From Macrostomum lignano (taxonomy: Eukaryota): a stretch of 64,000 nucleotides of DNA. The translations under genes were made by a program, and so were the position numbers. The stretch is taken from positions 186,001-250,000 of the forward strand of contig NIVC01001342.1 in the NCBI GenBank assembly GCA_002269645.1, given 5' to 3'. Of the stretch, positions 1-64,000 are shown piece by piece. The notes beneath the pieces were generated by a model that worked only from the letters and a program-made list of their open reading frames with translations, was not told the DNA's origin and searched no databases. Numbering within the stretch: the first letter of the stretch is position 1; each line of letters starts with the position of its first letter.

Positions 1-2842
1 GCGGGGCTCGGTGACCGTCGCGCCGGACGAACACGAACGGGCAGGCATCGAGTGCGGCGGGCCAGGCGGTCGGGCGGCAGCCGTGATGCGCCGTGGGTGT
101 CGGCCGGAACGCCTGGACTGCGTCGCGGAGCCGAACGAGAAACTGGTCGTGGCCTTCGGTTGCCGGGCCGGGCTGCAGGCACTCGCCGGGCACGCAGAGG
201 GGCGCTCCGTAAACCAGCTCAGCCGACGATGCCGGCAGGTCCTCCTTGGGCGCCGTCCGGATGCCGAGCAGCACCCAGGGCAGCTCGCTGACCCAGGCCG
301 GTCCCGTCAGCCGCGCCCTGAGGGCGGCCTTCAGCTGCCGATGGAACCGCTCGACCAGCCCGTTCGCCTGCGGATGGAAGGCCGTAGTCCGGTGCAGCTG
401 CATGCCGAGCAGCCGGGAGACGTTGGACCAGAGCTGCGACGTGAACTGCGAGCCGCGGTCCGAGGTGAGGTCACCCGGCACGCCAAATCGGGCAACCCAG
501 TGGGCGATGAAGGCGGAGGCACAGGCTGCGGCGGAAGTGTCAGTCATCGGGATCGCCTCTGGCCACCTGGTGAATCGGTCAACGATCGTCAGCAGATGCG
601 TAAAGCCTTGAGACGACGGCAGCGGCCCCACCAAGTCGACATGCACGTGGGCGAAGCGCTGGTCTGGGACGCGAATGCTCTCTACCGGGGCGGTGACGTG
701 CCGATGCACCTTGGCCGTCTGGCAGGCTACGCAAGTGCGCGCCCACCGGATGACGTCCCGGTTCATGCCAGCCCACACGAATTTGGCGGCCACGAGGCGC
801 CGCGTGCTGCGGACTGACGGGTGGGCGAGGCCATGGATGGCGTCGAAGACGGCGCGGCGGAAATCCGGAGGCACCAGCGGGCGCGGCCGGCCGGTCGAGA
901 TGTCGCACAGCAGGGCGACGCCAGGGCTGAGCTGCAGCGGCTCGAGCTGAAGGCTAGCGTCCTCTTGGGCAGTCGGGTCTGCTGTCTGCGCCTGCGCCAT
1001 GGCCGCGAAGTCCACACCGGGTAGCAGCCGGGGCTGTACCGAGGCGATCGTGCAGCGGGACAGCGCGTCCGCCACCGGGTTGTCCTTGCCCGCCACGTGC
1101 TGGACATCGGTGGTGAACTCAGACACGTACGCCAGATGCCGCTGCTGTCGTGCTGACCACGGGTCCGACATCTTAGACATGGCCGCGACGAGTGGCTTGT
1201 GGTCCGTGAAGGCGGTGAAGGCGCGGCCCTCGAGCGCGTAGCGGAAATGCCGGACCGCCAGGTACAGGGCAAGCAGCTCACGGTCGAACGCGCTGTACTT
1301 CTGCTCAGGCGCTCGGAGCTGCCGGCTGAAGAAAGCGAGTGGCTGCCACGCGCCGCCCACCCGCTGCTCGAGCGCTGCGCCGACGGCGGTGTCCGAGGCG
1401 TCGACAGTGAGGGCGATGGGCGCGTCCGCCCGCGGGTGCGCCAACAGTGCGGCGAAAGCCAGTGCCCGCTTAGCTCCTTCGAAGGCGGCAGTCAGCTCGG
1501 GTGTCCACCTCACGAGCTTCTCCTTGCCAGCAGTGGCCGCATGGATGGGGCGCAGCAGCTGGGCGGCGCGCGGCACGAAGCGGTGGTAGAAATTCACCAT
1601 GCCGGCGAACTCCTGCAGGCCCTTGACGGTGGCTGGCGGTGCGAAACTGGCGATGGCGTCGACTTTGGCGGGCAGCGGCACGGCTCCCTGGGCGCTGATC
1701 CGGTGGCCGAGGAAGTCGATCTCACTGCGGCCGAACTCGCACTTCGCCGGGTTGATGATCAGACCGTTGTCCGCCAGGCGCTGGAACAGCGTGCGCAGGT
1801 GCTCCAGGTGCTGCTGCGGGCTGCGGCTGGCGACTAGGAAATCGTCAATGTAGGCGAAAACGAAGTCGAGATCCTGGCAGACGGAGTCCACCAACCGCTG
1901 GAAGGCCTGGGCGGCGTTCTTGAGCCCGAACGGCATTCACAGGAACTCGAAGAGGCCGAACGGGGTGATGACGGCGGTCTTGGGCACATCGGCCGCAGCC
2001 ACGGGCACTTGGTGGTAGCCGCGAACCAGGTCGATCTTGGAGAAGACCGAGCAGCCGGCCAGGCGAGCTGAAAAGTCCTGAATATGCGGCACCGGGTAGC
2101 GGTCGGGCACCGTGGCGTCGTTGAGCCGCCTGAAATCGCCGCAGGGACGCCAGCCACCCGAGGCCTTGGGCACCATGTGCAGCGGTGAGGACCACGGGCT
2201 GTTGGACCGGCGCACGATGCCGAGCTGCTCCAGGAGCCGGAACTCCTCCTTGGCCACCGCCAGCTTGTCCGGCGGCAGGCGGCGAGGGCGGGCGTGGACC
2301 GGCGGGCCCTGCGTCGGGATGTGGTGCTCCACCCCGTGCCGTGGCGCAGCCCGCTGGAAACTGGGCTCGGTGAGAGCGGGGAACTCGGCCAACAGCTGGC
2401 TGTACGGGTCCGCGGTGGCAGCCGCGGCGAGCTGCAGACCAGGCCCGATGCCGTCCAGCAGGTGCACGCTGGCGAGCGAGCAAGCGTCCAGGAGCCGCCG
2501 GTGCGGCAGGTCCACCAGCAGGCCGTGGTGGCGGAGGAAGTCCGCGCCGATCAGCGGGCGCGAGACTTCGGCCAAGACGAACGGCCAGGAGCAGCGCTTG
2601 ATGCCGAGGTCGAGCGTGAGCTGCCGGGAGCCGAAGGTGCGTATCAGGCTGCCATTGGCTGCGTAAAGCGGCGGGCCAGTGGACCGCAGGCGTGCATCGG
2701 TGCCAGTGACAGGGAAGATGCTGACCTCGGCGCCCGTGTCGACCAGAAAGCGCCGGCCCGTCAACACATCGGGAATGAGCAACAGGTTGCTGTTGTTGCC
2801 GGCCGCCGAGCTGTTCACTGACGGCCGGCCTGCCCGTTTCCC
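1..2842 (-). pseudogene. pol: Pol polyprotein (PR-RT-RH-IN), -1 frame relative to gag, with one in-frame TGA at 1937-1939
   Basis: Manual translation gives FGLFEFL*MPFGLKNAAQAFQR..YIDD. The same frame continues through RNase H and integrase to base 1 (FVFVRRDGHRAP). The 1936->1 part is absent from the ORF track because it has no stop inside the window. Confidence 0.92.
2781..2842 (-). promoter_or_regulatory. -1 programmed ribosomal frameshift signal (G GGA AAC + stem-loop/pseudoknot)
   Basis: Slippery heptamer GGGAAAC (2842-2836) in the gag frame, 6-nt spacer, then a 10-bp stem GCCGGCCGTC/GGCGGCCGGC. Loop AACAG can pair with downstream CTGTT. Confidence 0.8.
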
Positions 2843-3537
2843 TGGAAGCTGCAGGGTGCCTCGCAGCGATGGGCCTTCGCGCCGAACCGGCGATGATAAA
2901 AGCACAGCCCGCTGTCCTGACCGCGCTGTGGGGGCCGATGCTGCCGGGCCGGGCGGCTGCTCCTGCTGGCCGAAGCCACCGCCGGCTGGTCAGGCGGTGG
3001 GGAGGTCGCCACCGCTGGCTGCTGGACGGAGGCAGCGGTGAACTGCGGCCTGCTGGCCCACAGCCTGTCGGCGAGCTGCGCTGCTTGCCGAGGCTCCGCG
3101 AAGTCGGCGGTTGCCATGGCCATGCGCACGTCCGGCGGCAGCTGCTGGCGGAACAACTCTTCGAAGAGCAGGCACGGTGGGTGGTCTCCCAGCAGGGCGA
3201 GCATCTCATCCATGAGTTCTGAGGGCCGCCGATCACCGAGGCCGGTCATGTTGAGCAGGCGACTGGCTTTCTGCTGCCTCGTCAAGTCGAAGGTGCCTTT
3301 GAGACGTTGCTTCAGCGTCTCGTACTTGCCCTCTGCTGGGGGAGCCTCTAAAATGTCGAGGAGGCATTCAGCCGTTTGCTGGTCGAGCGCTGCCACCAAG
3401 TAGTTGTACTTGGTCGCATCTTGCGTGATTCCGCGCAGAGAAAACTGGGCTTTGGCTTGAATGAACCATGCGTGGGGTTGAGCTGCCCAAAACTTGGGCA
3501 GTTTGAGAGAGACAGCTGCCTCTGTGTTGGAAGCCAT
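2815..3537 (-). CDS. gag: Retrotransposon Gag (240 aa) with C-terminal Cys/His knuckle
   Basis: ATG at 3537. [21 protein letters not shown] and the [18 protein letters not shown] knuckle are typical of this Gypsy Gag type. Confidence 0.9.
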
Positions 3538-3549
3538 TGTAGGAAATAG

Positions 3550-3566
3550 CTATGTCAGGCTCACCA
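3550..3566 (-). promoter_or_regulatory. Primer-binding site
   Basis: TGGTGAGCCTGAC directly after the LTR and just upstream of the gag ATG. The priming tRNA was not determined. Confidence 0.7.
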
Positions 3567-3567
3567 A

Positions 3568-3827
3568 TTTAGCGCCTTGCGAAAACGAAGTAAGTTGCAA
3601 GCGAGAAAAGTGAAAGTTTATTTGCTTTACGCGGTGTGTATAAATAAGCACGCGATCACATGGGAGGTGCGCCAAAAAGGTGGCACGATTGAAGGCCAAC
3701 CCCCCCCCCCCCCGACTTAGCATACTGACTGTCTGCCCGAGTACACCCACCCCCCAGCCTGGCGGGCAGGGGGTTTCAGTGCAGATGTACTCGCAATCGC
3801 TGGCTGCGTGCTGATTGGGCCGCCACA
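3568..3827 (-). repeat. 5' LTR (~260 bp)
   Basis: The minus strand begins TGTGGCGGCC at 3827, contains AATAAA (~3618-3623), and ends GGCGCTAAA (imperfect inverted terminus) one base before the TGG of the PBS. The partner LTR is outside the window. Confidence 0.75.
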
Positions 3828-4194
3828 ATATTTAATAATAGTCATTCCTCAATAAATTGTCTTATCACACGCAACCGACTTTTTATTTTAGTTAACAAAC
3901 ATTAAATATTAAAACATTTTAGGAATGAAAAGATAAAGTAAAAATGTTATTAATATGCAGAAAATATGAATGTATATAGTTCATAAAATTATCAAATAAA
4001 ATTAAGTTGTTAAAGAATCAATAAAATGGAACTAAGGATGGGGTGTACAATTAAGAAGGAATTAATTTAATACACCCACGGCCCCTGTCTGGATGGAATA
4101 AATTAATAAATCATAAATCATCCAATTAAACGAATAAGTCATCCACTAAATTATGCAGTTCGGAAACTAAAACACTCTTCTTATCCAATGTTCA

Positions 4195-6000
4195 ATTCGT
4201 ATATAACATGCATCATATTTCTAGGAAATATTCCGGAATTCGGAGACGGGACGGGAGCTCTGACTGGTTGACCTGGGGTGACGCAGCTTCCCAACAGGTT
4301 GCATGGCTGCAGGCGGGCGCTCCTGACGAAGGGGTGCACAACTGCATTTCTTACCAGAAGCCAAATTCGAAACAAATTCTGGTTCCCATATTTTCGTTTT
4401 AATTCAGTTGAGCTGTCTTGTAATTTCAGCCATGTGACGATGTGTGGCCAAAAAGTAACGAGAGTTGCTGTTAAATTTTAAAATTTGAGCTTTTACTAAA
4501 ATTAATCGACGTCTCTTGAAGCTCGGCTTCTCAGTTTTTATAGGAAGCATTATTGTGTCGAAGTGTTTTGGTTTGCATACGAGAGAATTTTTTATTATTT
4601 TTCATTATAGCTGTCACGCCGCTGTGCCACAAAATCAGCAACCAGCATCTAATAAACACGAAGTTTTTGGTGAAACTCAGCAAGAAGCCATCGGAATGCC
4701 TCCAGCTGCTTCGTGAGGTGTATACGAGTACTTATAGAGATGATGCTACGTCTCTGGCGATTGTGCATGAGTGGCACCAGCGATTCCGGGATGGGCGGGA
4801 GAGCGTCAAAGACGGTGCCGAAGTTCTTCACTGACGATCAGAAACAGCTGCGATTGGACATCGAGACATCGAGACAGTTTTGGTCCAAAAGACGGTCGCA
4901 GAGTTGAGCCACCCACCTTATTCACCGGATATGACGACGTGTGATTTCCGACTCTTTCTTAAGGTGAACCAGGTCCTCAAAGGATACAGATTCGAAGCCT
5001 TGGACGCCATCAAGGAGATTGTGACAGGTCTTAAAGGATCCAGATTTGAAGCCTTGGGCGCCATCAAGGAGATTGTGACAGGGGTGCTGGGAGGCGTCAT
5101 AAAGGAGGTCTCCCAGGGCTGCTTCAGGAGCTGGCACCAGCGATTAAGGCGATGTGTTGAAAGTGGCAGCAAATTTCTTTGAAGGCTGCAGTTGACTGAA
5201 TTTGCATTTTTTTGTTCTGGAAGTTTTTGTAGCAGAATTTTCGTTACTTTTTGAAAACACCTCGTACATATAGGTAGCCGTCATAATCAAAATTTTTTAC
5301 TTTACGCTGTTGATACCAGTGAGTGCCAGTTAGTTTAACATTCTGTACATTTGGGAGGCTTGGCAAGGCTGCACAGAGCTTATGGAAAAAATCAACCTTC
5401 TGGCAGAATTATGGAGAATTTCAGCGATGTCCGGAGGGCTGGCGACAATTGCTTCTTGTTTGAGAATGAGCGCAAAAAAGTTAGCCCGCGCTCTTGACTT
5501 TCGTGTGCCTGCGTTGCTTCGCCGTTCTATAGCGAATATCAGGGGAAACAATGGCAATTGGCATTCCTACTGTCAGTAGTCTCTTTTTACAGAGATTTTT
5601 TATACGACGCTACTATGGCTCTGGAATTACCTTCTGTTATCAGTGTGAGAGCCAAATAACCAAGGCTGGTGGATTCGAATAACTTTACCTGATGACGCAA
5701 TCACGAGATGTTTGCTTTCAATCCGTTTATTTGGTGTGCGCAATCTCAGAGATGTTCACTTCCAGAGAATATAAAGGGAGTGTTCCAGGTAAGAGCTTCG
5801 ATTACGATTAATTAAAACTGGTTTCAGGATTCTCAATTTAGGGCGAACTGATAGCTCGATCTGATGGGGATCTGTTATCCTTTGTTAGGGTTTGATGGAT
5901 CAATTTGTTCTATCCAAGTGGTTAGCTACAGCTCATCATGAGATGCTGAATGAGTCAGTGGAATCAGCATCAGACCCATGGGATATGGAATAACAGAGAT
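4195..6000. repeat. Dispersed ~1 kb unit found downstream of the minus-strand cluster genes (partial copies ~15740-16130, ~23680-23860, ~30560-30780, ~41055-41695)
   Basis: Shared blocks: GCTCTGACTGGTTGACCTGGGG (4256/41120), GGGAGGCTTGGCAAGGCTGC (5352/41468), CGTGTGCCTGCGTTGCT (5501/23768/41618), CTACTATGGCTCTGGAAT (5610/15741/30570). Confidence 0.8.
4436..5266 (+). mobile_element. Internally deleted, degenerate Tc1/mariner element
   Basis: Imperfect TIRs GACGATGTGTGGCCAAAAAGTAACGAGA and TTTCGTTACTTTTTGAAAACACCTCGTA. Transposase relics: N-terminal HTH (INTKFLVKLSK..HEWHQRFRDGRESVKD) and C-terminal HPPYSPDMTTCDF. The catalytic core is missing. Confidence 0.85.
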
Positions 6001-6052
6001 TTTAATATTCATGCATCTCTTTTAGTTATTAGAGAGATACTGAATTCAGCAT

Positions 6053-9000
6053 TTAGAGTAAATAATTACGGCCTCCGGGAAGTGGGCGTTGGGATTCTCT
6101 TCCACGGCCACTGTCGCCAGCGCCTCCGCCTCGTGGGACGGAGTGACTCCCTCCACGGCCACTGTCGCCAGCGCCTCCGCCTCGTGGGACGGAGTGACTC
6201 CCTCCACGGCCACTGTCGCCAGCGCCTCCGACTCGTGGGACGGAGTGACTCCCTCCACGGCCACTGCCGCCAGCGCCTACGCTTTCTAGGATGGAGTGAC
6301 TCCCTCCACGGCCTCTGCCGCCAGCGCCTCCGCCTCGTTGGTCGAAGTGACTCCCTCCACGGCCTCTGCCGCCAGCGCCTCCGCCTCGTGGGACGGAGTG
6401 ACTCCCTCTGGCGCCAGCGCCTCTGCCTCGTGGGACGGAGTGACTCCCTCCACGGCCTCTGCCGCCAGCGCCTACGCTTTGTAGGATGGAGTGACTCCCT
6501 CCACGGCCTCTGCCGCCAGCGCCTCCGCCTCGTGGGACGGAGTGACTCCCTCTGGCGCCAGCGCCTCTGCCTCGTGGGACGGAGTGACTCCCTCCACGGC
6601 CTCTGCCGCCAGCGCCTACGCTTTGTAGGATGGAGTGACTCCCTCCACGGCCTCTGCCGCCAGCGCCTACGCTTTGTAGGATGGAGTGACTCCCTCCACG
6701 GCCTCTGCCGCCAGCGCCTCCGCCTCGTGGGACGGAGTGACTCCCTCTGGCGCCAGCGCCTCTGCCTCGTGGGACGGAGTGACTCCCTCCACGGCCTCTG
6801 CCGCCAGCGCCTACGCTTTGTAGGATGGAGTGACTCCCTCCACGGCCTCTGCCGCCAGCGCCTACGCTTTGTAGGATGGAGTGACTCCCTCCACGGCCTC
6901 TGCCGCCAGCGCCTACGCTTTGTAGGATGGAGTGACTCCCTCCACGGCCTCTGCCGCCAGCGCCTCCGCCTCGTTGGTCGAAGTGACTCCCTCCACGGCC
7001 TCTGCCGCCAGCGCCTCCGCCTCGTGGGACGGAGTGACTCCCTCTGGCGCCAGCGCCTCTGCCTCGTGGGACGGAGTGACTCCCTCCACGGCCTCTGCCG
7101 CCAGCGCCTACGCTTTGTAGGATGGAGTGACTCCCTCCACGGCCTCTGCCGCCAGCGCCTACGCTTTGTAGGATGGAGTGACTCCCTCCACGGCCTCTGC
7201 CGCCAGCGCCTACGCTTTGTAGGATGGAGTGACTCCCTCCACGGCCTCTGCCGCCAGCGCCTCCGCCTCGTGGGTCAAATTGACTTCCTCCACGGCCTCT
7301 GCCGCCAGCGCCTCCGCCTCGTGGGACGGAGTGACTCCCTCCACGGCCACTGCCGCCAGCGCCTACGCTTTCTAGGATGGAGTGACTCCCTCCACGGCCT
7401 CTGCCGCCAGCGCCTCCGCCTCGTTGGTCGAAGTGACTCCCTCCACGGCCTCTGCCGCCAGCGCCTCCGCCTCGTGGGTCAAAGTGACTCCCTCCACGGC
7501 CTCTGCCGCCAGCGCCTCCGCCTCGTGGGTCGAAGTGACTCCCTCCACGGCCTCTGCCGCCAGCGCCTCCGCCTCGTTGGTCGAAGTGACTCCCTCCACG
7601 GCCGCTGCCGCCAGCGCCTCCGCCTCGTGGGACGGAGTGACTCCCTCCACGGCCTCTGCCGCCAGCGCCTCCGCCTCGTGGGACGGAGTGACTCCCTCTG
7701 GCGCCAGCGCCTCCGCCTCGTGGGTCGAAGTGACTCCCTCCACGGCCTCTGCCGCCAGCGCCTACGCTTTGTAGGACGGAGTGACTCCCTCCACGGCCTC
7801 TGCCACCAGCGCCTCCGCCTCGTGGGTCAAAGTGACTTTCTCCACGGCCTCTGCCGCCAGCGCCTCCGCCTCGTGGGTCGAAGTGACTCCCTCCACGGCC
7901 TCTGCCGCCAGCGCCTCCGCCTCGTGGGTCAAAGTGACTCCCTCCACGGCCTCTGCCGCCAGCGCCTCCGCCTCGTTGGTCAAAGTGACTCCCTCCACGG
8001 CCTCTGCCGCCAGCGCCTCCGCCTCGTGGGTCGAAATGACTCCCTTCAAGGTCACTTTCGCCAGCGTCTTCGCCTCGTAGGATGGAGTGACTCCCTCCAC
8101 GGCGCCTGCGGCCAGCGCCTCCGCCTGGTGAGCCGTTGGGATTTCTTCCATCGCTATTCTCATTTTCCCGGTGCAGTACTAGGCGGGTCTCTTCAACGAA
8201 CTCGGTCGCTTTGTGCGCCAGTTCGTAGACACTCTTCGGAGCTTCAGTCGCAGTAAGCAATTCGTTCACGCTTCGCTCAAGTTCGTCAATATTAACTTGC
8301 AGCCTGTGCTTCTCCTCATTCACTGAACTGACCCATAGGATGATCCACGCTCCCTCTTCTGTTAGGATATTAAATTCTCTTCGTACAAAATAGTCGATTA
8401 ATTTCTGGTCCATATTGACGGTCGATTCAAAATTGTTTTCAAAATATTCTGTCACTTTTTCAATTGTGAGCTCGCTTGGATTTCGATTATAATGTTTTAA
8501 TTGGTCTCTTGGCTTAATAAAAGCACCAGTATCAGCATCTTGTCTTCTTTTGTAAGCGAAAGGAAAATATCGTGGAAGCCTAATTTTTTTAGCTGAATAA
8601 ATGAAATTTTTCCAAGCGTGGTCCAGGGCCCTGTGCGAGTTCTCCAGTGTCTGCTTGAGGAACTTCTTCTCTTGGTGGCGATCGGCTATGAGATGGTTCC
8701 GAGTGGCCGAGAGCAGTGCTTGACGTGGATACGGGTTCAGATCGAACTCCTCTTTCACCTTCTGGCAAATGTCCCGGAACTTAACTTCCGCTTCATTTAC
8801 TGCCTTTTCGTAGCTGTCCTGCATCGCTAGATCGAATTCCTCATCTGAACTCTGTAATTTTTTGTACAGCAACCTTTTCTTGATGAAGAAGGACGTTGAG
8901 CTTTTCCGCAGGTTCAGCAGCCGAGCAACCAGCTCATACTGATCCCTGTGGTGAAGTTTAGGATCGTTCCTCAGGCCCTGAAGAAACTTCAAAACTTGCT

Positions 9001-11578
9001 GGCCAGCATCTTTGCACTTCAGCCTGAGACACTCGAGTAGACCATCGCGTTTGGCTTCAGATTGAGTCTCAGGATGCTCCAGCTTGCTCATGATGGAGTC
9101 GGCAATCAGCTCGCGTCTGTGCGGCAGTTTCGAATCAAGCAGCTCGAACTTCTCCTTTGCAGCATCGAACTGCTCTAACTCCAGATGCAGAACTCCTTGC
9201 TGCTCAATCGACAACTGATGCGGATAATTTGTTGTGGCAGCAAGTAAGTCCTCAATCAGTTTCTTCCGCTGTTCACGAAGTTTAGCAATAACAGCAACTG
9301 CAGGAAGACTTCCGTTATCGATCTGTGCTATAAATTTAGCTAACATATTTTCATCTGAAGCTGAAAGCAGATCCTCAAGTTCATCAATTTTAAGCTCAGC
9401 ATTCTGATATTGCTGACGGAGTTTTCCTTTAGCAGCAGTCGCCCATTTCGGACACTGGTTTAGCGCAGCCGAGACGGAAGTAGCGCTGAACTTGCCGTTG
9501 AGTTGTTTTATAAATCTTTTCAACTGCACTTGCTTAGGATTTGACAGCAGATATCTGAGCTCGTCCTCCGTAAAAGTGTCACTCTCTGGATATTCCCGAT
9601 ATAACTTGAACATTGCTGCAGTCGCCCAGCTGTCCCGCTGACTTTCTAGCGCAGTCCGGACGGAATCAGCCGGGAATTTGGCATCCACAGCTCGCAGAAA
9701 TTCAAGGAACAGCTTTGAATTGTTAAGCAGATCACTGAGCCGCGCAAATGAAAGACTAATATTTGGCTGCGCTTTGATTTCACTGCAGCATTCTCTCACG
9801 GCGGCAGCAGAGTTCCTTTCATCGATGAAGGAAAGAATAAATCTTGCATCATCGTTGTCGCTCTGGGCTAGCTTTGCTTTCAATTTATTTTTCTGATACT
9901 CACTGAGACAACTGTGCCAATTGGGAGGCTCATGTCCAGCGTACTCATTCAGCGCCCATGCGATCCACTGCGCACCTTCAGCTAGGCGACCATTAATTGC
10001 CAGGAAGTAGCCCTTCTCTGCCACAACGTGTGCTTTATGGGCTTCCCTGCTGGGTCTTAGGGAGAGAGAATCGTAGCGCTGGCAGATCCATTTGATGTGA
10101 TCATATTTTGATTTGCGCTCTTGGCCTTTATCTAAGTCTCTTTGATTCTGATCCAAATCAATGAGCGATTTGGCCACCCAAATGTTGTTGTCGAGATCAG
10201 CTTTTTTAAAGTGTTTTCGAGCTTCCTTGATATTTCTTTCTTGCTTCAACAAGTAAAGTGCCATTTGATGGTGCAAGTCGGGGCTTTCATACCATTTGTC
10301 AGAGCCACTCTGTTGTAGAAGCTCTGACGCGAGCCGAAACACCTTTGCTGAAATCTCTACTGTTTTCATTCTATCCTCCCCTTTCAATTTTTTGCACAGT
10401 TTTCTGCACACACTCAAAACAATCACGAGCACGCAGAGGCATTTTGGGGCTGATGAGTCATCCTGCTGCTCGTTTCTAAGATCCTCATAGGCGTCCGCTA
10501 TCAAGTCCTTGGCTTTTGGACCGTCAGAATTCAGAGTTGCCTCAGCATAGCTGGCAAGAAGCAAAGGCAGAGTGTCCCTGTGACTCTCTCTGCAAATCTG
10601 TTCGGCTTTTTCCCACAACTCCAGCTCTTCTTTTTCGGCGGCGCATCTGTTGTCTCTGCTCCTGCGAATTCGAGACTTTGTGACGGCGAGTCCAAACAGC
10701 CCGTAAAAATTGCTTGAATCCTTTTCAGATGCTTCGGTGAAATACTCTTCAGCCTCAGTCAGTTTCCCGAAGCCGCAGCGCAGCAGAATCCAGCCCACCG
10801 AGCTGAGCTGCCGAGATGCCGAGGAATCATCTGAGGAATCATCATCATCTGCTGGATACCACAGACTCTCCAACTCTTCCACATCTCTTTGCCAATCCTT
10901 GGGGAAGCCGTCGCAGGACTGAAGAGATCGCAGCTTCAGCCGCGCTGTATTGATGAGGTACTTTGCGCTCACCCGATCTGGGGAACCCTCGAGCTGCTCA
11001 GCTTCACCAATAAGCTCCAGAGCTTGAGGCAGATCCGCCATATCAGGATGCGTGTGCAGACACGACAGAGCAACCAGGTACACCGTCTCGAGCCACGGCT
11101 CACTTTGTCGTTTCCATTCGAATTTCTCAATCAGGTCTTTGACGTCTTCAACTTCACTGATGTCGGGGAGCCGCTTAAAATGGCGCTCCATACCTACTGG
11201 ACTCAGCTGGTGCTCGACGCCTCTGACGATCTCGACTTCGAACCAGCGGCCAAGGTTCGAGTTGAGCTTCAGAGAATGCTCTGTGTCTTCGGGAAGCAAC
11301 TCGGTGCCATCAGTCTTCTTCAGCTTGAATGAAAGATCCGTCAAAGTCGCTCCGTCCGGAACTTTAAAATTACCGTCCGTCTCTATCATATTGATGGTGA
11401 CCTTTTTCTGCCAGATGCTGTCTCTCAAGTTTCTCAGATGCCCCTGCTGGATCACCTGATTATTGCCGAGCTCCGGGCAGTTTCCAGCCAATGCAATTCG
11501 CTCACCGGCTGCAGCGCTGCAGTTGAAGCTGATTGAAACTCCGACTGTCTCTGCGTTTTCGGTTCCCATGTCGGTCAT
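6053..11578 (-). CDS. Gene A: intronless 1841-aa protein; CBM20-like domain + IFIT-like TPR region + 3x helical repeat + putative HEPN-like domain + RGG-rich tail
   Basis: Uninterrupted 5.5-kb ORF from ATG 11578. CBM20-like GERIALAGNCPELGN..IWQKKV. IFIT-like motifs GWILLRCG, VFRLAS, LHHQMAL. ENSHRALD..YFPF..NEEKHR. The C-terminal ~650 aa are GGSHxxPRGGGAGGRGR repeats. Confidence 0.85.
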   Translation of the reverse strand: MTDMGTENAETVGVSISFNCSAAAGERIALAGNCPELGNNQVIQQGHLRNLRDSIWQKKVTINMIETDGNFKVPDGATLTDLSFKLKKTDGTELLPEDTEHSLKLNSNLGRWFEVEIVRGVEHQLSPVGMERHFKRLPDISEVEDVKDLIEKFEWKRQSEPWLETVYLVALSCLHTHPDMADLPQALELIGEAEQLEGSPDRVSAKYLINTARLKLRSLQSCDGFPKDWQRDVEELESLWYPADDDDSSDDSSASRQLSSVGWILLRCGFGKLTEAEEYFTEASEKDSSNFYGLFGLAVTKSRIRRSRDNRCAAEKEELELWEKAEQICRESHRDTLPLLLASYAEATLNSDGPKAKDLIADAYEDLRNEQQDDSSAPKCLCVLVIVLSVCRKLCKKLKGEDRMKTVEISAKVFRLASELLQQSGSDKWYESPDLHHQMALYLLKQERNIKEARKHFKKADLDNNIWVAKSLIDLDQNQRDLDKGQERKSKYDHIKWICQRYDSLSLRPSREAHKAHVVAEKGYFLAINGRLAEGAQWIAWALNEYAGHEPPNWHSCLSEYQKNKLKAKLAQSDNDDARFILSFIDERNSAAAVRECCSEIKAQPNISLSFARLSDLLNNSKLFLEFLRAVDAKFPADSVRTALESQRDSWATAAMFKLYREYPESDTFTEDELRYLLSNPKQVQLKRFIKQLNGKFSATSVSAALNQCPKWATAAKGKLRQQYQNAELKIDELEDLLSASDENMLAKFIAQIDNGSLPAVAVIAKLREQRKKLIEDLLAATTNYPHQLSIEQQGVLHLELEQFDAAKEKFELLDSKLPHRRELIADSIMSKLEHPETQSEAKRDGLLECLRLKCKDAGQQVLKFLQGLRNDPKLHHRDQYELVARLLNLRKSSTSFFIKKRLLYKKLQSSDEEFDLAMQDSYEKAVNEAEVKFRDICQKVKEEFDLNPYPRQALLSATRNHLIADRHQEKKFLKQTLENSHRALDHAWKNFIYSAKKIRLPRYFPFAYKRRQDADTGAFIKPRDQLKHYNRNPSELTIEKVTEYFENNFESTVNMDQKLIDYFVRREFNILTEEGAWIILWVSSVNEEKHRLQVNIDELERSVNELLTATEAPKSVYELAHKATEFVEETRLVLHRENENSDGRNPNGSPGGGAGRRRRGGSHSILRGEDAGESDLEGSHFDPRGGGAGGRGRGGSHFDQRGGGAGGRGRGGSHFDPRGGGAGGRGRGGSHFDPRGGGAGGRGRGESHFDPRGGGAGGRGRGGSHSVLQSVGAGGRGRGGSHFDPRGGGAGARGSHSVPRGGGAGGRGRGGSHSVPRGGGAGGSGRGGSHFDQRGGGAGGRGRGGSHFDPRGGGAGGRGRGGSHFDPRGGGAGGRGRGGSHFDQRGGGAGGRGRGGSHSILESVGAGGSGRGGSHSVPRGGGAGGRGRGGSQFDPRGGGAGGRGRGGSHSILQSVGAGGRGRGGSHSILQSVGAGGRGRGGSHSILQSVGAGGRGRGGSHSVPRGRGAGARGSHSVPRGGGAGGRGRGGSHFDQRGGGAGGRGRGGSHSILQSVGAGGRGRGGSHSILQSVGAGGRGRGGSHSILQSVGAGGRGRGGSHSVPRGRGAGARGSHSVPRGGGAGGRGRGGSHSILQSVGAGGRGRGGSHSILQSVGAGGRGRGGSHSVPRGRGAGARGSHSVPRGGGAGGRGRGGSHSILQSVGAGGRGRGGSHSVPRGRGAGARGSHSVPRGGGAGGRGRGGSHFDQRGGGAGGRGRGGSHSILESVGAGGSGRGGSHSVPRVGGAGDSGRGGSHSVPRGGGAGDSGRGGSHSVPRGGGAGDSGRGRESQRPLPGGRNYLL
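6099..8135. repeat. Coding minisatellite, 51-bp and 42-bp units (~40 copies), encoding the RGG tail of gene A
   Basis: Unit CCACGGCCTCTGCCGCCAGCGCCTCCGCCTCGTGGGACGGAGTGACTCCCT and a 42-bp variant. Both lengths are multiples of 3. Confidence 0.95.
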
Positions 11579-11764
11579 GTCGACAGTGACGATTCCGACT
11601 GCGTGCTGCGTTTTAGTCCAGCTCAGATTGAATCCGAGCTTCTCTGCTCTCCTGGGGCGGCTCGGGTGAGCGGCTGCTCAGAGTCCCTGCTGAGAGAAGA
11701 GTGCCGAGTGAGCAGCCAATTAGCGCTGAGCTGAGCTGAAAGAGCAAATGAGTTCTCACAGCAA

Positions 11765-11940
11765 GTGAATCTCCATATCACAGTGAGTGAATCTCCATAT
11801 CACAGTGAGTGAATCTCCATATCACAGTGAGTGAATCTCCATATCACAGTGAGTGAATCTCCGTATCACAGTGAGTGAATCTCCATATCACAGTGAGTGA
11901 ATCTCCATATCACAGTGAGTGAATCTCCGTATCACAGTGA
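11765..11940. repeat. 22-bp tandem repeat (~8 copies) just upstream of gene A
   Basis: (GTGAATCTCCATATCACAGTGA)n. Confidence 0.95.
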
Positions 11941-12574
11941 ATGAATAACCGGGTCATTCTCATCCCCTTTCTTTCCATTGGGGATTAAGCCAACCAGATC
12001 CCCTGATGAAACCTGGGTTCTCAACCAAACACTGCCAGAGTTGGCTGTTGCCAGCACACAACACTTACGCAGAAAATGCAGACGTAAAAGATTCTGTTCA
12101 GATTGAGGCGCAGCTGTCTGAGTCGGTCGCTCGCAAGCAGTGGGCTGGTCTGTCCAATCCTAGTTGATAAACAGAGTGAGTGAGTTAAATAGCGTCGCTT
12201 GACTGAGCAAATTTTCTCTCGCGCCAGAGACTCGGAGTTCCGGACAGAAAGATATACAGAGGGGAGACCCCTTGCGCGTACAACAGGCTTAGGAGAGGCC
12301 GTGAGTCTCTCATTGTTCTCGGGTAGCTGCGTTTTCTCTGCTGAGTGCGTGCATTGGCTGTGCCGAAGTTTCAGCTCGCTAAAAAACAATGGCACGGCTC
12401 GGCAGATGGAGAAAAACTCCGCGTTATAAGGCACTATAATTTGTGTTGCTGTCCTGATGACCAACTGCAACAGCTACCGTGAGAAACTCTTCATTCGGTG
12501 TCGAAATATAGGATAGGCCAACCAGACACTTCAAACCAGTCCCAATCTGCAGGTTAAGACCGGTGTAAATGTAG

Positions 12575-13670
<1,096 letters not shown>

Positions 13671-14920
13671 GACAGACACAAGTTGCTTCAGAATAGTGGA
13701 AGTGTGAAGTATATTTTACAGACAACTAAAATATTTTCAGAAAGATCAAAGCAAAGCTGTGGTGACTTTACCCAATAGAAAATGGTGGGAATCCATCTGT
13801 AGCAACAGGGGTTGCGGAGCTGCATAGGTTACGTCAGCGGGTGCAGGCTGACGTAACGCACTAAGCGGCAGAGGACAGAAGGCGCTGCCGCTCCCCGCAG
13901 CTTCATCACGGATAGAGAGGCCATGCGAATGTCCTAGATGGCCTTGTAGGTCATGGACAGGCACAGCTTCATCACGGATAGAGAGGCCAGGCTGTGTGGC
14001 CAAAAGCCAGCCGCTCCGCTACTGCAGCTGATCGGCAGTCGCCTGCCGCAGGCTGGAGCCTCCTGCAGAGGGAAAGAGTTGCAAAAACTGCTTTTTGATT
14101 GCGATTGAGGAGGCCTTTGAAGATTGCGGCTAGAAGTTGTTGAGTAGTCCTTACTGTCAGCTCCGTGAGGCAGTCTGCTTGCACCGCAAAATGCGAGAGA
14201 AATTCCATTAAAAACTCTGCCGCAGGCTCGCGGACCAGCTGCTGTGCTTTCATTTTAAAGCACTCACAGTTGTGTCTCAGCGCCTGCTTGGCTGCAGGCA
14301 CATGCTGTAGTAACTGGGATGGCCACCCAGGATAATTGAATGCAAGCTATTCTCAGTTAAGCTTAGTTAAACAACTTGCACGAATGCAACGAATCCAGTC
14401 CTTAGAGCAGGGGTCGGAAATTTTTAACCTCACGGGCCAGAGGAAGAATCCTGCTCACGGCTGACGACCAGATGAGAGGAATGGAGACGGAATAAAAGAT
14501 GAGAGATAGAGAGGAGAGAATTGGATGAGAGAAGATAAGAAATATATATATTAAGACGCAGAGGGGAGGCCCCTTGCGCGCACGCGCTCGCAGAACAGGC
14601 GGGAGGGGCAGGCAGCAGCAGCGCCTGCAGGTCAGCGATGAGGCAGTCCGCTAGAGTGGCAGTGCGGGCCTGGCCACGGCGCGATTGCTCGGTCGGCCGG
14701 GGCAGCATGGCGAGGGCCAGCGGGACGGGCCCTCTAGTAAGAAAAGATAAGATAAGAAGAGAAGGGCGACAAAGGAGGGAGGACAGTGGAGAGAAGAGGA
14801 GCGAGGGGAGAGGAGGAGAGAGGGGGAGAGAGCAGCCAGATTGCAATTGCGACGTTTCAAATGAGCCGATGGCCAAATAGAGAGGCCCGCGGGCCGGAGT
14901 TTGCCGACCCTTGTATTATA

Positions 14921-15257
14921 ATGTCCCAGTCCTCAGAATGTCAGGTCCCTGTCCCAGTCCTCAGAATGGCAGGTCCCTGTCCCAGTCCTCAGAATGTCAG
15001 GTCCCTGTCCCAGTCCTCAGAATGGCAGGTCCCTGTCCCAGTCCTCAGAATGTCAGGCCCCTGTCCCAGTCCTCAGAATGTCAGGTCCCTGTCCCAGTCC
15101 TCAGAATGTCAAGTCCCTGTCCCAGTCCTCAGAATGTCAGGTCCCTGTCCCAGTCCTCAGAATGTCAAGTCCCTGTCCCAGTCCTCAGAATGGCAGGTCC
15201 CTGTTCCAGTCCTTAGAATTTCAAGTCCCTGTTCCAGTCCTCAGAATGTCAGGTCCC
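14921..15257. repeat. 28-bp minisatellite (second copy 27170-27890)
   Basis: (GTCAGGTCCCTGTCCCAGTCCTCAGAAT)n. Confidence 0.95.
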
Positions 15258-15339
15258 ACTGCTCCGTATGCTTGCAATAACTACTATAAATATTCAATTT
15301 TACTTTGCCCAAAGCCCACAGCAACCAACCGGGGTCAGG

Positions 15340-15540
15340 GCTGGGGAGGAGGGGAGAGAGAGGATAGAGAGGAGAGGAGGGGAGAGAGGGGAGATGAGAG
15401 AGGAGAGGGGAGATGAGAGATGAGAGGGGAGATGAGAGAGGAGAGGGGAGATGAGAGAGGAGAGGGGAGATGAGAGAGGAGAGGGAGATGATAGAGGAGA
15501 AGGGAGACGAGAGAGGAGAGGAGAGAGAGCTGAGAAGAGA
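15340..15540. repeat. GA-rich low-complexity tract (expanded paralog 29710-30360)
   Basis: Purine-only tract followed in both copies by GAGAGCTGAGAAGAGACAGACCTTGTGACC. Confidence 0.9.
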
Positions 15541-16309
15541 CAGACCTTGTGACCCTGAGCGGGCCGGATTGCTATTGTGAAGTTTCAAAAGGCCGGATAG
15601 AAAGACTTCGTGGGCCGCATCACAGCCCTGGTCTAATATATGAGATTTTTGACGCTACAACTCAAATAGGGGCTCCTTCCCTCATCACGGTTAAGTGAAC
15701 TATTTTATTTTTGGGGTGTTCCTAGTCTTCTAGACTTCTACTACTATGGCTCTGGAATGAGCTTCTGTTATCAGTGGGAGAGCCAAATAACCAAGGCTGG
15801 TGAATTCCACGAATATTTCCTGATGACGCAATCACGAGATGTTTGCTTTCAATCCGTTTACTTGATATGCGCAATCTCAGAGATGTTCACTGCCAGAGAG
15901 TATAAAGGGGTGTTCCAGGTAAGAGCTTCGATTAAGATTAATTAAAACTGGTTTCAGGATTCTCATGTTAGAGCGAACTGATATCTCGATCTGATGTATG
16001 GTGGGATCTGTTATCCTTTGTTAGGGTTGGATGGATCAGTTTGTTCTATCCAAGTGGTTAGCTGCATCTCATCACGGGATGCTGAATGAGTCAGTGGAAT
16101 CAGCATCAGACTCATGGGATATTGAATAACGCAATGGGGTCAGCATCACCATTACCACTGTGCCAGCATCAGTATTATATACGAGATCAAGAAATGTACT
16201 TCATGAGCACTAATTTTTTGCCATCTATAGAAATTCGGTTCAAAAAGCCCGCCATCTTCCTTCCGCTTATTTCCAAAATTCCCTTTTTTCCGGGACGAAG
16301 GTTTAGCAA

Positions 16310-16910
16310 TAAACAGTGGCACTGATGGGATAACAGAAGCAATAAACAGTTTCATGATGGGATAACAGAAGCAATAAACAGTTTCATGATGGGATAACAG
16401 AAGCAATAAACAGTGGCACTGATGGGATAACAGAAGCAATAAACAGTGGCACTGATGGGATAACAGAAGCAATAAACAGTGGCGCTGATGGGATAACAGA
16501 AGCAATAAACAGTGGCACTGATGGGATAACAGAAGCAATAAACAGTGGCACTGATGGGATAACAGAAGCAATAAACTGTGGCACTGATGGGATAACAGAA
16601 GCAATAAACAGTGGCACTGATGGGATAACAGAAGCAATAAACAGTGGCGCTGATGTGATAACAGAAGCAATAAACAGTTTCATGATGGGATAACAGAAGC
16701 AATAAACAGTTTCATGATGGGATAACAGAAGCAATAAACTGTGCCGCTAATGGGATAACAGAAGCAATAAACAGTTTCATGATGGGATAACAGAAGCAAT
16801 AAACAGTGGCACTGATGGGATGACAGAAGCAATAAACAGTGGCGCTGATGGGATAACAGAAGCAATAAACAATTTCATGATGGGATAACAGAAGCAATAA
16901 ACAGTGTCGC
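16310..16910. repeat. 33/32-bp minisatellite downstream of gene B (paralog 31240-31450)
   Basis: (AAACAGTGGCACTGATGGGATAACAGAAGCAAT)n with 32-bp TTTCATGATG variants. Confidence 0.95.
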
Positions 16911-16967
16911 TGTCAAGTATCTCTTGCTAAAGAGTGGCTTTTGTTCTTTTATAATCCGAGACTGTTC

Positions 16968-19670
16968 TTAATTCCATCGGTAAAAATTTGGCACGACTAC
17001 GTCACCAGGTTCCATCAGCGATTCTTTGAAGTTTTCGTTGTTTTTTCCAGGCTCCAGGCCGAGCTGCCGCCAGGCAGCCATCATGACGACGAACCAGCAG
17101 GCGGCCACCTCCATGTGGCTTTTCCAGCACCAGTACCAGTCGCTGTGCATCACGTCGCACTCCTTGCTGACCAGCGAGGCCTCCATGCGGCCGCGGACGA
17201 TGGCGGCTGACTGGCGGAAAAGGCAGTGGTACCAGTCAAGAGTGGCATCGTTACCATCGATACTGATATTTATATTCGTGTCTTTGACCCAATGCGCCAG
17301 CTCAATGAGTGCATTCTTGTACTCTGGATCTGAGAAATTCTCAATGAGGAATTTGGACAAATTATTTTCTCCGGCAACCCTGAAGAGCTCGTACACGCTG
17401 CAGTGCTCAAGCGTTGGAATGTTTCTTTGAATTACCGGTACTTGTCTCGCGTGATACTTTCGGTTGAGACGCTGGCACACCGCCTCTCTGTTGTTCCGGA
17501 GACCTTCGCTTTCTCGTAGTCTGCAGTATTCAATGGCGCTTCGCGCGGGGGTTTCCTGCGGATTCTGCGGATTCAGCGGAATCGCTCCCTCATCTGCGAG
17601 GGCGTCTCCCCAGATGTCGTGATATTTATTAGTTCCGCTGGTCCTATTAGTGTTAGCGTTGTAAGACCCGTCTAAATTTATAATAGGCACCAGACACTGA
17701 GCGTATGTATCCTTGACGTTATCAAAGGTAACCTCTGGCTGATGAGGTAAATGCACTATCAGCGTGCGGTGCATCAGCGTGAGTATGTTGTCTCGCAGGA
17801 TCCGGCAAGTATCTGTCACAGGCAGTGAAATGCACACCCAGCATACTCCATCAAATGTGCACTGGAGGTCAAAGGTGTCGTGGTCTACTTGATCTGCAAT
17901 TTCGCGACGGAGTGTTGGCTTGAAAGTATTCCCATATTTAATCAGTCCGTTCTCGTTGAACAGCGCGAGTTGAAGGGTCAGAGCCTCAGGGTTGCCAACT
18001 TGGCCTTCCGCCTCAATCTGTGGCGGAAGCTTCCAAGTATTGTAGGGGCACTCCACCATCTTGAGAGTGACTTTTTTCACCCACGTTGAAAATCTCTCAC
18101 CGCTCATAATGCAATCCATTTCGTTGTCGGCCAGTTGGTCGAGGTTTCCCAGCGTGACGCAGTTGCCCAGGATGACAAGTTTTTCACTCGGCTTGGTCTT
18201 GTACTCCACTCGAATTTGAATGTTCACAGTCTTTTGCTTATCTGCAGAAGATACACGAACTCCTCTGTCACCCCAGTTGGTTTCCAGAGTGAACTGAGGC
18301 TTTCCGCCGTTTGCATTGAGTCGCACACTTCTAATGACATCGCAGCTTCTTTCATTGTTGGGTCTCAAGCGGTTTCTGTGGTCGTCGAACACAGCGAGAC
18401 CAAATGATAGATTGTCACCATTCGGAAGAGTTAGACGGCCATCAGGATGTTTCCGCATTAAGACATTGAGTTGTTGCTTCTCCCAAATGCTGTTGCGTTT
18501 GTACGTCATCAAATTTTTTCGGTCAGCTCGAACGTTTTTCCCGACAACAGCAATCATCTCACCAAAACTTGTGCTATAGTGAGTTCTTACAGCGATCTCG
18601 GCGTTTACAAATAGTTTTATATTCTGGTCATCGAAAGCGGATTCTATAGTAACACGATTCCCATCGTCCACGGTGAGCTGCACAGAACGTTGAGGAACAT
18701 TTTCTGGTTGCCACTGATCCTCGACATATTGGTAGAATCCGAATGCAAGATCAACTACATTCTTGGCTTGATCCAAAACAGACACTTGGTTGTTAGTGGA
18801 GTGAATTAACATAGTTATTTTTACATATTTCTGTCCAATACGCGTATTTCTATTAACTGTCAATTCCTGTTCCGTAGCAATCTCACGGCAGTTTCCCTTC
18901 ACAGCGATTCGTTCAACATCTTGAGGAATGGAGTTCGTTTGAAAAGTGACGTCACGTGTTGTGAACAAGTACAGAACATAGTTGTTAGGATTGACATCCA
19001 GGAGATAGGATTTTATACCCTTCCAAGTGAGAGTGACAGGTTGCCGGAAATCCTCAAAATTCCACTCTTCATTGTCATCAATGCGAGAACCAATGCTGAA
19101 TTTAAGATTGGTTTCTTCAACAGCAGAGGGCTCCGAACTATAAAGGGGTACTTTCCAATCTCCAGCTCTATTTTGAAACATTTCAATGCTGACTGCTTCT
19201 GTAGTCTGATGCTGGTCAAACCTCTCAAATGTCAGCTCAGCGCAGTTTCCCCGGACAGCAATCTGCTGATTATTTGCGGGAGCACGATATAGGAAGGTGA
19301 CTTTCACTGTCTCTGTTGGGAATACGCGATAGCCTGAGCCATCTGGGCTGAACCAAATCAGAAACCTGTTCTGTCTTGTCGCTTTTAAAACCACGCTGAG
19401 TGGCTGATCATGCTGCAGGTTCCAATCATCATTAGGTCCAGCGCGAACAAGTATTCTCACTGACAGATCTTGTCCGGAAACTTTGAGGCTTCCAGCATCA
19501 TCTCTCACCATTTTGATCTTGAGTTCTGTCTGCCAGACATTGTTTCCCAAGTCAGTAGCCAGTCGCTTGACATTCCGAAGCTCATTACAGTTTCCTTGAA
19601 CTCCAATTTGCGTTTCATCTGCTGCATTGAATTCAGTCCGGAAGACAACAGTAACATTAACTGTTGTCAT
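16968..19670 (-). CDS. Gene B: intronless 900-aa protein with five tandem CBM20-like domains and an unrecognised ~280-aa C-terminal domain
   Basis: ORF from ATG 19670. Five ~115-aa units begin with a VxVT/IxV strand then GNC/VVG-xxL (e.g. AVRTHYSTSFGEMIAVVG; IRVEYKTKPSEKLVILGNCVTLGN), matching the CBM20 N-terminal pattern. Confidence 0.85.
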   Translation of the reverse strand: MTTVNVTVVFRTEFNAADETQIGVQGNCNELRNVKRLATDLGNNVWQTELKIKMVRDDAGSLKVSGQDLSVRILVRAGPNDDWNLQHDQPLSVVLKATRQNRFLIWFSPDGSGYRVFPTETVKVTFLYRAPANNQQIAVRGNCAELTFERFDQHQTTEAVSIEMFQNRAGDWKVPLYSSEPSAVEETNLKFSIGSRIDDNEEWNFEDFRQPVTLTWKGIKSYLLDVNPNNYVLYLFTTRDVTFQTNSIPQDVERIAVKGNCREIATEQELTVNRNTRIGQKYVKITMLIHSTNNQVSVLDQAKNVVDLAFGFYQYVEDQWQPENVPQRSVQLTVDDGNRVTIESAFDDQNIKLFVNAEIAVRTHYSTSFGEMIAVVGKNVRADRKNLMTYKRNSIWEKQQLNVLMRKHPDGRLTLPNGDNLSFGLAVFDDHRNRLRPNNERSCDVIRSVRLNANGGKPQFTLETNWGDRGVRVSSADKQKTVNIQIRVEYKTKPSEKLVILGNCVTLGNLDQLADNEMDCIMSGERFSTWVKKVTLKMVECPYNTWKLPPQIEAEGQVGNPEALTLQLALFNENGLIKYGNTFKPTLRREIADQVDHDTFDLQCTFDGVCWVCISLPVTDTCRILRDNILTLMHRTLIVHLPHQPEVTFDNVKDTYAQCLVPIINLDGSYNANTNRTSGTNKYHDIWGDALADEGAIPLNPQNPQETPARSAIEYCRLRESEGLRNNREAVCQRLNRKYHARQVPVIQRNIPTLEHCSVYELFRVAGENNLSKFLIENFSDPEYKNALIELAHWVKDTNINISIDGNDATLDWYHCLFRQSAAIVRGRMEASLVSKECDVMHSDWYWCWKSHMEVAACWFVVMMAAWRQLGLEPGKNNENFKESLMEPGDVVVPNFYRWN

Positions 19671-20589
19671 GGTAGCTGGTAGCCTCAGACGGCAGAATTC
19701 TACGCCTCGAGAAGATTTCAGGACAGCGAAGATCCTGTCCTGATTGAGAGGCTCCGCTCTTCTTCAAAATCGGCTCGAGTGAGCAGCAGCCAAGCAGAAT
19801 GGCCAAGTCAGCCTAGCCCGTTGCAGCTTTCTAACTGACAGATGGTGCCTCGGAGCTTTGCAGGTTTCCTGTTGGGGGGGGGGGTAATTGTGGAGTCTGC
19901 CTCTAGAGGCAAACGGATCCGCAATAAAATACTTTCGCGCCAGTGAATGTCGCGGTCGTGGCTTACAGTTCAGGAGTAGAAGTGTTTTATGACTCTTTAT
20001 GGAGACTCAGAACCTGCTGGAATGGAGAGCTCAGCATTGAGCAGCTTGCCGCTAATTCCTTAGTTAAGTAAGCTGAGCTCGTATTTAGAGAGTTCCCCCT
20101 GTGCGCCGCTAGGGAAGTCGATAATCTGGGGTGGAGGGCATTAAACTGCTGAGCTGCCGCAATCGATAAGGCAAAATTAAGTTTGAGTTCACCCTTTCAG
20201 TCTTTTGTCAGCTAGCTTTTATAGTCTTTAGTGGGTCTCACTCTCTGTCTCTCTTTACCACTGTCTCACTCTCTCACACTGTCTCACTCTCTACCACTGT
20301 CTCACTCTCTACCACTGTTTCACTCTCTCACACTGTCTCACTCTCTACCACTGTCTCACTCTCTCACACTGTCTCACTCTCTACCACTGTCTCACTCTCT
20401 CTCAGAATTTATAATTTTCCTGGGTTAACTGCGCTCCTGTGCGTTTTACTGTGTGGAGAGCCGACACCAGATGGGGCAGGTGCGACCGGAATGTAATGAA
20501 CTCTTCGCTGCGAGGGGCTCACAAAGACCGAATAAATAGAGACTTGGACAGTGATCTGGACAAATTTTGTTAGGTTAGCATGATTATAA

Positions 20590-21077
<488 letters not shown>

Positions 21078-21584
21078 CCTCGTCTCCATTCAGCAAGTGG
21101 AGTTAAAAATCCAAATCTAGCAATATAATTTACAACTAGACAGCGCTGATTGAGGGCCATCAATCATATTGGAAATGAAAGATTTTTCCGGGCTGCAGTT
21201 CTTCAGAGATCTTTCCTACTGATGCAGCGCGTCGTTGCCGTTCCCAGCCTCAGCCGCAGTGGCTGCAATTTCTGGTTACGCCAAAGGTTTGCGCAATCCA
21301 CGCATCTGCGCGTGCGACCCGCGCCTTGCCTGTACCAACTGCGTTCTCGAGAGCTTGGGATGCAGTGTGAAATGTAAAGTCATGGTTTCCGTGCACAACT
21401 TTCCCCTTGCTTAATTGTCAACATGGCGTGCTTTACGGTAGTAAGTACTACTAATAGCAAACTGCCGGTAGCAATCGCCTAGCAACCCAAATAGGCTTGC
21501 TGCCTGCAGCGCCTGGGGCCCCAAAAATGCTGGCAGATTTTTGTGTCAAGAGAGAGCGATATTTTGTGACAGAAAATGCCGTGT

Positions 21585-22290
21585 GTTGTGTCAGAGTATG
21601 CCATACTTGTGTCAGAGGGTGCCATACTTGTGTCAGAGAGTGCCATATTTTGTGCCAGAGGGTGCCATATTTCGTGTCAGAGGGTGCCATATTTGTGTCA
21701 GAGGGTGCCATACTTGCGTCAGAGGGTGCCATACTTGTGTCAGAGGGTGCCATACTTGTGTCAGAGGGTGCCATACTTGTGTCAGAGTATGCCATACTTG
21801 TGTCAGAGGGTGCCATACTTGTGTCAGAGTATGCCATACTTGTGTCAGAGGGTGCCATACTTGTGTCAGAGAGTGCCATATTTTGTGCCAGAGGGTGCCA
21901 TATTTCGTGTCAGAGGGTGCCATATTTGTGTCAGAGGGTGCCATACTTGCGTCAGAGGGTGCCATACTTGTGTCAGAGGGTGCCATACTTGTGTCAGAGG
22001 GTGCCATACTTGTGTCAGAGTATGCCATACTTGTGTCAGAGGTGCCATACTTGTGTCAGAGTATGCCATACTTGTGTCAGAGGGTGCCATACTTGTGTCA
22101 GAGAGTGCCATATTTTGTGCCAGAGGGTGCCATATTTCGTGTCAGAGGGTGCCATATTTGTGTCAGAGGGTGCCATACTTGTGTCAGAGGGTGCCATACT
22201 TGTGTCAGAGGGTGCCATACTTGTGTCAGAGGGTGCCATACTTGTGTCAGAGGGTGCCATACTTGTGTCAGAGGGTGCCATACTTGTGTA
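21585..22290. repeat. 21-bp minisatellite
   Basis: (GTCAGAGGGTGCCATACTTGT)n with 22-bp variants. Confidence 0.95.
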
Positions 22291-22397
22291 GTAGTCGTCT
22301 TTGAAGTCAGCTTTGGCTGGACAATTAAACTAAAGGAATTAAGGCAGCATAAGCCTGTCCGGCCAGAAAGCCAGGTGTGGAGCGAGCGAAGGCTATG

Positions 22398-23501
22398 TGG
22401 AGCGAGCGGAGCCGTGCTTCCAATGGTGCTCCGCGCGTACAACGTGCCTGAGCAGCTGATCTCCGCCGTCATGGCGATGTACCGTGATACGACAGCTGCT
22501 GTGACAACACCGGACGGCCTATCGGACTCCTTTGAGACATCCTCCGGAGTGCTTCAGGGAGATACGCTGGCGCCGTTTCTGTTCGTCCTGGTGCTTGACT
22601 GGGTGCTGCGGACTGCTCTTCCTACCGACGACGACGGTTTTCTGCTGCAGCGACGCGTGGGTCGACGTCAACCGGAGAAGCGGCTCAGCGTGCTTGGCTA
22701 CGCCGACGACCTCGCCCTGCTGTCCTCGACCGTCGAGGGCGCCCAACGGCAGCTGGACAGGCTGGTTGCCGTTGCGGCGAGTGTCGGCCTGGTGGTCAAC
22801 ACGCAGAAGACCGTTGTGCTCTGCGTGCCGGACGACATCGAGGCTGCAATATTTTGCCGAGGCGCTGACGGGCAGGCGACCGAACTCCCGCGATGTCAGC
22901 AGTTCGTCTACCTCGGCGGTCTGGTTCCAGACGCTCGCGAGGACCTGCGACGCCGCCGCGGGCTTGCCTGGGCTGCCTTTCGTTCTGTGAGGGCAGTCCT
23001 GCAGTCCGAGGCCCTACCGGACCGCCAGAGGGCGGCGCTGTTCCAGGCGGTAATCGAGACCGTCCTGCTGTACAACGCCGAGACCTGGACGCTGACGGAC
23101 TCACTCGAACAGCAAGTCGATGCGGCGCACGCTGGTCTGCTGCGCGCCGCCTTCAACATCGGCGTCGAGCGAGTCACCAACGCGGCACTCTATCGCCGCG
23201 CTGGCCTGCCACGTCCAAGTGATCTACTGCGCCGTCGGCGACTCCAGCTCGCAGGCCATCTCATCCGCGCCGAGTCGTACTGCCCACAGCCGGTGCAGGA
23301 GGTGCTGCTGCTCACGCTGCAGGCACCCTACCGGCGAGGTCAAGCGCGAACTCGGCGTTATGTCGACTGTCTGCTGGCTGACGCCGGCGCCCCGGACACT
23401 GCCGGTGGCGCGGCCTTTGTTCGCGCCCAAGCCATGAAGCGCGCCCTGTGACGCTGACTTTTACCATCATGACAGCGTATTTTGTTGTTGTTGTTGTTGT
23501 T
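22398..23501 (+). mobile_element. 5'-truncated non-LTR retrotransposon (RTE-like LINE), RT C-terminal half, (TTG)n tail, 10-bp TSD
   Basis: SGVLQGDTLAPFLFVLVLDW..GYADDLALL RT motifs, stop at 23451, TTG tail 23481-23501. GAAGGCTATG is duplicated at 22388-22397 and 23502-23511. Confidence 0.92.
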
Positions 23502-23764
23502 GAAGGCTATGAGCTGATGGGATTATTATTCTAAGACTCGGTGTAAACAATATTTTAATTCCACTAAGTTGAATTGAGACATGAACTGCAAATTTATCGG
23601 CTGAGTGCAAGGAAGCGCGTTTTATTTAATCTTAGCTCACGAGCGAACTAACACTATAGATGATATCTCGCCGATTGAATTGCATAATTCGGGTATTCTG
23701 TAGCAACGGAGACTTGATTTTTGATTGAGAAGGTGCGCAAAAAAATTCGTCCTTTTGTCTTGAA

Positions 23765-24110
23765 TTCCGTGTGCCTGCGTTGCTGCAAAAGCATTTGTCA
23801 GGGATTCCCAGCGCGAAACAATGGCTTGGCATTCCTACTATTAGTAGTAGGATGTCTGGGATGTGCCTGCGTTGCTGCAAAAGCATTTGTCAGGGATTCC
23901 CAGCGCGAAACAATGGCTTGGCATTCCTACTATTAGTAGTAGGATGTCTGGGATGTGCCTGCGTTGCTGCAAAAGCATTTGTCAGGGATTCCCAGCGCGA
24001 AACAATGGCTTGGCATTCCTACTATTAGTAGTAGGATGTCTGGGATGTGCCTGCGTTGCTGCAAAAGCATTTGTCAGGGATTCCCAGCGCGAAACAATGG
24101 CTTGGCATCA
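23765..24110. repeat. 92-bp tandem repeat (~3.7 copies)
   Basis: Identical units starting at 23771, 23863, 23955 and 24047. Confidence 0.95.
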
Positions 24111-24823
24111 TGGTTGCTGCTGCTGCTGGTGAAGATAAGGAAGTTGTTAAACGAGATGCGATTGTGGACTGCGAATTGCGCAATGCTGCTGCTGCCTTAC
24201 AGGAGTGTGGATTGTGTGACGACACTCGTGGTAAGTGTTACTATTGCCATTGCCAATTTTCACAGACAAATAGGTTGCAACTGAACTTGAATAGTTGGAT
24301 TCAGATTTCATAAAACTATGGATGATAAAGTTTAGAATGCAATTGCAATCTATATGCTTGAATTATAAGTTAATAACTTAGTATACTCGCCTTAATGTGC
24401 TTCAGACTGCCCAATTCCTGTTGTCGTGTCTACTACGGATGAACTAACAAGACAACAAGCTGAATTGGACGAAGCTGTTGCTGCACTCAGAGAAGCAGGT
24501 TTTGGCCACACTGACGGTAAGGCCTGTCTTAGCTTACTGTCTATCACGGGTGGAATAGTTTTTTAAAATCAAGATTTTGAAATTTAAAGAAAGCTGATAT
24601 AGGATCTACAAGTGATACTATTGGTATTCAAGATTTTCTAGGACACAGTTTTTTTGGTCATATCTCAGATTTCTCAATTAGAGAAATTCCACAAATGCTA
24701 CTTTGCATTTTGTCAATGTAGTATTGTGATGTCCTTTATTTGGTTTGACTGACGTTGTTTTTTGCAGTTCAGCTTCAAGAATTTTTGGGGAGTAGCGATT
24801 ATGAAGGATTATGGTTCGTTCAA
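24110..24823 (+). other. Three phase-compatible candidate exons of an unidentified plus-strand gene (~24110-24230, 24406-24516, 24768-24823)
   Basis: GTAAGT, GTAAGG and GTAAGA donors and TTCAG/TTGCAG acceptors give a continuous frame: ..ELRNAAAALQECGLCDDTR-DCPIPVVVSTTDELTRQQAELDEAVAALREAGFGHTD-VQLQEFLGSSDYEGLWFVQ. Confidence 0.4.
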
Positions 24824-24838
24824 GTAAGAAATATTCTT

Positions 24839-25654
24839 TCACAATTCTTTCACGGAGTTGCTGATGGCGTTTCTCGCTGCTTTGTGCACCGAAGTCTCTC
24901 CGTTGAGGCCTTTCAGCATGAAGACGAGCGACCCGAGCTGCTCCTTGATGAACTGCATGGAGTCTTCGCCTTGCTCAAGTGCAGCCAGGTGGATAGGAGT
25001 GCTGCCCTGATCATCTTTCTCCATCAGACAGTCTGAGCCGCACTCGCTGACCAGCCACTTGAGGGCCGAGTTGCTGCTTTCATTTGCAGCGGCACAATGA
25101 ATAGCAGTTCGGCCTACAGATCCTTTCTGAAAGAAGCAGTCGGGTCCGAAAAGCGACTTGAAGAACTGCATGGAGTCTGAGCCCTGACAGCCCGCTGTCA
25201 TGTGCACGGGTGAGTCACCATTCGAATCGACTGCACTCAGAAAACCGGGTCCTTTCTTTCTGGCAATCCACTTCAGAATTGATTTGCTGCGCTTGTTTGC
25301 AGCCGCGAAGAACGCAATAGAACTGTTGCACCTGCCTTTCAGCTCGAAGCATTCCGCTCCTATGCGGCTGTGGATGAACTTCATGGAGTTCTCGCCTTGA
25401 AAAATAGCAACCCAATGCAGTGGCGCGTCGCCATACTGGTCTCTGGCTTGAGTCAGACAGGAGGGGCCGAGCCTCTCAACCAGCACCTTCAGACAGTCGA
25501 GTCCGTAAGGCTTCCAAGCAAGATGATGAGCCAAAGATTCCTCAAACTGCTCAGTCTTTACCGTCAGGTTGCTGCCGACCCGCCTGCACAGGCGCAGCAG
25601 CTGCTCGCGGTCGTCGGCATCCAGAGCAGCGCTCAGTTGCTCAGCTGTGGCCAT
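24839..25654 (-). CDS. Ankyrin-repeat protein, truncated paralog (271 aa from ATG 25654)
   Basis: ~6.5 ankyrin repeats (GDAPLHWVA, GDSPVHMTA, GRTAIHCAA, GSTPIHLAA), collinear with 42003-43373 but ending at NSVKEL*. Confidence 0.8.
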   Translation of the reverse strand: MATAEQLSAALDADDREQLLRLCRRVGSNLTVKTEQFEESLAHHLAWKPYGLDCLKVLVERLGPSCLTQARDQYGDAPLHWVAIFQGENSMKFIHSRIGAECFELKGRCNSSIAFFAAANKRSKSILKWIARKKGPGFLSAVDSNGDSPVHMTAGCQGSDSMQFFKSLFGPDCFFQKGSVGRTAIHCAAANESSNSALKWLVSECGSDCLMEKDDQGSTPIHLAALEQGEDSMQFIKEQLGSLVFMLKGLNGETSVHKAARNAISNSVKEL

Positions 25655-26105
25655 CGCCTGGGCGGATGAAAATCTTTGTCCGAAAAAGTTGCTTCTGGCT
25701 GTCCCTGTTAGCGTCCGAGAGCCGGTGCTGGCATGCAGTGCCGCACAGCTTATTCCAGCTTGGAACCCAGCCGAAGTGAAACTACTTGAGCTCGACTGAC
25801 GCTGCTTGACCAACTGCTCAGTTCTGAATGCGCAGAGCTATTTAATCTCTTTTTTGATGCAAGAATTCTCTGTACACTGGCGTTCTGCATCTCTATTGAG
25901 TGCTCAATAAGGCACAAAGAGAGTACTTTAGACTCATATGAGTGTGCAAAACCTATGAGGGAGGAAAATTCTGTTTTGATTTTATCATTGTTGTCGCGTA
26001 GCTGAGTCTTCTCTGCTGAGTGCGCGCACTGGCTGTGCCGAAGTTTCAGCTTGATAATAAACAATGGCACGGCTCGGCACATGGAGAAAAACTGCAACGG
26101 CTACG

Positions 26106-26354
<249 letters not shown>

Positions 26355-26367
<13 letters not shown>

Positions 26368-26850
26368 TGACACAAGTTGCGTTTCAATATTTTCAGAAGC
26401 AGAGGACAGAAGGCGCTGCCGCTCCCCGTCCGCATGCACGTCCGGCAGCCATCCAGCTCAGTGTCCCGTGCGCAGTCCTCATCGAGCTCCATCATCGGTG
26501 TGGCCAGCTTCCCCCTCATGAAGCCGTAGAAGGCCATCGCCATCGCAGTCTCGGCAGTCATCACCACGCAGGGGACGTACAGACTGTTGGACTCGCCGAG
26601 CACCGGCTGCAGGATCGGCTGGCCGATGGGATATTTCTTCATCAGGGATTTAGCCAAGTCACCAAGGACAACACCGGTCGCCCAGATGGTGAGCAGGATG
26701 CCCATGACAAGGTTTTTAGCTGCCGCGGGGCCACCCGGGACATGAGCTCGTATCCCGCAGCCACTACCAGGGCCTTGGCGACTCCGTCCGCAGCCGACAC
26801 GGATGCGTAGCCGGCCCGGACCAGCTGCGGTCTCAGCTCGCCGCCAGCCG
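26355..26850 (-). pseudogene. GC-rich hydrophobic ORF fragment(s) of unknown family, apparently frameshifted
   Basis: Coding-like GC3-rich codons (MGILLTIWATGVVLGDLAKSLMKKYPIGQPILQP..MAFYGFMRGKL). A protein-like stretch lies upstream in another frame (GVAKALVVAAGYELMSRV). Confidence 0.3.
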
Positions 26851-26861
26851 CAGCGGCCCAG

Positions 26862-26967
26862 CGGTTCCAGCCAATCAGAGCGGCCCAGCGGTTTAAGCCA
26901 ATCAGAGCGGCCCAGCGGTTTTCAGCCAATCAGAGAGGCCCAGCGGTTCCAGCCAATCAGAGCGGCC
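26862..26967. repeat. ~28-bp tandem repeat, each unit carrying a CCAAT box
   Basis: GCGGCCCAGCGGTT..AGCCAATCAGA x3-4. Confidence 0.8.
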
Positions 26968-27169
26968 CGACACGCCAGCAGCAGAGCGGCTCCGCAGTAA
27001 AAACCGAAAAGAGAAGAGAAGAGAGAGGAGGCAAGAGATTGAATGTGAAAAGAGATAAGAAAGAAGATGAAGAGGAGAAGAGAGGAGAGAGGGTAGTGAA
27101 GATGAGAGGGGGAGAGCAGCCAGATTGCTATTGCAAAGTTTCAAAGTTTGCCAACCCCTGTCTTATAAT

Positions 27170-27890
27170 GTCCCAGTCCTCAGAATGTCAGGTCCCTGTC
27201 CCAGTCCTCAGAATGTCAGGTCCCTGTCCCAGTCCTCAGAATGTCAAATCCCTGTTCCAGTCCTCACAATGTCAGGTCCCTGTTCCAGTCCTCAGAATGT
27301 CAGGTCCCTGTTCCAGTCCTCAGAATGTCAGGTCCCTGTCCCAGTCCTCAGAATGTCAGGTCCCTGTCCCAGTCCTCAGAATGTCAAATCCCTGTTCCAG
27401 TCCTCACAATGTCAGGTCCCTGTTCCAGTCCTCAGAATGTCAGGTCCCTGTTCCAGTCCTCAGAATGTCAGGTCCCTGTTCCAGTCCTCAGAATGTCAGG
27501 TCCCTGTTCCAGTCCTCAGAATGTCAGGTCCCTGTCCCAGTCCTCAGAATGTCAAATCCCTGTCCCAGTCCTCAGAATGTCAGGTCCCTGTCCCAGTTCT
27601 CAGAATGTCAGGTCTGTTCCAGTCCTCAGAATGTCAGGTCCCTGTCCCAGTCCTCAGAATGTCAGGTCCCTGTCCCAGTCCTCAGAATGTCAAATCCCTG
27701 TTCCAGTCCTCACAATGTCAGGTCCCTGTTCCAGTCCTCAGAATGTCAGGTCCCTGTTCCAGTCCTCAGAATGTCAGGTCCCTGTTCCAGTCCTCAGAAT
27801 GTCAGGTCCCTGTTCCAGTCCTCAGAATGTCAGGTCCCTGTTCCAGTCCTCAGAATGTCAGGTCCCTGTTCCAGTCCTCAGAATGTTCAA
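27170..27890. repeat. 28-bp minisatellite, expanded copy
   Basis: Same unit as 14921-15257. Confidence 0.95.
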
Positions 27891-28499
27891 TGCTCCGTAT
27901 GCTTGCAATGGCTACTGCAATTATTTAATTTCACATTACCACATTAGCCCATAGCAACCAACCGGGGTCAGGGCTGGGGGCAGCTGACCCTACTTTGCTG
28001 AGAAAAGCACTCGTTGACCTCACCGAAGCTGCTTACCATTTGTTAAAACAGATTCAATTCCGGAAATCCAGGCAGCTCGTATCAGACTGGCATCGCCATG
28101 GCAGCCATCTCAGCTGCTTCATCAGCTGCTGCATTTTGGCTCGGGGCCAAACTGCATTTTCGGCGATGCCTGCGCACAGCTGATGCCGGCCCGGCTGTAG
28201 TGCGGGAATTGCAGCTTGCGTTTCGACTCGCTTGATTGGCGACCGCAAGCTGACTTTTGTGTGCTTTGGCTGATGGAGTAAATTTAATTATTGGCTGCGG
28301 AGTCTGCAGATCTTTCCGGAAATGGGGGGCATCGCTTCCGGCTGTGGAAACTGGCACCCTGAACTGCTGGGCTTTGCTGTGTCCGAATGCGGTGTAATAA
28401 TAGTGCTGATTATGGACTTTGATCTTTAATCTGAGTGTTCACAATGCCAGTGATATTGATTGATTGCTGGCCTACTGCTCCAAGGTATGAGAAGTTTAC

Positions 28500-29285
28500 T
28501 CTCTCCCTACACTCCCTCTCTCCCTGCACTCCCTCTCTCCCTACACTCCCTCTCTCCCTACACTCCCTCTCTCCCTACACTCCCTCTCTCCCTACACTCC
28601 CTCTCTCCCTACACTCCCTCTCTCCCTACACTCCCTCTCTCCCTACACTCCCTCTCTCCCTACACTCCCTCTCTCCCTACACTCCCTCTCTCCCTACACT
28701 CCCTCTCTCCCTACACTCCCTCTCTCCCTTCACTCTCTCTGCACTTAAATGCATGCAGTTGATTGGCAGGTCAATTGGTTTCTTTCAGTCGAATTTCCTG
28801 GAATTGAGACCGACTGTCGCATCATGTTTGCTTAGCAATCTCTGCACTTTTTAAACTAAATGTTACTAGCAGTAGTCTGATGGCAAGCAAAGTTTCAGTG
28901 AATTTTTAACTGCATGCTTCTTTTGGATCAGAAATCTCTCGCAATGTCCATAATCACTGAAATAATGAAGCGAGGACAGAGACCTGCACTGCACTGTCTA
29001 CCTCTCCCTGCACTCTGTCTACCTCTCCCTGCACTCTGTCTACCTCTCCCTGCACTCTGTCTACCTCTCCCTGCACTCTGTCTACCTCTCCCTGCACTCT
29101 GTCTACCTCTCCCTGCACTCTGTCTACCTCTCCCTGCACTCTGTCTACCTCTCCCTGCACTCTGTCTACCTCTCCCTGCACTCTGTCTACCTCTCCCTGC
29201 ACTCTGTCTACCTCTCCCTGCACTCTGTCTACCTCTCCCTGCACTCTGTCTACCTCTCCCTGCACTCTGTCTACCTCCTCCTGCC
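28500..29285. repeat. 17-bp (CTCCCTCTCTCCCTACA) and 21-bp (CTGTCTACCTCTCCCTGCACT) minisatellites inside a segment duplicated at ~38040-38720
   Basis: Shared unique spacer TTTCAGTCGAATTTCCTGGAATTGAGACCGACTGTCGCATCATGTT at ~28785 and ~38380. Confidence 0.9.
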
Positions 29286-30699
29286 TACTCTCCCTGTCTA
29301 CTTCCTACATTACATTCTGTTAAATCTCTGAACGCACAATTTAGTCAAACATTCTACAAGCCAACGCTGGATAGCAGTACATTTGATATTTCAGATCGTC
29401 TTGGCGCAGTGGACGACAATAAAGGTGAAAAATTTTTTTTCCAAAAACCGCTTAAAATGTTTTAAGCTTAAATTACACCATTTTACCATTTTAATAGCAG
29501 ACATTAGCATAAATAATTAGGAGTCTGATGATAGTTGAACTTCGCGTTGTTTAAAATAAATAAATAAATAAATAATTAAGACAAATTTTCAACGCCACAA
29601 TGATTCAAATATCAGGCTCATGCAGTAAGTACTAAAATGTATTTGTCCAATACATGAGTCAGAAAACTTTTTTCACTTCAGGGCCAGCTATGGAATCTAG
29701 CGCATGGCTGCGGGCCAGAGAAAGGAGAAAGGGGGAGAGAGGGGAGAGAGGGGAGAGAGGGGAGAGAAGGGGAGGGAGAGTAGGGAGAAGGGAGAGGAGA
29801 GAAGAGAGGAGAGAGGGGAGAGGGAGAGGGGAGAGGGAGAGGAGGAGAGGGGAGAGAGAGAAGCAGAGGGGAGAGGGAGAGGAGGAGAGAGGGGAGAGGG
29901 AGAGGAGGACAGGGGGAGAGAGAGGAGGAGAGAGGGGAGAGAAGGGGAGGGAGAGTAGGGAGAAGGGAGAGGAGAGAGGAGAGGAGAGAGGGGAGAGGGA
30001 GAGGAGGACAGGGGGAGAGAGAGGAGGAGAGAGGGGAGAGAAGGGGAGGGAGAGTAGGGAGAAGGGAGAGGAGAGAGGAGAGGAGAGAGGGGAGAGGAGA
30101 GAGGGGAGAGGGAGAGGGGAGAGGGAGAGGAGGAGAGGGGAGAGAGAGAAGCAGAGGGGAGAGGGAGAGGAGGAGAGAGGGGAGAGGGAGAGGAGGACAG
30201 GGGGAGAGAGAGGAGGAGAGAGGGGAGAGGGAGAGGAGGAGAGAGGTTGGGAGAGGAGAGTTGGGAGATGAGAGGAGAGAGTAGAAAAGAGGGAGAGAAG
30301 GAGAGAGAAAAGGGGAAAGGAGAGAGAAGGGAGAGGAGAGAGGAGAGGAGAGAGAGCTGAGAAGAGACAGACCTTGTGACCTTGAGCGGGCCGGATTGCT
30401 ATTGTGAAGTTTCAAAAGGCCGGATAGAGAGGCTTCGTGGGCCGCATCAGAGCCCTGGTCTAATATATGAGATTTTTGACGCTACAGCTCAGATAAGAGC
30501 TCCTTCTCTCATCACGGTGAAGTGAAATATTTTATTTTTTAGGGTGTTCTTAGTCTTAAAGACTTCTACTACTATGGCTCTGGAATGACCTTCTGTAATC
30601 AGTGTAAGAGCCAAATAACCAAGGCTGGCGAATTCCACGAACTTTTCCTGATGACTGATTTGTGGAGGGGATCGGATATCCTTTGTTAGGGTTCGATGG

Positions 30700-30930
30700 G
30701 ATATCGAATAACATATGGGATTTGTTATATCCAAATGGTTGGCTACTTTCTCATCATATGATATTGAATAACACAATGGGATCAGCATCATGGGATATTG
30801 AATAACACAATGGGATCAGCATCATGGGATATTGAATAACACAATGGGATCAGCATCATGGGATATTGAATAACACAATGGGATCAGCATCATGGGATAT
30901 TGAATAACACATTGGGATCAGCATCAGGGG
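30700..30930. repeat. 34-bp minisatellite (also 31680-31815)
   Basis: (CATGGGATATTGAATAACACAATGGGATCAGCAT)n. Confidence 0.9.
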
Positions 30931-31506
30931 ATACTGAATTATTCCACTGTGTCAGCATCAGTATTATATACGAGATCAAGAAATTTACCTCATAAGCACT
31001 AATCTTTTGCTATCGGCAGAAATTCGGCTGAAAAGGCCCGTCATCTTCATTCAGCTTATTTCCAAAATTCCTATTTTTTCCGGGCCTTACCTAGCTGCAA
31101 AAGCTGTAAAATACTCGGAGTTTTCAGACTGATCCAAGCAGATTTTGTCTGTCCATCTTTACTCCTGCATTCCCTAATTTAAGTTGAGTCTCTTTGTTAG
31201 TAAATACTAAATTATGTAGCTATAGGCAATGTTGTAACAAAAAAGTGGCGCTGATGGGATAACAGAAGCAATAAACAGTGGCGCTGATGGGATAACAGAA
31301 GCAATAAACAGTGGCACTGATGGGATAACAGAAGCAATAAACAGTGGCGCTGATGGGATAACAGAAGCAATAAACAGTGGCGCTGATGGGATAACAGAAG
31401 CAATAAACAGTGTCGCTAATGGGATAACAGAAGCAATAAACAGTGTCGCTGTCAAGTATCTCTTGCTAAAGAGTGGCTTTTGTTCTTTTATAATCCGAGA
31501 CTGTTC

Positions 31507-31675
31507 TTAATTCCATCGGTAAAAATTTGGCACGACTACGTCACCAGGTTCCATCAGCGATTCTTTGAAGTTTTCGTTGTTTTTTCCAGGCTCCAGGCCG
31601 AGCTGCCGCCAGGCAGCCATCATGACGACGAACCAGCAGGCGGTCACCTCCATGTGTCTCTTCCAGTTCCAGTAC
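31507..31675 (-). pseudogene. Orphan copy of the last ~55 codons of gene B lying downstream of gene C
   Basis: Near-identical to 16968-17130 (..AAWRQLGLEPGKNNENFKESLMEPGDVVVPNFYRWN*), including the B 3' flank. Confidence 0.85.
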
Positions 31676-31861
31676 AGCATCATGGGATATTGAATAACAC
31701 AATGGGATCAGCATCATGGGATATTGAATAACACAATGGGATCAGCATCATGGGATATTGAGTGATACAATGGGATCAGCATCATGGGATACTGAATGAT
31801 ACAATGGGATCAGCATCAGTTTTATAATACGAGGTCATGAAATTTTCATCATGAGCACAAA

Positions 31862-33811
31862 TTATTCTTGCCATCGGTAGAAGTTCGGTACGAAAGGCTC
31901 AGTATTTTCCTCGTATTCCTTCAGCTTATTTTTAAAATTCTCATTGCTTTCTCCAAGCCGCCGCCAGGCAGCCATCATGACGACGAACCAGCAGGCGGCC
32001 ACCTCCATGTGGCTTTTCCAGCACCAGTACCAGTCGCTGTGCATCACGTCGCACTCCTTGCTGACCAGCGAGGCCTCCATGCGGCCGCGGACGATGGCGG
32101 CTGACTGGCGGAAAAGGCAGTGGTACCAGTCAAGAGTGGCATCGTTACCATCGATACTGATATTTATATTCGTGTCTTTGACCCAATGCGCCAGCTCAAT
32201 GAGTGCATTCTTGTACTCTGGATCTGAGGAATTCTCAATGAGGAATTTGGACAAATTATTTTCTCCGGCAACCCTGAAGAGCTCGTACACGCTGCAGTGC
32301 TCAAGCACTGGAATGTTTCTTTGAATTACCGGTGATTGTCTCGCGTGATACTTTCGGCTGAGACGCTGGACCACCGCTTCTCTGTTATTCTGGAGATGTC
32401 TGCTTTTTCGCAGTTCGCAGTATTCAATGGCGCTTCGTATTGCTGGGACGTTCTGATTCTGCGGAATCGCTTCCTCATCTGCGAGAGCGTCTCCCCAGAT
32501 ATCGTGATATTTATTAGTTCCGCTGGTCTTTGTCGTCTTTTTGTCGTAAGACCCGGCTGACGTAATTATGGGAACCAGACACTGAGCGTATGTATCCTTC
32601 ACTTTATCAAAGGTAACCTGAGGCAAATGCACTATCAGCGTGCGGTGCATCAGCGTGAGTATGTTGTCTCGCAGGATCCGGCAAGTATCTGTGACAGGCA
32701 GTGAAATGCACACCCAGCATACTCCATCAAATGTGCACTGCATGTCAAAAGTGTCGAGTTCTACTTGATCTGCAATTTCGCGCCGGAGTGTTGGCTTGAA
32801 AGTATTCGTCCCATATTTAATCAGTCGGTTCTCGTTGAACAGCGCGAGTCTAAGGGTCAGAGCCTCATCTCCGTCTCCCGCACCTATCTGTGGCGGAAGC
32901 TTCCAAGTATTGTCGCAGCACTCCACCATCTTAAGAGTGACTGTCCTCGCCCACGTGGAAAAGCTCTCGCCGCTCATAATGCAATTCATTTCGTTGTCGG
33001 CCAGTTGGTCGAGGTTTCCCAGCTTGACGCAGTTGCCCAGGATGACAAGTTTTTCACTCGGCTTGGTCTTGTACTTCACTCGAATGTGAATTTTCACAGG
33101 CTTTTGCTCATCTGCAGAAAATAAGCGAACTTTGCTGTCACCCCAGTTGGTTTCCAGAGTGAACCGAGGCTTTCCGCCGTTTGCATTGAGTGGCACACTT
33201 CTAAGGACATCACAGCTTCTTTCATTGTTGGGTCTCAAGCGGTTTCTGTGGTCGTCGAACACAGCGAGACCAAATGACAGATTGACACCATTCGGAAGAG
33301 TTAGACGGCCATCAGGATGTTTCCACATTAAGACATTGAGTTGTTGCTTCTCCCAAATGCTGTTGCGTTTGTACTTCATCAAGTTTTTTTTGTCAGCTCG
33401 AACGTTTTCGTTGCCAAGCTCATCGCAGCTCCCGACAACAGCAACCTTCTCACCAAAACTTGTGCTATAGTGAGTTCTTACAGCGATCTCGGCGTTTACA
33501 AATAGTTTTATATTCTGGTCATCGAAAGCGGATTCTATAGTAACACGATTCCCATCGTCCACGGTGAGCTGCACAGAACGTTGAGGAACATTTTCTGGTT
33601 GCCACTGATCCCCGACATACTGGTAGAATCTGAATGCAAGATCATCTCTCACCATGTTGATCGTGAGTTCTGTCTGCCAGACATTGTTTCCCAAGTTGGC
33701 CAGTGGCCTGACATTCCGAAGCTCATTACAGTTTCCTTTAATTCCGATTTGCGCTCCATCTGCTGCATAGAATTTAGTCCGGAAGAGAACAGTAACATTA
33801 AACTCCGCCAT
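31862..33811 (-). CDS. Gene C: intronless 649-aa paralog of gene B with three CBM20-like domains and the same C-terminal domain
   Basis: ATG at 33811 (MAEFNVTVLFRT). Collinear with B except for a 747-bp in-frame deletion. Canonical-looking CBM20 start AVRTHYSTSFGEKVAVVGSCDELGN. Confidence 0.87.
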   Translation of the reverse strand: MAEFNVTVLFRTKFYAADGAQIGIKGNCNELRNVRPLANLGNNVWQTELTINMVRDDLAFRFYQYVGDQWQPENVPQRSVQLTVDDGNRVTIESAFDDQNIKLFVNAEIAVRTHYSTSFGEKVAVVGSCDELGNENVRADKKNLMKYKRNSIWEKQQLNVLMWKHPDGRLTLPNGVNLSFGLAVFDDHRNRLRPNNERSCDVLRSVPLNANGGKPRFTLETNWGDSKVRLFSADEQKPVKIHIRVKYKTKPSEKLVILGNCVKLGNLDQLADNEMNCIMSGESFSTWARTVTLKMVECCDNTWKLPPQIGAGDGDEALTLRLALFNENRLIKYGTNTFKPTLRREIADQVELDTFDMQCTFDGVCWVCISLPVTDTCRILRDNILTLMHRTLIVHLPQVTFDKVKDTYAQCLVPIITSAGSYDKKTTKTSGTNKYHDIWGDALADEEAIPQNQNVPAIRSAIEYCELRKSRHLQNNREAVVQRLSRKYHARQSPVIQRNIPVLEHCSVYELFRVAGENNLSKFLIENSSDPEYKNALIELAHWVKDTNINISIDGNDATLDWYHCLFRQSAAIVRGRMEASLVSKECDVMHSDWYWCWKSHMEVAACWFVVMMAAWRRLGESNENFKNKLKEYEENTEPFVPNFYRWQE

Positions 33812-34156
33812 GGTACTGGTAGCTGGTAGCCTCACGGCAGAATTCGAGGCCTCGAGAAGACTTCAGGACAGCGCAGATCCAGTCCTGATTGAGAGGCTCC
33901 GCTGATCTTCTTCAAAATCGGCTCGAGTGAGCAGTTGCCAAGCAGAATGGCCAAGTCAGCTCTGTGCTGCGAGAGCAGTGCGGGAAAGGCGGGCTTAGTC
34001 AGGGTTGGAGCGAGAAAGAGTTGCAGCGAATTCAATTCGGAGTGCCAGACAGAAGACTATATAAATACATGTAGTTTGGATTAGTCTAGGTATTAGGACG
34101 CAGAGGGGAGACCCGCTCGCAGAACAGGCGGGGGGGGGCAGCAGCCTGATGGGCCA

Positions 34157-34262
34157 TAAATGGGGCCTCAGACCTGCCCAGTCATTTCTGCCTCTTATCG
34201 ATCCGTACGGTTTAAAAACCCCGGCAGTGAAAGCGGATCAGCTCGTACTAAACTGAGTGTGA
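34157..34262. repeat. ~105-bp dispersed repeat (second copy 36558-36660)
   Basis: ATAAATGGGGCCT..GATCCGTAyGGTTTAAAAACCCCGGCrGTGAAAGCGGATCAGCTCGTACTAAACTG in both. Confidence 0.85.
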
Positions 34263-35477
34263 AGTTTTGCCATAAAAAACGCATTCTAAATAAATTTTAT
34301 TTTATTTACGACCCCTTTCGCATGCTGAGTTTATTTGCAAAATACGAGCTATGCGTGGAGAAAAAAGAGAAAAACCAGAGCAATTGCACGCAGACGAGTG
34401 CTTGATGACGGAATTGTAAAGGCGAGTGCAGGCAGCTCTAAAAGTTCAGCTTCCACTTTAAAGGGTTTTATGGCTTTTATGTGGGGCAGGGACCTCAACT
34501 ACAGCCAATGCTGAGACATTTCAGATGGCGCAAGAGCAGGAAGATCCGTGGGAATCGGCCAGAATCGCGAGTCTGGGAATTCGGCGCACTAATATTCGAT
34601 GAGAACATTTTGAAGGGTTTGCGTGGGGGAAAACTTATAATAAATAACGGGACAGTTGCACACCTATTCCTGCTTGCTGTTATATTAATTTTTTACTAAC
34701 CTACGTGTGCTGATCGATTCTGCTGACCCCTGAGGATCAAGGATAAGAATGAGCACTACCATGACTTATTGTTATATAATAATTTTTAAGGGTCTTTGAC
34801 CTACTAAAGGATAACCATCTACAAGCCAGAATACTTACAGCATATCAGTAGTAGAATTAATTTAGCATTAGTTTTGAGTTAGCCATACGATTGTGCATCA
34901 GGCTTATCCTATACGCTTACTGCTTGCTATCTGCATTGTCCGCAAAAAATAGAAAGTTTTCAAGTTATTTTTATCTCTAAAGCTTCTCAACATACTACTT
35001 TTACTTGCTACTTGCTCAATCCTCCCATAATCCATTTTCAACCCGCTTTCTTCAAGCCTCATTCAACTCGCTCCCCAAAAGCAGATCCCAACAACTTTCA
35101 ACCATCAGCGCAGGGTCCTCACCCTCTTAAAAAAATTATTTGCGATAAGAATGTTCCCAGTTGTCTCCCCAGGTTCCTATTATAAACAGCACGAGCCGAA
35201 TTACAAATCCAAGTCCGTCTTTGTTACACATTTCGTGTCTTGAGTCGGTGCACTAAACTCTGCACATATCGGCTGTGTAGGCAACATCAATTTCCTTCTC
35301 AATGGCCTTCAAGTATTCTGCTGCAGCTCCACACCAGGTACTTTAACCTTTGCTTGTCAATCGATTGAAGCCAATAATTGATGAGAAGATTGTGCAAAAA
35401 TACCCAATACAGTGGATTCTTAGCAGCATGGATTGCAGCCGCAAGACCATAGTTGCATCTCTACTAACTCTCTTCAT

Positions 35478-35825
35478 ATAACCGGGGTCATTCTCATCCC
35501 CTTTCTTTTCATTGGGGATGAAGCCAGCTAAATCCCTAGATGAAACCTGGGTTCTCAACCAAACAATACCAAAATTGGCAATCCTCTCCAGCACACAAAT
35601 TCACTTACGCAGAAAATTTACTCTTGCAGAAGAGAAAGATTCTTCAAATTAAAACGCAGTTGCCTGAGTCGGCCGCTAGCATGCAGTGGTCTGGCTCTGT
35701 TTAATCCTAGCGGATAAGCAGAGAGTTGAGTGAGTTAAAAAGCTTCCCTTCGCTGACTAAGTAAGTTTCGCTGGCAAAGCAAATCTTCTCTTGCTCGCCA
35801 GAGATTCGGAGTTCCGGACTCTCTA
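35478..35825. repeat. Diverged copy of the gene A upstream region (11945-12245)
   Basis: ATAACCGGGTCATTCTCATCCCCTTTC..GATGAAACCTGGGTTCTCAACCAAAC and CGCCAGAGA.TCGGAGTTCCGGAC shared. Confidence 0.85.
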
Positions 35826-36724
35826 TTATAGGACGCAAGAAGAAGCCATTATAGCGCTTCTGTTTTGCGGATTGAATGTCTGTTTTCTGCAGCTCCAGCT
35901 CTTTTGTATATGCTGAAAGTCGATGTGTCAAACTGCATGCGCCAACCAATGGGGTTGTCTTACTTCTTGGACTGTGGCCTGGCCGCGGCGCAATCGCTCG
36001 AGTCTTTTGTGTCTTCAATGCTTTGATTATTATCTTCAACAAAGAGTAATGAAGTGGCGCACATCACTAAGCTATATGAAGATGCACAAGAGGGTAGCTG
36101 CTTGCGAGTTCATTTTCTGCCCCAGCATCATAAAAAAGAGCGGAAGAAACCCACCAGAACCCCCCCCCACTTGTTTCTTTCTATCTCTGTCGGCAGTGAG
36201 TAATACACTAACCCCATCTTTCTGGTGTGAGCATGCCCACACCATTAGCATAATTTGCTCTTTTGAAACCCTGAGTACCTTTTTCTTTTCTACCCTGCTT
36301 GCTGCTCGTGTTTGCAGTTTTCATTCAGCTATCTATTCATTTTTAACACAAGACAAAGTAGATGAGTAATGAGTAACCTTAGACACTAAATTGAAAATGA
36401 ACCTGCCGTATAAATAACTGTTGTCACGCTTATCTAGTTTTACATACTTTTCTGAATCTCTCAATTATTACAATTATTTTATCATGAATGACGTAGACAG
36501 GAAACTGCCCAGTAAAATGCTATGAGGATGTAAGAATAGGCACTGTAGACACTGCACTATAAATGGGGCCTGAGACTTGACCCGTCATTCCTGCCTCTTG
36601 TCGATCCGTATGGTTTAAAAACCCCGGCGGTGAAAGCGGATCAGCTCGTACTAAACTGCGCGCGTGGTCTGCTAGAAAAGGCTTTCTGAAGCTGGCAGCT
36701 TTGATTTACAATCCACACTTACAA

Positions 36725-37163
36725 ATATTTCACAAAAAACTTCCTTTCACACCCGGTAGGCATAGGGGAGCACTGCACCTCCCCGGTTATTCTTTTACGG
36801 GCCCCGGTACAAATTTAACATTAAGATTAAACCCTATAACGGATCAACCGCAACCCGATAGTCTTCCTATAAACCCTATGGACTGGGCGGGATATCGACA
36901 CGATAAACGTTATAGAGAAGCAGGAAATTCAGAAGACCCCCTCTGCTCAAAAACATATAGCTGACGAGCAAATGTTACAAGAGCTTGACGCAATTCCAAC
37001 ACAAGACTTGGCCATAAAAGAGCGACTAACCCGACGTATGGTCAAGAGAATTATTCAAGCAAAGGTAAGATTTGCTTCGAATCAAAATATAGAAGCAAAA
37101 TATGCTTCAAATGAGCAGCTCGAAAAGAAATGGAAGGTAAAGCCGTGGGAAAGAAAACAATAA
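36725..37163 (+). pseudogene. Parvovirus VP1u / Polinton-adintovirus-type phospholipase A2 gene, +1 frameshift at ~36950
   Basis: LHLPGYSFTGPGTNLTLRL..PINPMDWAGYRHDKRY matches the viral PLA2 Ca-loop (YxGPG) and HDxxY. Removing one A from the A5 run at 36949-36953 restores SKHIADEQMLQEL..ERLTRRMVKRIIQAKVRF. Confidence 0.8.
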
Positions 37164-37428
37164 AAAATCAGAGTAATTGCACACAGGCAAGGCCAAGCCT
37201 GCAACATACGGGGTTTAACCCCCCCGCATGAGACGTAGGGGGCGGTACAGAGGAGGGCACAAGGGAGGTGATGGGGCAACTCACTTTACACTGAGGCCAA
37301 CGGAGCAGGCCTGGTGTAAGGTAGGCATTGCAAAGGAAACTGCAATTATCAAGAAGAAATAATCAGTCATTAAAAAATTCTATGCCTATAATAACCACCT
37401 GCTTATAGACATTGCTAATAGATGCTGC

Positions 37429-37938
37429 TCATTCACTTATCATATCCTCATCAGCGTTGGCACCCGCTTCAGTAGCAAAAGGAGCCTCAGTAGTAGCAGC
37501 ACCACCTGTAGCATCTGCGGTGGTGACAGCAGCACCTGTAGCATCTGCGGTGGTGACAGCAGCACCTGTAGCATCTGCGGTGGTGACAGCACCACCTGTA
37601 GCAACTGCGGTGGTGACAGCACCACCTGTAGCAACTACTGCGGTGGTGACAGCAGCACCTGTAGCAACTGCGGTGGTGACAGCAGCACCTGTAGCATCTG
37701 CGGTGGTGACAGCAGCACCTGTAGCATCTGCGGTGGTGACAGCAGCACCTGTAGCATCTGCGGTGGTGACAGCACCACCTGTAGCAACTGCGGTGGTGAC
37801 AGCAGCACCTGTAGCAACTGCGTTGGTGACAGCAGCACCTGAGGCAACTGTGGTGGTGACAGAAGCGACACCAGCAGCCGCATCCCATTCTCTTGGAGTT
37901 GACCGTCTCGAGAAATGGATGCTGCATAGAAGCGTCAA
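37429..37938 (-). other. 30-bp tandem repeat, open as a Thr/Ala-rich mucin-like peptide (TTADATGAAV)n
   Basis: Repeat 37490-37860 is open on both strands and no signal peptide is seen, so coding status is uncertain. Confidence 0.35.
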
Positions 37939-40900
37939 GCTTGGTGCAAATTTCCTGCGCAGTCTCTTTGCTCTTCGACCTGCGAATTCCTCGATTCGAC
38001 ATCAACCAGAGCCGCTCTCACAACGCCTCATTTCGTCTGTCCCTCTATCCCTACACTCCCTCTCTCCCTGCACTCCCTCTCTCCCTACACTCCCTGTCTC
38101 CCTACACTCCCTCTCTCCCTACACTCCCTCTCTCCCTACACTCCCTGTCTCCCTACACTCCCTCTCTCCCTACACTCCCTCTCTCCCTACACTCCCTCTC
38201 TCCCTAAACTCCCTCTCTCCCTACACTCCCTCTCTCCCTACACTCCCTCTCTCCCTACACTCCCTCTCTCCCTACACTCCCTCTCTCCCTACACTCCCTC
38301 GCTACCTACACTCCCTCTCTCCCTACACTCCCTCGCTACCTACATGCATGCAACGATCGGCAGGTTCATTGGTTTGTTTCAGTCGAATTTCCTGGAATTG
38401 AGACCGACTGTCGCATCATGTTTTCTCAGCCATCTTTGAGCTGTTTTTTGCTAAATATTACTAGCAGTAGTATAATGGCAAGCATGGTTTCAGTGCATTT
38501 TGAACTGCATGTTTCTTTTGTATCAGAAATCTCTCGCAATGTCCATAATGACTGAAGAAATGAAGCAAAGGCAGACACCTGCACTGCACTGTCTACCTCT
38601 CCCTGCCCACTCTTCCTGTCTACATCACATTACATTCTGTTATAATGCACACGGCTATACAGCTCAGACAAACAATAACTCAGGAAAAAAGTCTATTTGA
38701 TATTTCACATCGTTCATGGCGCATTGGTGTCTGTCTATCAATTAATCAGATTATTTGTGATATTAAAGCTTTTTTATTCTCAAAATTTTCCGTTTCTTTC
38801 TAACAGTAAATATTTGAATACCGGAAGCAGCGAGACTAAACTTCCACCTAAAATAGAATCAACGAATTAAAGAAGAACCTGACAACGCCGCCCTTGATTC
38901 AGTGGGCTTGAGAAGAGATAGTGCGACCAAAAAAGCTTTCCACGAAGACACCATCCTCCATCAGCTCGTCCACGAGGTTGGAGACAGCAGTACCTGTATG
39001 GCTTGCTAGATTTAACACAATTCAAGCCGGCTTGGACAACCCGTCGTGATTGATCTCATCGATACAATTGGAGGCAGCGGACTGGACCGGAGCATCTGCT
39101 TCAAGAGATATCGATAGAGACTTTACGATTGGAGTCGATTCAGATGGAATAGGCGATCCGGCAGACTGGCTCCACATCCAGCATACATCAGTAAATACAC
39201 GACTAGCCGTCGCATATGCTGAAGTGTGAAATCCAGCAGGTCGGCTCTGCGATCGAGAATTGAGTCTTTAAAAAGAATCGCCGATCTCACTCCGAAGACG
39301 CGTGTTGTCTACGTTCTGCGCTGGTTGTCGAGGCGTTGACAGGTACTTTGGTGCATTAGGGGACATTTTAGGCACATAAATATAAGCTTGCTGAGGTGAA
39401 CATCTGCTTGAACTTGTCAGGCAAACAAAAGGTGAAATTTATCTATCTCAAAATGTCATTGAAAACACGAATGAATTCGTATGAATTTTTAGAAAATGCA
39501 TGAGGAGAAAATGTCCAAATTAGCGCAGTACACCTTGCCGCAAAGGATACCGAATACTGTAGGAATCTCTCCCGACATGGCCGGAGAACAAGAATTTCGA
39601 CAGCAATATTAACTGATTTCTTCAAGAATCACAATGATATAGACTCAGAAACATCTAAAAGTCGCCATCACAGAAGACTTGAGTTGAGCAATGAAGTGGG
39701 GGGGGGAAGCGGTGTGCGAGGGTTGGACGGATCAAAGCTACCCCGATCAGTTTTCTCGTATCTTTTATTTCAGAATAGTCCAACAGAAATTGCTCACTGG
39801 CGCATAGAGTGGCAACTTTTCAATGTTGCTGATTATCGATATAGGCCGTAATAGGCGCAGGATAAAGAGTAAGCAGTTTGAAACTATAAATGTTCTGTTT
39901 TGTTGTTAAGAGCGCGGATCAGCACTGGCCAAGTGGGCTCTGCCGCTGGGTTGGTGGGTCTCCAGGAGTATAGACTCAGGCCACCTGAACCTTGGACTCC
40001 CATTTTCGTAGCTCAGAGCTTGGGCTGCATCACAAAGATAGCAGTAATTTTGGAGTGGCCTGGGTGAGCGCCTTCGTGGGCGAGAATTTCGGCTGGTCCT
40101 AACTGCGAAGCTCTACTTTTTTGCAAGGTCTGGAACTGCCACCACGCTTAGCAGACCAGGTCCGGCCTCCTCAGAGACCATCATCCGCCGGCGTAAACTA
40201 CCCATCAGGCAGAGTCGACCAGTTGGGCAGCCTGGGAGATCAATGGCGTCACGCGCAAGCGACATCTCCAAAGCCTAGGATACCCGAATTCCCGATGGAT
40301 CTCACTGTAGCAGGGCAATACCACTTCTGGGGCTCAAGCTGCCGCCTGAGCTCAGCAAGAGGCCTGACCAGGTGGTCCGCTTGCCAGTTGCCTGCAGCAC
40401 AAAGCGCGGTCATCTTCCTGATCATCGGCCCAGCAAACCCAGGCCGCACCGCAACCCTCCGGGCTGAGTGCGCCATTGGTGACAATCTCATCTGCAGAGA
40501 CCGTCTGCTGTTCTGTTTTACTGCACGATAAAAATTAACGAAGACTTTATCAATGGGATTGGATTGGTTGATGAGGAAGAGACCCTGTCGGATCCAAATA
40601 ATATATTTTATCATATAAAGAACTCATTGTTTGTTTCAAAATATCGCGAAATTTATACTATTTTCGTCAAATACAATCATACTTACATTGCTTCTTTTAA
40701 TCGCTTTGAAATCCATACGTACGTTTCAAAATTTATAATAGTACTGCGTTATCAACCCCCCTTGATCTCAACACACTCTCTCAAATGCATACTGCTTTGA
40801 GCGCAGGAATACAGCTCTGGAAATTACTGAAATATTCATTTAATCTTTCAACTTTCTAATTACTTTTTTATTCACCTCGGAGTATAGCGGATGGTTGGTT

Positions 40901-41696
40901 GGATAATCTGATGCGTCTTTTTTTCCAGATCCTCATAAACATCCTGAGTAATCACAGAAAACAGCATGCGGTGAGTCACACCCTGAGTAAATGCAATTGA
41001 CAACTGTTCCAATTCTTCCCAATAACTTTGTAATAGCAATCGTAGATTAATATTGTTGCATATAACGTGTATCATATTTCTGGGAAATACTGCCTACCTC
41101 TCTCGGACGCCGGACGGCAGCTCTGACTGGTTGACCTGGGGGGTCGCAGCGTCCCAACAGGTTGGCTGTAGGCGGGCGCTCCCGATGAAGGGTCGCAAAA
41201 CAACCGCATTTCTCACCAGTAGCCAAATTCAACAAATTCCAGTTCCTTGTTCTCGTTTCAAGTCAGTTTATGCTGTCTGATAATTTCAGCAATGCTATAT
41301 CGGTAGATGTAGATAGCCGTCATAATCATGAATTATTACTTTATGCTGTTTGATAATCTCAGCAATGCTATATCGGTAGATGTAGATAGCCGTCATAATC
41401 ATGAATTATTACTTTATGCTGTTAAAACCAGTGAGCCTTAAGTACTAATTTAATATTTGATACGTTTGGGAGGCTTGGCAAGGCTGCAAAGCGCTTATGG
41501 GAAAAATCCGAACTTCTGGCAGAATTATGGAAAATTTCGACGATGTCCGGAGGGCTTGCAACTTGTTTCTTGTTTGAGCAGGAGCGCGACAAAAAGTGAG
41601 CCCGGGCTCTTGACTTTCGTGTGCCTGCGTTGCTTCGCTGGTAGTATAGGATGCCTGGACAAGAAAGTATATTTACAGAGATTTTTTATACGACGC

Positions 41697-41830
41697 ACTG
41701 TCAAGGAAAGGCAGAGGTCTGGAGCCAGGGTCACTGCAAGAGGCTTTCATATAGAGCTCGTGTATTGTGGCCAAGCGCAGACTCGAACCCGGGACCCATC
41801 TGGGGCTTCGCTAACCACTTTCACAAAGCA
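41697..41830 (-). mobile_element. Possible tRNA-derived SINE
   Basis: The minus strand has an A-box-like GTGAAAGTGGTTAGCG followed by B-box GGTTCGAGTC. It begins exactly where homology to the 5600 copy of the flank repeat stops. Confidence 0.4.
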
Positions 41831-42002
41831 AATAATTCCAAGGCACATCGTAACGGTGGAAGGAGTCACGGCCTAGCGTTTCTCTGTGAACTGTTTATTT
41901 GAAAAAAAACTTGTGGTAGTACTCAAATTATCAGAATGAGAACTCAGAAATGATAAAGCGAAGCCGGGTCACCTGTCCATTGCCAGGTAGTAGCCAGCCG
42001 GG

Positions 42003-43373
42003 TCACCTGTCTATTGCCAGGCAGTAGCCAGCCGGGTCACCTGTCTTTGCCAGGCTGTAGCCAGCCATCTCAGCAGCCGTTCGGCCATTTGAGTCGGGCA
42101 GGACCAGACACTGCGGCCCAACCTCGCTGAGGAGCCAGTCCATCAGCTGCTTCTTCTTGCTGTTCGCAGCGGCATAGTGAGCCACCGTCTGACCGCTACG
42201 ATTCGTCAGACCGAAGGCGGCGACGCCCAGCGTCTCCTTGATGAGCCTCAGCGAGTCCACGTCCTGATGCCGAGCTGCCAGGTGCAGCGCCAGGCTGCCG
42301 TCGGTGTCCCTCAGCTGCAGGCAGTCGGGTCCCAGCTGGCCGACAATCCACCGCAGTGCGGAGCTGCTTCTGCAGTTGATGGCTGCGAAATGGGCCGCAG
42401 TTCTCTGCTTGTCAGATGCCAACGTGAGGCATTTCGGTCCGAGCGAGCTCACCGCCAGCTGCATCGACTTCTCGTCCTGATGCTGAGCTGCCTGGTGAAC
42501 CGGCGTTTCGCCAAACGCATTTTTGGCCAGCAGACACTCCGCTCCCAGCTCCTTGACGCACCAGTCAAAGGCGGAGTTGCTGATGACGTTTCTCGCTGCG
42601 CAGTGCACCGAAGTATCTTCGCTGAGGCCTTTCAGCATGAAGACGTCAGGACCAAGCTGCTCCTTGATGAACTGCATCGAGTCGGAGCCCTGTCTGAATG
42701 CGGCCAGGTGAACGGGAGTGCAGCCCTGCTTATCCGTCTCCATCAGAGAGTCTGAGCCGCACTCGCTGACCAGCCACCTGAAGGCTGAGTTGCTGCTCAA
42801 ATTCATGGCTGCCTCGTGAACGACTGTGCGGCCAAATTCGCACCGCTGCTTGAAGCAGCCGGACCCGAGCTGCTCTTTGATGAACTGCAACGAGTCGCAG
42901 CCCTGAATCATGGCTGACAGGTGAGCAGGCGTGCTGCCACCAGAAGCTTCCACCCTGAGACAGGCTGGTCCAGCCTTCTGAACCAGCCACTTCAGAGCCG
43001 AGTTGCTGTGCGGGTTCAGCGCCGCCGTGTGCACGATGGTTCTGCCGTGGTATCCCCTCAGCTTGAGGCACGCAGGTCCCAAGCAGCTGTAGATGAACTC
43101 CATGGAAGCCGCACTCTGGTACTGAGCTGCCAGGTGCACAGCGAGAAATCCATGTTCATCCCTTGATTTTGACAGGCAGGCAGTTCCGAACTTCCTAACC
43201 AGCAGCTTGAGACAGTCGAGTCCGTACGGCTTTCTAGCGACTTGGTGAACCACCGGGCCTTCGTAACTGGCTGTCCTCACCGTCAGGTTGCTGTCCAGCT
43301 GCCTGCACAGCTGCAGCAGCCGGTCGCAGTCGTCAGCATCCAGGGCAGCTCGCAGCTGGTCAGCAGTGGCCAT
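42003..43373 (-). CDS. Intronless ankyrin-repeat protein (456 aa from ATG 43373), ~11.5 repeats
   Basis: Alternating 36/35-aa repeats (G.T.VH.AA.N..S.SAL.W.V...G..CL / G.TP.HLAA..Q..DS.QFIKEQLG). Confidence 0.88.
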   Translation of the reverse strand: MATADQLRAALDADDCDRLLQLCRQLDSNLTVRTASYEGPVVHQVARKPYGLDCLKLLVRKFGTACLSKSRDEHGFLAVHLAAQYQSAASMEFIYSCLGPACLKLRGYHGRTIVHTAALNPHSNSALKWLVQKAGPACLRVEASGGSTPAHLSAMIQGCDSLQFIKEQLGSGCFKQRCEFGRTVVHEAAMNLSSNSAFRWLVSECGSDSLMETDKQGCTPVHLAAFRQGSDSMQFIKEQLGPDVFMLKGLSEDTSVHCAARNVISNSAFDWCVKELGAECLLAKNAFGETPVHQAAQHQDEKSMQLAVSSLGPKCLTLASDKQRTAAHFAAINCRSSSALRWIVGQLGPDCLQLRDTDGSLALHLAARHQDVDSLRLIKETLGVAAFGLTNRSGQTVAHYAAANSKKKQLMDWLLSEVGPQCLVLPDSNGRTAAEMAGYSLAKTGDPAGYCLAIDR

Positions 43374-43557
43374 TGCATGGGTCAGGGGTGAGAGGGCCTT
43401 TGCTGCTGAGCCAGACAAAGTCACCAATATGGCAGCAGAGTGCCGCAGAACCAATCGGGTTGGCCCATAGACACCAAGGAAGTGCGCGACCGTGAGATGC
43501 GCGCTCTTTGTTGGCGAGCAAGTCTGCAGAATATCTGCTAGAGTCTGTAGCAGATTC

Positions 43558-43703
43558 GCTCTCTGATGGAGCGGAGAGGCTGATTCACTCTCTGATGGAG
43601 CGGAGAGGCTGATTCACTCTCTGATGGAGCGGAGAGGCTGATTCACTCTCTGATGGAGCAGAGAGGCTGATTCACTCTCTGATGGAGCAGAGAGGCTGAT
43701 TCA
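43558..43703. repeat. 29-bp tandem repeat upstream of the ankyrin gene
   Basis: (CTCTGATGGAGCGGAGAGGCTGATTCACT)x~5. Confidence 0.93.
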
Positions 43704-43789
43704 AGCAGCATTCAGCAAGATTCAATCAGTGTGCAATCTAATAATCCATGTGTCAATCCACAGTGTATTCTGTGGTACAATCTGAACAC

Positions 43790-45012
43790 CGATTCACTCA
43801 GTGAGCAATCTGATCACAAATTCACTCAGTGAGCAATCTGATCACCGATTCACTCAGTGAGCAATCTGAGCACAAATCTTCACTCAGTGAGCAATCTGAG
43901 CACAAATCTTCACTCAGTGAGCAATCTGAGCACAGATCTTCACTCAGTGAGCAATCTGATCACAGATCTTCACTCAGTGAGCAATCTGATCACAGATCTT
44001 CACTCAGTGAGCAATCTGATCACAGATCTTCACTCAGTGAGCAATCTGATAACATATTCACTCAGTGAGCAATCTGATCACATATTTACTCAGTGAGCAA
44101 TCTGATCACAGATTCACTCAGTGAGCAATTTGATCACCGATTCACTCAGTGAGCAATCTGATCACAGATCTTCACTCAGTGAGCAATCTGATCACAGATC
44201 TTCACTCAGTGAGCAATCTGATCACAGATCTTCACTCAGTGAGCAATCTGATAACATATTCACTCAGTGAGCAATCTGATCACATATTTACTCAGTGAGC
44301 AATCTGATCACAGATCTTCACTCAGTGAGCAATCTGATCACCGATTCACTCAGTGAGAAATCTGATCACATATTCACTCAGTGAGCAATCTGATCACCGA
44401 TTCACTCAGTGAGCAATCTGATCACAGATCTTCACTCAGTGAGCAATCTGATCACAGATCTTCACTCAGTGAGCAATCTGATCACAGATTCACTCAGTGA
44501 GCAATCTGATCACAGATCTTCACTCAGTGAGCAATCTGATCACAGATCTTCACTCAGTGAGCAATCTGATCACAGATTCACTCAGTGAGCAATCTGATCA
44601 CCGATTCACTCAGTGAGCAATCTGAGCACAAATCTTCACTCAGTGAGCAATCTGAGCACAAATCTTCACTCAGTGAGCAATCTGAGCACAGATCTTCACT
44701 CAGTGAGCAATCTGAGCACAAATCTTCACTCAGTGAGCAATCTGAGCACAGATCTTCACTCAGTGAGCAATCTGAGCACAGATCTTCACTCAGTGAGCAA
44801 TCTGAGCACAAATCTTCACTCAGTGAGCAATCTGAGCACAAATCTTCACTCAGTGAGCAATCTGAGCACAAATCTTCACTCAGTGAGCAATCTGAGCACA
44901 AATCTTCACTCAGTGAGCAATCTGAGCACAAATCTTCACTCAGTGAGCAATCTGAGCACAAATCTTCACTCAGTGAGCAATCTGAGCACAAATCTTCACT
45001 CAGTGAGCAATC
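43790..45012. repeat. 27/30-bp minisatellite
   Basis: (CACTCAGTGAGCAATCTGATCACAGATCTT)n and variants. Confidence 0.97.
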
Positions 45013-45341
45013 CCTGATAAAGTCGAATTTATGCATTTTGCATGCTGCATGCAAATTTCGTTATGAAAGAGTTTCTCACGAAGATTTTTCTCTCTAAAAT
45101 GTTTCGAAATTGTCACTGTGTTGAGCAGCCTGAAATTCTTGACAATTTTCTACCAATAAATCACAATAACTGAAAGCAAAGCTGCTTGTATCAAAACCCA
45201 CAGAGATAAGACAGAGTTATGCAGAAAGCAGCCCTGATATTCGGTACATGCCTGCATAAACTCGGATCCCCCCGAATCGATCGAGCTTCAACTTCGACTC
45301 GACACCGTTTTGCATCTCCCAAGCCGCTCACCCAGCCAGCA

Positions 45342-45991
45342 ATGTCACTCTCCCAGCTCACAGCCGCCGCCGCCCTGCTGCTCCTCTCCACTGCAGGCAC
45401 CGGCTTCGCCTACAGGGAGTCCATAAAAGTGAACGGACTGCCGGGGGATGTGATTTACACCTTCACCACAGTCCTGCGGCGCATGAGATTCACCTGTGGC
45501 GACACGCTGGCCGAGAGACTGTACGATGCGGCATTCATCCGGTTCCCCCACAACTCCGTGACGGTGGTGGTCTTCGACACGATCTGGGGCCCCGACGGCA
45601 GCCACTTCTCACCTTGCCGCAGCTTCCAGTTTCAGTTTGAGAATGGTGGCAAAAAGTGCAGCTTCTACATCTAATTGGCCTTGAAAGGTGGAAGTCGGGC
45701 GGCTGGAGCAACCGGGACCTGCACACCCAGCTGGAGCGCGCCAGGGACACCTTCGCTGCCACTGGAAGGCCGCTGACAGCAGCCAAGCAGGTTCTCGATA
45801 GCGTGGACCTGCGGGCTGACTGCAGCAGCATCAGCATGCTCCGGGCATTCAAAGAGTACACGCGCCGAAGGAACGGCGGGCTTCGACGGGTGAACATTTT
45901 CTTCCGAGCGACGCCGTACACCATCGGGACGGCCGAGTACCGCGGGGCGGGCGGCGGGGCTAGCTGGGTAAAGCTGTTCGCTGCCACCTGA
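45342..45991 (+). CDS. Small secreted protein (~215 aa), intronless, split by an apparent 1-nt deletion at ~45671
   Basis: Signal-peptide-like MSLSQLTAAAALLLLSTAGTGFA. ORF1 ends SFYI* at 45674 and the overlapping ORF continues LIGLERWKSGG..LFAAT*. One extra C joins them. Confidence 0.6.
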
Positions 45992-46154
45992 GCTGCCTCT
46001 GCGACTCGCGCTATTCGAGGTCAATCTGGCCAAACTGCTAAACCGGAAATTCTGTTTTAGTTTTGAGAGCGGAGAAATAAACGCCAAATATTAATCACTC
46101 GGATGTTTAATCCGCTGATTGGCTCTATTTCTAGCTTTTGGGAAACTAGCCACC

Positions 46155-47155
46155 AGTGACCAGTGACCACTGCTGCTCATTCAGTGACCACTGCTGCTCA
46201 TTCAGTGACCACTGCTGCTCATTCAGTGACCACTGCTGCCCATTCAGTGACCACTGCTGCTCATTCAGTGACCACTGCTGCTCATTCAGTGACCACTGCT
46301 GCTCATTCAGTGACCACTGCTGCTTATTCAGTGACCACTGCTGCTCATTCAGTGACCACTGCTGCTCATTCAGTGACCCTGCTGCCCATTCAGTGACCAC
46401 TGCTGCTCATTCAGTGACCACTGCTGCTCATTCAGTGACCACTGCTGCTCATTCAGTGACCACTTCTGCTCATTCAGTGACCACTGCTGCTCATTCAGTG
46501 ACCACTGCTGCTCATTCAGTGACCACTGCTGCTCATTCAGTGACCACTGCTGCTTATTCAGTGACCACTGCTGCTCATTCAGTGACCCTGCTGCCCATTC
46601 AGTGACCACTGCTGCTCATTCAGTGACCACTGCTGCTCATTCAGTGACCACTGCTGCTCATTCAGTGACCACTTCTGCTCATTCAGTGACCACTGCTGCT
46701 CATTCAGTGACCACTGCTGCTCATTCAGTGACCACTGCTGCTCATTCAGTGACCACTGCTGCTCATTCAGTGACCCTGCTGCTCATTCAGTGACCACTGC
46801 TGCTTATTCGGTGACCACTGCTGCTCATTCAGTGACCACTGCTGCTTATTCGGTGACCACTGCTGCTCATTCAGTGACCACTGCTGCTTATTCGGTGACC
46901 ACTGCTGCTCATTCAGTGACCACTGCTGCTCATTCAGTGACCACTGCTGCTCATTCAGTGACCACTGCTGCTCATTCAGTGACCACTGCTGCTCATTCAG
47001 TGACCACTGCTGCTCATTCGGTGACCACTGCTGCTCATTCAGTGACCACTGCTGCTCATTCAGTGACCACTGCTGCTCATTCAGTGACCACTGCTGCTCA
47101 TTCAGTGACCACTGCTGCTCATTCAGTGACCCACAGCTGCCCCATTCAGTGACCC
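46155..47155. repeat. 21-bp minisatellite
   Basis: (CAGTGACCACTGCTGCTCATT)n. Confidence 0.97.
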
Positions 47156-47339
47156 ACTGCAGCACCGTGTGTTGAAAAGTGGTTGTCAGCTGCAGTTCCC
47201 CATGGAGCGATGCACATTAACAAAACTCAAATTACGGGCCATCTGAACAGTCAAATTTGTATCTGTGCAATGCACAGTCAGTTTATCAGTGTCCTGTAGC
47301 TACTAGTATGTGCATGCACTCAGTTGAGTATTGATTCTG

Positions 47340-47690
47340 TGTCTCTGTGTCCTTGGTGTCTGTGTCCTTGGTGTCTGTGTCCTTGGTGTCTGTGTGTCCT
47401 TGGTGTCTGTGTGTCCTTGGTGTCTGTGTGTCCTTGGTGTCTGTGTGTCCTTGGTGTCTGTGTGTCCTTGGTGTCTGTGTGTCCTTGGTGTCTGTGTGTC
47501 CTTGGTGTCTGTGTGTCCTTGGTGTCTGTGTGTCCTTGGTGTCTGTGTGTCCTTGGTGTCTGTGTGTCCTTGGTGTCTGTGTGTCCTTGGTGTCTGTGTG
47601 TCCTTGGTGTCTGTGTGTCCTTGGTGTCTGTGTGTCCTTGGTGTCTGTGTGTCCTTGGTGTCTGTGTGTCCTTGGTGTCTGTGTGTGTGT
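47340..47690. repeat. 17-bp minisatellite
   Basis: (GTGTCCTTGGTGTCTGT)n. Confidence 0.95.
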
Positions 47691-48269
47691 CTGGTATCTG
47701 GTAGATTGCAGTGCAGTGAGACAAATCTAGTCAGTCTGGACAAATTGACTAGCCAAGTCATAATTACAAGCAAAGAGGCGAGGAAACGATGGCTCATAGG
47801 CAAACTTTTTATTGATAATTCGCGTATGGCAGGGCAGGTGCAAAGTAAATATTGAATCAATAATATTTGGGGTCAAAAGCATGCACAAATGGTGCAAACA
47901 TGAGTATGAAAAAGCATAGAAGAAGCGCAAGAAGTAAAGAGAGAGAGAGACAAGTGCAGCATGCACTCGCTGAGCATAAACCACAAACACAAGCCCAACA
48001 TTTGTCTGTCTGTTAGGCTGGTGTCTCTATATAATATATTGATAAATATCCGGACAGAATTCTAAGGGATAAAAGTGGCATCATAAAGGATCAAAGCGTC
48101 TGTCTTGTTGCCAAACAGAATTCAGCATCTATCCTCCATCATGAGGCATATGAAGAATGCATTGGCTGAAACAGACAAGGAAAAGCATAGACAAGTGGCA
48201 GTTTCTTGATTTCTTGAGTCTGTCAACATCTCCCTGCACTGCATCAGGGATGTGGCACTCGCAGGCCAA

Positions 48270-50245
48270 TCACCCTCTGCCGCTCATGCGGAACTGCACA
48301 GCCAGGACTTTCGCATCGGGGCTGCCGGCCAGGGCGGAGGATTCGGCCGGAACGGCGGCGGAGTTGAAGAGGCGGCACTCGAGCTCGGAGGCGCGGAACA
48401 GGACGAGCTTGCAGTCCGGCCGCGTCAGGCAGAACTGCAGGCACTCGACCTCCGATCTTGTCCGCTGCTCCACGGACAGCAGGCTGGCTGATGTGGCCGA
48501 GAAGGCTGGCTTCACGTCCTGAGCGCTGAGCTCGTTGTACCCTGCAACTGAAATTTGCAGCGGGGAGAGAGCAGGCCTGTATTGATGCCACCAGAGGCGC
48601 CAGCACCAGAGGCGCCAGCACCAGAGGCGCCAGCACCAGAGGCGCCAGCACCAGAGGCGCCAGCACCAGAGGCGCCAGCACCAGAGGCGCCAGCACCAGA
48701 GGCGCCAGCACCAGAGGCGCCAGCACCAGAGGCGCCAGCACCAGAGGCGCCAGCACCAGAGGCGCCAGCACCAGAGGCGCCAGCACCAGAGGCGCCAGCA
48801 CCAGAGGCGCCAGCACCAGAGGCGCCAGCACCAGAGGCGCCAGCACCAGAGGCGCCAGCACCAGAGGCGCCAGCACCAGAGGCGCCAGCACCAGAGGCGC
48901 CAGCACCAGAGGCGCCAGCACCAGAGGCGCCAGCACCAGAGGCGCCAGCACCAGAGGCGCCAGCACCAGAGGCGCCAGCACCAGAGGCGCCAGCACCAGA
49001 GGCGCCAGCACCAGAGGCGCCAGCACCAGAGGCGCCAGCACCAGAGGCGCCAGCACCAGAGGCGCCAGCACCAGAGGCGCCAGCACCAGAGGCGCCAGCA
49101 CCAGAGGCGCCAGCACCAGAGGCGCCAGCACCAGAGGCGCCAGCACCAGAGGCGCCAGCACCAGAGGCGCCAGCACCAGAGGCGCCAGCACCAGAGGCGC
49201 CAGCACCAGAGGCGCCAGCACCAGAGGCGCCAGCACCAGAGGCGCCAGCACCAGAGGCGCCAGCACCAGAGCACCCACTACTCACCAGCGTAGACGTCAA
49301 CCTCGCAGAAGTTGAAGTAGTTCTGAGTGCTGGCGGTGAGGCCTGTGCGGTTCTTGTACAGGGCCAGGTAGCGGCCGGACACCGGCTGGGAGCAGGTGAG
49401 AGGGATCGGGTTGGTGGCGTCGGTCGGCACCCCGGTCCAGTAGGAGCAGCGGATGAACAAGCTTTGGTCGAAGCTGGACCACACCGCATGGTTGGATGAT
49501 ATGCCTGAGAATATCATGGGGAATTTCATCTGGAGAATTGCATTCTGGGGAATTTTATCTGGAGAATTGTGTACTCTGTGGGTCGCGCAGATTCTAAGGA
49601 ATTGCATTTGTAGGAATTTTCATCTGGAATGGTATCCGGGGAAGTGCATCTGGGGGAATTGCAACTGGGGAATCGCATCTAAGGGAATTTTATCCGGGGA
49701 ATTGCATCTGGGGAATCGCATCTAAGGGAATTTTATCCGCGGAATTGCATATGGGGGAATTGTATCTGGGAATTGCATCTGGGGGAATTGTGTCTGGGGA
49801 ATTGTATATGGGGGAATTGTATCTGGGAATTGCATATGGGGGGAATTGTATCCGGGGAATTGCATATGGGGGAATTGTGTCTGGGGAATTGTATCCGGGG
49901 AATTGCATCTGGGGGAATTGTATCTGGGAATTGCATATGGGGGGAATTGTATCCGGGGAATTGCATATGGGGGAATTGTATCTGGGAATTGCATATGGGG
50001 GGAATTGTATCCGGGGAATTGCATATGGGGGAATTGTGTCTGGGGAATTGTATCCGGGGAATTGCATCTGGGGGAATTGTATCTGGGTGAATCACATCCG
50101 GGTAATCGCTGACTCACCGAGGCTAACCTGGGTGAAGCGGATCTCATCAGAGGCATCTAGACGGTTCCACACCTGGACACTAGCGATGCGGTATTCCTGT
50201 TGCAGGTCCAGCATCCACCAGGGCACGGCGTCAGCACCAGACATT
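48270..50245 (-). CDS. F-type lectin (fucolectin/FTP) + PAN/apple domain protein; 3' exons ~50245-50118, 49504-49286, 48541-48270
   Basis: PWWMLDLQQEYRIASVQVWNRLD and CSQPVSGRYLALY..FCEVDVY are FTP motifs. RSEVECLQFC..C..F....CRL is PAN-like. GT-AG junctions are phase 1-1 compatible. The 5' exon boundary and start codon were not found. Confidence 0.8.
48588..49272. repeat. Perfect 15-bp intronic satellite (~45 copies)
   Basis: (CACCAGAGGCGCCAG)n between lectin exons. Confidence 0.98.
49520..50090. repeat. Imperfect GGGGAATTGCATCTG-type intronic satellite
   Basis: Direct reading. Confidence 0.9.
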
Positions 50246-51855
50246 GATTGTGTCTCAATTGTCAGGGGATTGTGTCTCAGTTGTCAGGTGATTGTGACTC
50301 AGTTGTCAGGCGATTGTATCTCAGTTGTCAGGCGATTGTATCTCAGTTGTCAGGTGATTGTGTCTCAATTGTCAGGCGATTGTATCTCAGTTGTCAGGTG
50401 ATTGTGTCTCCAGTTGTCAGGTGATTGTGTCTCAGTTGTCAGGAAGTGTGTCTCAGTTGTCAGGTGATTGTGTCTCAGTTTTCAGGTGATTGTGTCTCAA
50501 TTGTCAGGGGATTGTGTCTCAGTTGTCAGGTGATTGTGTCTCAGTTGTCAGGCGATTGTATCTCAGTTGTCAGGCGATTGTATCTCAGTTGTCAGGTGAT
50601 TGTGTCTCAAATGTCAGGCGATTGTATCTCAGTTGTCAGGTGATTGTGTCTCCAGTTGTCAGTTGATTGTGTCTCAGTTGTCAGGAAGTGTGTCTCAGTT
50701 GTCAGGTGATTGTGTCTCAGTTTTCAGGTGATTGTGTCTCAATTGTCAGGTGATTGTGTCTCAGTTGTCAGGTGATTGTGTCTCAGTTGTCAGGAAGTGT
50801 GTCTCAGTTGTCAGGTGATTGTGTCTCAGTTGTCAGGTGATTGTGTCTCAATTGTCAGGTGATTGTGTCTCCAGTTGTCGGGTGATTGTGTCTCAATTGT
50901 CAGGTGATTGTGTCTCAGTTGTCAGGTGATTGTGTCTCAGTTGTCAGGTGATTGTGTCTCAGTTGTCAGGTGATTGTGTCTCAGTTGTCAGGAATTATGT
51001 CTCAGTTGTCAGGTGATTGTGTCTCAGTTGTCAGGTGATTGTGTCTCAGTTGTCAGGAAGTGTGTCTCAGTTGTCAGGTGATTGTATCTCAGTTGTCAGG
51101 TGATTGCGTCTCAGTTGTCAGGTGATTGTGTCTCAGTTGTCAGGTGATTGTATCTCAGTTGTCAGGTGATTGTGTCTCAGTTGTCAGGCGATTGTGTCTC
51201 AGTTGTCAGGTGATTGTGTCTCAGTTGTCAGGAAGTGTGTCTCAGTTGTCAGGTGATTGTGTCTCAGTTGTCAGGTGATTGTGTCTCAATTGTCAGGTGA
51301 TTGTGTCTCCAGTTGTCGGGTGATTGTGTCTCAATTGTCAGGTGATTGTGTCTCAGTTGTCAGGTGATTGTGTCTCAGTTGTCAGGTGATTGTGTCTCAG
51401 TTGTCAGGTGATTGTGTCTCAGTTGTCAGGAATTGTGTCTCAGTTGTCAGGTGATTGTGTCTCAGTTGTCAGGAAGTGTGTCTCAGTTGTCAGGTGATTG
51501 TGTCTCAGTTGTCAGGTGATTGTGTCTCAATTGTCAGGTGATTGTGTCTCCAGTTGTCGGGTGATTGTGTCTCAATTGTCAGGTGATTGTGTCTCAGTTG
51601 TCAGGTGATTGTGTCTCAGTTGTCAGGTGATTGTGTCTCAGTTGTCAGGTGATTGTGTCTCAGTTGTCAGGCGATTGTGTCTCAGTTGTCAGGTGATTGT
51701 GTCTCAGTTGTCAGGTGATTGTGTCTCAGTTGTCAGGTGATTGTGTCTCAGTTGTCAGGTGATTGTGTCCTAGTTGTTAGGTGATTGTGTCTCAATTGTC
51801 AGGTGATTGTGTCTCAATTGTCAGGTGATTGTGTCTCAGTTGTCAGGTGATTGTC
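50240..51855. repeat. 22-bp minisatellite, ~1.6 kb
   Basis: (ATTGTGTCTCAGTTGTCAGGTG)n. Confidence 0.97.
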
Positions 51856-51859
51856 AGAA

Positions 51860-52365
51860 TAAATACCCCTGCCAATAGAGAATCAATACCCCCGCCATTT
51901 CAGAATAAATACCCTTGCCAATTGAAATTCAATACCCCTGCCAATTGAGAATCAATACCCCTGCCAATTGACAATCAATACCCCTGCCAATTGAGAATCA
52001 ATACCCCTGCCAATTGAGAATCAATACCCCTGCCAATTGAGAATCAATACCCCTGCCAATTGAGAATCAATACCCCTGCCAATTGAGAATCAATACCCCT
52101 GCCAATTGAGAATCAATACCCCTGCCAATTGAGAATCAATACCCCTGCCAATTGAGAATCAATACCCCTGCCAATTGAGAATCAATACCCCTGCCAATTG
52201 AGAATAAATACCCCTGCCAATTCAGAATCAATACCCCTGCCAATTGAGAATCAATACCCCTGCCAATTGAGAATCAATACCCCTGCCAATTGAGAATCAA
52301 TATCCCTGAAAAATGAGAATAAATACCCCTGTCAATTGAGAAAAAATACCCCTGCCAATGGAAAA
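51860..52365. repeat. 23-bp minisatellite
   Basis: (CAATACCCCTGCCAATTGAGAAT)n. Confidence 0.95.
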
Positions 52366-52605
52366 TCCCCCACAGCATGAGGGGGTCGCAAAAAAGAACC
52401 AAACAAAAAGCGAGACACAAAAATGCCGATTTCGCAGCCTGTGCTCAGCACACAGGCGGTTCAAGCGAGTTCGAACTTAAGCAACTCAAGCAATTAATTA
52501 TGATCAATAACTATATTGACACTGGGCGGCACGGCCACCCAGCTCTGAATAGAATAGGCAAAAACAGAAAAGCAAAATTTAAACAAATTCAAGCAGATGC
52601 GGGCT

Positions 52606-55600
52606 TCAGTGTAACAGATCCCCAGCCTCATCTCCAGACTCCTCAGCATCATCGTCATCATCCTCATCCTCCTCGCCGCTCTCTTCATCCGCAGCTGCAG
52701 CCTCCGCCGTCGCCGCCGCCGCGTCTCCCGCCGCCTCGCCGGCGCCCAGCAGCTCCGCCAGGTCGGCCGCCTCCAGCAGGCCGGGCAGGCCGGGCCGCGC
52801 CCGCTCGAAGAAGCCGCAGACGGCGCGGCAGTCGCGCAGAAGGAGCTCGCCGGCGCGGGGGTGGCCGCGGTCCGTCCAGCGGGACAGGCCGGTCAGCCAC
52901 ACGGAGCCGCGCCACCACAGCAGGTGGCGGCCGTCCAGGTTGCCGTGCACCAGCCTGGGATGCGGTGGGGGAATTTTGGGAATTTCTCATGCCTAAGGGA
53001 ATTCGGGGATTTCTCATGCTTGGGAATTCGGGGATTTCTCATGCTTGGGAATTCGGGGATTTCTCATGCTTCGGGATTCGGGGATTTCTCATGCCTGGGG
53101 AATTCAGGGATTTCTCATGCTTGGGAATTTGGGGATTTCTCATGCTTGGGAATTCAGGGATTTCTCATGCTTAGGAATTCGGGGATTTCTCATGCTGGGG
53201 AATTCGGGGATTTCCCATGCCTGGGGAATTCAGGGATTTCTCATGCTTGGGAATTTCTCATGCTTGGGAATTCAGGGATTTCTCATGCTTAGGAATTCGG
53301 GGATTTCTCATGCTGGGGAATTCGGGGATTTCTCATGCCTGGGGAATTCAGGGATTTCTCATGCTTGGGAATTTCTCATGCTTGGGAATTTCTCATGCTT
53401 GGGAATTCAGGGATTTCTCATGCTTAGGAATTCGGGGATTTCTCATGCTGGGGAATTCGGGGATTTCTCATGCCTGGGGAATTCAGGGATTTCTCATGCT
53501 TGGGGTATAATGGCAGTATTCAGCAGGCAGCCTGGGCTCGGTGAATGAGAGATCACTCCCCACCCACCTGGCCAGTCGCAGCGTGCTCCGCAGGGCAGTC
53601 ACGGTCAGCTCCCAGGCCTTCATCCAGTCTGCCTCGCTCAGCAGGCCACCTTCAAGGCAGTCGGCCAGCGAGGGCGCCGCGACGCCGTTGGCCCCGACGA
53701 GCTCCGTCAGCAGGAGGTGGCGCCGCAGCATCAGCGGGGCCGGCGAGGCGACGCCCGCCCGGCGAAGTCGGCGAAGGCCGCGCAGCTCGCGCAGGCAGCG
53801 GGCGCGTGGGGAGCCGCGCGGGCTGCACGGCGCCTCCAGCTGAGACTCCGCAGACGTCGCTGCTGCCGCTGCCGCGGAGGAGAGCCGCGACCTGGAGAGC
53901 CGCCGGAAGACCTTGACGACCACATCAGGGGGCATCGGACGGCCGCCCTTGCAGCGGGAGTTCGAGTCGCAGCGGGCGTGGATCAGCTGGAAATTGGGGC
54001 GGTTGCAGTGGGATTTGGCTATTTGGATTTTGCTATTGAGATTCTGCTATTGAGATTTTGCTACTGCGATCTTGCTATTGGGATTTTGCTATTGGGATTT
54101 TGCTATTGGGATTTTGCTATTGGGATTTTGCTATTTGGATTTTGCTATTGGGATTTTGCTATTGGGATTTTGCTATTGAGATTTTGCTATTGGGATTTTG
54201 CTATTGAGATTTTGCTATTGAGATTTTGCTATTGGGATTTTGCTATTGAGATCTTGCTACTGCGATCTTGCTATTGGGATTTCGCTATTGGGATGCACCA
54301 GTGGGGATGTCAGGCGGACATGAAGGCTCCCACCGCTCACCAGGCTCTGGTCGCCCACTTTCAGCACCTCGCCGACCTCCGCCAGCCGCCGGATTGTCAC
54401 AAGGCGCTGCAGCAGCCGGCGGGTCCGCTCGTCCAGCTGCTGCCGCCTCTGCTGCTCCAGCTGCTCCTGCTGGCTCAGCTGCTGCTGGCTGTCCCGCTGC
54501 CTCCTGGCCGCCGACCGCCGCTCCTCCTGTGCCGCGTGCACCTTCAGGCTGTTGTAGACGCGGTTGTCCAGCTGCAGGCCGTCGGTGTCGCCGGTGCGGA
54601 AGCCGGCGTGCCCGAAGCCCGCCATTCGCTCCGCGTTGCGCCGGCCGCAGATCTCGGCGTCGTGCTTCGTCAGCAGGTCGGCGCCGCGGCCGGAGACGCC
54701 GCGCGAGTTAAAGCTGCGCGCTGGCCCGGGCGGCAGCAGCGGCGGCTCCACGGCGGTGGCCGCCGGGTCCTCCTCGGAGTCCGAGGCCGGGGCGCCCGTC
54801 GTGTCCCGGCGCAGGTGGTTGGACAGCGTCACCCGCACCTGCGGCGGGGAGAGGGGGTCTGGGGTCACCTGGGGTCATCAATGATTAGCTGGGCTGAGAT
54901 AAGGTTATTACTGATTTTTTAGGTCAACTGAGGTCACTAGAGATTGTCTGGGATCAACTGAGGTCACTAAAGTTTGTCTGGGGTCAACTGAGCTCACTAG
55001 AGATTGTCTGGGGTCAACTGAGCTCACTAGAGATTGTCTGGGGTCAACTGAGGTCACTAGAGGTTGTCTGGGAACAACTGAGGTCACTAGAGATTGTCTG
55101 GGAACAACTGAGGTCACTAGAGATTGTCTGGGGTCAACTGAGCTCACTAGAGATTGTCTGGGGTCAACTGAGGTCACTAGAGATTGTCTGGTAACAACTG
55201 AGGTCACTAGAGATTGTCTGGGGTCAACTGAGGTCACTAGAGATTGTCTGGGGTCAACTGAGGTCACTAGAGAAAGTCAGGTCTAATGAGGGCGCTAGAG
55301 AAATTCTGAGGTCAACTGAGGTCACTAGATGTTATCTAAGAGAATGCCTGCGTCAGCCCTTAAACCATGCCAATATTCCCAAGCAGCCCATCCAGTCAGC
55401 CAGCAATTTGACTCTCACCTTCTGGTTGCCGTTCAGCTTGGCCTCGCTGAGTCGCACCTGTCTGTCAAACTCCCTGTCAAATTCCTGCTGCAGCATCAGC
55501 GCCAGCACAAAGTCGCTGTCAGACTCGCCGCCCTGACCAGCCGGACTCGAACTCGCGACCTCGTGCTCGTCTTTTGCCAGCCGACTTTCTTCACCATTGC

Positions 55601-55844
55601 CGCTTTGAACCTCGACTGGTGCCAGAGCCTGCAGCTTGGCGGCCAGCCGGAGGTCCTGGCGGAGCTGCTGCTCGCGCTCGTGGTCGGCCAGCTGCTCGGA
55701 CATCACCGAAGCCAGCCCGGACGTCGGCGGCCGCGCCACCGCTGCCCAACCAGCGACCGGAGGCGGCGGCGACTTGCCGCTGGACTCGGGGGTCGCCTGG
55801 CTTGAATTCTGCTGAAATGTGGCCGGCCCCACAGCTGGTGACAC
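52606..55844 (-). CDS. RIOK3: RIO kinase 3-like protein, predicted pseudokinase; exons ~55844-55419, 54838-54341, 53986-53568, 52954-52606
   Basis: SVMSEQLA, SDFVLALMLQQEFDREFD..KLNGNQK|V, TKHDAEICGRRNAERM, LDNRVYNSLKVHA..EERRS, VKVF, HPRAGELLLRDC match RIOK3. GT-AG junctions keep the frame (phases 0,0,2). The start codon was not located. Confidence 0.88.
52965..53505. repeat. ~25-bp intronic satellite (RIOK3-like intron)
   Basis: (GGGAATTCGGGGATTTCTCATGCTT)n. Confidence 0.93.
54005..54292. repeat. 15-bp intronic satellite
   Basis: (GATTTTGCTATTGGG)n. Confidence 0.93.
54918..55330. repeat. 30-bp intronic satellite
   Basis: (GGGGTCAACTGAGGTCACTAGAGATTGTCT)n. Confidence 0.95.
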
Positions 55845-56569
55845 TTGCCGATATGTATCGAAAATAACTTTGCTGATTAAAAATTCCTAAACTACTGAAA
55901 TCGGACTAACATGAGTAGTATACAAAATAAAAGAAGCCGGCGAATGAAGCAATTATTTAGCGAATAATATAACTTATTGTCCGGACAAATTCAAGCAAAA
56001 CAACGTAAAGAAAATCGCGTGGGAACGCGGATAAGTTAATAAATAAAATTAAATCGGATTTCGATTGCACTTAGCTTTGCTTTACTGTCAGTAGGCGAAG
56101 CGAATATTGCAGACAAAATGTGTTTGACTAAAATAAAAATGACGCAATAGGCGCGCTAAGCAATATTAATTAGTAACAATGGTAAAAATAAATTAAATAG
56201 ATGGCATTCAATGCTGCATTACCGGTAATTTGGTAAATTTTCACGATTCAGAAGATGGAGAGTTTCTGACTCACAGGTAAAAGCACTGAGACAACACCGA
56301 CAGCATGCAGAGAGATTCATCCGCAGAGTGAAACGGGACTAGTGGAAAAGATTTGCGGCTAGAAGTGCAAGGTAAATAATTACATAGTAACATAGGTAAT
56401 AAATATTGAACTAATGAGCCACAACAGAATTAATAGTATGATTATACATCGAAATCATTTTAACATGCAGCATAATGCAGGCGTAGAAAATCTGACAGTG
56501 TGGCCAGGAAAATTCATAAGGAATTTACAAAGCGATGAAAAACATCGATTAACAGGTAAAATAGGTCAG

Positions 56570-57330
56570 CATGCTAATAGGCTAATTCAGTATCTAATTG
56601 ACAGTCTAATAGGCTAATTCAGTATCAAATTGACAGGCTAATAGGCTAATTCATTATCTAATTGACAGGCTAATAGGCTAATTCATTATCTAATTGACAG
56701 TCTAATAGGCTAATTCAGTATCAAATTGACAGGCTAATAGGCTAATTCATTATCTAATTGACAGGCTAATAGGCTAATTCAGTATCTAATTGACAGGCTA
56801 ATAGGCTAATTCAGTATCAAATTGACATATAAATAGGCTAATTCAGTATCTAATTGTCAGGCTGATAGGCTAATTCAGTATCTAATTGACAGGCTAATAG
56901 GCTAATTCATTATCTAATTGACAGGCTAATAGGCTAATTCAGTATCTAATTGACAGGCTAATAGGCTAATTCAGTATCAAATTGACATATAAATAGGCTA
57001 ATTCAGTATCTAATTGTCAGGCTGATAGGCTAATTCAGTATCTAATTGACAGTCTAATAGGCTAATTCAGTATCCAATTGTCAGGCTAATAGGCTAATTC
57101 AGTATCAAATTGACAGGCTAATAGGCTAATTCATTATCTAATTGACAGGCTAATAGGCTAATTCAGTATCAAATTGACATTCTAATAGGCTAATTCAGTA
57201 TCAAATTGACAGACTAATAGGCTAATCTAACTCCTATTTGACATGCTAATCGCCTAATTCATTCTCTAATTGACAGGCTAATAGCCTAATTCATTCTCTA
57301 ATCGATGAAATGCTAATAGGCTAATTCATA
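56570..57330. repeat. 32-bp AT-rich intergenic minisatellite
   Basis: (ATAGGCTAATTCAGTATCTAATTGACAGGCTA)n. Confidence 0.95.
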
Positions 57331-57536
57331 CTGTAATTGACAGTCGAATAAAATAGTTTATTACTTCATTTTTAGGCCAATGAAAAGCAAAGCTCGAGTG
57401 AAACCTGAAAGACAGCGGCGTGCATGCAAATAAAACACAAAAAGCAAAGAAATCAGGAAAATCTGGATTAAAAACAGCTGAGTCTGAATCAACTTGGCAG
57501 GCAATTCTGCAGCCAAAAAGCCAGTCAAAATGAGGG

Positions 57537-60445
57537 TCACTCGTGCTTGAAGTGCTTGCTGGCCGAGTCCGACGGCTTCCTGCAGTGGCCGCCACCACCT
57601 CCGCCGACGCCGCCCGCCTCCTCGGCAGCCGCGGCGGCCGGCAGGTTGGCCAGCGGGTCGGCGGGCTGCAGCGGCGCGGGCTCGTGGTAGAACTTGCTCA
57701 GGATGGACTCAGGAGTCTGCGTGTACTTGATCAGCATTGATGGGGAGCGAAACAGGTACAGCAGCTTGGCGAACAGCTCCTCCTCCAGTTCGAGCTCCTG
57801 GGACTCGCGGACCAAGTAGATGTCGTGCAGCAGAGCCAGGAGCCGATCCACGTGCGGCATGTCCACGTACATGACCAGGTAGTGGCGGGGGATGATGCCC
57901 GCCCGCAGCACCCGCGCGATGGAGATCACGAACACGGACAGGATGCCGTACATGCCCACCTTCTGGATGGCCTGTGGGACAGGGGGTGGGGGCGGTTTGG
58001 CGTTGTCATAGCAACAGCACAAGTGACATAGCAGTTGAATACGAAACAGTATTCTACACTGCATAGCGACCAGTCAGCATACAACTGCATAGCGACTACA
58101 ATGGAAACCACTGCATAGTAACCAGAATAGCAGCCACTGCATAGCAACCAACATAGAAGCTACTGCATAGCAACCAGCATAGAAACCACTGCATAGCAAC
58201 CAGCCTAAAAACCACGCCATAGCAACCAGCATGGAAACCACTGCATAACAACCAGCATGGAAACCACTGCATAGCAACCAGCCTAGAAGCCATAGCAACC
58301 AGCATAACAACCGCTGTATAGCAACCAGCATAACAACCGCTGCATAGCAACCACTGGATGGCAACAGCATAGCAACTATAATAGCACTCCTCTAACCTGA
58401 ATAAGCCGGTTCTCAGACTTGGACCGCTCCGAGAAGAACACCAGCCGCAGAATGTTGTGCATGTCGGCCTGGCCCACCTGCCTGCCCGTGCGGTTCATCG
58501 GGCACAGAAAGTTGCCGCTGTAGATGTCCTGCAGCTCCCACCAGGACACGCTGTTCTCGTCAGATCGTAGGTCAGCCTGAAGAGCACCAATTCAGAGTTG
58601 CTTTATTGACTCAGGGGATTAGTGAATGCTTTTCAATGTAAATGTGAGCAGCAGTGATCACAGGTGAGACCCAATGACACCGGTGAATGGTGCCGAGATC
58701 ACAGGTGAGACCCAATGACACCGGTGAATGGTGCCGAGATCACAGGTGAGACCCAATGACACCGGTGAATGGAATGGAGATCACAGGTGAGACCCAATGA
58801 CAACGGTGAATGGAATGGAGATCACAGGTGAGACCCTATGGCACCGGTGAATGGAATGGAGATAACAGGTGAGACCTAATGACAACGGTGAATGGAATGG
58901 AGATTACAGGTGAGACCCTATGGCACCGGTGAATGGAATGGAGATCACAGGTGAGACCCTATGGCACCGGTGAATGGAATGGAGATAACAGGTGAGACCT
59001 AATGACAACGGTGAATGGAATGGAGATCACAGGTGAGACCCAATGACAACGGTGAATGGAATGGAGATCACAGGTGAGACCCAATGACAACGGTGAATGG
59101 AATGGAGATCACAGGTGAGACCCAATGACAACGGTGAATGGAATGGAGATAACAGATGAGACCCAATGACAACGGTGAATGGAATGGAGATCGCAGGTGA
59201 GACCCAATGACAACGGTGAATGGAATGGAGATCACAGGTGAGACCTAATGACAACGGTGAATGGAATGGAGATAACAGATGAGACCCAATGACAACGGTG
59301 AATGGAATGGAGATCACAGGTGAGCAACCGGTGTCACCTGAATGTCAATCCTGCTGGTGTTGAGCTTCTTAGCGGGCAGGCTGTTGCTCAGCGGCTCCAT
59401 GCCACCAGAGGGGTCGCTGCTGAGCAGGAGGAAGCGGTCGCCAATCTGGTGGAAGGTGACGGAGGCGTTGGCGGCCGAGCTGTTGAGCACCCGGATGAGG
59501 CTCTCCCGCACAGGGGTGCCGAACCCAAGCTCCCGTTCGAACACTTTCTTTCTCGAGACGCCGCCGTCCTTGGAGCGGAGGCACTCGAGCTTGAAGAAGA
59601 GCCGCACGGTGCTGCGGTTGTTGCCGAGCTCCTTGCTGAGGGCGCGGCGCGACGGCGGCGTGATGGTCCACAGCACGCTGGACATGCCGTCGAACTCCAC
59701 AATGTAGGCGGTGGTGGACTGCAGCAGGTGGCCCATGCGCTTGTCCGCCTCCTGGGGAGCGGGTAGGGGAGTTGAAGGAGCCGGCTAAGGCCTAAGGATA
59801 AAATTCTCCCCAGCATTAGATCTAGAGATATAATAAAATCAGTTTTAGCATGTTGTTGCAGAGTTAAATAGGAGCGATGCTCAAACTGCTCTACTATAAG
59901 TAGGTCTGTAATGCGTTTTATCAGTCTCAGTTTTAAATAGCAGTAAACAGTTGACGAGAAATAAAGCATTTTATGAGAATTATAAGCGCACTCACTCGGT
60001 CAAATGAGGCTCCATCTCGGATATAAATTGTTGCTATGCTCAGCCTGAATATAAGCTATAGGCGCAGTTATAACACAATGCCATTGTTACCTGGTGGTAG
60101 GCGGGCCTGCCTAGGCGAAAGGGGTCTGACTGCTACGGGATGGAGGGGGTGGGGGAAGCTGCGGAGCTGCATCGGTACTGTTTTTCATTATTCAGCACAA
60201 GGCGGATGCGACATGCAGATGGCAGATTGGCTCAACTGGGTTTGTGAAAATTAAGCAGCAGAAATAAAAATTCAAGGCGGCTCAATCTGTGCGCTCACGA
60301 GCGGCCTGCGGATCTCATGACAGCTCATCTCAGCGTGAAACGACCCGGATCTCAATATGTAAGACATGTTAATGCGGCATGCTTTTTCCAGAAAAGCTAC
60401 CAATTATCAAATTCTAGGAAATTAAAAATTAAGCCTGTTAGTGTG

Positions 60446-60482
<37 letters not shown>

Positions 60483-60505
60483 GTCTGCCTGTCTTAGTGT
60501 CTTAG

Positions 60506-60540
<35 letters not shown>

Positions 60541-60611
60541 GTCTGTCTTAGTGTCTGTCTGTCTGTCTGTCTTAGTGTCTGTCTCTGTCTGTGTCTGTCT
60601 GTCTGTCTTAC

Positions 60612-60674
<63 letters not shown>

Positions 60675-60926
60675 GTCTGTCTGTCTGTCTGTCTCTGTCT
60701 GCCTGTCTTAGTGTCTGTCTGTCTGTCTGTCTGTCTTAGTGTCTGTCTCTGTCTGTGTCTGTCTAGTGTCTGTCTTAGTGTCTGTCTGTCTGTCTGTCTT
60801 AGTGTCTGTCTCTGTCTGTGTCTGTCTTAGTGTCTGTCTGTCTGTCTTAGTGTCTGTCTCTGTCTGTCTCTGTCTTAGTGTCTGTCTCTGTCTGTCTCTG
60901 TCTTAGTGTCTGTCTGTCTGTCTTAC

Positions 60927-60973
<47 letters not shown>

Positions 60974-61171
60974 GTCTGTCTGTCTGTCTGTCGCTGTCTG
61001 CCTGTCTTAGTGTCTGTCTGTCTGTCTGTCTGTCTTAGTGTCTGTCTCTGTCTGTGTCTGTCTAGTGTCTGTCTTAGTGTCTGTCTGTCTGTCTGTCTTA
61101 GTGTCTGTCTTAGTGTCTGTCTGTCTGTCTTAGTGTCTGTCTCTGTCTTAGTGTCTGTCTGTCTGTCTTAC

Positions 61172-61246
<75 letters not shown>

Positions 61247-61456
61247 GTCTGTCTGTCTGTCTGTCTCTGTCTGCCTGTCTTAGTGTCTGTCTGTCTGTCT
61301 GTCTGTCTTAGTGTCTGTCTCTGTCTGTGTCTGTCTAGTGTCTGTCTTAGTGTCTGTCTGTCTGTCTTAGTGTCTGTCTCTGTCTGTGTCTGTCTTAGTG
61401 TCTGTCTGTCTGTCTTACTGTCTGTCTCTGTCTTAGTGTCTGTCTGTCTGTCTTAC

Positions 61457-61515
<59 letters not shown>

Positions 61516-61538
61516 GTCTGTCTGTCTGTCTGTCTTAG

Positions 61539-61577
<39 letters not shown>

Positions 61578-63978
61578 ATGTCTGCCCACCCGCAGGCACA
61601 CACCTCGCCCTTCTTAGCGAAGCAGTCGTGCACGAAGGTCCGGTTCTCCTGCGTGAAGCCCTTCACGCTGGTTGTCCGCAGGGTGTACAGCGGTGTAAAG
61701 GAGCCGATGGACAGCTCAGAGGTGCACGAGGTCACGTGATTGATCTCCAAGAAGACGTTGCTCATCACGGAGAACCAGAGCACGGGCGCCCAGATGCAGG
61801 CCACGATGAGGGCAATGAGCCAGAATCCCGGACAGTACTTGTAGCAAGGTGTCCGGTTCTTGGCCCGCTCCGTGGGGTAGTCGATCTCGGCCCGGCGCCA
61901 GCACTTCGACACGAAGATGACGCTGTAGATGTCCTCAACCAGCAGCCAGTGGGAGATGCTGAGCGCAGTGTTGGTGAGCATCCAGTCCATGACAGACCGC
62001 AGCTCGAACAGGAACGGAATGATGAGGTAGATCTTGAATGAGAACAGGTTCAGGTAGTTCTGCCGCTTGCAGATGAAGTTGCCAAGGACGCGCGACGGGT
62101 AGCCCGAGAGGATCTGATAGGCTGACAGGGCGAAGTACACGCACTTGGAGGCGTAGAACATCTTGATCACCCAGCTGCGGGACACGTAATCGGCTCTGCG
62201 GGGGCGGCGGGACGGTTAAAAGTACATTTCAGACAGGATATTTAAATATCCACTTCATTTCATAGTTTTACCACCGCTACTGAGCTGTGATCAGTAATGG
62301 AATTTTGAACCAGTGTTGGGATTATTGGGATCAGTGTTGGGATTATTGGGATCAGAGTTGGGATTATTGGGATCAGTGTTGGGATTATTGGGATCAGTGT
62401 TGGGTTATTGGGATCAGTGTTGGGATTATTGGGATCAGTGATGGGATTATTGGGATCAGTGTTGGGATTATTGGGATCAGAGTTGGGATTATTGGGATCA
62501 GTGTTGGGATTATTGGGATCAGTGTTGGGTTATTGGGATCAGTGTTGGGTTATTGGGATCAGAGTTGGGATTATTGGTATCAGTGTTGTGATTATTGGGA
62601 TCAGTGTTGTGATTATTGGGATCAGAGTTGGGATTATTGGGATTAGTGTGTTGGGATTATTGGGATCAGTGTTGGGATTATTGGGATCAGTGATGGGATT
62701 ATTGGGATCAGAGTTGGGATTACTGGGATCAGAGTTGGGATTATTGGGATCAGTGTTGGGATTATTGGGATCAGAGTTGGGATTATTGGGATCAGAGTTG
62801 GGATTATTGGTATCAGTGTTGTCATTATTGGGATCAGTGTTGGGATTATTGGGATCAGAGTTAGAATTATTGGGATTAGTGTGTTGGGATTATTGGGATC
62901 AGTGTTGGGATTATTGGGATCAGAGTTGGGATTATTGGGACGAGTGATGGGATTATTGGGACTAGTGATTGGATTATTGGGACTAGTGATGGAATTATTG
63001 GGATTAGTGTGTTGGGATTATTGGGATCAGTGTTGGGATTATTGGGATCAGAGTTGGGATTATTGGGATCAGTGTTGGGATTACTGGGATCAGTGATGGG
63101 ATTATTGGGATCAGTGTTGGGATTATTGGGATCAGTGTTGGGATTATTGGGATCAGAGTTGGGATTATTGGGACGAGTGATGGGATTATTGGGACTAGTG
63201 ATTGGATTATTGGGACTAGTGATGGAATTATTGGGATTAGTGTGTTGGGATTATTGGGATCAGTGTTGGGATTATTGGGATCAGAGTTGGGATTATTGGG
63301 ATCAGTGTTGGGATTACTGGGATCAGTGATGGGATTATTGGGATCAGTGTTGGGATTATTGGGATCAGTGTTGGGATTATTGGGATCTATCTTGGCATTT
63401 TAAGATCAGAGTTAGGATTGCGGAATCAGAAATAAAGCTCCAACGCTCACGAGGTCATGTAGGGCAGGATGAACTTCAGGTAGACGTGCAGCAAAGTCAC
63501 ATGCAGCAGGTGAAAGAAGAATTTGCCCCGCCTGGAGCGGGTGAGGAAGAGGCCGCGGTCCACCAGCAGCATGGTGAACTGCACGAACATGGTCAGCGTG
63601 AGAGTCAGCGGGATCTGCGCGAGTTGAAGGATTTATTTGGTTATTAAAATGCTTGCACTACTACTTAGCGAGTAGAGCAGCGAGAGCCTCACCTCCTCCT
63701 TGGAGATGTAGGTGATGATGTTCTCGTCCTCGACTCGGCCGGGGCCAGCGAAGCCGGCCGTGTAGCCGAAGAAGATGATGAGCAACGACACGAACTCGCT
63801 GATGAACATCCAGGAGTACAGGTCCACCCGCACCGAGATGTTCGGGTCCGCGATCTTCTTGAAGAACTCGCGAAACGGATGGCAGGTCAGGCAGCTCAGC
63901 AGGCAGGAGGTCGGGTAGGAGGACTTGGACCGGCGCCCGCTGCGATGCTGGGGGGGGGGGAGCGGGAGCTGCTGCTGC
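57537..63978 (-). CDS. PIEZO: Piezo-type mechanosensitive channel, last six exons (63978-63693, 63614-63451, 62195-61604, 59751-59338, 58576-58397, 57971-57537); 5' part beyond the window
   Basis: [33 protein letters not shown] (PFxxExxxxxxW signature), [50 protein letters not shown]. All junctions are GT-AG and frame-consistent (phases 2,0,2,0,0,0). Confidence 0.97.
58020..58380. repeat. Imperfect CCACTGCATAGCAACCAGCAT-type intronic repeat
   Basis: Direct reading. Confidence 0.85.
58660..59325. repeat. 41-bp intronic minisatellite
   Basis: (GATCACAGGTGAGACCCAATGACAACGGTGAATGGAATGGA)n. Confidence 0.95.
60445..61580. repeat. (TCTG)n-derived intronic microsatellite
   Basis: Direct reading. 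Confidence 0.97.
62295..63390. repeat. 21-bp intronic minisatellite
   Basis: (GGGATTATTGGGATCAGTGTT)n. Confidence 0.97.
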
Positions 63979-64000
63979 CTGTTGCACAATTATCCAACCT

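What the first reader, a model, noticed from the sequence alone, without database searches (positions are those of the whole stretch)
6053..11578. Invertebrate IFIT-like protein embedded in a giant sensor-effector architecture (CBM20-like / IFIT-TPR / HEPN-like / RGG)
Seen: residues ~125-470 of gene A align collinearly by eye with vertebrate IFIT1-type proteins: ERHF vs RCHF, QALELIGEAEQL vs EALKSLKEAENL, GWILLRCGFGKLTEAEEYF vs GWALLKCGGKNYERAKACF, KVFRLAS vs YVFRYAA, LHHQMAL vs LHHQIGL, ARKHFKKA vs AIFHFESA. Known: IFITs are TPR-only proteins of about 50 kDa that bind viral RNA 5' ends and are best known from vertebrates. Here the IFIT-like module is fused to an N-terminal CBM20-like domain, further helical repeats, a possible nuclease and an RNA-binding-type tail in one intronless ORF. 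Inference: a single-chain antiviral RNA sensor plus effector in an invertebrate.
Basis: partly seen in the sequence, partly recalled or inferred. Interest (0 to 1): 0.92.

Follow-up and report, generated by a model that had tools for sequence, protein, structure and literature searches.

The report
Flatworm IFIT-like multidomain RNA-binding protein
A free-living flatworm (Macrostomum lignano) encodes a giant intronless protein whose front part is most closely related to vertebrate antiviral IFIT proteins, joined to an unknown conserved domain and a long RNA-binding-type tail; this matters because IFITs were thought to exist only in jawed vertebrates.

Summary
The 1841-aa ORF at 6053-11578 (-) is real and comes from Macrostomum lignano. 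A 94-95% identical copy carries a transcript-based GenBank model.

It belongs to an undescribed family: at least 7 paralogue groups in M. lignano, plus relatives on unnamed ENA contigs.

The family's N-terminal ~180 residues of TPR (gene A aa ~126-305) are specifically IFIT-like:
- Profile vs PDB: IFIT5 is top at E 3.9e-7; IFIT1 and the best non-IFIT TPR (LapB) are both near 1e-2.
- hhalign vs IFIT: 97%, E 5.6e-11; vs consensus TPR: 13.5%.
- Foldseek: the top 14 PDB hits are all IFIT1 or IFIT5.
- Paralogues keep the IFIT hallmark exactly (ELECHFTW); gene A has a degenerate RHFKR.

From aa ~320 on, the TPR array is not IFIT-specific. IFIT RNA-pocket residues are only partly kept.

The "HEPN-like" call is unsupported. 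The C-terminal domain (aa 790-1140) is a confident all-helical model with invariant R/E/W/W/N/K/H/H/E/E residues and no relative in Pfam, NCBIfam, PADLOC, PDB or BFVD.

The CBM20-like N-terminus has sub-threshold support and is shared with two neighbouring genes. The RGG tail is a 51-bp x 41 array.

RRM, CCCH-type and RGG fusions in paralogues point to RNA. An antiviral role is inference only.

The parts
6053..11578 (-). Complete intronless ORF, 1841 aa (gene A), Macrostomum lignano
   Evidence: Homeologous or allelic copy L003 (GCA_002269645.1 NIVC01000672.1) is 94-95% identical in DNA and differs in aa 1-1140 only by substitutions plus one 1-nt indel in an A-run. ATTAAA lies 50 nt after the stop.
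11231..11557 (-). N-terminal CBM20-like module (aa 8-116)
   Evidence: Pfam CBM_20 at 20.6 bits, E 4e-4, below the 23.3 cut-off. BLASTP to the repeated modules of neighbour ORFs gives E 1e-9 and 3e-7; neighbour C passes the CBM_20 cut-off with 37.8 bits. The canonical LGxW tryptophan reads LGNN here (sequence). No structure was predicted for this part.
10664..11203 (-). IFIT-specific part of the TPR array (aa ~126-305). It holds the degenerate CHFTW loop (RHFKR, aa 132-136), the GWILLR motif (aa 262-267) and the R186 equivalent (R303).
   Evidence: Profile A1 vs PDB: IFIT5 E 3.9e-7, profile 8-181 vs IFIT5 14-189. hhalign of the N-part vs IFIT: 96.9%, E 1.3e-10; vs consensus TPR: 2.9%. Residue table.
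9899..10663 (-). Continuation of the TPR / helical-repeat array (aa 306-560). It is part of the IFIT-like fold match but has no IFIT-specific sequence signal.
   Evidence: AF2 model pLDDT 82.9, 20 helices. Foldseek aligns ~460-500 columns to IFIT5 with TM 0.51-0.56. hhalign of the C-part vs IFIT: 3.9%; vs CTPR: 17%. Gene A alone: z 5.4 vs IFIT1, 2.5 vs IFIT5.
9209..9781 (-). Three internal ~55-aa helical repeats (aa ~600-790; 'L..F.....KF.A.SV..AL.....WATAA..KL...Y'), expanded in gene A relative to paralogue P0024
   Evidence: Pairwise repeat alignments. P0024 has about one copy where gene A has three.
8159..9211 (-). Family-specific conserved C-terminal region (aa 790-1140): helical repeats followed by long helices and a terminal module
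   Evidence: jackhmmer finds it in all family members. AF2 pLDDT 87.8, pTM 0.88, all-helical. No match in Pfam, PDB sequences, PADLOC or NCBIfam. Foldseek best E is 0.11 (PDB) and 0.17 (BFVD).
8159..8416 (-). Terminal ~86-aa orphan module (aa 1055-1140) with invariant R1067 E1068 W1078 W1082 N1087 K1090 H1091 H1122 E1126 F1127 E1129; a candidate active site
   Evidence: Alignments A2, A3 and A6. One amino-acid difference between the two M. lignano copies in aa 1001-1140. No relatives in the viral, GTDB or JGI metagenome scans, or in the PDB.
6056..8158 (-). RGG/RG-rich low-complexity tail (aa 1141-1841); the tandem array 6101-8130 is 51 bp (17 aa) x 40.7 copies
   Evidence: TRF. Composition is 39% G, 15% R, 13% S, with 55 RGG and 99 RG. 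The tail is about 516 aa in P0001; paralogue P0003 has a GRGGSEHF repeat tail.

Best explanation
Gene A is a derived, domain-accreted member of a previously undescribed protein family. The family is found in the flatworm Macrostomum lignano and in a few unnamed lower-GC eukaryotes.

The family core, seen in minimal form in the 877-aa paralogue PAA75149.1, has two parts:
- An N-terminal TPR array whose first ~180 residues are homologous to subdomain I and the start of subdomain II of vertebrate IFIT proteins. This includes the IFIT-defining CHFTW loop.
- A family-specific C-terminal helical domain that ends in an ~86-aa module with an invariant constellation of Arg, Glu, two Trp, Asn, Lys-His, His and Glu/Glu residues.

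Gene A has added three things to this core:
- A CBM20-like beta module, copied from the same pool as two neighbouring genes.
- A triplicated internal helical repeat.
- A 700-aa RGG repeat tail.

Most likely mode of action (inferred, not shown): a cytosolic RNA-binding protein. The IFIT-like clamp and the RGG tail would hold RNA. The conserved C-terminal module would be the output end, either a catalytic site acting on the bound RNA or an interaction surface.

What is shown: the ORF, its domain anatomy, the IFIT relationship, family conservation, and transcript-based annotation of the sister copy. What is inferred: RNA binding, any catalytic activity, and an immune role.
For: IFIT relationship:
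- Family profile vs 177,635 PDB sequences: IFIT5 is first (E 3.9e-7). IFIT1 scores 2e-3 to 1e-2, the same range as the best non-IFIT TPR (LapB 9e-3); designed CTPRs score 0.06-0.4.
- hhalign vs IFIT5/IFIT1: 97.1%, E 5.6e-11, 306 columns. The control vs consensus TPR gives 13.5%, E 2e-3.
- Foldseek of the AF2 model (pLDDT 82.9): ranks 1-14 are all IFIT1 or IFIT5 (E 2.4e-7 to 1.5e-5; TM 0.51-0.56 to IFIT5). Generic TPR proteins start at 6.6e-5.
- P0003 shares 'ELECHFTW' with IFIT5 at the same N-terminal offset: BLASTP 38.9 bits, E 7e-7, 7-188 vs 13-188; SW z 12.5 vs IFIT5 and 0.5 vs CTPR.
- CHFTW is described as invariant in all IFITs (PMC11462223).

Family and conservation:
- 23 relatives in 1.84 billion representatives; at least 7 M. 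lignano paralogue groups.
- The C-terminal region is conserved in all of them.

RNA link:
- RRM_1 in P0011.
- UniProt names P0018/P0031 as C3H1-type, and C-x7-C-x4-C-x3-H patterns are visible.
- RGG tails in gene A, P0001 and P0003.
- The R186 equivalent is basic in 6 of 7 members.

Reality of the gene:
- A 5.5-kb intact ORF.
- The GenBank models of this genome derive from RNA-seq-guided transcripts (PMC5730564), and P0001 is such a model for the 95% identical copy.
Against: - IFIT-specific signal is confined to ~180 residues. The rest of the TPR array scores like generic TPR.
- Single sequences do not retrieve IFITs from the PDB: gene A, and P0003, which hits only consensus-TPR designs via one canonical repeat. 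P0030 matches IFIT5 only at the motif.
- Gene A's own CHFTW is degenerate (RHFKR).
- Most IFIT5 triphosphate-pocket positions (T37, Q41, K150, Y156) are not conserved across the family. The model's electrostatics could not be examined.
- The C-terminal domain has no known relative, so 'catalytic' rests only on the pattern of invariant polar residues.
- dN/dS between the two copies is 0.66, from only 80 substitutions, so constraint is weak.
- The reference copy carries a frameshift, possibly a homopolymer error.
- No expression, induction or binding data for this exact gene.
Confidence: 0.6

Rival explanations
1. Non-immune housekeeping or germline/stem-cell RNP-granule protein. The RGG/RG tail, a typical arginine-methylation and Tudor-binding substrate, would target the protein to RNA granules. 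The TPR array would act as a scaffold. The IFIT relationship would then be historical only.
For: A 700-aa RG/RGG tail. RRM and CCCH-type paralogues. IFIT pocket residues largely not conserved. No interferon system in flatworms (general knowledge).
Against: Features more typical of conflict genes than of core RNP components:
- Lineage-specific expansion into at least 7 divergent paralogue groups with shuffled accessory domains.
- A very narrow taxonomic range.
- Relaxed dN/dS of 0.66, with changes clustered in the TPR and repeat regions.
- An intron-free CDS in a genome averaging ~5 introns per gene.
Confidence: 0.25
2. The IFIT resemblance is generic TPR similarity or convergence. On this view gene A is simply a large TPR scaffold protein unrelated to IFITs.
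For: Single-sequence searches do not find IFITs. The distal half is indistinguishable from consensus TPR. Liu et al. 2013 showed that earlier invertebrate 'IFIT' candidates were generic TPR proteins (PMC3688568). Foldseek TM-scores are moderate, at most 0.56.
Against: - The match lies in the non-canonical N-terminal part, including the non-TPR helix-loop with eight identical residues (ELECHFTW) at the same offset from the N-terminus.
- That N-part scores 96.9% vs IFIT and 2.9% vs consensus TPR.
- IFITs outrank every other TPR structure by fold, and IFIT5 outranks them all by profile.
Confidence: 0.12
3. One reading: the C-terminal domain is a HEPN-type RNase, making the protein an IFIT sensor fused to a HEPN effector.
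For: - An invariant N-x3-H (VNEEKH) on a helix, with the same spacing as the RN-x3-H of HEPN/KEN RNases.
- One paralogue (P0011) reads RNKAEH, a canonical Rx4H, and it lacks the otherwise invariant Lys before the His.
- All-helical model.
Against: - No HEPN family in Pfam, NCBIfam or PADLOC matches any of 18-19 members.
- No PDB sequence hit.
- No HEPN structure among the Foldseek hits, best E 0.11.
- The defining Arg is absent in gene A and in nearly all members.
Confidence: 0.1
4. Untranscribed or decaying ORF: an open frame kept by chance or by repeat structure in a repeat-rich region.
For: The window is full of tandem repeats that create spurious long ORFs, for example the antisense 768-aa ORF inside the RGG array. 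The reference copy has a frameshift. The exact protein is absent from the gene-position index.
Against: - 3.4 kb of non-repetitive ORF with confident AF2 models.
- Conserved paralogues at 46% identity and distant relatives in other organisms.
- No stop codons in the sister copy apart from one homopolymer indel.
- A transcript-derived GenBank model for the sister copy.
Confidence: 0.04

Closest known systems
Vertebrate IFIT proteins (IFIT5 and IFIT1; PDB 3ZGQ/4HOR, 5W5H/5UDI/6C6K)
   Same: - An all-helical TPR array.
- An N-terminal non-TPR helix-loop with CHFTW: exact in paralogues P0003 and P0030, RHFKR in gene A.
- The 'KGWALLKxG' helix-7 motif (GWILLRCG in gene A).
- The basic residue at IFIT5 R186.
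- The best profile match (IFIT5) and the top fold matches (IFIT1 and IFIT5) in the PDB.
- A CDS without introns; vertebrate IFITs have nearly the whole CDS in one exon (general knowledge).
   Different: - Only ~180 residues are specifically similar, at about 20-28% identity.
- Most 5'-ppp/cap pocket residues differ.
- The protein is 1841 aa rather than ~480 aa, and carries a CBM20-like domain, extra repeats, a novel C-terminal domain and an RGG tail.
- The host has no interferon system.
- Published surveys place IFIT origin in jawed vertebrates (PMC3688568).
TTC22 (recalled from memory as grouped with IFITs in PANTHER PTHR10271)
   Same: A TPR protein reportedly related to IFITs and not restricted to the interferon system. 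It could be the true closest relative.
   Different: Not tested. There is no solved structure, no sequence in hand, and the literature search was uninformative.
Multidomain antiviral RNA-binding effectors such as ZAP/ZC3HAV1 (CCCH fingers plus other domains) or SAMD9/9L (includes a TPR region)
   Same: The logic of an RNA-recognition module fused to further domains in one chain. One paralogue (P0018/P0031) carries CCCH-type fingers.
   Different: No sequence or fold relationship detected. SAMD9 appears only at Foldseek E 0.67 for the C-terminal model.
CBM20 starch/glycogen-binding modules (for example in laforin, STBD1 and glucoamylase)
   Same: Pfam CBM_20 is the only family that recurs in the N-terminal module and its eight neighbour copies.
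   Different: Sub-threshold in gene A. Only the first two-thirds of the profile match. The LGxW tryptophan is replaced (LGNN). The module profile reaches no CBM20 structure by sequence.
RGG/RG-box RNA-binding tails (FUS, hnRNP and Scd6/LSM14-type)
   Same: Gly/Arg-rich repeats with 55 RGG triplets.
   Different: Unusually long (701 aa). A strictly tandem 17-aa unit containing His/Ser/Phe/Asp. Copy number differs between the two genomic copies.

Membership tests
IFIT | All-helical array of multiple TPR motifs | tested here: met
   AF2 model of aa 120-560: 20 helices, pLDDT 82.9. Pfam TPR families above cut-off in paralogue P0003. Sub-threshold TPR_2 in gene A.
IFIT | Invariant CHFTW pentapeptide in the loop after the N-terminal non-TPR helix (PMC11462223) | tested here: inconclusive
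   Family level: exact in P0003 (ELECHFTW) and P0030 (LECHFTW); CHFKW in P0005; CPFSW in P0016; SPFKW in P0011. Gene A itself has RHFKR and P0024 has SHFQR, so only H-F is retained.
IFIT | IFITs are the closest relatives by sequence profile, above generic TPR proteins | tested here: met
   hmmsearch vs PDB: IFIT5 3.9e-7 and IFIT1 2e-3 to 1e-2, against LapB 9e-3 and CTPR at 0.06 or weaker. hhalign: 97.1%, E 5.6e-11 vs IFIT, against 13.5%, E 2e-3 vs CTPR. Limited to families with solved structures.
IFIT | IFIT fold is the best structural match | tested here: met
   Foldseek PDB ranks 1-14 are all IFIT1 or IFIT5. TM is 0.51-0.56 to IFIT5 and 0.63 (target-normalised) to the IFIT1 N-terminal fragment. 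Subdomain/pivot topology was not inspected because no coordinates were available.
IFIT | Similarity over the whole ~470-aa IFIT length (subdomains I-III) | tested here: not met
   Sequence signal is confined to IFIT5 13-189. The distal part of the family profile scores 3.9% vs IFIT and 17% vs CTPR. Gene A aa 320-560 gives z 5.4 vs IFIT1 and 2.5 vs IFIT5.
IFIT | Conserved 5'-ppp/cap RNA pocket residues (IFIT5 E33, T37, Q41, K150, Y156, R186 and others, recalled from the IFIT5/IFIT1 structure papers) | tested here: inconclusive
   The R186 position is basic in 6 of 7 members and Y156 is kept in 4 of 7. K150 (as R) and W146 are kept only in gene A and P0024. T37 and Q41 are not conserved, and E33 falls in an insertion. 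Positions beyond residue 190 cannot be aligned reliably. Electrostatics were not computable.
IFIT | TPR-only protein of about 50-55 kDa | tested here: not met
   1841 aa with four additional regions. The minimal family member is 877 aa.
IFIT | Induced by interferon or virus; binds viral RNA 5' ends | not testable with these tools
   No expression or biochemical data are accessible. The gene IDs are absent from the paper library.
HEPN | Rx4-6H catalytic motif | tested here: not met
   Gene A reads V-N-E-E-K-H, so N-x3-H is present but the Arg is absent. Only P0011 has RNKAEH.
HEPN | Match to a HEPN profile or HEPN fold | tested here: not met
   Pfam, NCBIfam and PADLOC: none in 18-19 members. 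PDB sequence: none. Foldseek PDB best E is 0.11 with no HEPN entry. The isolated module could not be searched on its own.
CBM20 | Pfam CBM_20 profile match at the curated threshold | tested here: inconclusive
   Gene A module: 20.6 bits against a 23.3 cut-off. Neighbour C: 37.8 bits. Gene A to C module: BLASTP E 1e-9. Four of nine modules hit CBM_20 and no other family recurs.
CBM20 | Conserved aromatic glycan-binding residues (the Trp of LGxW; from knowledge of the CBM20 consensus) and a beta-sandwich fold | tested here: not met
   The sequence reads PELGNN in gene A and DELGNE in neighbour C, so the Trp is replaced.
RGG/RG box | Clustered RGG/RG repeats in a Gly-rich low-complexity region | tested here: met
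   55 RGG and 99 RG in 701 aa with 39% Gly; a 51-bp tandem array.

The most novel reading that the evidence does not exclude
The flatworm family is a genuine protostome branch of the IFIT lineage. That would mean the IFIT RNA-clamp fold predates the interferon system and the vertebrates. Its invertebrate form would be a single-chain surveillance protein that couples the clamp to a previously unknown effector domain: the invariant R-E / W-W / N-x2-K-H / H-x3-E-x2-E module, possibly a new type of RNA-acting enzyme. Interchangeable RNA-binding add-ons (RGG, RRM, CCCH) would tune it against viruses or transposons.
Probability: 0.3. Interest if true: 0.88.

Novelty: new variant of a known kind. Interest (0 to 1): 0.72.

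Why it matters
IFITs are textbook interferon-stimulated antiviral proteins. Published surveys found them only in jawed vertebrates and rejected the earlier invertebrate candidates as generic TPR proteins (PMC3688568).

A flatworm family that keeps the IFIT-defining CHFTW loop and the first IFIT subdomain would add IFIT to the antiviral effectors whose origins predate interferon. Mx was recently placed in that group (PMC11789081); viperin and cGAS-STING are other examples, recalled from general knowledge.

The family also offers a tractable model. M. lignano has established transgenesis (PMC5730564) and, by my own knowledge, RNAi. It could be used to ask what an IFIT-type clamp does without interferon.

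The fused C-terminal domain is confidently folded, strongly conserved and has no relative in any library searched here. It is a candidate new functional domain whose partner modules (RGG, RRM, CCCH) point to RNA.

Tried and rejected
Searches that were uninformative or empty:
- Word-indexed homologue searches with gene A aa 1-1140 and with the A1 profile, at E 1e-3 and at E 10. They returned nothing or only P0002, so the tool's candidate filter was limiting.
- phmmer of gene A against the PDB: no IFIT.
- phmmer of P0003 alone against the PDB: only consensus-TPR designs, via one repeat.
- Exact look-up of gene A in the gene-position index: absent.
- Pattern scans for the C-terminal module in the viral, GTDB and JGI metagenome collections. 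The full alignment was too variable. The trimmed module gave only chance pattern hits.
- Literature searches for invertebrate IFITs, for the Macrostomum gene IDs and for a TTC22-IFIT link: nothing relevant.
- The C-terminal domain of the neighbouring CBM20-repeat genes against the PDB: nothing.

Annotations tested and rejected:
- HEPN or any known annotation for the C-terminal domain. Pfam, PADLOC and NCBIfam gave only scattered single-member hits (EAD11, Csm6_6H, MreC and others), rejected as chance. PDB sequence profiles A2 and A6 gave none. Foldseek against the PDB and BFVD found nothing below E 0.1.
- Profile of the CBM20-like modules against the PDB: no CBM20 structure reached.
- Pfam zf-CCCH for P0018 and P0031: silent, so the CCCH call rests on the UniProt name plus the visible pattern.

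Other points:
It was rebuilt from exact substrings.
Full report
**1. Observation**

The ORF is exactly as described: window 6053..11578, minus strand, ATG start, 1841 aa. The last 701 aa are encoded by a 51-bp (17-aa) tandem array of 40.7 copies at 6101-8130. This tail is 39% Gly and 15% Arg, with 55 RGG and 99 RG. The 768-aa ORF on the opposite strand inside this array is a by-product of the repeat.

Pfam on the whole protein gives only sub-threshold TPR_2 (aa 435-460) and CBM_20 (aa 14-70). phmmer against all PDB sequences gives no IFIT.

**2. Organism and relatives**

Word-indexed searches were empty. An exhaustive phmmer of aa 1-1140 against 1.84 billion representatives gave 23 hits. The named ones are all from Macrostomum lignano:
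- P0001 = PAA78669.1, 95% identical over aa 656-1140 plus an RGG tail.
- P0002/P0024, 46% identical across the TPR and C-terminal regions.
- P0003 = PAA92423.1.
- P0012/P0030 = PAA48280.1 / PAA75149.1.
- P0006 (named TPR_REGION), P0011 (named RRM) and P0018/P0031 (named C3H1-type).

That makes at least seven paralogue groups. The other hits lie on long ENA metagenome-assembly contigs of lower GC (35-39%), as single long ORFs without introns. Their organisms are unknown.

The reference locus L003 (GCA_002269645.1, NIVC01000672.1) is collinear with the window at 94-95% DNA identity. Over aa 1-1140 the two copies differ by 80 substitutions (dN/dS about 0.66) and one 1-nt indel at codon 568 in an A-run. 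That indel explains the truncated reference model. Changes cluster in aa 301-400 and 701-800. The C-terminal module and the CBM20-like domain have one change each.

GenBank models of this assembly derive from an RNA-seq-guided transcriptome. The genome averages about 5 introns per gene and has many duplicated blocks at 95% identity or more (PMC5730564). I infer that the sister copy is transcribed, and that the intron-free 5.5-kb CDS is atypical for this genome.

**3. Is the TPR region IFIT-like?**

Gene A against human IFIT1 (my sequence was verified identical to 5W5H):
- BLASTP gives 30 bits and a single-pair E of 2e-4, for A262-455 vs IFIT1 146-307.
- Smith-Waterman gives 89, against 40.1 +/- 5.6 for shuffles.

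Family-level tests are decisive for the N-terminal part:
- A seven-member alignment (A1) searched as a profile against the PDB puts IFIT5 first (E 3.9e-7; profile 8-181 vs IFIT5 14-189). IFIT1 follows at 2e-3 to 1e-2. The best non-IFIT TPR, LapB, scores 9e-3, and designed CTPRs score 0.06-0.4.
- hhalign of A1 against IFIT5+IFIT1 (IFIT5 verified) gives 97.1% and E 5.6e-11 over 306 columns.
- The control against a consensus-TPR profile gives 13.5% and E 2e-3.
- Splitting A1 shows where the signal lies. The N-part (gene A aa 120-319) scores 96.9% and E 1.3e-10 vs IFIT, but 2.9% vs CTPR. The distal part scores 3.9% vs IFIT and 17% vs CTPR.

The AF2 model of aa 120-560 is confident (pLDDT 82.9, pTM 0.80, 20 helices). 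Foldseek against 350,542 PDB chains ranks IFIT1 and IFIT5 in places 1-14 (E 2.4e-7 to 1.5e-5; TM 0.51-0.56 to IFIT5). TTC7B and OGT follow at 6.6e-5 or weaker.

Paralogues carry the IFIT hallmark:
- P0003 reads 'LEELECHFTWLPED' and P0030 reads 'LDQLECHFTWKPDD', against IFIT5 'LLELECHFTWNLL'.
- CHFTW is described as invariant in all IFITs and lies in the loop between the non-TPR helices alpha1 and alpha2 (PMC11462223).
- P0003 vs IFIT5 by BLASTP gives 38.9 bits and E 7e-7, for residues 7-188 vs 13-188.
- N-terminal SW z-scores vs IFIT5 / IFIT1 are 12.5 / 5.6 (P0003), 8.0 / 10.1 (P0005), 5.8 / 1.6 (P0016) and 3.2 / 5.0 (gene A). For P0003, P0005 and P0016 the z-score vs consensus TPR is 1 or less.

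Caveats:
- P0003 alone does not retrieve IFITs from the PDB.
- P0030 matches IFIT5 only at the motif.
- Gene A's own motif is degenerate (RHFKR).

**4.

ERHF/RCHF, QALELIGEAEQL/EALKSLKEAENL and GWILLRCG.../GWALLKCG... are reproduced by the HMM, hhalign and BLAST alignments.

The other three are not robust:
- KVFRLAS/YVFRYAA is contradicted. BLAST pairs KVFRLASELL with KALELLKKAL, and hhalign pairs IFIT RYAAKF with the family-conserved SYAEAT.
- LHHQMAL/LHHQIGL appears in BLAST but not in hhalign, and is not conserved in the family.
- ARKHFKKA/AIFHFESA is not reproduced.
- Gene A aa 320-560 alone scores z 5.4 vs IFIT1 but 2.5 vs IFIT5.

**5. RNA pocket**

This table covers only the region where all alignments agree. 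The IFIT5 residue roles are recalled from the published structures.
- The R186 position is basic in 6 of 7 members.
- Y156 is present in 4 of 7.
- K150 (as Arg) and W146 (the cap-stacking Trp in IFIT1) are kept only in gene A and P0024.
- T37 and Q41 are not conserved, and E33 falls in an insertion.

An IFIT-like 5'-end binding mode is therefore neither shown nor excluded.

**6. The C-terminal region (aa 790-1140)**

The region is conserved in every family member. Its last ~86 aa contain invariant R1067, E1068, W1078, W1082, N1087, K1090, H1091, H1122, E1126, F1127 and E1129. The AF2 model is confident and all-helical (pLDDT 87.8, pTM 0.88).

No known family matches it:
- Pfam, PADLOC and NCBIfam give only scattered hits to single members.
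- PDB sequence profiles find nothing.
- Foldseek's best E is 0.11 against the PDB and 0.17 against BFVD, with no HEPN entry.
- Pattern scans of the viral, GTDB and JGI metagenome collections find no relatives.

The motif V-N-E-E-K-H has the N-x3-H spacing of HEPN RN-x3-H but lacks the Arg. Only P0011 has RNKAEH, and it lacks the otherwise invariant Lys. That is a single suggestive swap, not evidence. I conclude that this is an orphan domain, that HEPN membership is not supported, and that a catalytic role is a hypothesis based on the invariant polar residues.

**7. The N-terminal module (aa 8-116)**

- It is homologous to modules repeated 3-5 times in two neighbouring intronless genes, 16968-19670 and 31862-33835 (E 1e-9 and 3e-7). 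Those two genes are 77% identical to each other.
- Neighbour C passes the Pfam CBM_20 cut-off (37.8 bits). Gene A's module scores 20.6 bits against a 23.3 cut-off. Four of nine modules hit CBM_20, and no other family recurs.
- The module profile reaches no CBM20 structure by sequence.
- The LGxW tryptophan is replaced (LGNN), so the fold assignment is plausible but glycan binding is doubtful.
- Other family members start directly at the CHFTW helix. The module is therefore a recent local accretion.

**8. Function**

Three kinds of RNA-binding add-on occur on the same core:
- RGG tails in gene A, P0001 and P0003.
- An RRM in P0011 (Pfam 36.2 bits).
- CCCH-type fingers in P0018/P0031, supported by the UniProt name and a visible C-x7-C-x4-C-x3-H pattern, although Pfam is silent.

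Together with the IFIT relationship, this makes RNA the most likely ligand.

Several features fit a conflict or surveillance gene, but they do not prove it:
- Lineage-specific expansion with shuffled domains.
- A narrow taxonomic range.
- Weak constraint outside the conserved module.
- An intron-free CDS.

A non-immune RNP-granule role is the main rival.

**9. Novelty**

In the paper library, IFITs are reported only from vertebrates. Earlier invertebrate candidates were rejected (PMC3688568; PMC11462223). No paper links IFIT to flatworms or mentions these gene IDs.

The finding is therefore a new variant of a known kind: an IFIT-type N-terminal clamp in a protostome, fused to an uncharacterised conserved domain.

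One limitation applies. TTC22 and other unsolved TPR families could not be compared.

Noticed in passing
window 16968-19670 (-) and 31862-33835 (-); fragment at 31510-31674: Two intronless paralogous genes (900 and 657 aa, 77% identical; the second corresponds to P0009). Each has 3-5 tandem CBM20-like modules followed by a ~300-aa conserved C-terminal domain ('...WYWCWKSHMEVAACWF...') with no Pfam or PDB match. A third, 94.5% identical C-terminal fragment lies next to the second gene.
   Followed up: partly
window 24839-25813 (-) and 42003-43454 (-); L003 18394-19866: Ankyrin-repeat genes (Pfam Ank_2, E 1e-22 to 1e-28) with similar N-termini ('MATAEQLSAALDADD...' and 'MATADQLRAALDADD...'). An Ank gene also sits next to the homeologous copy of gene A in the reference assembly.
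   Followed up: no
window 5950-8256 (+) and other ORFs of 200 aa or more (e.g. 21541-22300, 27039-27947, 37412-38401, 48244-49499): Long ORFs that consist of translated tandem repeats, including one antisense to the RGG tail. They are artefacts of the repeat structure, not genes.
   Followed up: partly
window 21541-23451 (+); 4880-5182 (+): A reverse-transcriptase ORF (Pfam RVT_1, E 5.6e-11; LINE-like). There is also a short remnant resembling the C-terminus of a mariner/Tc1-type transposase ('HPPYSPDMTTCDFRLF'); that is my reading only, with no Pfam hit.
   Followed up: partly
window 11756-11946: A 22-bp tandem repeat (8.7 copies, 96% matches) lies 180-370 bp upstream of gene A's start codon, within its presumptive promoter or 5' region. 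The same region aligns in the reference copy.
   Followed up: no
whole window (e.g. 12575-13670 CTAA x274; 43778-45012; 46161-47160; 50245-51854; 60448-61584): An extreme density of micro- and minisatellite arrays: 40 TRF rows with score of 300 or more in 64 kb. This fits the reported 15% simple and tandem repeats in M. lignano. The 33-bp array at 16305-16906 is much longer in the reference locus L003 (positions 1-2057).
   Followed up: partly
window 9878 (gene A codon 568) vs L003 9737: The reference assembly copy has a 1-nt deletion in an A-run that splits the ORF. This is probably why the GenBank protein PAA78669.1 starts at the equivalent of aa 656. It could be a homopolymer assembly error or a real pseudogenising change.
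   Followed up: partly
P0027 (UniRef A0A1I8JIK7, 4203 aa, 'AMP deaminase'): A UniProt gene model that fuses a family member (P0003-like, aa ~960-1850) to an AMP deaminase. It is probably a merged gene prediction rather than a real fusion.
   Followed up: no
L002 2730-4415: Next to the ENA relative P0016 lies a 561-aa ORF with a ZBED1 RNase-like helical domain (PF27039), probably derived from a hAT-type transposase.
   Followed up: no

Follow-up and report, generated by a model that had tools for sequence, protein, structure and literature searches.

Three intronless genes at the Macrostomum lignano locus

We analysed a 64,000-nucleotide stretch of Macrostomum lignano DNA (the whole stretch is called the window below). 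It contains three long uninterrupted ORFs, A, B and C, all on the minus strand (Table 1). The ORF list placed them where an earlier note on this DNA had put three genes, and their coding sequences are intronless, as the note had read them. Gene C is an annotated single-exon gene in GCA_002269645.1; genes A and B were absent from the public annotation, and their exact proteins were not in the protein collection. Protein B was 77% identical to C over 671 aa and 84% identical to an annotated M. lignano protein, P0001. We found no signal peptide, hydrophobic N-terminus or transmembrane segment in A, B or C, so all three are probably soluble intracellular proteins.

Table 1. Features of the A-B-C locus, in positions of the window
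Feature	Position	Strand	Description
Gene A	6053-11578	-	1841 aa, uninterrupted ORF; stop codon 6053-6055
A tail	6056-8128	-	aa 1151-1841; ~39 tandem 17-aa RGG-rich units (GSH..[RQ]GGGAGGRGRG)
A centre	8129-11197	-	aa 128-1150; Leu/Glu/Ala/Lys-rich, presumably helical
A module	11198-11548	-	aa 11-127; single copy, CBM20-like
Gene B	16968-19670	-	900 aa, uninterrupted ORF
B C-terminal domain	16971-17825	-	aa 616-900; orphan, alpha-helical (HMMER and local domain mapping)
B modules	17826-19658	-	aa 5-615; five tandem CBM20-like copies (5-118, 121-237, 238-355, 356-475, 481-615; local HMM iteration and six-frame scan)
Ankyrin-repeat gene	24839-25777	-	312 aa, between C and B; single-exon, annotated; Pfam Ank_2 2e-22
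Stray B-type 3' fragment	31510-31674	-	last 55 codons, just downstream of the C stop codon
Gene C	31862-33811	-	649 aa, uninterrupted ORF; frame open to 33835, ATG at 33811
C C-terminal domain	31865-32701	-	aa 371-649; same orphan helical domain as in B
C modules	32702-33799	-	aa 5-370; three copies (5-105, 106-232, 238-370)
Ankyrin-repeat gene	42003-43403	-	466 aa, upstream of C; single-exon, annotated; Pfam Ank_2 4e-28

A module shared by the three proteins

A six-frame HMM scan of the whole window recovered exactly nine copies of a module of ~110-135 aa, one in A, five in B and three in C, and none elsewhere; these are the copy numbers that had been proposed. The relationship across the three genes, also proposed before, lies far above chance: an HMM built from the B and C modules only scored aa 11-116 of A at 65 bits (the maximum of 1000 shuffles was 8.4 bits), and BLASTP of A against C gave 1.5e-7. 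The consensus of our alignment agreed with the one given in the earlier note (VxVxF..ExIAxxGNCxELxN...W....I.M.....G..KxP). Pairwise identity among the modules was just 22-31%, and they carry a family-specific insertion of 15-25 aa after the fourth conserved block. Module 4 of B lacks the 'SCDELGNE' core motif (CxELGN), which is kept in C and in the paralogue P0001. Module 1 of C is chimeric: aa 1-57 of B (module 1) are joined to aa 307-355 of B (module 3), which implies an in-frame deletion of 249 aa. This module is the sole part that A has in common with B and C.

Relation of the module to CBM20 domains

Against Pfam CBM_20 (PF00686, starch-binding domain; curated threshold 23.3 bits), C scored 37.8 bits, above the threshold, and B and A scored below it (19.2 and 14.9 bits, respectively). 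When the modules were isolated, four out of the nine matched CBM_20 and nothing else convincing in Pfam (best E 8.9e-5); the isolated A module matched it with E 3.9e-4. Comparison of the module profile with verified canonical CBM20s by hhalign gave 86% probability and E 5e-6, over the first 33 columns only, and a joint alignment with canonical CBM20s was collinear across the whole domain. The module profile found no CBM20 among PDB sequences. The AlphaFold2 model of the A module was all-beta (pLDDT 77), with the CBM20 of GPCPD1 (2z0b) as its top Foldseek match in PDB. The best PDB neighbours include the CBM20s 2z0b, 2vn4, 6fhv, 1qho, 1b90 and 1kul, among them domains of GPCPD1, glucoamylase, maltogenic amylase and beta-amylase, with microbial starch-binding domains among the top ones; these matches are weak (E 6e-3 to 6e-2, TM 0.4-0.5), and similar scores were obtained with cytolysin domain 4 and a CBM41. 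The module is most plausibly a very divergent beta-sandwich derived from CBM20, for which the assignment of any single module is marginal. For the label 'CBM20-like' used in the earlier note speak the Pfam match of C, the four single-module matches, hhalign and the collinear joint alignment, and also the fold neighbours; C alone passes the Pfam threshold.

None of the nine modules keeps the Trp of the LGxW motif (W543 in glucoamylase, W32 in laforin, W293 in STBD1); other residues, N, V, E and L among them, take its place. Both this loss of the key Trp and the residues at the GNW position, namely GNN (A), RNV (B1), GNE (C module 2) and GNL (B5/C3), had been correctly recognised before. The microbial CBM20s (A. 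niger glucoamylase 1ac0, CGTase, beta-amylase) are collinear with the modules and share with some of them two further tryptophans, W563 and W590, which lie in site 2 and site 1, respectively, of the A. niger glucoamylase domain: an equivalent of W563 is kept in 6/9 modules (A, B1, B4/C2, B5/C3, C1) and one of W590 in only 4/9 (B1, B2, B3, C1). The modules differ from these microbial domains in lacking the site-1 W543 and in not conserving the site-2 Tyr residues, and no catalytic glycoside-hydrolase domain accompanies them in A, B or C.

The human CBM20 proteins GPCPD1, STBD1 and laforin have one copy each, whereas the Macrostomum proteins have up to five. Animal CBM20s (GPCPD1 2z0b, STBD1, laforin) are of the same domain length class as the modules and have the same order of conserved blocks; the GPCPD1 core GEVFAICGSCDALGNW is resembled by the module core 'GExhxhxGscxxLGN', for example GEKVAVVGSCDELGNE in C module 2. 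Laforin and GPCPD1 are also intracellular with an N-terminal module, as predicted for A, B and C. The animal domains differ from the Macrostomum copies, all of which are without the LGxW Trp and bear the extra 15-25-aa insertion, and they differ in their partners too: these are a phosphatase, a phosphodiesterase, or else a membrane anchor with an Atg8-interacting motif, against an orphan helical domain for the B/C modules. PMC9920598 describes two N-terminal SBDs, tandem CBM20s, in potato DPE2, which resembles B and C in having more than one N-terminal tandem CBM20; in DPE2 they are canonical starch-binding modules on a known glucanotransferase, and in this animal family up to five degenerate modules precede the orphan helical domain.

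The LGxW Trp is needed for amylose binding by STBD1, and the W32G mutation of laforin affects the same position (PMC4076837). Its loss from site 1 may mean that carbohydrate is not bound at all. One alternative, to which we give a real but minor share of probability, goes further and holds that carbohydrate binding is gone altogether from these descendants of CBM20, which would serve large intracellular scaffolds as Ig/FN3-like spacers or as units that bind proteins. Besides the missing Trp, this would fit the low identity among the modules with their family-specific insertion, the high dN/dS among recent copies (see below) and the report that the CBM20 of STBD1 also mediates protein-protein interactions (PMC4076837), but several modules still have the GxxxxxGNCxxLGN core and equivalents of W563 and W590.

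Partner regions of the module

The centre of A had been presented as an IFIT-like sensor. We found no NCBIfam match and no homologue in the protein database for this region, and only a sub-threshold TPR_2 match in Pfam (E 0.022, 15 bits against a threshold of 27). IFIT structures are deposited in PDB, and phmmer with aa 121-1150 of A against all PDB sequences at E<=10 returned only a chance ankyrin match; the IFIT label is not upheld. The centre was also unrelated to the C-terminal domain of B and C (hhalign probability 0.4%).

The tail of A consists of 40% Gly and 15% Arg with recurrent GRGRG and RGGG motifs, and is encoded by a 51-nt tandem repeat in 40.7 copies (Tandem Repeats Finder). Since the opposite strand is open there too, the open frame across the tail is weak coding evidence. 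RGG/GAR low-complexity tails occur in fibrillarin and nucleolin, which the A tail resembles in this composition and these motifs; it differs from them in being made of near-identical units from a young repeat and in what precedes it, an orphan helical region and, before that, a CBM20-like module. Outside the module, protein A is unrelated to B and C; it is long and presumably helical, has its single module at the N-terminus and ends in the RGG repeats.

The C-terminal domain of B and C (~280 aa) has the pattern HDIWG ... AAIVRGRxEAxLVS ... WxxHxEAAxxWF ... PxFYxW, and its AlphaFold2 model from B is all-alpha (pLDDT 68, pTM 0.77). It had been called an unknown domain, and this is borne out, with no match in Pfam and no fold match in PDB or BFVD (viral folds); in neither B nor C did we find a signalling or enzymatic effector domain of a known kind. 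A full HMMER search of 1.84 billion representatives with this domain gave 11 matches: 7 M. lignano proteins, gene C itself and 3 ENA or Logan contigs. The M. lignano family consists of hypothetical proteins, and its other members bear the module too. Both B and C contain the invariant R-G-R-x-E and W-F motifs and the CBM20-like modules before the ~280-aa domain by which the family is defined (domain HMM 3e-110 and 8e-109, respectively), and A lacks this helical domain. Family members begin with 1 to 5 or more modules in an array, after which come one to three ~280-aa helical domains, and the family was found almost only in M. lignano.

Neighbourhood and duplication of the locus

Apart from the two ankyrin-repeat genes, the neighbours are Piezo, a RIO-kinase exon and retroelements, and tandem repeats crowd the window. 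Nearby ankyrin, RIOK3-like and F-type lectin genes had been cited as an innate-immunity neighbourhood. Ankyrin genes do lie nearby, as does an exon of a RIO kinase, but no lectin, F-type included, was found in the ORFs scanned in the window, and with Piezo, a RIO kinase and retroelements as neighbours the innate-immunity reading is not supported.

The order ankyrin gene, B-type gene, A recurs only at two other loci, L001 and L004, and is degenerate in L001. The 466-aa ankyrin gene has copies upstream of a B-type gene in both (97.7% identical in L004; L001 has 290 aa of it, 96.9% identical), and the L004 copy of aa 1-372 of A is 96.5% identical (dN/dS 0.41). L001 and L004 are duplicated copies of the A-B-C locus and not independent recurrences; redundancy of the M. 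lignano assembly has been described (PMC5730564). The A paralogue of L001 (A'') is without the module and has an in-frame stop and an interruption of ~840 bp, so that either an A-type protein does not strictly need the module or this copy is dead. In L004 a two-module gene stands in place of C, the ankyrin gene and B, between flanks of 92-98% identity, and this paralogue is anciently diverged (dS about 1.6-2). Within 10 kb of distant family members at six other loci, we found neither an A-type gene nor an ankyrin gene. Linkage of the A, B-type and ankyrin genes therefore reflects local and segmental duplication.

These results bear on the model of the earlier note, in which the module is a homotypic adaptor, like CARD or death domains, that couples the IFIT-like sensor A to the effectors B and C in innate immunity. 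A module common to three adjacent genes, an adjacency seen again in L004 (and degenerate in L001), and variable copy number with a divergent paralogue between conserved flanks, reminiscent of immune loci, count in favour of such a model. Against it stand the absence of IFIT similarity and of a TPR match above threshold in A, the lack of any known signalling or enzymatic effector domain in B or C, neighbours that include no lectin, and a linkage confined to duplicated copies of one locus and missing at the six distant ones. CARD and DD death folds are six-helix bundles and the A module model is all-beta, so the parallel is a purely functional analogy. We consider the sensor, adaptor and effector reading unsupported and very improbable.

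Gene C arose by deletion from a gene with five modules, and the stray fragment downstream of it is 94.5% identical to aa 846-900 of B in tblastn (2.3e-20 with the C-terminal-domain HMM). The cluster expands and contracts by tandem duplication and by unequal recombination between modules.

Selection and coding status

Among the recent paralogues B, C and P0001, dN/dS was 0.63-0.79 (0.68 for B against P0001), which is compatible with relaxed constraint; at deep divergence it was 0.26-0.42. All whole-gene and domain-level comparisons gave values below 1, with codons 1-57 of module 1 in B and C as the sole exception among sub-segments (1.16). The values among the recent paralogues could suggest that A and B, both unannotated, are young duplicates or else pseudogenes that drift neutrally in a repeat-rich region and have no function, as could the loss of the core motif in B module 4, the stop codon and insertion of A'', the tandem repeats and retroelements that fill the window, and the absence of A and B from an annotation derived from RNA-seq (PMC5730564). 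We hold this to be very improbable: stop-free ORFs of 5.5 kb and 2.7 kb are unexpected in neutral sequence, dN/dS is below 1 nearly throughout and low at depth, and transcripts underlie the annotation of the sister genes C, P0001 and P0003. Moreover, the GenBank annotation deliberately left out transcripts that overlapped repeat annotations (PMC5730564); A contains a 2-kb tandem repeat and B abuts a 33-nt repeat array, so this exclusion may be the reason why they are unannotated. A, B and C are real genes of an undescribed, fast-changing, species-restricted cluster made by local duplication.

Interpretation

We tentatively prefer, at somewhat less than an even chance, a model in which A, B and C are otherwise unrelated proteins that carry a shared intracellular targeting module. 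The module would be a ligand-targeting unit that descends from glycogen- or starch-binding CBM20s and no longer uses the canonical binding site 1, since the Trp of that site is lost in every copy. In arrays it would bind a polymeric target, such as glycogen, some other glycan or a protein with a repetitive surface, through multivalency and avidity, and the activity would be supplied by the helical domain in B and C and by the helical-plus-RGG part in A. The three proteins would then be linked by a shared destination and not by mutual binding.

A bolder version, which we regard as quite improbable, would see a flatworm-specific intracellular recognition system in which a Trp-less CBM20 became a rapidly diversifying binding module in arrays, joined to a helical domain of new fold. 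The replacement of C, the ankyrin gene and B in L004 would in that case represent long-maintained alternative haplotypes or homeologues, like those of immune or allorecognition loci, and A would be a module-tagged RGG scaffold at the same target.

The practical significance is modest for now. The orphan helical domain (HDIWG ... AAIVRGRxEA ... WF) is newly defined and has no sequence or fold relatives, and M. lignano, for which transgenesis and RNAi are available, is a tractable model, so that function can be tested directly. If the CBM20 assignment is true, an animal lineage has multiplied the glycogen/starch-binding CBM20 fold into arrays, stripped it of its key Trp and joined it to two different orphan partners, and nature would thereby offer a clean example of a repurposed carbohydrate-binding module.

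Gene content and annotation of the cluster

The three intronless genes A, B and C described in the earlier note were found as uninterrupted coding sequences of 2-5.5 kb on contig NIVC01001342.1 of the Macrostomum lignano assembly GCA_002269645.1. They lay in a cluster with two ankyrin genes. Since M. lignano genes have a mean of 4.9 introns (PMC5730564), such coding sequences are atypical for the genome; the nearby RIO kinase and Piezo genes, both multi-exon, contrast with them. The product of C corresponded to an annotated single-exon gene of this contig, and the nearest relative of B was "hypothetical protein BOX15_Mlig008397g1". The intergenic spaces were filled by ~37 tandem-repeat arrays, consistent with a genome in which simple and tandem repeats make up 15% and LTR retrotransposons 21% (PMC5730564). 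A plus-strand ORF at 36581-36961 carried a parvovirus-type VP1 phospholipase-A2-like motif (…GYSFTGPGTNL…HDKRY…; Pfam Phospholip_A2_4, E 2e-4, 22 bits vs threshold 23.9), and may represent either a fragment of an endogenous virus or a match by chance.

Features of the window and of its two duplicated loci
Feature	Position	Strand	Remarks
Ankyrin gene, 466 aa	42003-43403	minus	first in gene order
Gene C	33811-31862	minus	second in gene order
Ankyrin gene no. 2, 312 aa	25777-24839	minus	between C and B
Gene B	19670-16968	minus	fourth in gene order
Gene A	11578-6053	minus	last in gene order
LTR-retrotransposon pol + DUF7041 ORF	2-3549	minus	RT, RNase H, integrase zinc-finger and core domains; GC-rich (61-69%), truncated by window start
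LINE-like RVT_1 fragment	21541-23451	plus	between B and ankyrin gene; ORF starts inside 21-nt tandem repeat
RIO kinase domain exon	53486-54046	minus	part of multi-exon conserved gene
Piezo cap and THU9/anchor domain exons	57540-58073, 61538-62215	minus	multi-exon conserved gene
Phospholipase-A2-like ORF	36581-36961	plus	
Stray B-type fragment	31510-31674	minus	just downstream of C stop
~300-bp element	11945-12245; 35478-35819		0.4-0.7 kb upstream of A; 1.7-2.0 kb upstream of C (75% identity)
117-bp element	12302-12418; 25977-26093		upstream of A; ~165-280 bp upstream of 312-aa ankyrin gene (89%)
Repeat pairs by B and C	16305-16906 + 31240-31451; 14922-15257 + 27169-27886; 28499-28740 + 38040-38344		33-nt, 28-nt and 17-nt unit families
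Locus L004	contig NIVC01000672.1		ankyrin gene (97.7% identical), then P0003, then A'
Locus L001	contig NIVC01001049.1		ankyrin gene, P0001, second ankyrin gene, A''

The GenBank annotation included C, both ankyrin genes and the family proteins P0001 and P0003, while A and B were absent. This annotation was built from RNA-seq transcript assemblies, leaving out transcripts that overlapped repeat annotations (PMC5730564); a 2-kb tandem repeat lies inside A and B adjoins one, and this exclusion may be the reason for their absence. That the genes are real is supported by the annotation and by dN/dS, which came to 0.26-0.42 for B against the distant P0003 and to 0.41 for A against its L004 copy. 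As a caution, recent paralogues (B, C and P0001) gave 0.63-0.79, indicating fast or relaxed evolution.

Module copies and homology

The module count given in the earlier note held: a six-frame HMM scan recovered one copy in A, five in B and three in C, and none besides, with module lengths of 110-135 aa. B and C were paralogues (77% identity across 671 aa), and an HMM trained on their modules alone matched the A module nearly full length at 65 bits, the best of 1000 shuffled controls reaching 8.4 bits; the A module is a genuine homologue of those in B and C. The first module of C consisted of a B-type module 1 (aa 1-57) fused to the end of module 3, with 249 residues lost in frame, which marks unequal recombination among the repeats. 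Module 4 of B had no "SCDELGNE" core, which was kept in C and P0001. The modules also contained an insertion, 15-25 residues long and specific to the family, which is the "MxxxxxGxxKxP" pattern noticed earlier. When a 12-module alignment was used in a word-indexed protein search, 0 matches were returned, but known members were missed too, so that the result is uninformative.

Relation of the module to CBM20

CBM_20 was the sole Pfam family matched by the modules, above the curated threshold of 23.3 bits for C (37.8) and below it for B (19.2) and A (14.9); run module by module, 4 of the 9 isolated modules matched (best E 8.9e-5). The canonical CBM20 references were verified against PDB (A. niger glucoamylase SBD, 1ac0; human GPCPD1, 2z0b). 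The hhalign comparison of the module profile with the canonical alignment gave 86% probability (E 5e-6) over the first 33 columns alone, spanning beta-strand 1 to the LGNW motif, and a MAFFT joint alignment was collinear across the whole domain. The AlphaFold2 model of the A module was all-beta (pLDDT 77), and its nearest PDB folds included the CBM20s of GPCPD1, fungal glucoamylases, maltogenic amylase and beta-amylase; these matches were weak (E 6e-3 to 6e-2, TM ~0.5) and other beta-sandwiches scored alike. Against PDB sequences, the module profile found no CBM20 and modules 2-3 of C returned nothing meaningful. Taken together, the module is probably CBM20-derived and very divergent. We found no paper linking Macrostomum to CBM20 or a starch-binding domain, or naming the gene IDs, which were also absent from the supplements of PMC5816591.

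The proposed loss of the key ligand-binding Trp was borne out by the alignment, with the LGxW Trp replaced in 9 of 9 modules. This position corresponds to W543 of glucoamylase, W32 of laforin and W293 of STBD1; its mutation abolishes amylose binding in STBD1, and W32G in laforin is associated with Lafora disease (PMC4076837). The equivalent of W563 was kept in 6 of the 9 modules and that of W590 in 4, and aromatic loss, as aligned here, is not total. 

The C-terminal domain of B and C

With B, C and P0001 combined in one profile, a full HMMER search of 1.84 billion representative proteins returned 11 proteins, every match running through the last ~280 residues. Seven were hypothetical proteins of M. 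lignano, 529-1848 aa long except for P0007 (4007 aa), which looks like a chimeric gene prediction; the remaining four were the window's own gene C and three from unnamed ENA or Logan contigs. The module also stood upstream of the C-terminal domain in several of the 11, and two family proteins had this domain in two or three copies. Invariant residues were the R-G-R-x-E of "AAIVRGRxEA" and the Trp of the following W-F motif, whose Phe was nearly invariant (at least 90%).

The domain had no Pfam match and its profile no PDB sequence match. Its AlphaFold2 model was all-helical (pLDDT 68, pTM 0.77), and Foldseek found no match to it (best E 1.2 in PDB and 0.78 in BFVD). It is an orphan, in agreement with its earlier description as unknown, and the Foldseek result gives no hint that the intronless genes came from a virus. 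At L009 and L010, the genes for P0006 and P0008 exceeded their coding length in DNA span and did not translate colinearly, so the intron-free state is not common to all family members.

Two distant family members, P0011 (aa 319-356, Kyte-Doolittle 2.5) and P0008 (aa 880-899, 1.6), had hydrophobic C-terminal tails, which could be membrane anchors; none was present in A, B or C. A crude Kyte-Doolittle test of these three found no signal-peptide-like N-terminus and no transmembrane-grade window. We also rejected B and C as tail-anchored membrane proteins: the hydrophobic helix that they conserve lacks the length for an anchor and is too polar (maximum Kyte-Doolittle 1.2).

Gene A beyond the module

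The centre of A, ~1000 Leu/Glu/Ala/Lys-rich residues after the module, had been taken for an IFIT-like sensor. Its sole match was TPR_2 at E 0.022, below threshold, and it had no detectable relative: a word-indexed protein search with aa 1-1150 gave 0 matches, PDB sequences gave nothing meaningful, and an NCBIfam scan of A and B found nothing. The IFIT-like assignment therefore lacks support. By hhalign the centre was unrelated to the C-terminal domain of B and C, and BLASTP self-comparison detected no significant internal repeats; by eye alone, aa 620-679 and 680-739 resemble a 60-aa duplication. The last 690 residues formed ~39 RGG-rich 17-aa units (Gly 40%, Arg 15%) encoded by a 51-nt tandem repeat, and as the opposite strand is also open there, coding status is less certain in this tail than elsewhere in A.

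Duplicated loci and turnover of the cluster

L004 and L001 were collinear duplicates of the window locus, with flanks 90-98% identical by nucleotide alignment, in keeping with the redundancy already described for the DV1 assembly (PMC5730564). A' in L004, of which 372 aa were available with the module among them, was 96.5% identical to A. A'' (L001:21023-22697) began exactly at the end of A's module, hence without it, and is probably dead, given a ~840-bp interruption and an in-frame stop.

In L004 (L004:10001-11590 vs window 17222-34972), one two-module gene, P0003, took the place of the 17.7-kb C-Ank-B segment, both flanks of the replacement keeping 92-98% nucleotide identity with the window. 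Most of the P0003 coding sequence had no nucleotide similarity to the window, and the protein was 35-36% identical to B and C (dS ~1.6-2), while its last 255 nt were 85% identical to the B 3' end. Such a structure points to gene conversion, to differential loss, or to alternative arrangements kept over a long time. The stray fragment by C comprised the 55 last B-type codons (94.5% identity to B aa 846-900). Together with the recombinant module 1 of C, the replacement and this fragment show rapid structural turnover, through either unequal crossing-over or gene conversion.

The ~300-bp element upstream of A also preceded P0001 and P0003, by ~0.7-1.6 kb (77%); this and the 117-bp element may be shared regulatory DNA or duplication remnants. 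The repeat families at matching positions by B and C are consistent with duplication of a unit made up of Ank, family gene and repeats.

A gene family and its shared module

The earlier note had coupled A to B and C as sensor and effectors of an immune system, joined by the module as adaptor. Conserved linkage of A- and B-type genes was considered as the mark of such a system and rejected: as the three loci duplicate one ancestral locus, the repeated linkage is inherited and gives no independent evidence, and six loci of distant family members had no A-type and no ankyrin gene within 10 kb. A functional system of A with B and C was not supported. Among the neighbours listed as immune, the ankyrin genes and the RIO-kinase exon were present, but no F-type lectin was found by Pfam in large ORFs or most other ORFs of at least 80 aa, a search that short exons could escape. 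Nothing marks the region as immune, its other contents being the LTR pol, the LINE-type RT fragment and the Piezo exons. With no positive evidence found for it, the sensor-adaptor-effector system is very improbable.

B and C belong to a real, undescribed, species-restricted gene family of unusual architecture, in which degenerate CBM20-type modules form arrays ahead of an orphan helical domain. The neighbouring, unrelated gene A has acquired or retained one module copy. As to mechanism, the main rival reading, in which the module is purely a protein-binding repeat, is rather unlikely. Our best reading, held tentatively, is that the module may be a shared intracellular targeting unit, which would act by multivalent binding.

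What the first reader, a model, noticed from the sequence alone, without database searches (positions are those of the whole stretch)
16968..17820. Unrecognised, strongly conserved C-terminal domain of genes B and C
Seen: a ~280-aa mostly helical region that I cannot assign, with catalytic-looking residues conserved in both paralogs (TSGTNKYHDIWGDALAD; RLxRKYHAR, an R-x5-H pattern; WYHCLFRQ; ECDVMHSDWYWCWKSHME). The DNA at ~17066-17440 vs ~31960-32335 is almost identical, while the CBM arrays and extreme C-termini have diverged, implying purifying selection or gene conversion focused on this domain. Inference: an enzymatic effector (nuclease, metal-dependent hydrolase or toxin), possibly a new family.
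Basis: partly seen in the sequence, partly recalled or inferred. Interest (0 to 1): 0.72.

Follow-up and report, generated by a model that had tools for sequence, protein, structure and literature searches.

The report
Orphan helical domain on flatworm CBM20-array proteins
The two genes are tandem copies of a flatworm (Macrostomum lignano) gene that joins starch/glycogen-binding-type modules to a helical tail domain with no known relatives; their near-identity is recent gene conversion, and nothing supports an enzyme or toxin.

Summary
Window 16968-17820 (-) encodes the about 285-aa, mostly helical C-terminal domain of a 900-aa ORF (gene B), and gene C (31862-33835, -) carries a paralogous copy. 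The window is Macrostomum lignano contig NIVC01001342.1.

The domain matches nothing in Pfam, in PDB sequences, or by Foldseek against PDB and BFVD. It defines a very small family: 8 M. lignano proteins (counting the window's own gene C) plus 3 environmental sequences.

The interpretation mostly fails:
- The almost-identical stretch (17066-17412 vs 31960-32306) has 1 difference in 347 bp and dS about 0.016, against about 0.17 next to it. This is a recent gene-conversion patch inside a segmental duplication whose non-coding flanks are also 88-96% identical.
- Similar identical patches lie in the CBM part. Overall the CBM part is not more diverged than the tail.
- Of the "catalytic-looking" motifs, only R-G-R-x-E and a downstream H...W-F are kept family-wide. 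HDIWGD, WYHCLFRQ and ECDVMHSDWY are clade-specific.
- The domain occurs two or three times in tandem in some members. No member has a signal peptide.

The most likely role is a non-catalytic assembly or anchoring module for cytosolic CBM20-type arrays. This role is inferred, not shown.

The parts
16968..19670 (-). Gene B: intact single-exon ORF of 900 aa, with five ~118-aa CBM20-like beta-sandwich modules (aa 1-~600) followed by the C-terminal helical domain
   Evidence: Pfam CBM_20 scores 19.2 bits, below the cut-off of 23.3. This exact product is not on record in the gene collection.
16971..17828 (-). C-terminal helical domain of gene B (aa ~615-900), the region of the finding
   Evidence: The family profile matches it at 365 bits. 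The AF2 model is all-alpha with helices at 28-50, 59-69, 122-160, 192-207, 218-244 and 253-279 of the aa 591-900 excerpt. No Pfam, PDB or Foldseek match.
17061..17213 (-). Family-wide conserved core (B aa 820-870): SAAIVRGRMEASLVS...HMEVAACWFVVMMAAW. The invariant residues are R, G, R, E and W; A, I, V, H and F are near-invariant.
   Evidence: Alignment A2. GC3 is 0.90-0.93 here against 0.3-0.6 in the rest of the gene.
17066..17412 (-). Gene-conversion tract in B, with 1 difference in 347 bp to gene C
   Evidence: dS is 0.016 for aa 761-870.
31960..32306 (-). Partner of the conversion tract in gene C
31862..33835 (-). Gene C: ORF of 657 aa from GTG. The annotated product starts at the ATG at 33811 (649 aa, single exon). 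It has three CBM20-like modules, lacking ~249 aa relative to B in frame, plus the helical domain.
   Evidence: Pfam CBM_20 scores 37.8 bits, above the cut-off.
31865..32704 (-). C-terminal helical domain of gene C
   Evidence: The family profile matches it at 355 bits.
31510..31675 (-). Orphan relic of a B-type 3' end (WNWKRHMEVTACWFVVMMAAWRQLGLEPGKNNENFKESLMEPGDVVVPNFYRWN*), lying downstream of gene C's own stop codon
   Evidence: The family profile matches it at 65.6 bits. It is 95.8% identical to B 16715-17136.
16305..16906 (.). 33-bp tandem array (18 copies) just downstream of gene B. The same array lies at 31240-31451 downstream of the relic in locus C.
24839..25813 (-). Ankyrin-repeat gene copy 2, part of the duplicated unit upstream of B
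42003..43454 (-). Ankyrin-repeat gene copy 1, upstream of C. It is 98% identical to the gene upstream of P0001 in the homeologous locus L001.

Best explanation
SHOWN. Genes B and C are tandem paralogs in the Macrostomum lignano genome. Each encodes a cytosolic protein made of an N-terminal array of CBM20-derived beta-sandwich modules and a ~285-aa all-helical C-terminal domain. That domain belongs to a very small, undescribed family: 8 M. lignano proteins (counting the window's own gene C) plus 3 sequences from unidentified eukaryotes.

The simplest member is one canonical CBM20 followed by this domain, so the CBM20 + helical-tail fusion is the family's basic plan. Only the last two helices are strongly constrained (A-x-I-V-R-G-R-x-E, then H-x6-W-F).

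The almost-identical B/C stretch is a recent gene-conversion patch laid over this constrained core. The core of the B/C/P0001 clade is a conversion hot spot: GC3 is 0.9 there, and synonymous divergence drops from saturated to 0.38 even against the very distant paralog P0001.

INFERRED. The domain is most likely a non-catalytic helical bundle. It would act as the assembly, partner-binding or membrane-proximal anchoring end of a glycan (glycogen)-binding array, working like an STBD1-type tether and not like an enzyme or secreted toxin.
For: Organism and family:
- Gene C equals an annotated 649-aa product on GCA_002269645.1 contig NIVC01001342.1.
- An exhaustive profile search of 1.84 billion representatives found only 11 proteins, 8 of them from M. 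lignano.

Architecture:
- CBM_20 passes the Pfam cut-off in C (37.8 bits), in P0004 (24.0 bits) and in spliced P0009 (35.8 bits, covering 4-89 of 97 profile positions).

No known domain:
- Pfam, PDB by sequence and by profile, and Foldseek against PDB (best E 2.0, TMq <= 0.25) and BFVD (best E 0.7) all found nothing.
- The model queried was of usable quality (pTM 0.77).

Conversion:
- 1 difference in 347 bp, P about 1e-11.
- 1 synonymous difference observed against ~11 expected, P = 2e-4.
- Non-coding flanks are 87-96% identical.
- Identical patches also lie in the CBM part.
- GC3 is 0.90-0.93 in the core of B, C and P0001 only.
- B vs P0001 dS is above 2.5 upstream and 0.38 in the core.

Against catalysis and in favour of a scaffold:
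- Only R236, G237, R238, E240 and W269 are invariant.
- The domain occurs three times in P0003 and twice in P0007, and every copy keeps RGRxE...WF while losing the other polar residues.
- The N-terminal two thirds tolerate 60-80-aa deletions.

Cytosolic and anchoring:
- No member has an N-terminal signal peptide.
- P0010 ends in a strong transmembrane tail (Kyte-Doolittle 2.47), P0007 in a marginal one, and P0003 in a Cys-cluster plus polybasic tail.

Precedent:
- Lophotrochozoan STBD1-type proteins carry one to several N-terminal CBM20 domains and act as glycogen receptors (PMC12913940).
Against: - No experiment or homology links the helical domain to any function, so the tether role rests on architecture alone.
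- B and C themselves have no transmembrane or lipidation signal.
- The CBM20-like modules of B and C are degenerate. B is below the Pfam cut-off, and the Trp of the usual L-G-x-W site-1 motif is replaced (read, judged from my own knowledge of CBM20). Glycan binding is therefore unproven.
- A conserved polar set on three helices (Y149/H150, R236/R238/E240, H262) would also fit a small active site or a metal or phosphate site.
- Pairwise omega for B vs C is 0.3-1.1. One copy may be drifting.
- No expression evidence was obtained.
Confidence: 0.5

Rival explanations
1. The domain is a new all-alpha enzyme aimed at glycogen or another glycan by the CBM20 array. This is the laforin and GPCPD1 logic (CBM20 plus a catalytic domain). 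R-G-R-x-E, H262 and Y149/H150 would form a phosphate- or metal-binding active site.
For: - Polar residues are conserved on three separate helices.
- In the Macrostomum clade HD(I)WGE and Y-H-x-R-E are well kept.
- In animals CBM20 is otherwise often fused to catalytic domains, as in laforin and GPCPD1 (PMC12913940).
- The fold has no PDB match, so a new catalytic fold cannot be excluded.
Against: - There is no match to any enzyme family by sequence or fold.
- The HD doublet is absent in P0009, P0010 and P0007b and is HN in P0003a and P0003b. H150 is lost in 4 of 13 copies and H262 in P0007b.
- Tandem repetition and large indels inside the domain are unusual for a catalytic scaffold.
Confidence: 0.22
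2. The domain is a membrane-active helical bundle. A buried hydrophobic helix (VAACWFVVMMAAW) would be shielded by amphipathic helices, as in Bcl-2-like or colicin-type proteins, and the domain would insert into or bind organelle membranes.
For: - The most conserved helix is strongly hydrophobic (KD 1.2-1.55 over 19 aa in several members).
- Some members add a C-terminal tail anchor (P0010, P0007) or a Cys/polybasic tail (P0003) directly after the domain.
Against: - Foldseek gives no significant match to Bcl-2, colicin or any pore-former fold (BAK/MCL-1 at E 7, TMq 0.11).
- Hydrophobicity in B and C is below the usual transmembrane threshold.
- A hydrophobic core helix is normal in any soluble helical bundle.
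Confidence: 0.1
3. There is no biological function at this locus. B and/or C are decaying copies, and the apparent conservation is entirely a product of duplication and conversion.
For: - Omega for B vs C is 0.7-1.2 in several segments.
- C has lost ~249 aa and its original 3' end.
- B is not on record as a called gene.
- No expression data were obtained.
Against: - Both ORFs are intact over 900 and 657 codons.
- The internal loss in C is in frame.
- The core is conserved across paralogs with saturated dS, and in three sequences from other organisms. The family is therefore under selection even if one copy here is not.
Confidence: 0.12

Closest known systems
Lophotrochozoan STBD1-type proteins (STBD1 alpha/gamma/delta: one, two or many N-terminal CBM20 domains; glycophagy receptor) - PMC12913940
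   Same: - Cytosolic and non-secreted.
- CBM20 module(s) sit at the N-terminus, sometimes multiplied.
- No recognised catalytic domain.
- Lineage-specific expansions in lophotrochozoans. Vertebrate STBD1 adds a hydrophobic membrane anchor, as P0010 and P0007 do at the C-terminus.
   Different: - Oyster STBD1 is short, and its non-CBM part is described only by Atg8-interacting motifs. No 285-aa helical domain is described for it.
- The exhaustive profile search with the helical domain returned no annotated protein outside M. lignano: every named hit is M. lignano, and the other four are unnamed.
- The CBM20-like modules here are degenerate.
Laforin and GPCPD1 (CBM20 fused to a catalytic domain: dual-specificity phosphatase, or glycerophosphodiester phosphodiesterase)
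   Same: An N-terminal CBM20 is followed by a larger C-terminal domain that gives the protein its function.
   Different: The C-terminal domain here has no similarity to DSP or GP-PDE domains or to any Pfam family, and its predicted fold is all-helical.
Generic four- to seven-helix bundles (bacterioferritin, pectin-methylesterase inhibitor, MukF N-terminal domain), the best Foldseek rows
   Same: They are up-and-down helical bundles.
   Different: All matches are non-significant (E >= 2, TM normalised to the query <= 0.25). No di-iron ExxH motifs are present.

Membership tests
CBM20 starch-binding domain (PF00686) - N-terminal modules | Score at or above the Pfam gathering cut-off (23.3 bits) | tested here: met
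   Gene C scores 37.8 bits, P0004 24.0 bits and spliced P0009 35.8 bits over 4-89 of 97 profile positions. Gene B alone scores 19.2 bits, below the cut-off, but its modules are 82-90% identical to those of C.
CBM20 starch-binding domain (PF00686) - N-terminal modules | Aromatic glucan-binding residues, such as the Trp of the L-G-x-W motif of binding site 1 (from established knowledge of CBM20) | tested here: inconclusive
   Read, the window modules have GNCNELRN, GSCDELGNE, GNCVTLGNL and GNCPELGNN, with no Trp after G-N. P0009 keeps V-G-F-W-D. No residue-level alignment to the HMM was produced, and binding was not assayed.
STBD1-type glycogen receptor | CBM20 plus an Atg8-interacting motif that binds GABARAP/LC3 (PMC12913940) | not testable with these tools
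   [W/Y/F]-x-x-[L/I/V] motifs are too degenerate to score. No interaction data exist.
STBD1-type glycogen receptor | Hydrophobic membrane anchor (vertebrate form) | tested here: not met
   B and C have no 19-aa window above KD 1.21. Only P0010 (2.47), and marginally P0007 (1.58), have a tail anchor.
Any curated protein family (Pfam-A), including nucleases, metallohydrolases and toxin domains | Significant HMM match of the C-terminal domain | tested here: not met
   Across the 14 domain copies, no family is hit by more than one copy and the best E-value is 0.005. Full-length proteins match nothing but CBM_20.
Any solved structure | Sequence or fold similarity to a PDB chain | tested here: not met
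   phmmer best E 0.86. The profile search gave 0 hits at E <= 10. Foldseek gave 0 hits at E <= 0.001 and a best of 2.0. BFVD best E is 0.71. AlphaFold DB was not available.
HD-domain metal-dependent phosphohydrolases (considered because of the 'HD' doublet in an all-helical domain) | H...HD...D metal ligands conserved in all members | tested here: not met
   The HD doublet is missing in P0009 and P0010 (L-D and I-D), is H-N in P0003a and P0003b, and is absent in P0007b. It lies in a low-confidence loop (pLDDT 55-65). There is no Pfam HD match.

The most novel reading that the evidence does not exclude
The helical tail is a previously unseen catalytic or ligand-binding fold, with its site built from R-G-R-x-E, H262 and Y149/H150. 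CBM20 arrays would deliver it to glycogen or another glycan in flatworms, making it a third kind of animal CBM20-guided enzyme beside laforin and GPCPD1. Its 3' core would double as a recombination handle, through which tandem and homeologous family members exchange or lose gene bodies.
Probability: 0.15. Interest if true: 0.6.

Novelty: new variant of a known kind. Interest (0 to 1): 0.3.

Why it matters
If the domain proves functional, it would add a new partner domain to the short list of animal CBM20 architectures (GPCPD1, laforin, STBD1). It would also give a handle on glycogen handling in a regenerating flatworm model.

The locus is in addition a clean small example of how conversion patches in a neopolyploid, repeat-rich genome can look like domain-focused purifying selection. 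That matters for anyone who reads paralog identity as evidence of function.

As it stands, this is an orphan domain in hypothetical proteins of one genus, with no evidence of enzymatic or toxic activity.

Tried and rejected
- Single-sequence AF2 was useless (pLDDT 33.5).
- The word-indexed protein search returned little: only P0001 with the domain of B, only P0001 and P0010 with the 14-row alignment, and nothing new with the three distant members.
- PDB by sequence and by profile gave nothing.
- Foldseek against PDB and BFVD gave only non-significant helical bundles.
- Pfam on every domain copy and on the full-length members gave nothing beyond CBM_20.
- JGI metagenome and IMG/VR scans with A[AR]IVRGRxE found no true relatives among 167 and 28 pattern matches.
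- hhalign of the family against the helical part of neighbouring gene A showed no relation.
- Six-frame profile search of the window found no further copies beyond B, C and the relic.
- Literature searches for the M. lignano gene ids, for CBM20 in Macrostomum and for the SRA run of P0009 returned nothing.
- P0010's contig could not be retrieved, so the organisms behind P0009-P0011 remain unknown.
- The Bcl-2/colicin-like and HD-domain readings were considered and rejected for lack of fold or motif support.
- A secreted toxin or effector was rejected because no member has a signal peptide.
Full report
**1. What is at the coordinates**

BLASTP aligns B and C at 77% identity over 671 columns. The N-terminal parts are arrays of ~118-aa beta-sandwich modules of CBM20 type. 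Pfam CBM_20 scores 37.8 bits in C, above the 23.3-bit cut-off, and 19.2 bits in B.

**2. Organism and family**

The only close relative found by the indexed search is a Macrostomum lignano hypothetical protein, P0001 (45% identity). Gene C's 649-aa product is itself on record as a single-exon gene on M. lignano assembly GCA_002269645.1, contig NIVC01001342.1. The window is therefore flatworm nuclear DNA. The 900-aa product of gene B is not on record.

An exhaustive HMMER profile search of 1.84 billion representative proteins found only 11 proteins at E <= 0.001:
- eight from M. lignano, including gene C;
- one MetaClust sequence, apparently chimeric, whose matching part resembles P0004;
- three unnamed environmental sequences, P0009-P0011.

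No annotated protein from any other animal, including other flatworms, was returned.

P0009 comes from Logan run SRR23264968. It carries an 84-nt in-frame GT...AG intron. Once spliced, it is a full canonical CBM20 (35.8 bits, profile positions 4-89 of 97) followed directly by the helical domain. CBM20 plus this tail is therefore the family's minimal and probably ancestral plan.

P0003 carries the tail domain three times and P0007 twice. Most family genes are single exons.

**3. Is the domain assignable?**

No, by any test available:
- Pfam gives nothing on the 14 domain copies or on the full-length members apart from CBM_20.
- PDB gives nothing by sequence (best E 0.86) or by profile (no hit at E <= 10).
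- AF2 with the 14-row alignment gives a usable model: pLDDT 68.4, pTM 0.77, about seven long helices. Foldseek finds nothing significant for it in PDB (best E 2.0, TM to query <= 0.25) or in BFVD (best E 0.71).

More distant relatives may therefore exist.

**4. What is conserved**

In the family alignment, numbered on the aa 591-900 excerpt of B:
- Invariant: R236, G237, R238, E240 and W269 only.
- At least 90% conserved: P72, G78, A232, I234, V235, H262 and F270.

The constrained core is thus A-x-I-V-R-G-R-x-E on one helix and H-x6-W-F on the next.

- HDIWGD: H-D is kept in the Macrostomum clade. It is H-N in P0003a and P0003b, absent in P0007b, and L-D or I-D in P0009 and P0010.
- R-L-x-x-K-Y-H-x-R: the Y is kept in 12 of 13 copies and the H in 9 of 13.
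- WYHCLFRQ: not conserved.
- ECDVMHSDWYWCWKSHME: only the final H is conserved.

The first two thirds of the domain tolerate 60-80-aa deletions in P0003a and P0003b.

**5. Why B and C are almost identical at 17066-17412**

The duplicated unit is not confined to the domain. Non-coding sequence downstream (16715-17136 vs 31252-31675, 95.8%) and upstream (19497-19812 vs 33641-33960, 88.6%) also matches, and so do the satellite arrays. Each copy is preceded by an ankyrin-repeat gene.

Along the aligned 1.7 kb, differences are strongly clumped:
- 17066-17412 has 1 difference in 347 bp;
- 18557-18720, in the CBM part, has none in 164 bp;
- neighbouring 60-bp windows fall to 60-80% identity.

At the mean substitution rate of 0.079, a 347-bp stretch with at most 1 difference has P = 1.4e-11, or about 2e-8 after allowing for all window positions.

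Nei-Gojobori estimates:

| B residues | dS | dN |
|---|---|---|
| 761-870 | 0.016 | 0.008 |
| 591-700 | 0.22 | 0.076 |
| 701-760 | 0.15 | 0.16 |
| 481-590 | 0.15 | 0.10 |

From the adjacent synonymous rate, about 11 synonymous differences are expected in the tract, and 1 is seen (P = 1.8e-4).

Taken whole, the tail (90.5% nt identity) is not better conserved between B and C than the shared CBM part (93.1%).

**6. The core is a conversion hot spot in this clade**

GC3 jumps to 0.90-0.93 in the core codons of B (811-870), C (571-630) and P0001 (451-480). It is 0.3-0.6 elsewhere in the same genes. In distant paralogs the core reaches only 0.50-0.68.

Between B and P0001, synonymous divergence is saturated (pS 0.72-0.89) over aa 591-815 but only 0.38 over aa 816-870. 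Both patterns fit recurrent GC-biased gene conversion acting on a segment that is also under protein-level constraint.

**7. The homeologous locus**

L001, the contig carrying P0001, is a homeolog of the window:
- window 35352-41350 matches it at 98.3%;
- the ankyrin gene matches at 98.1%;
- the 5' end of gene A matches at 97.8%.

This agrees with the ~2.2% SNP rate reported between the three paralogous subgenome copies in this assembly (PMC10733133; hidden tetraploidy, PMC5704211).

Between those flanks the window has about 18 kb holding C, ankyrin-2 and B. L001 has only P0001 there. P0001's body shows no nucleotide match to B or C except in the last ~250 bp, at 85-90%.

Orphan B-type 3' ends lie just downstream of the stop codons of both C (31510-31675) and P0001 (L001 from 11640). 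Their breakpoints differ.

The simplest reading is inference only: an ancestral tandem array of at least three paralogs was pruned differently in the subgenomes, by deletions or unequal exchanges ending in or near the conserved 3' core. Ectopic replacement is the alternative.

**8. Function**

None of the proteins has a signal peptide. B and C have no transmembrane segment. P0010 ends in a strong tail anchor, P0007 in a marginal one, and P0003 in a Cys-cluster plus polybasic tail.

Five observations are considered together:
- invariant residues are few;
- the domain is repeated in tandem;
- the domain tolerates internal deletions;
- it shows no similarity to any enzyme;
- its partner is a CBM20 array, a type known from lophotrochozoan STBD1-like glycogen receptors (PMC12913940).

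On this basis I judge a non-catalytic assembly or anchoring bundle the most likely role. This is an inference at roughly 0.45-0.5 confidence.

A small conserved polar set on three helices keeps a new enzyme possible (about 0.2). A secreted toxin or effector is not supported.

**9. Verdict**

The feature is real and unassigned, and probably a new domain family of narrow distribution. The striking B/C identity is conversion. The catalytic-residue argument mostly dissolves at family level.

Noticed in passing
L001 1-21590 vs window 10466-43703: The contig carrying P0001 is a homeolog of the window, with flanks 94-98% identical. Where the window has ~18 kb (C, ankyrin-2, B), it has a single, very divergent family member (45% aa identity). 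Nucleotide similarity to B and C survives only in the last ~250 bp of the gene.
   Followed up: partly
window 31510-31675 (-); L001 11640-11760: Orphan relics of a B-type 3' coding end lie just downstream of the stop codons of gene C and of P0001. Their breakpoints differ, so two independent rearrangements ended in or near the conserved 3' core.
   Followed up: partly
window 17061-17240, 31955-32125; L001 ~11350-11440: GC3 spikes to 0.90-0.93 in the conserved core codons of B, C and P0001, against 0.3-0.6 in the rest of each gene. Distant paralogs do not show this.
   Followed up: yes
window 6053-11578 (-): Gene A is a 1841-aa ORF. It has one CBM20-like module of the same type as in B and C at its N-terminus, then a long helical region (weak TPR hit), then about 45 copies of a 17-aa GGGAGGRGRGGSHFDPR-type RGG repeat (about 6056-8330, GC 68%). 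Its helical part is unrelated to the B/C tail by hhalign.
   Followed up: partly
window 33640-33660 / 18750-19500: Gene C lacks ~249 aa (about two CBM20-like modules) relative to B. The loss is in frame and joins module 1 to the second half of module 3, as expected from unequal exchange between repeats.
   Followed up: partly
window 16305-16906, 31240-31451; L001 ~11760-14200: A 33-bp satellite lies directly downstream of the genes. It has 18 copies after B, 6 after the relic in locus C, and roughly 70 or more copies in the homeolog. A 34-bp satellite is at 30752-30939 and 31675-31818.
   Followed up: no
window 21541-23451 (+): A reverse-transcriptase fragment (RVT_1, E 5.6e-11) lies between gene B and ankyrin copy 2, preceded by a 21-bp x 33 tandem array (21586-22289).
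   Followed up: no
window 23770-24108: A perfect (100% identical) 92-bp tandem repeat of 3.7 copies.
   Followed up: no
window 16968-19670 (-): The intact 900-aa ORF of gene B is not on record as a called product in the gene collection, whereas its neighbour C is annotated. B may be unannotated or modelled differently in the public annotation.
   Followed up: partly
L003 239-322: The environmental family member P0009 contains an in-frame 84-nt GT...AG intron inside its CBM20. The intron had been read through by the gene caller. Removing it raises the CBM_20 score from 22.1 to 35.8 bits.
   Followed up: yes
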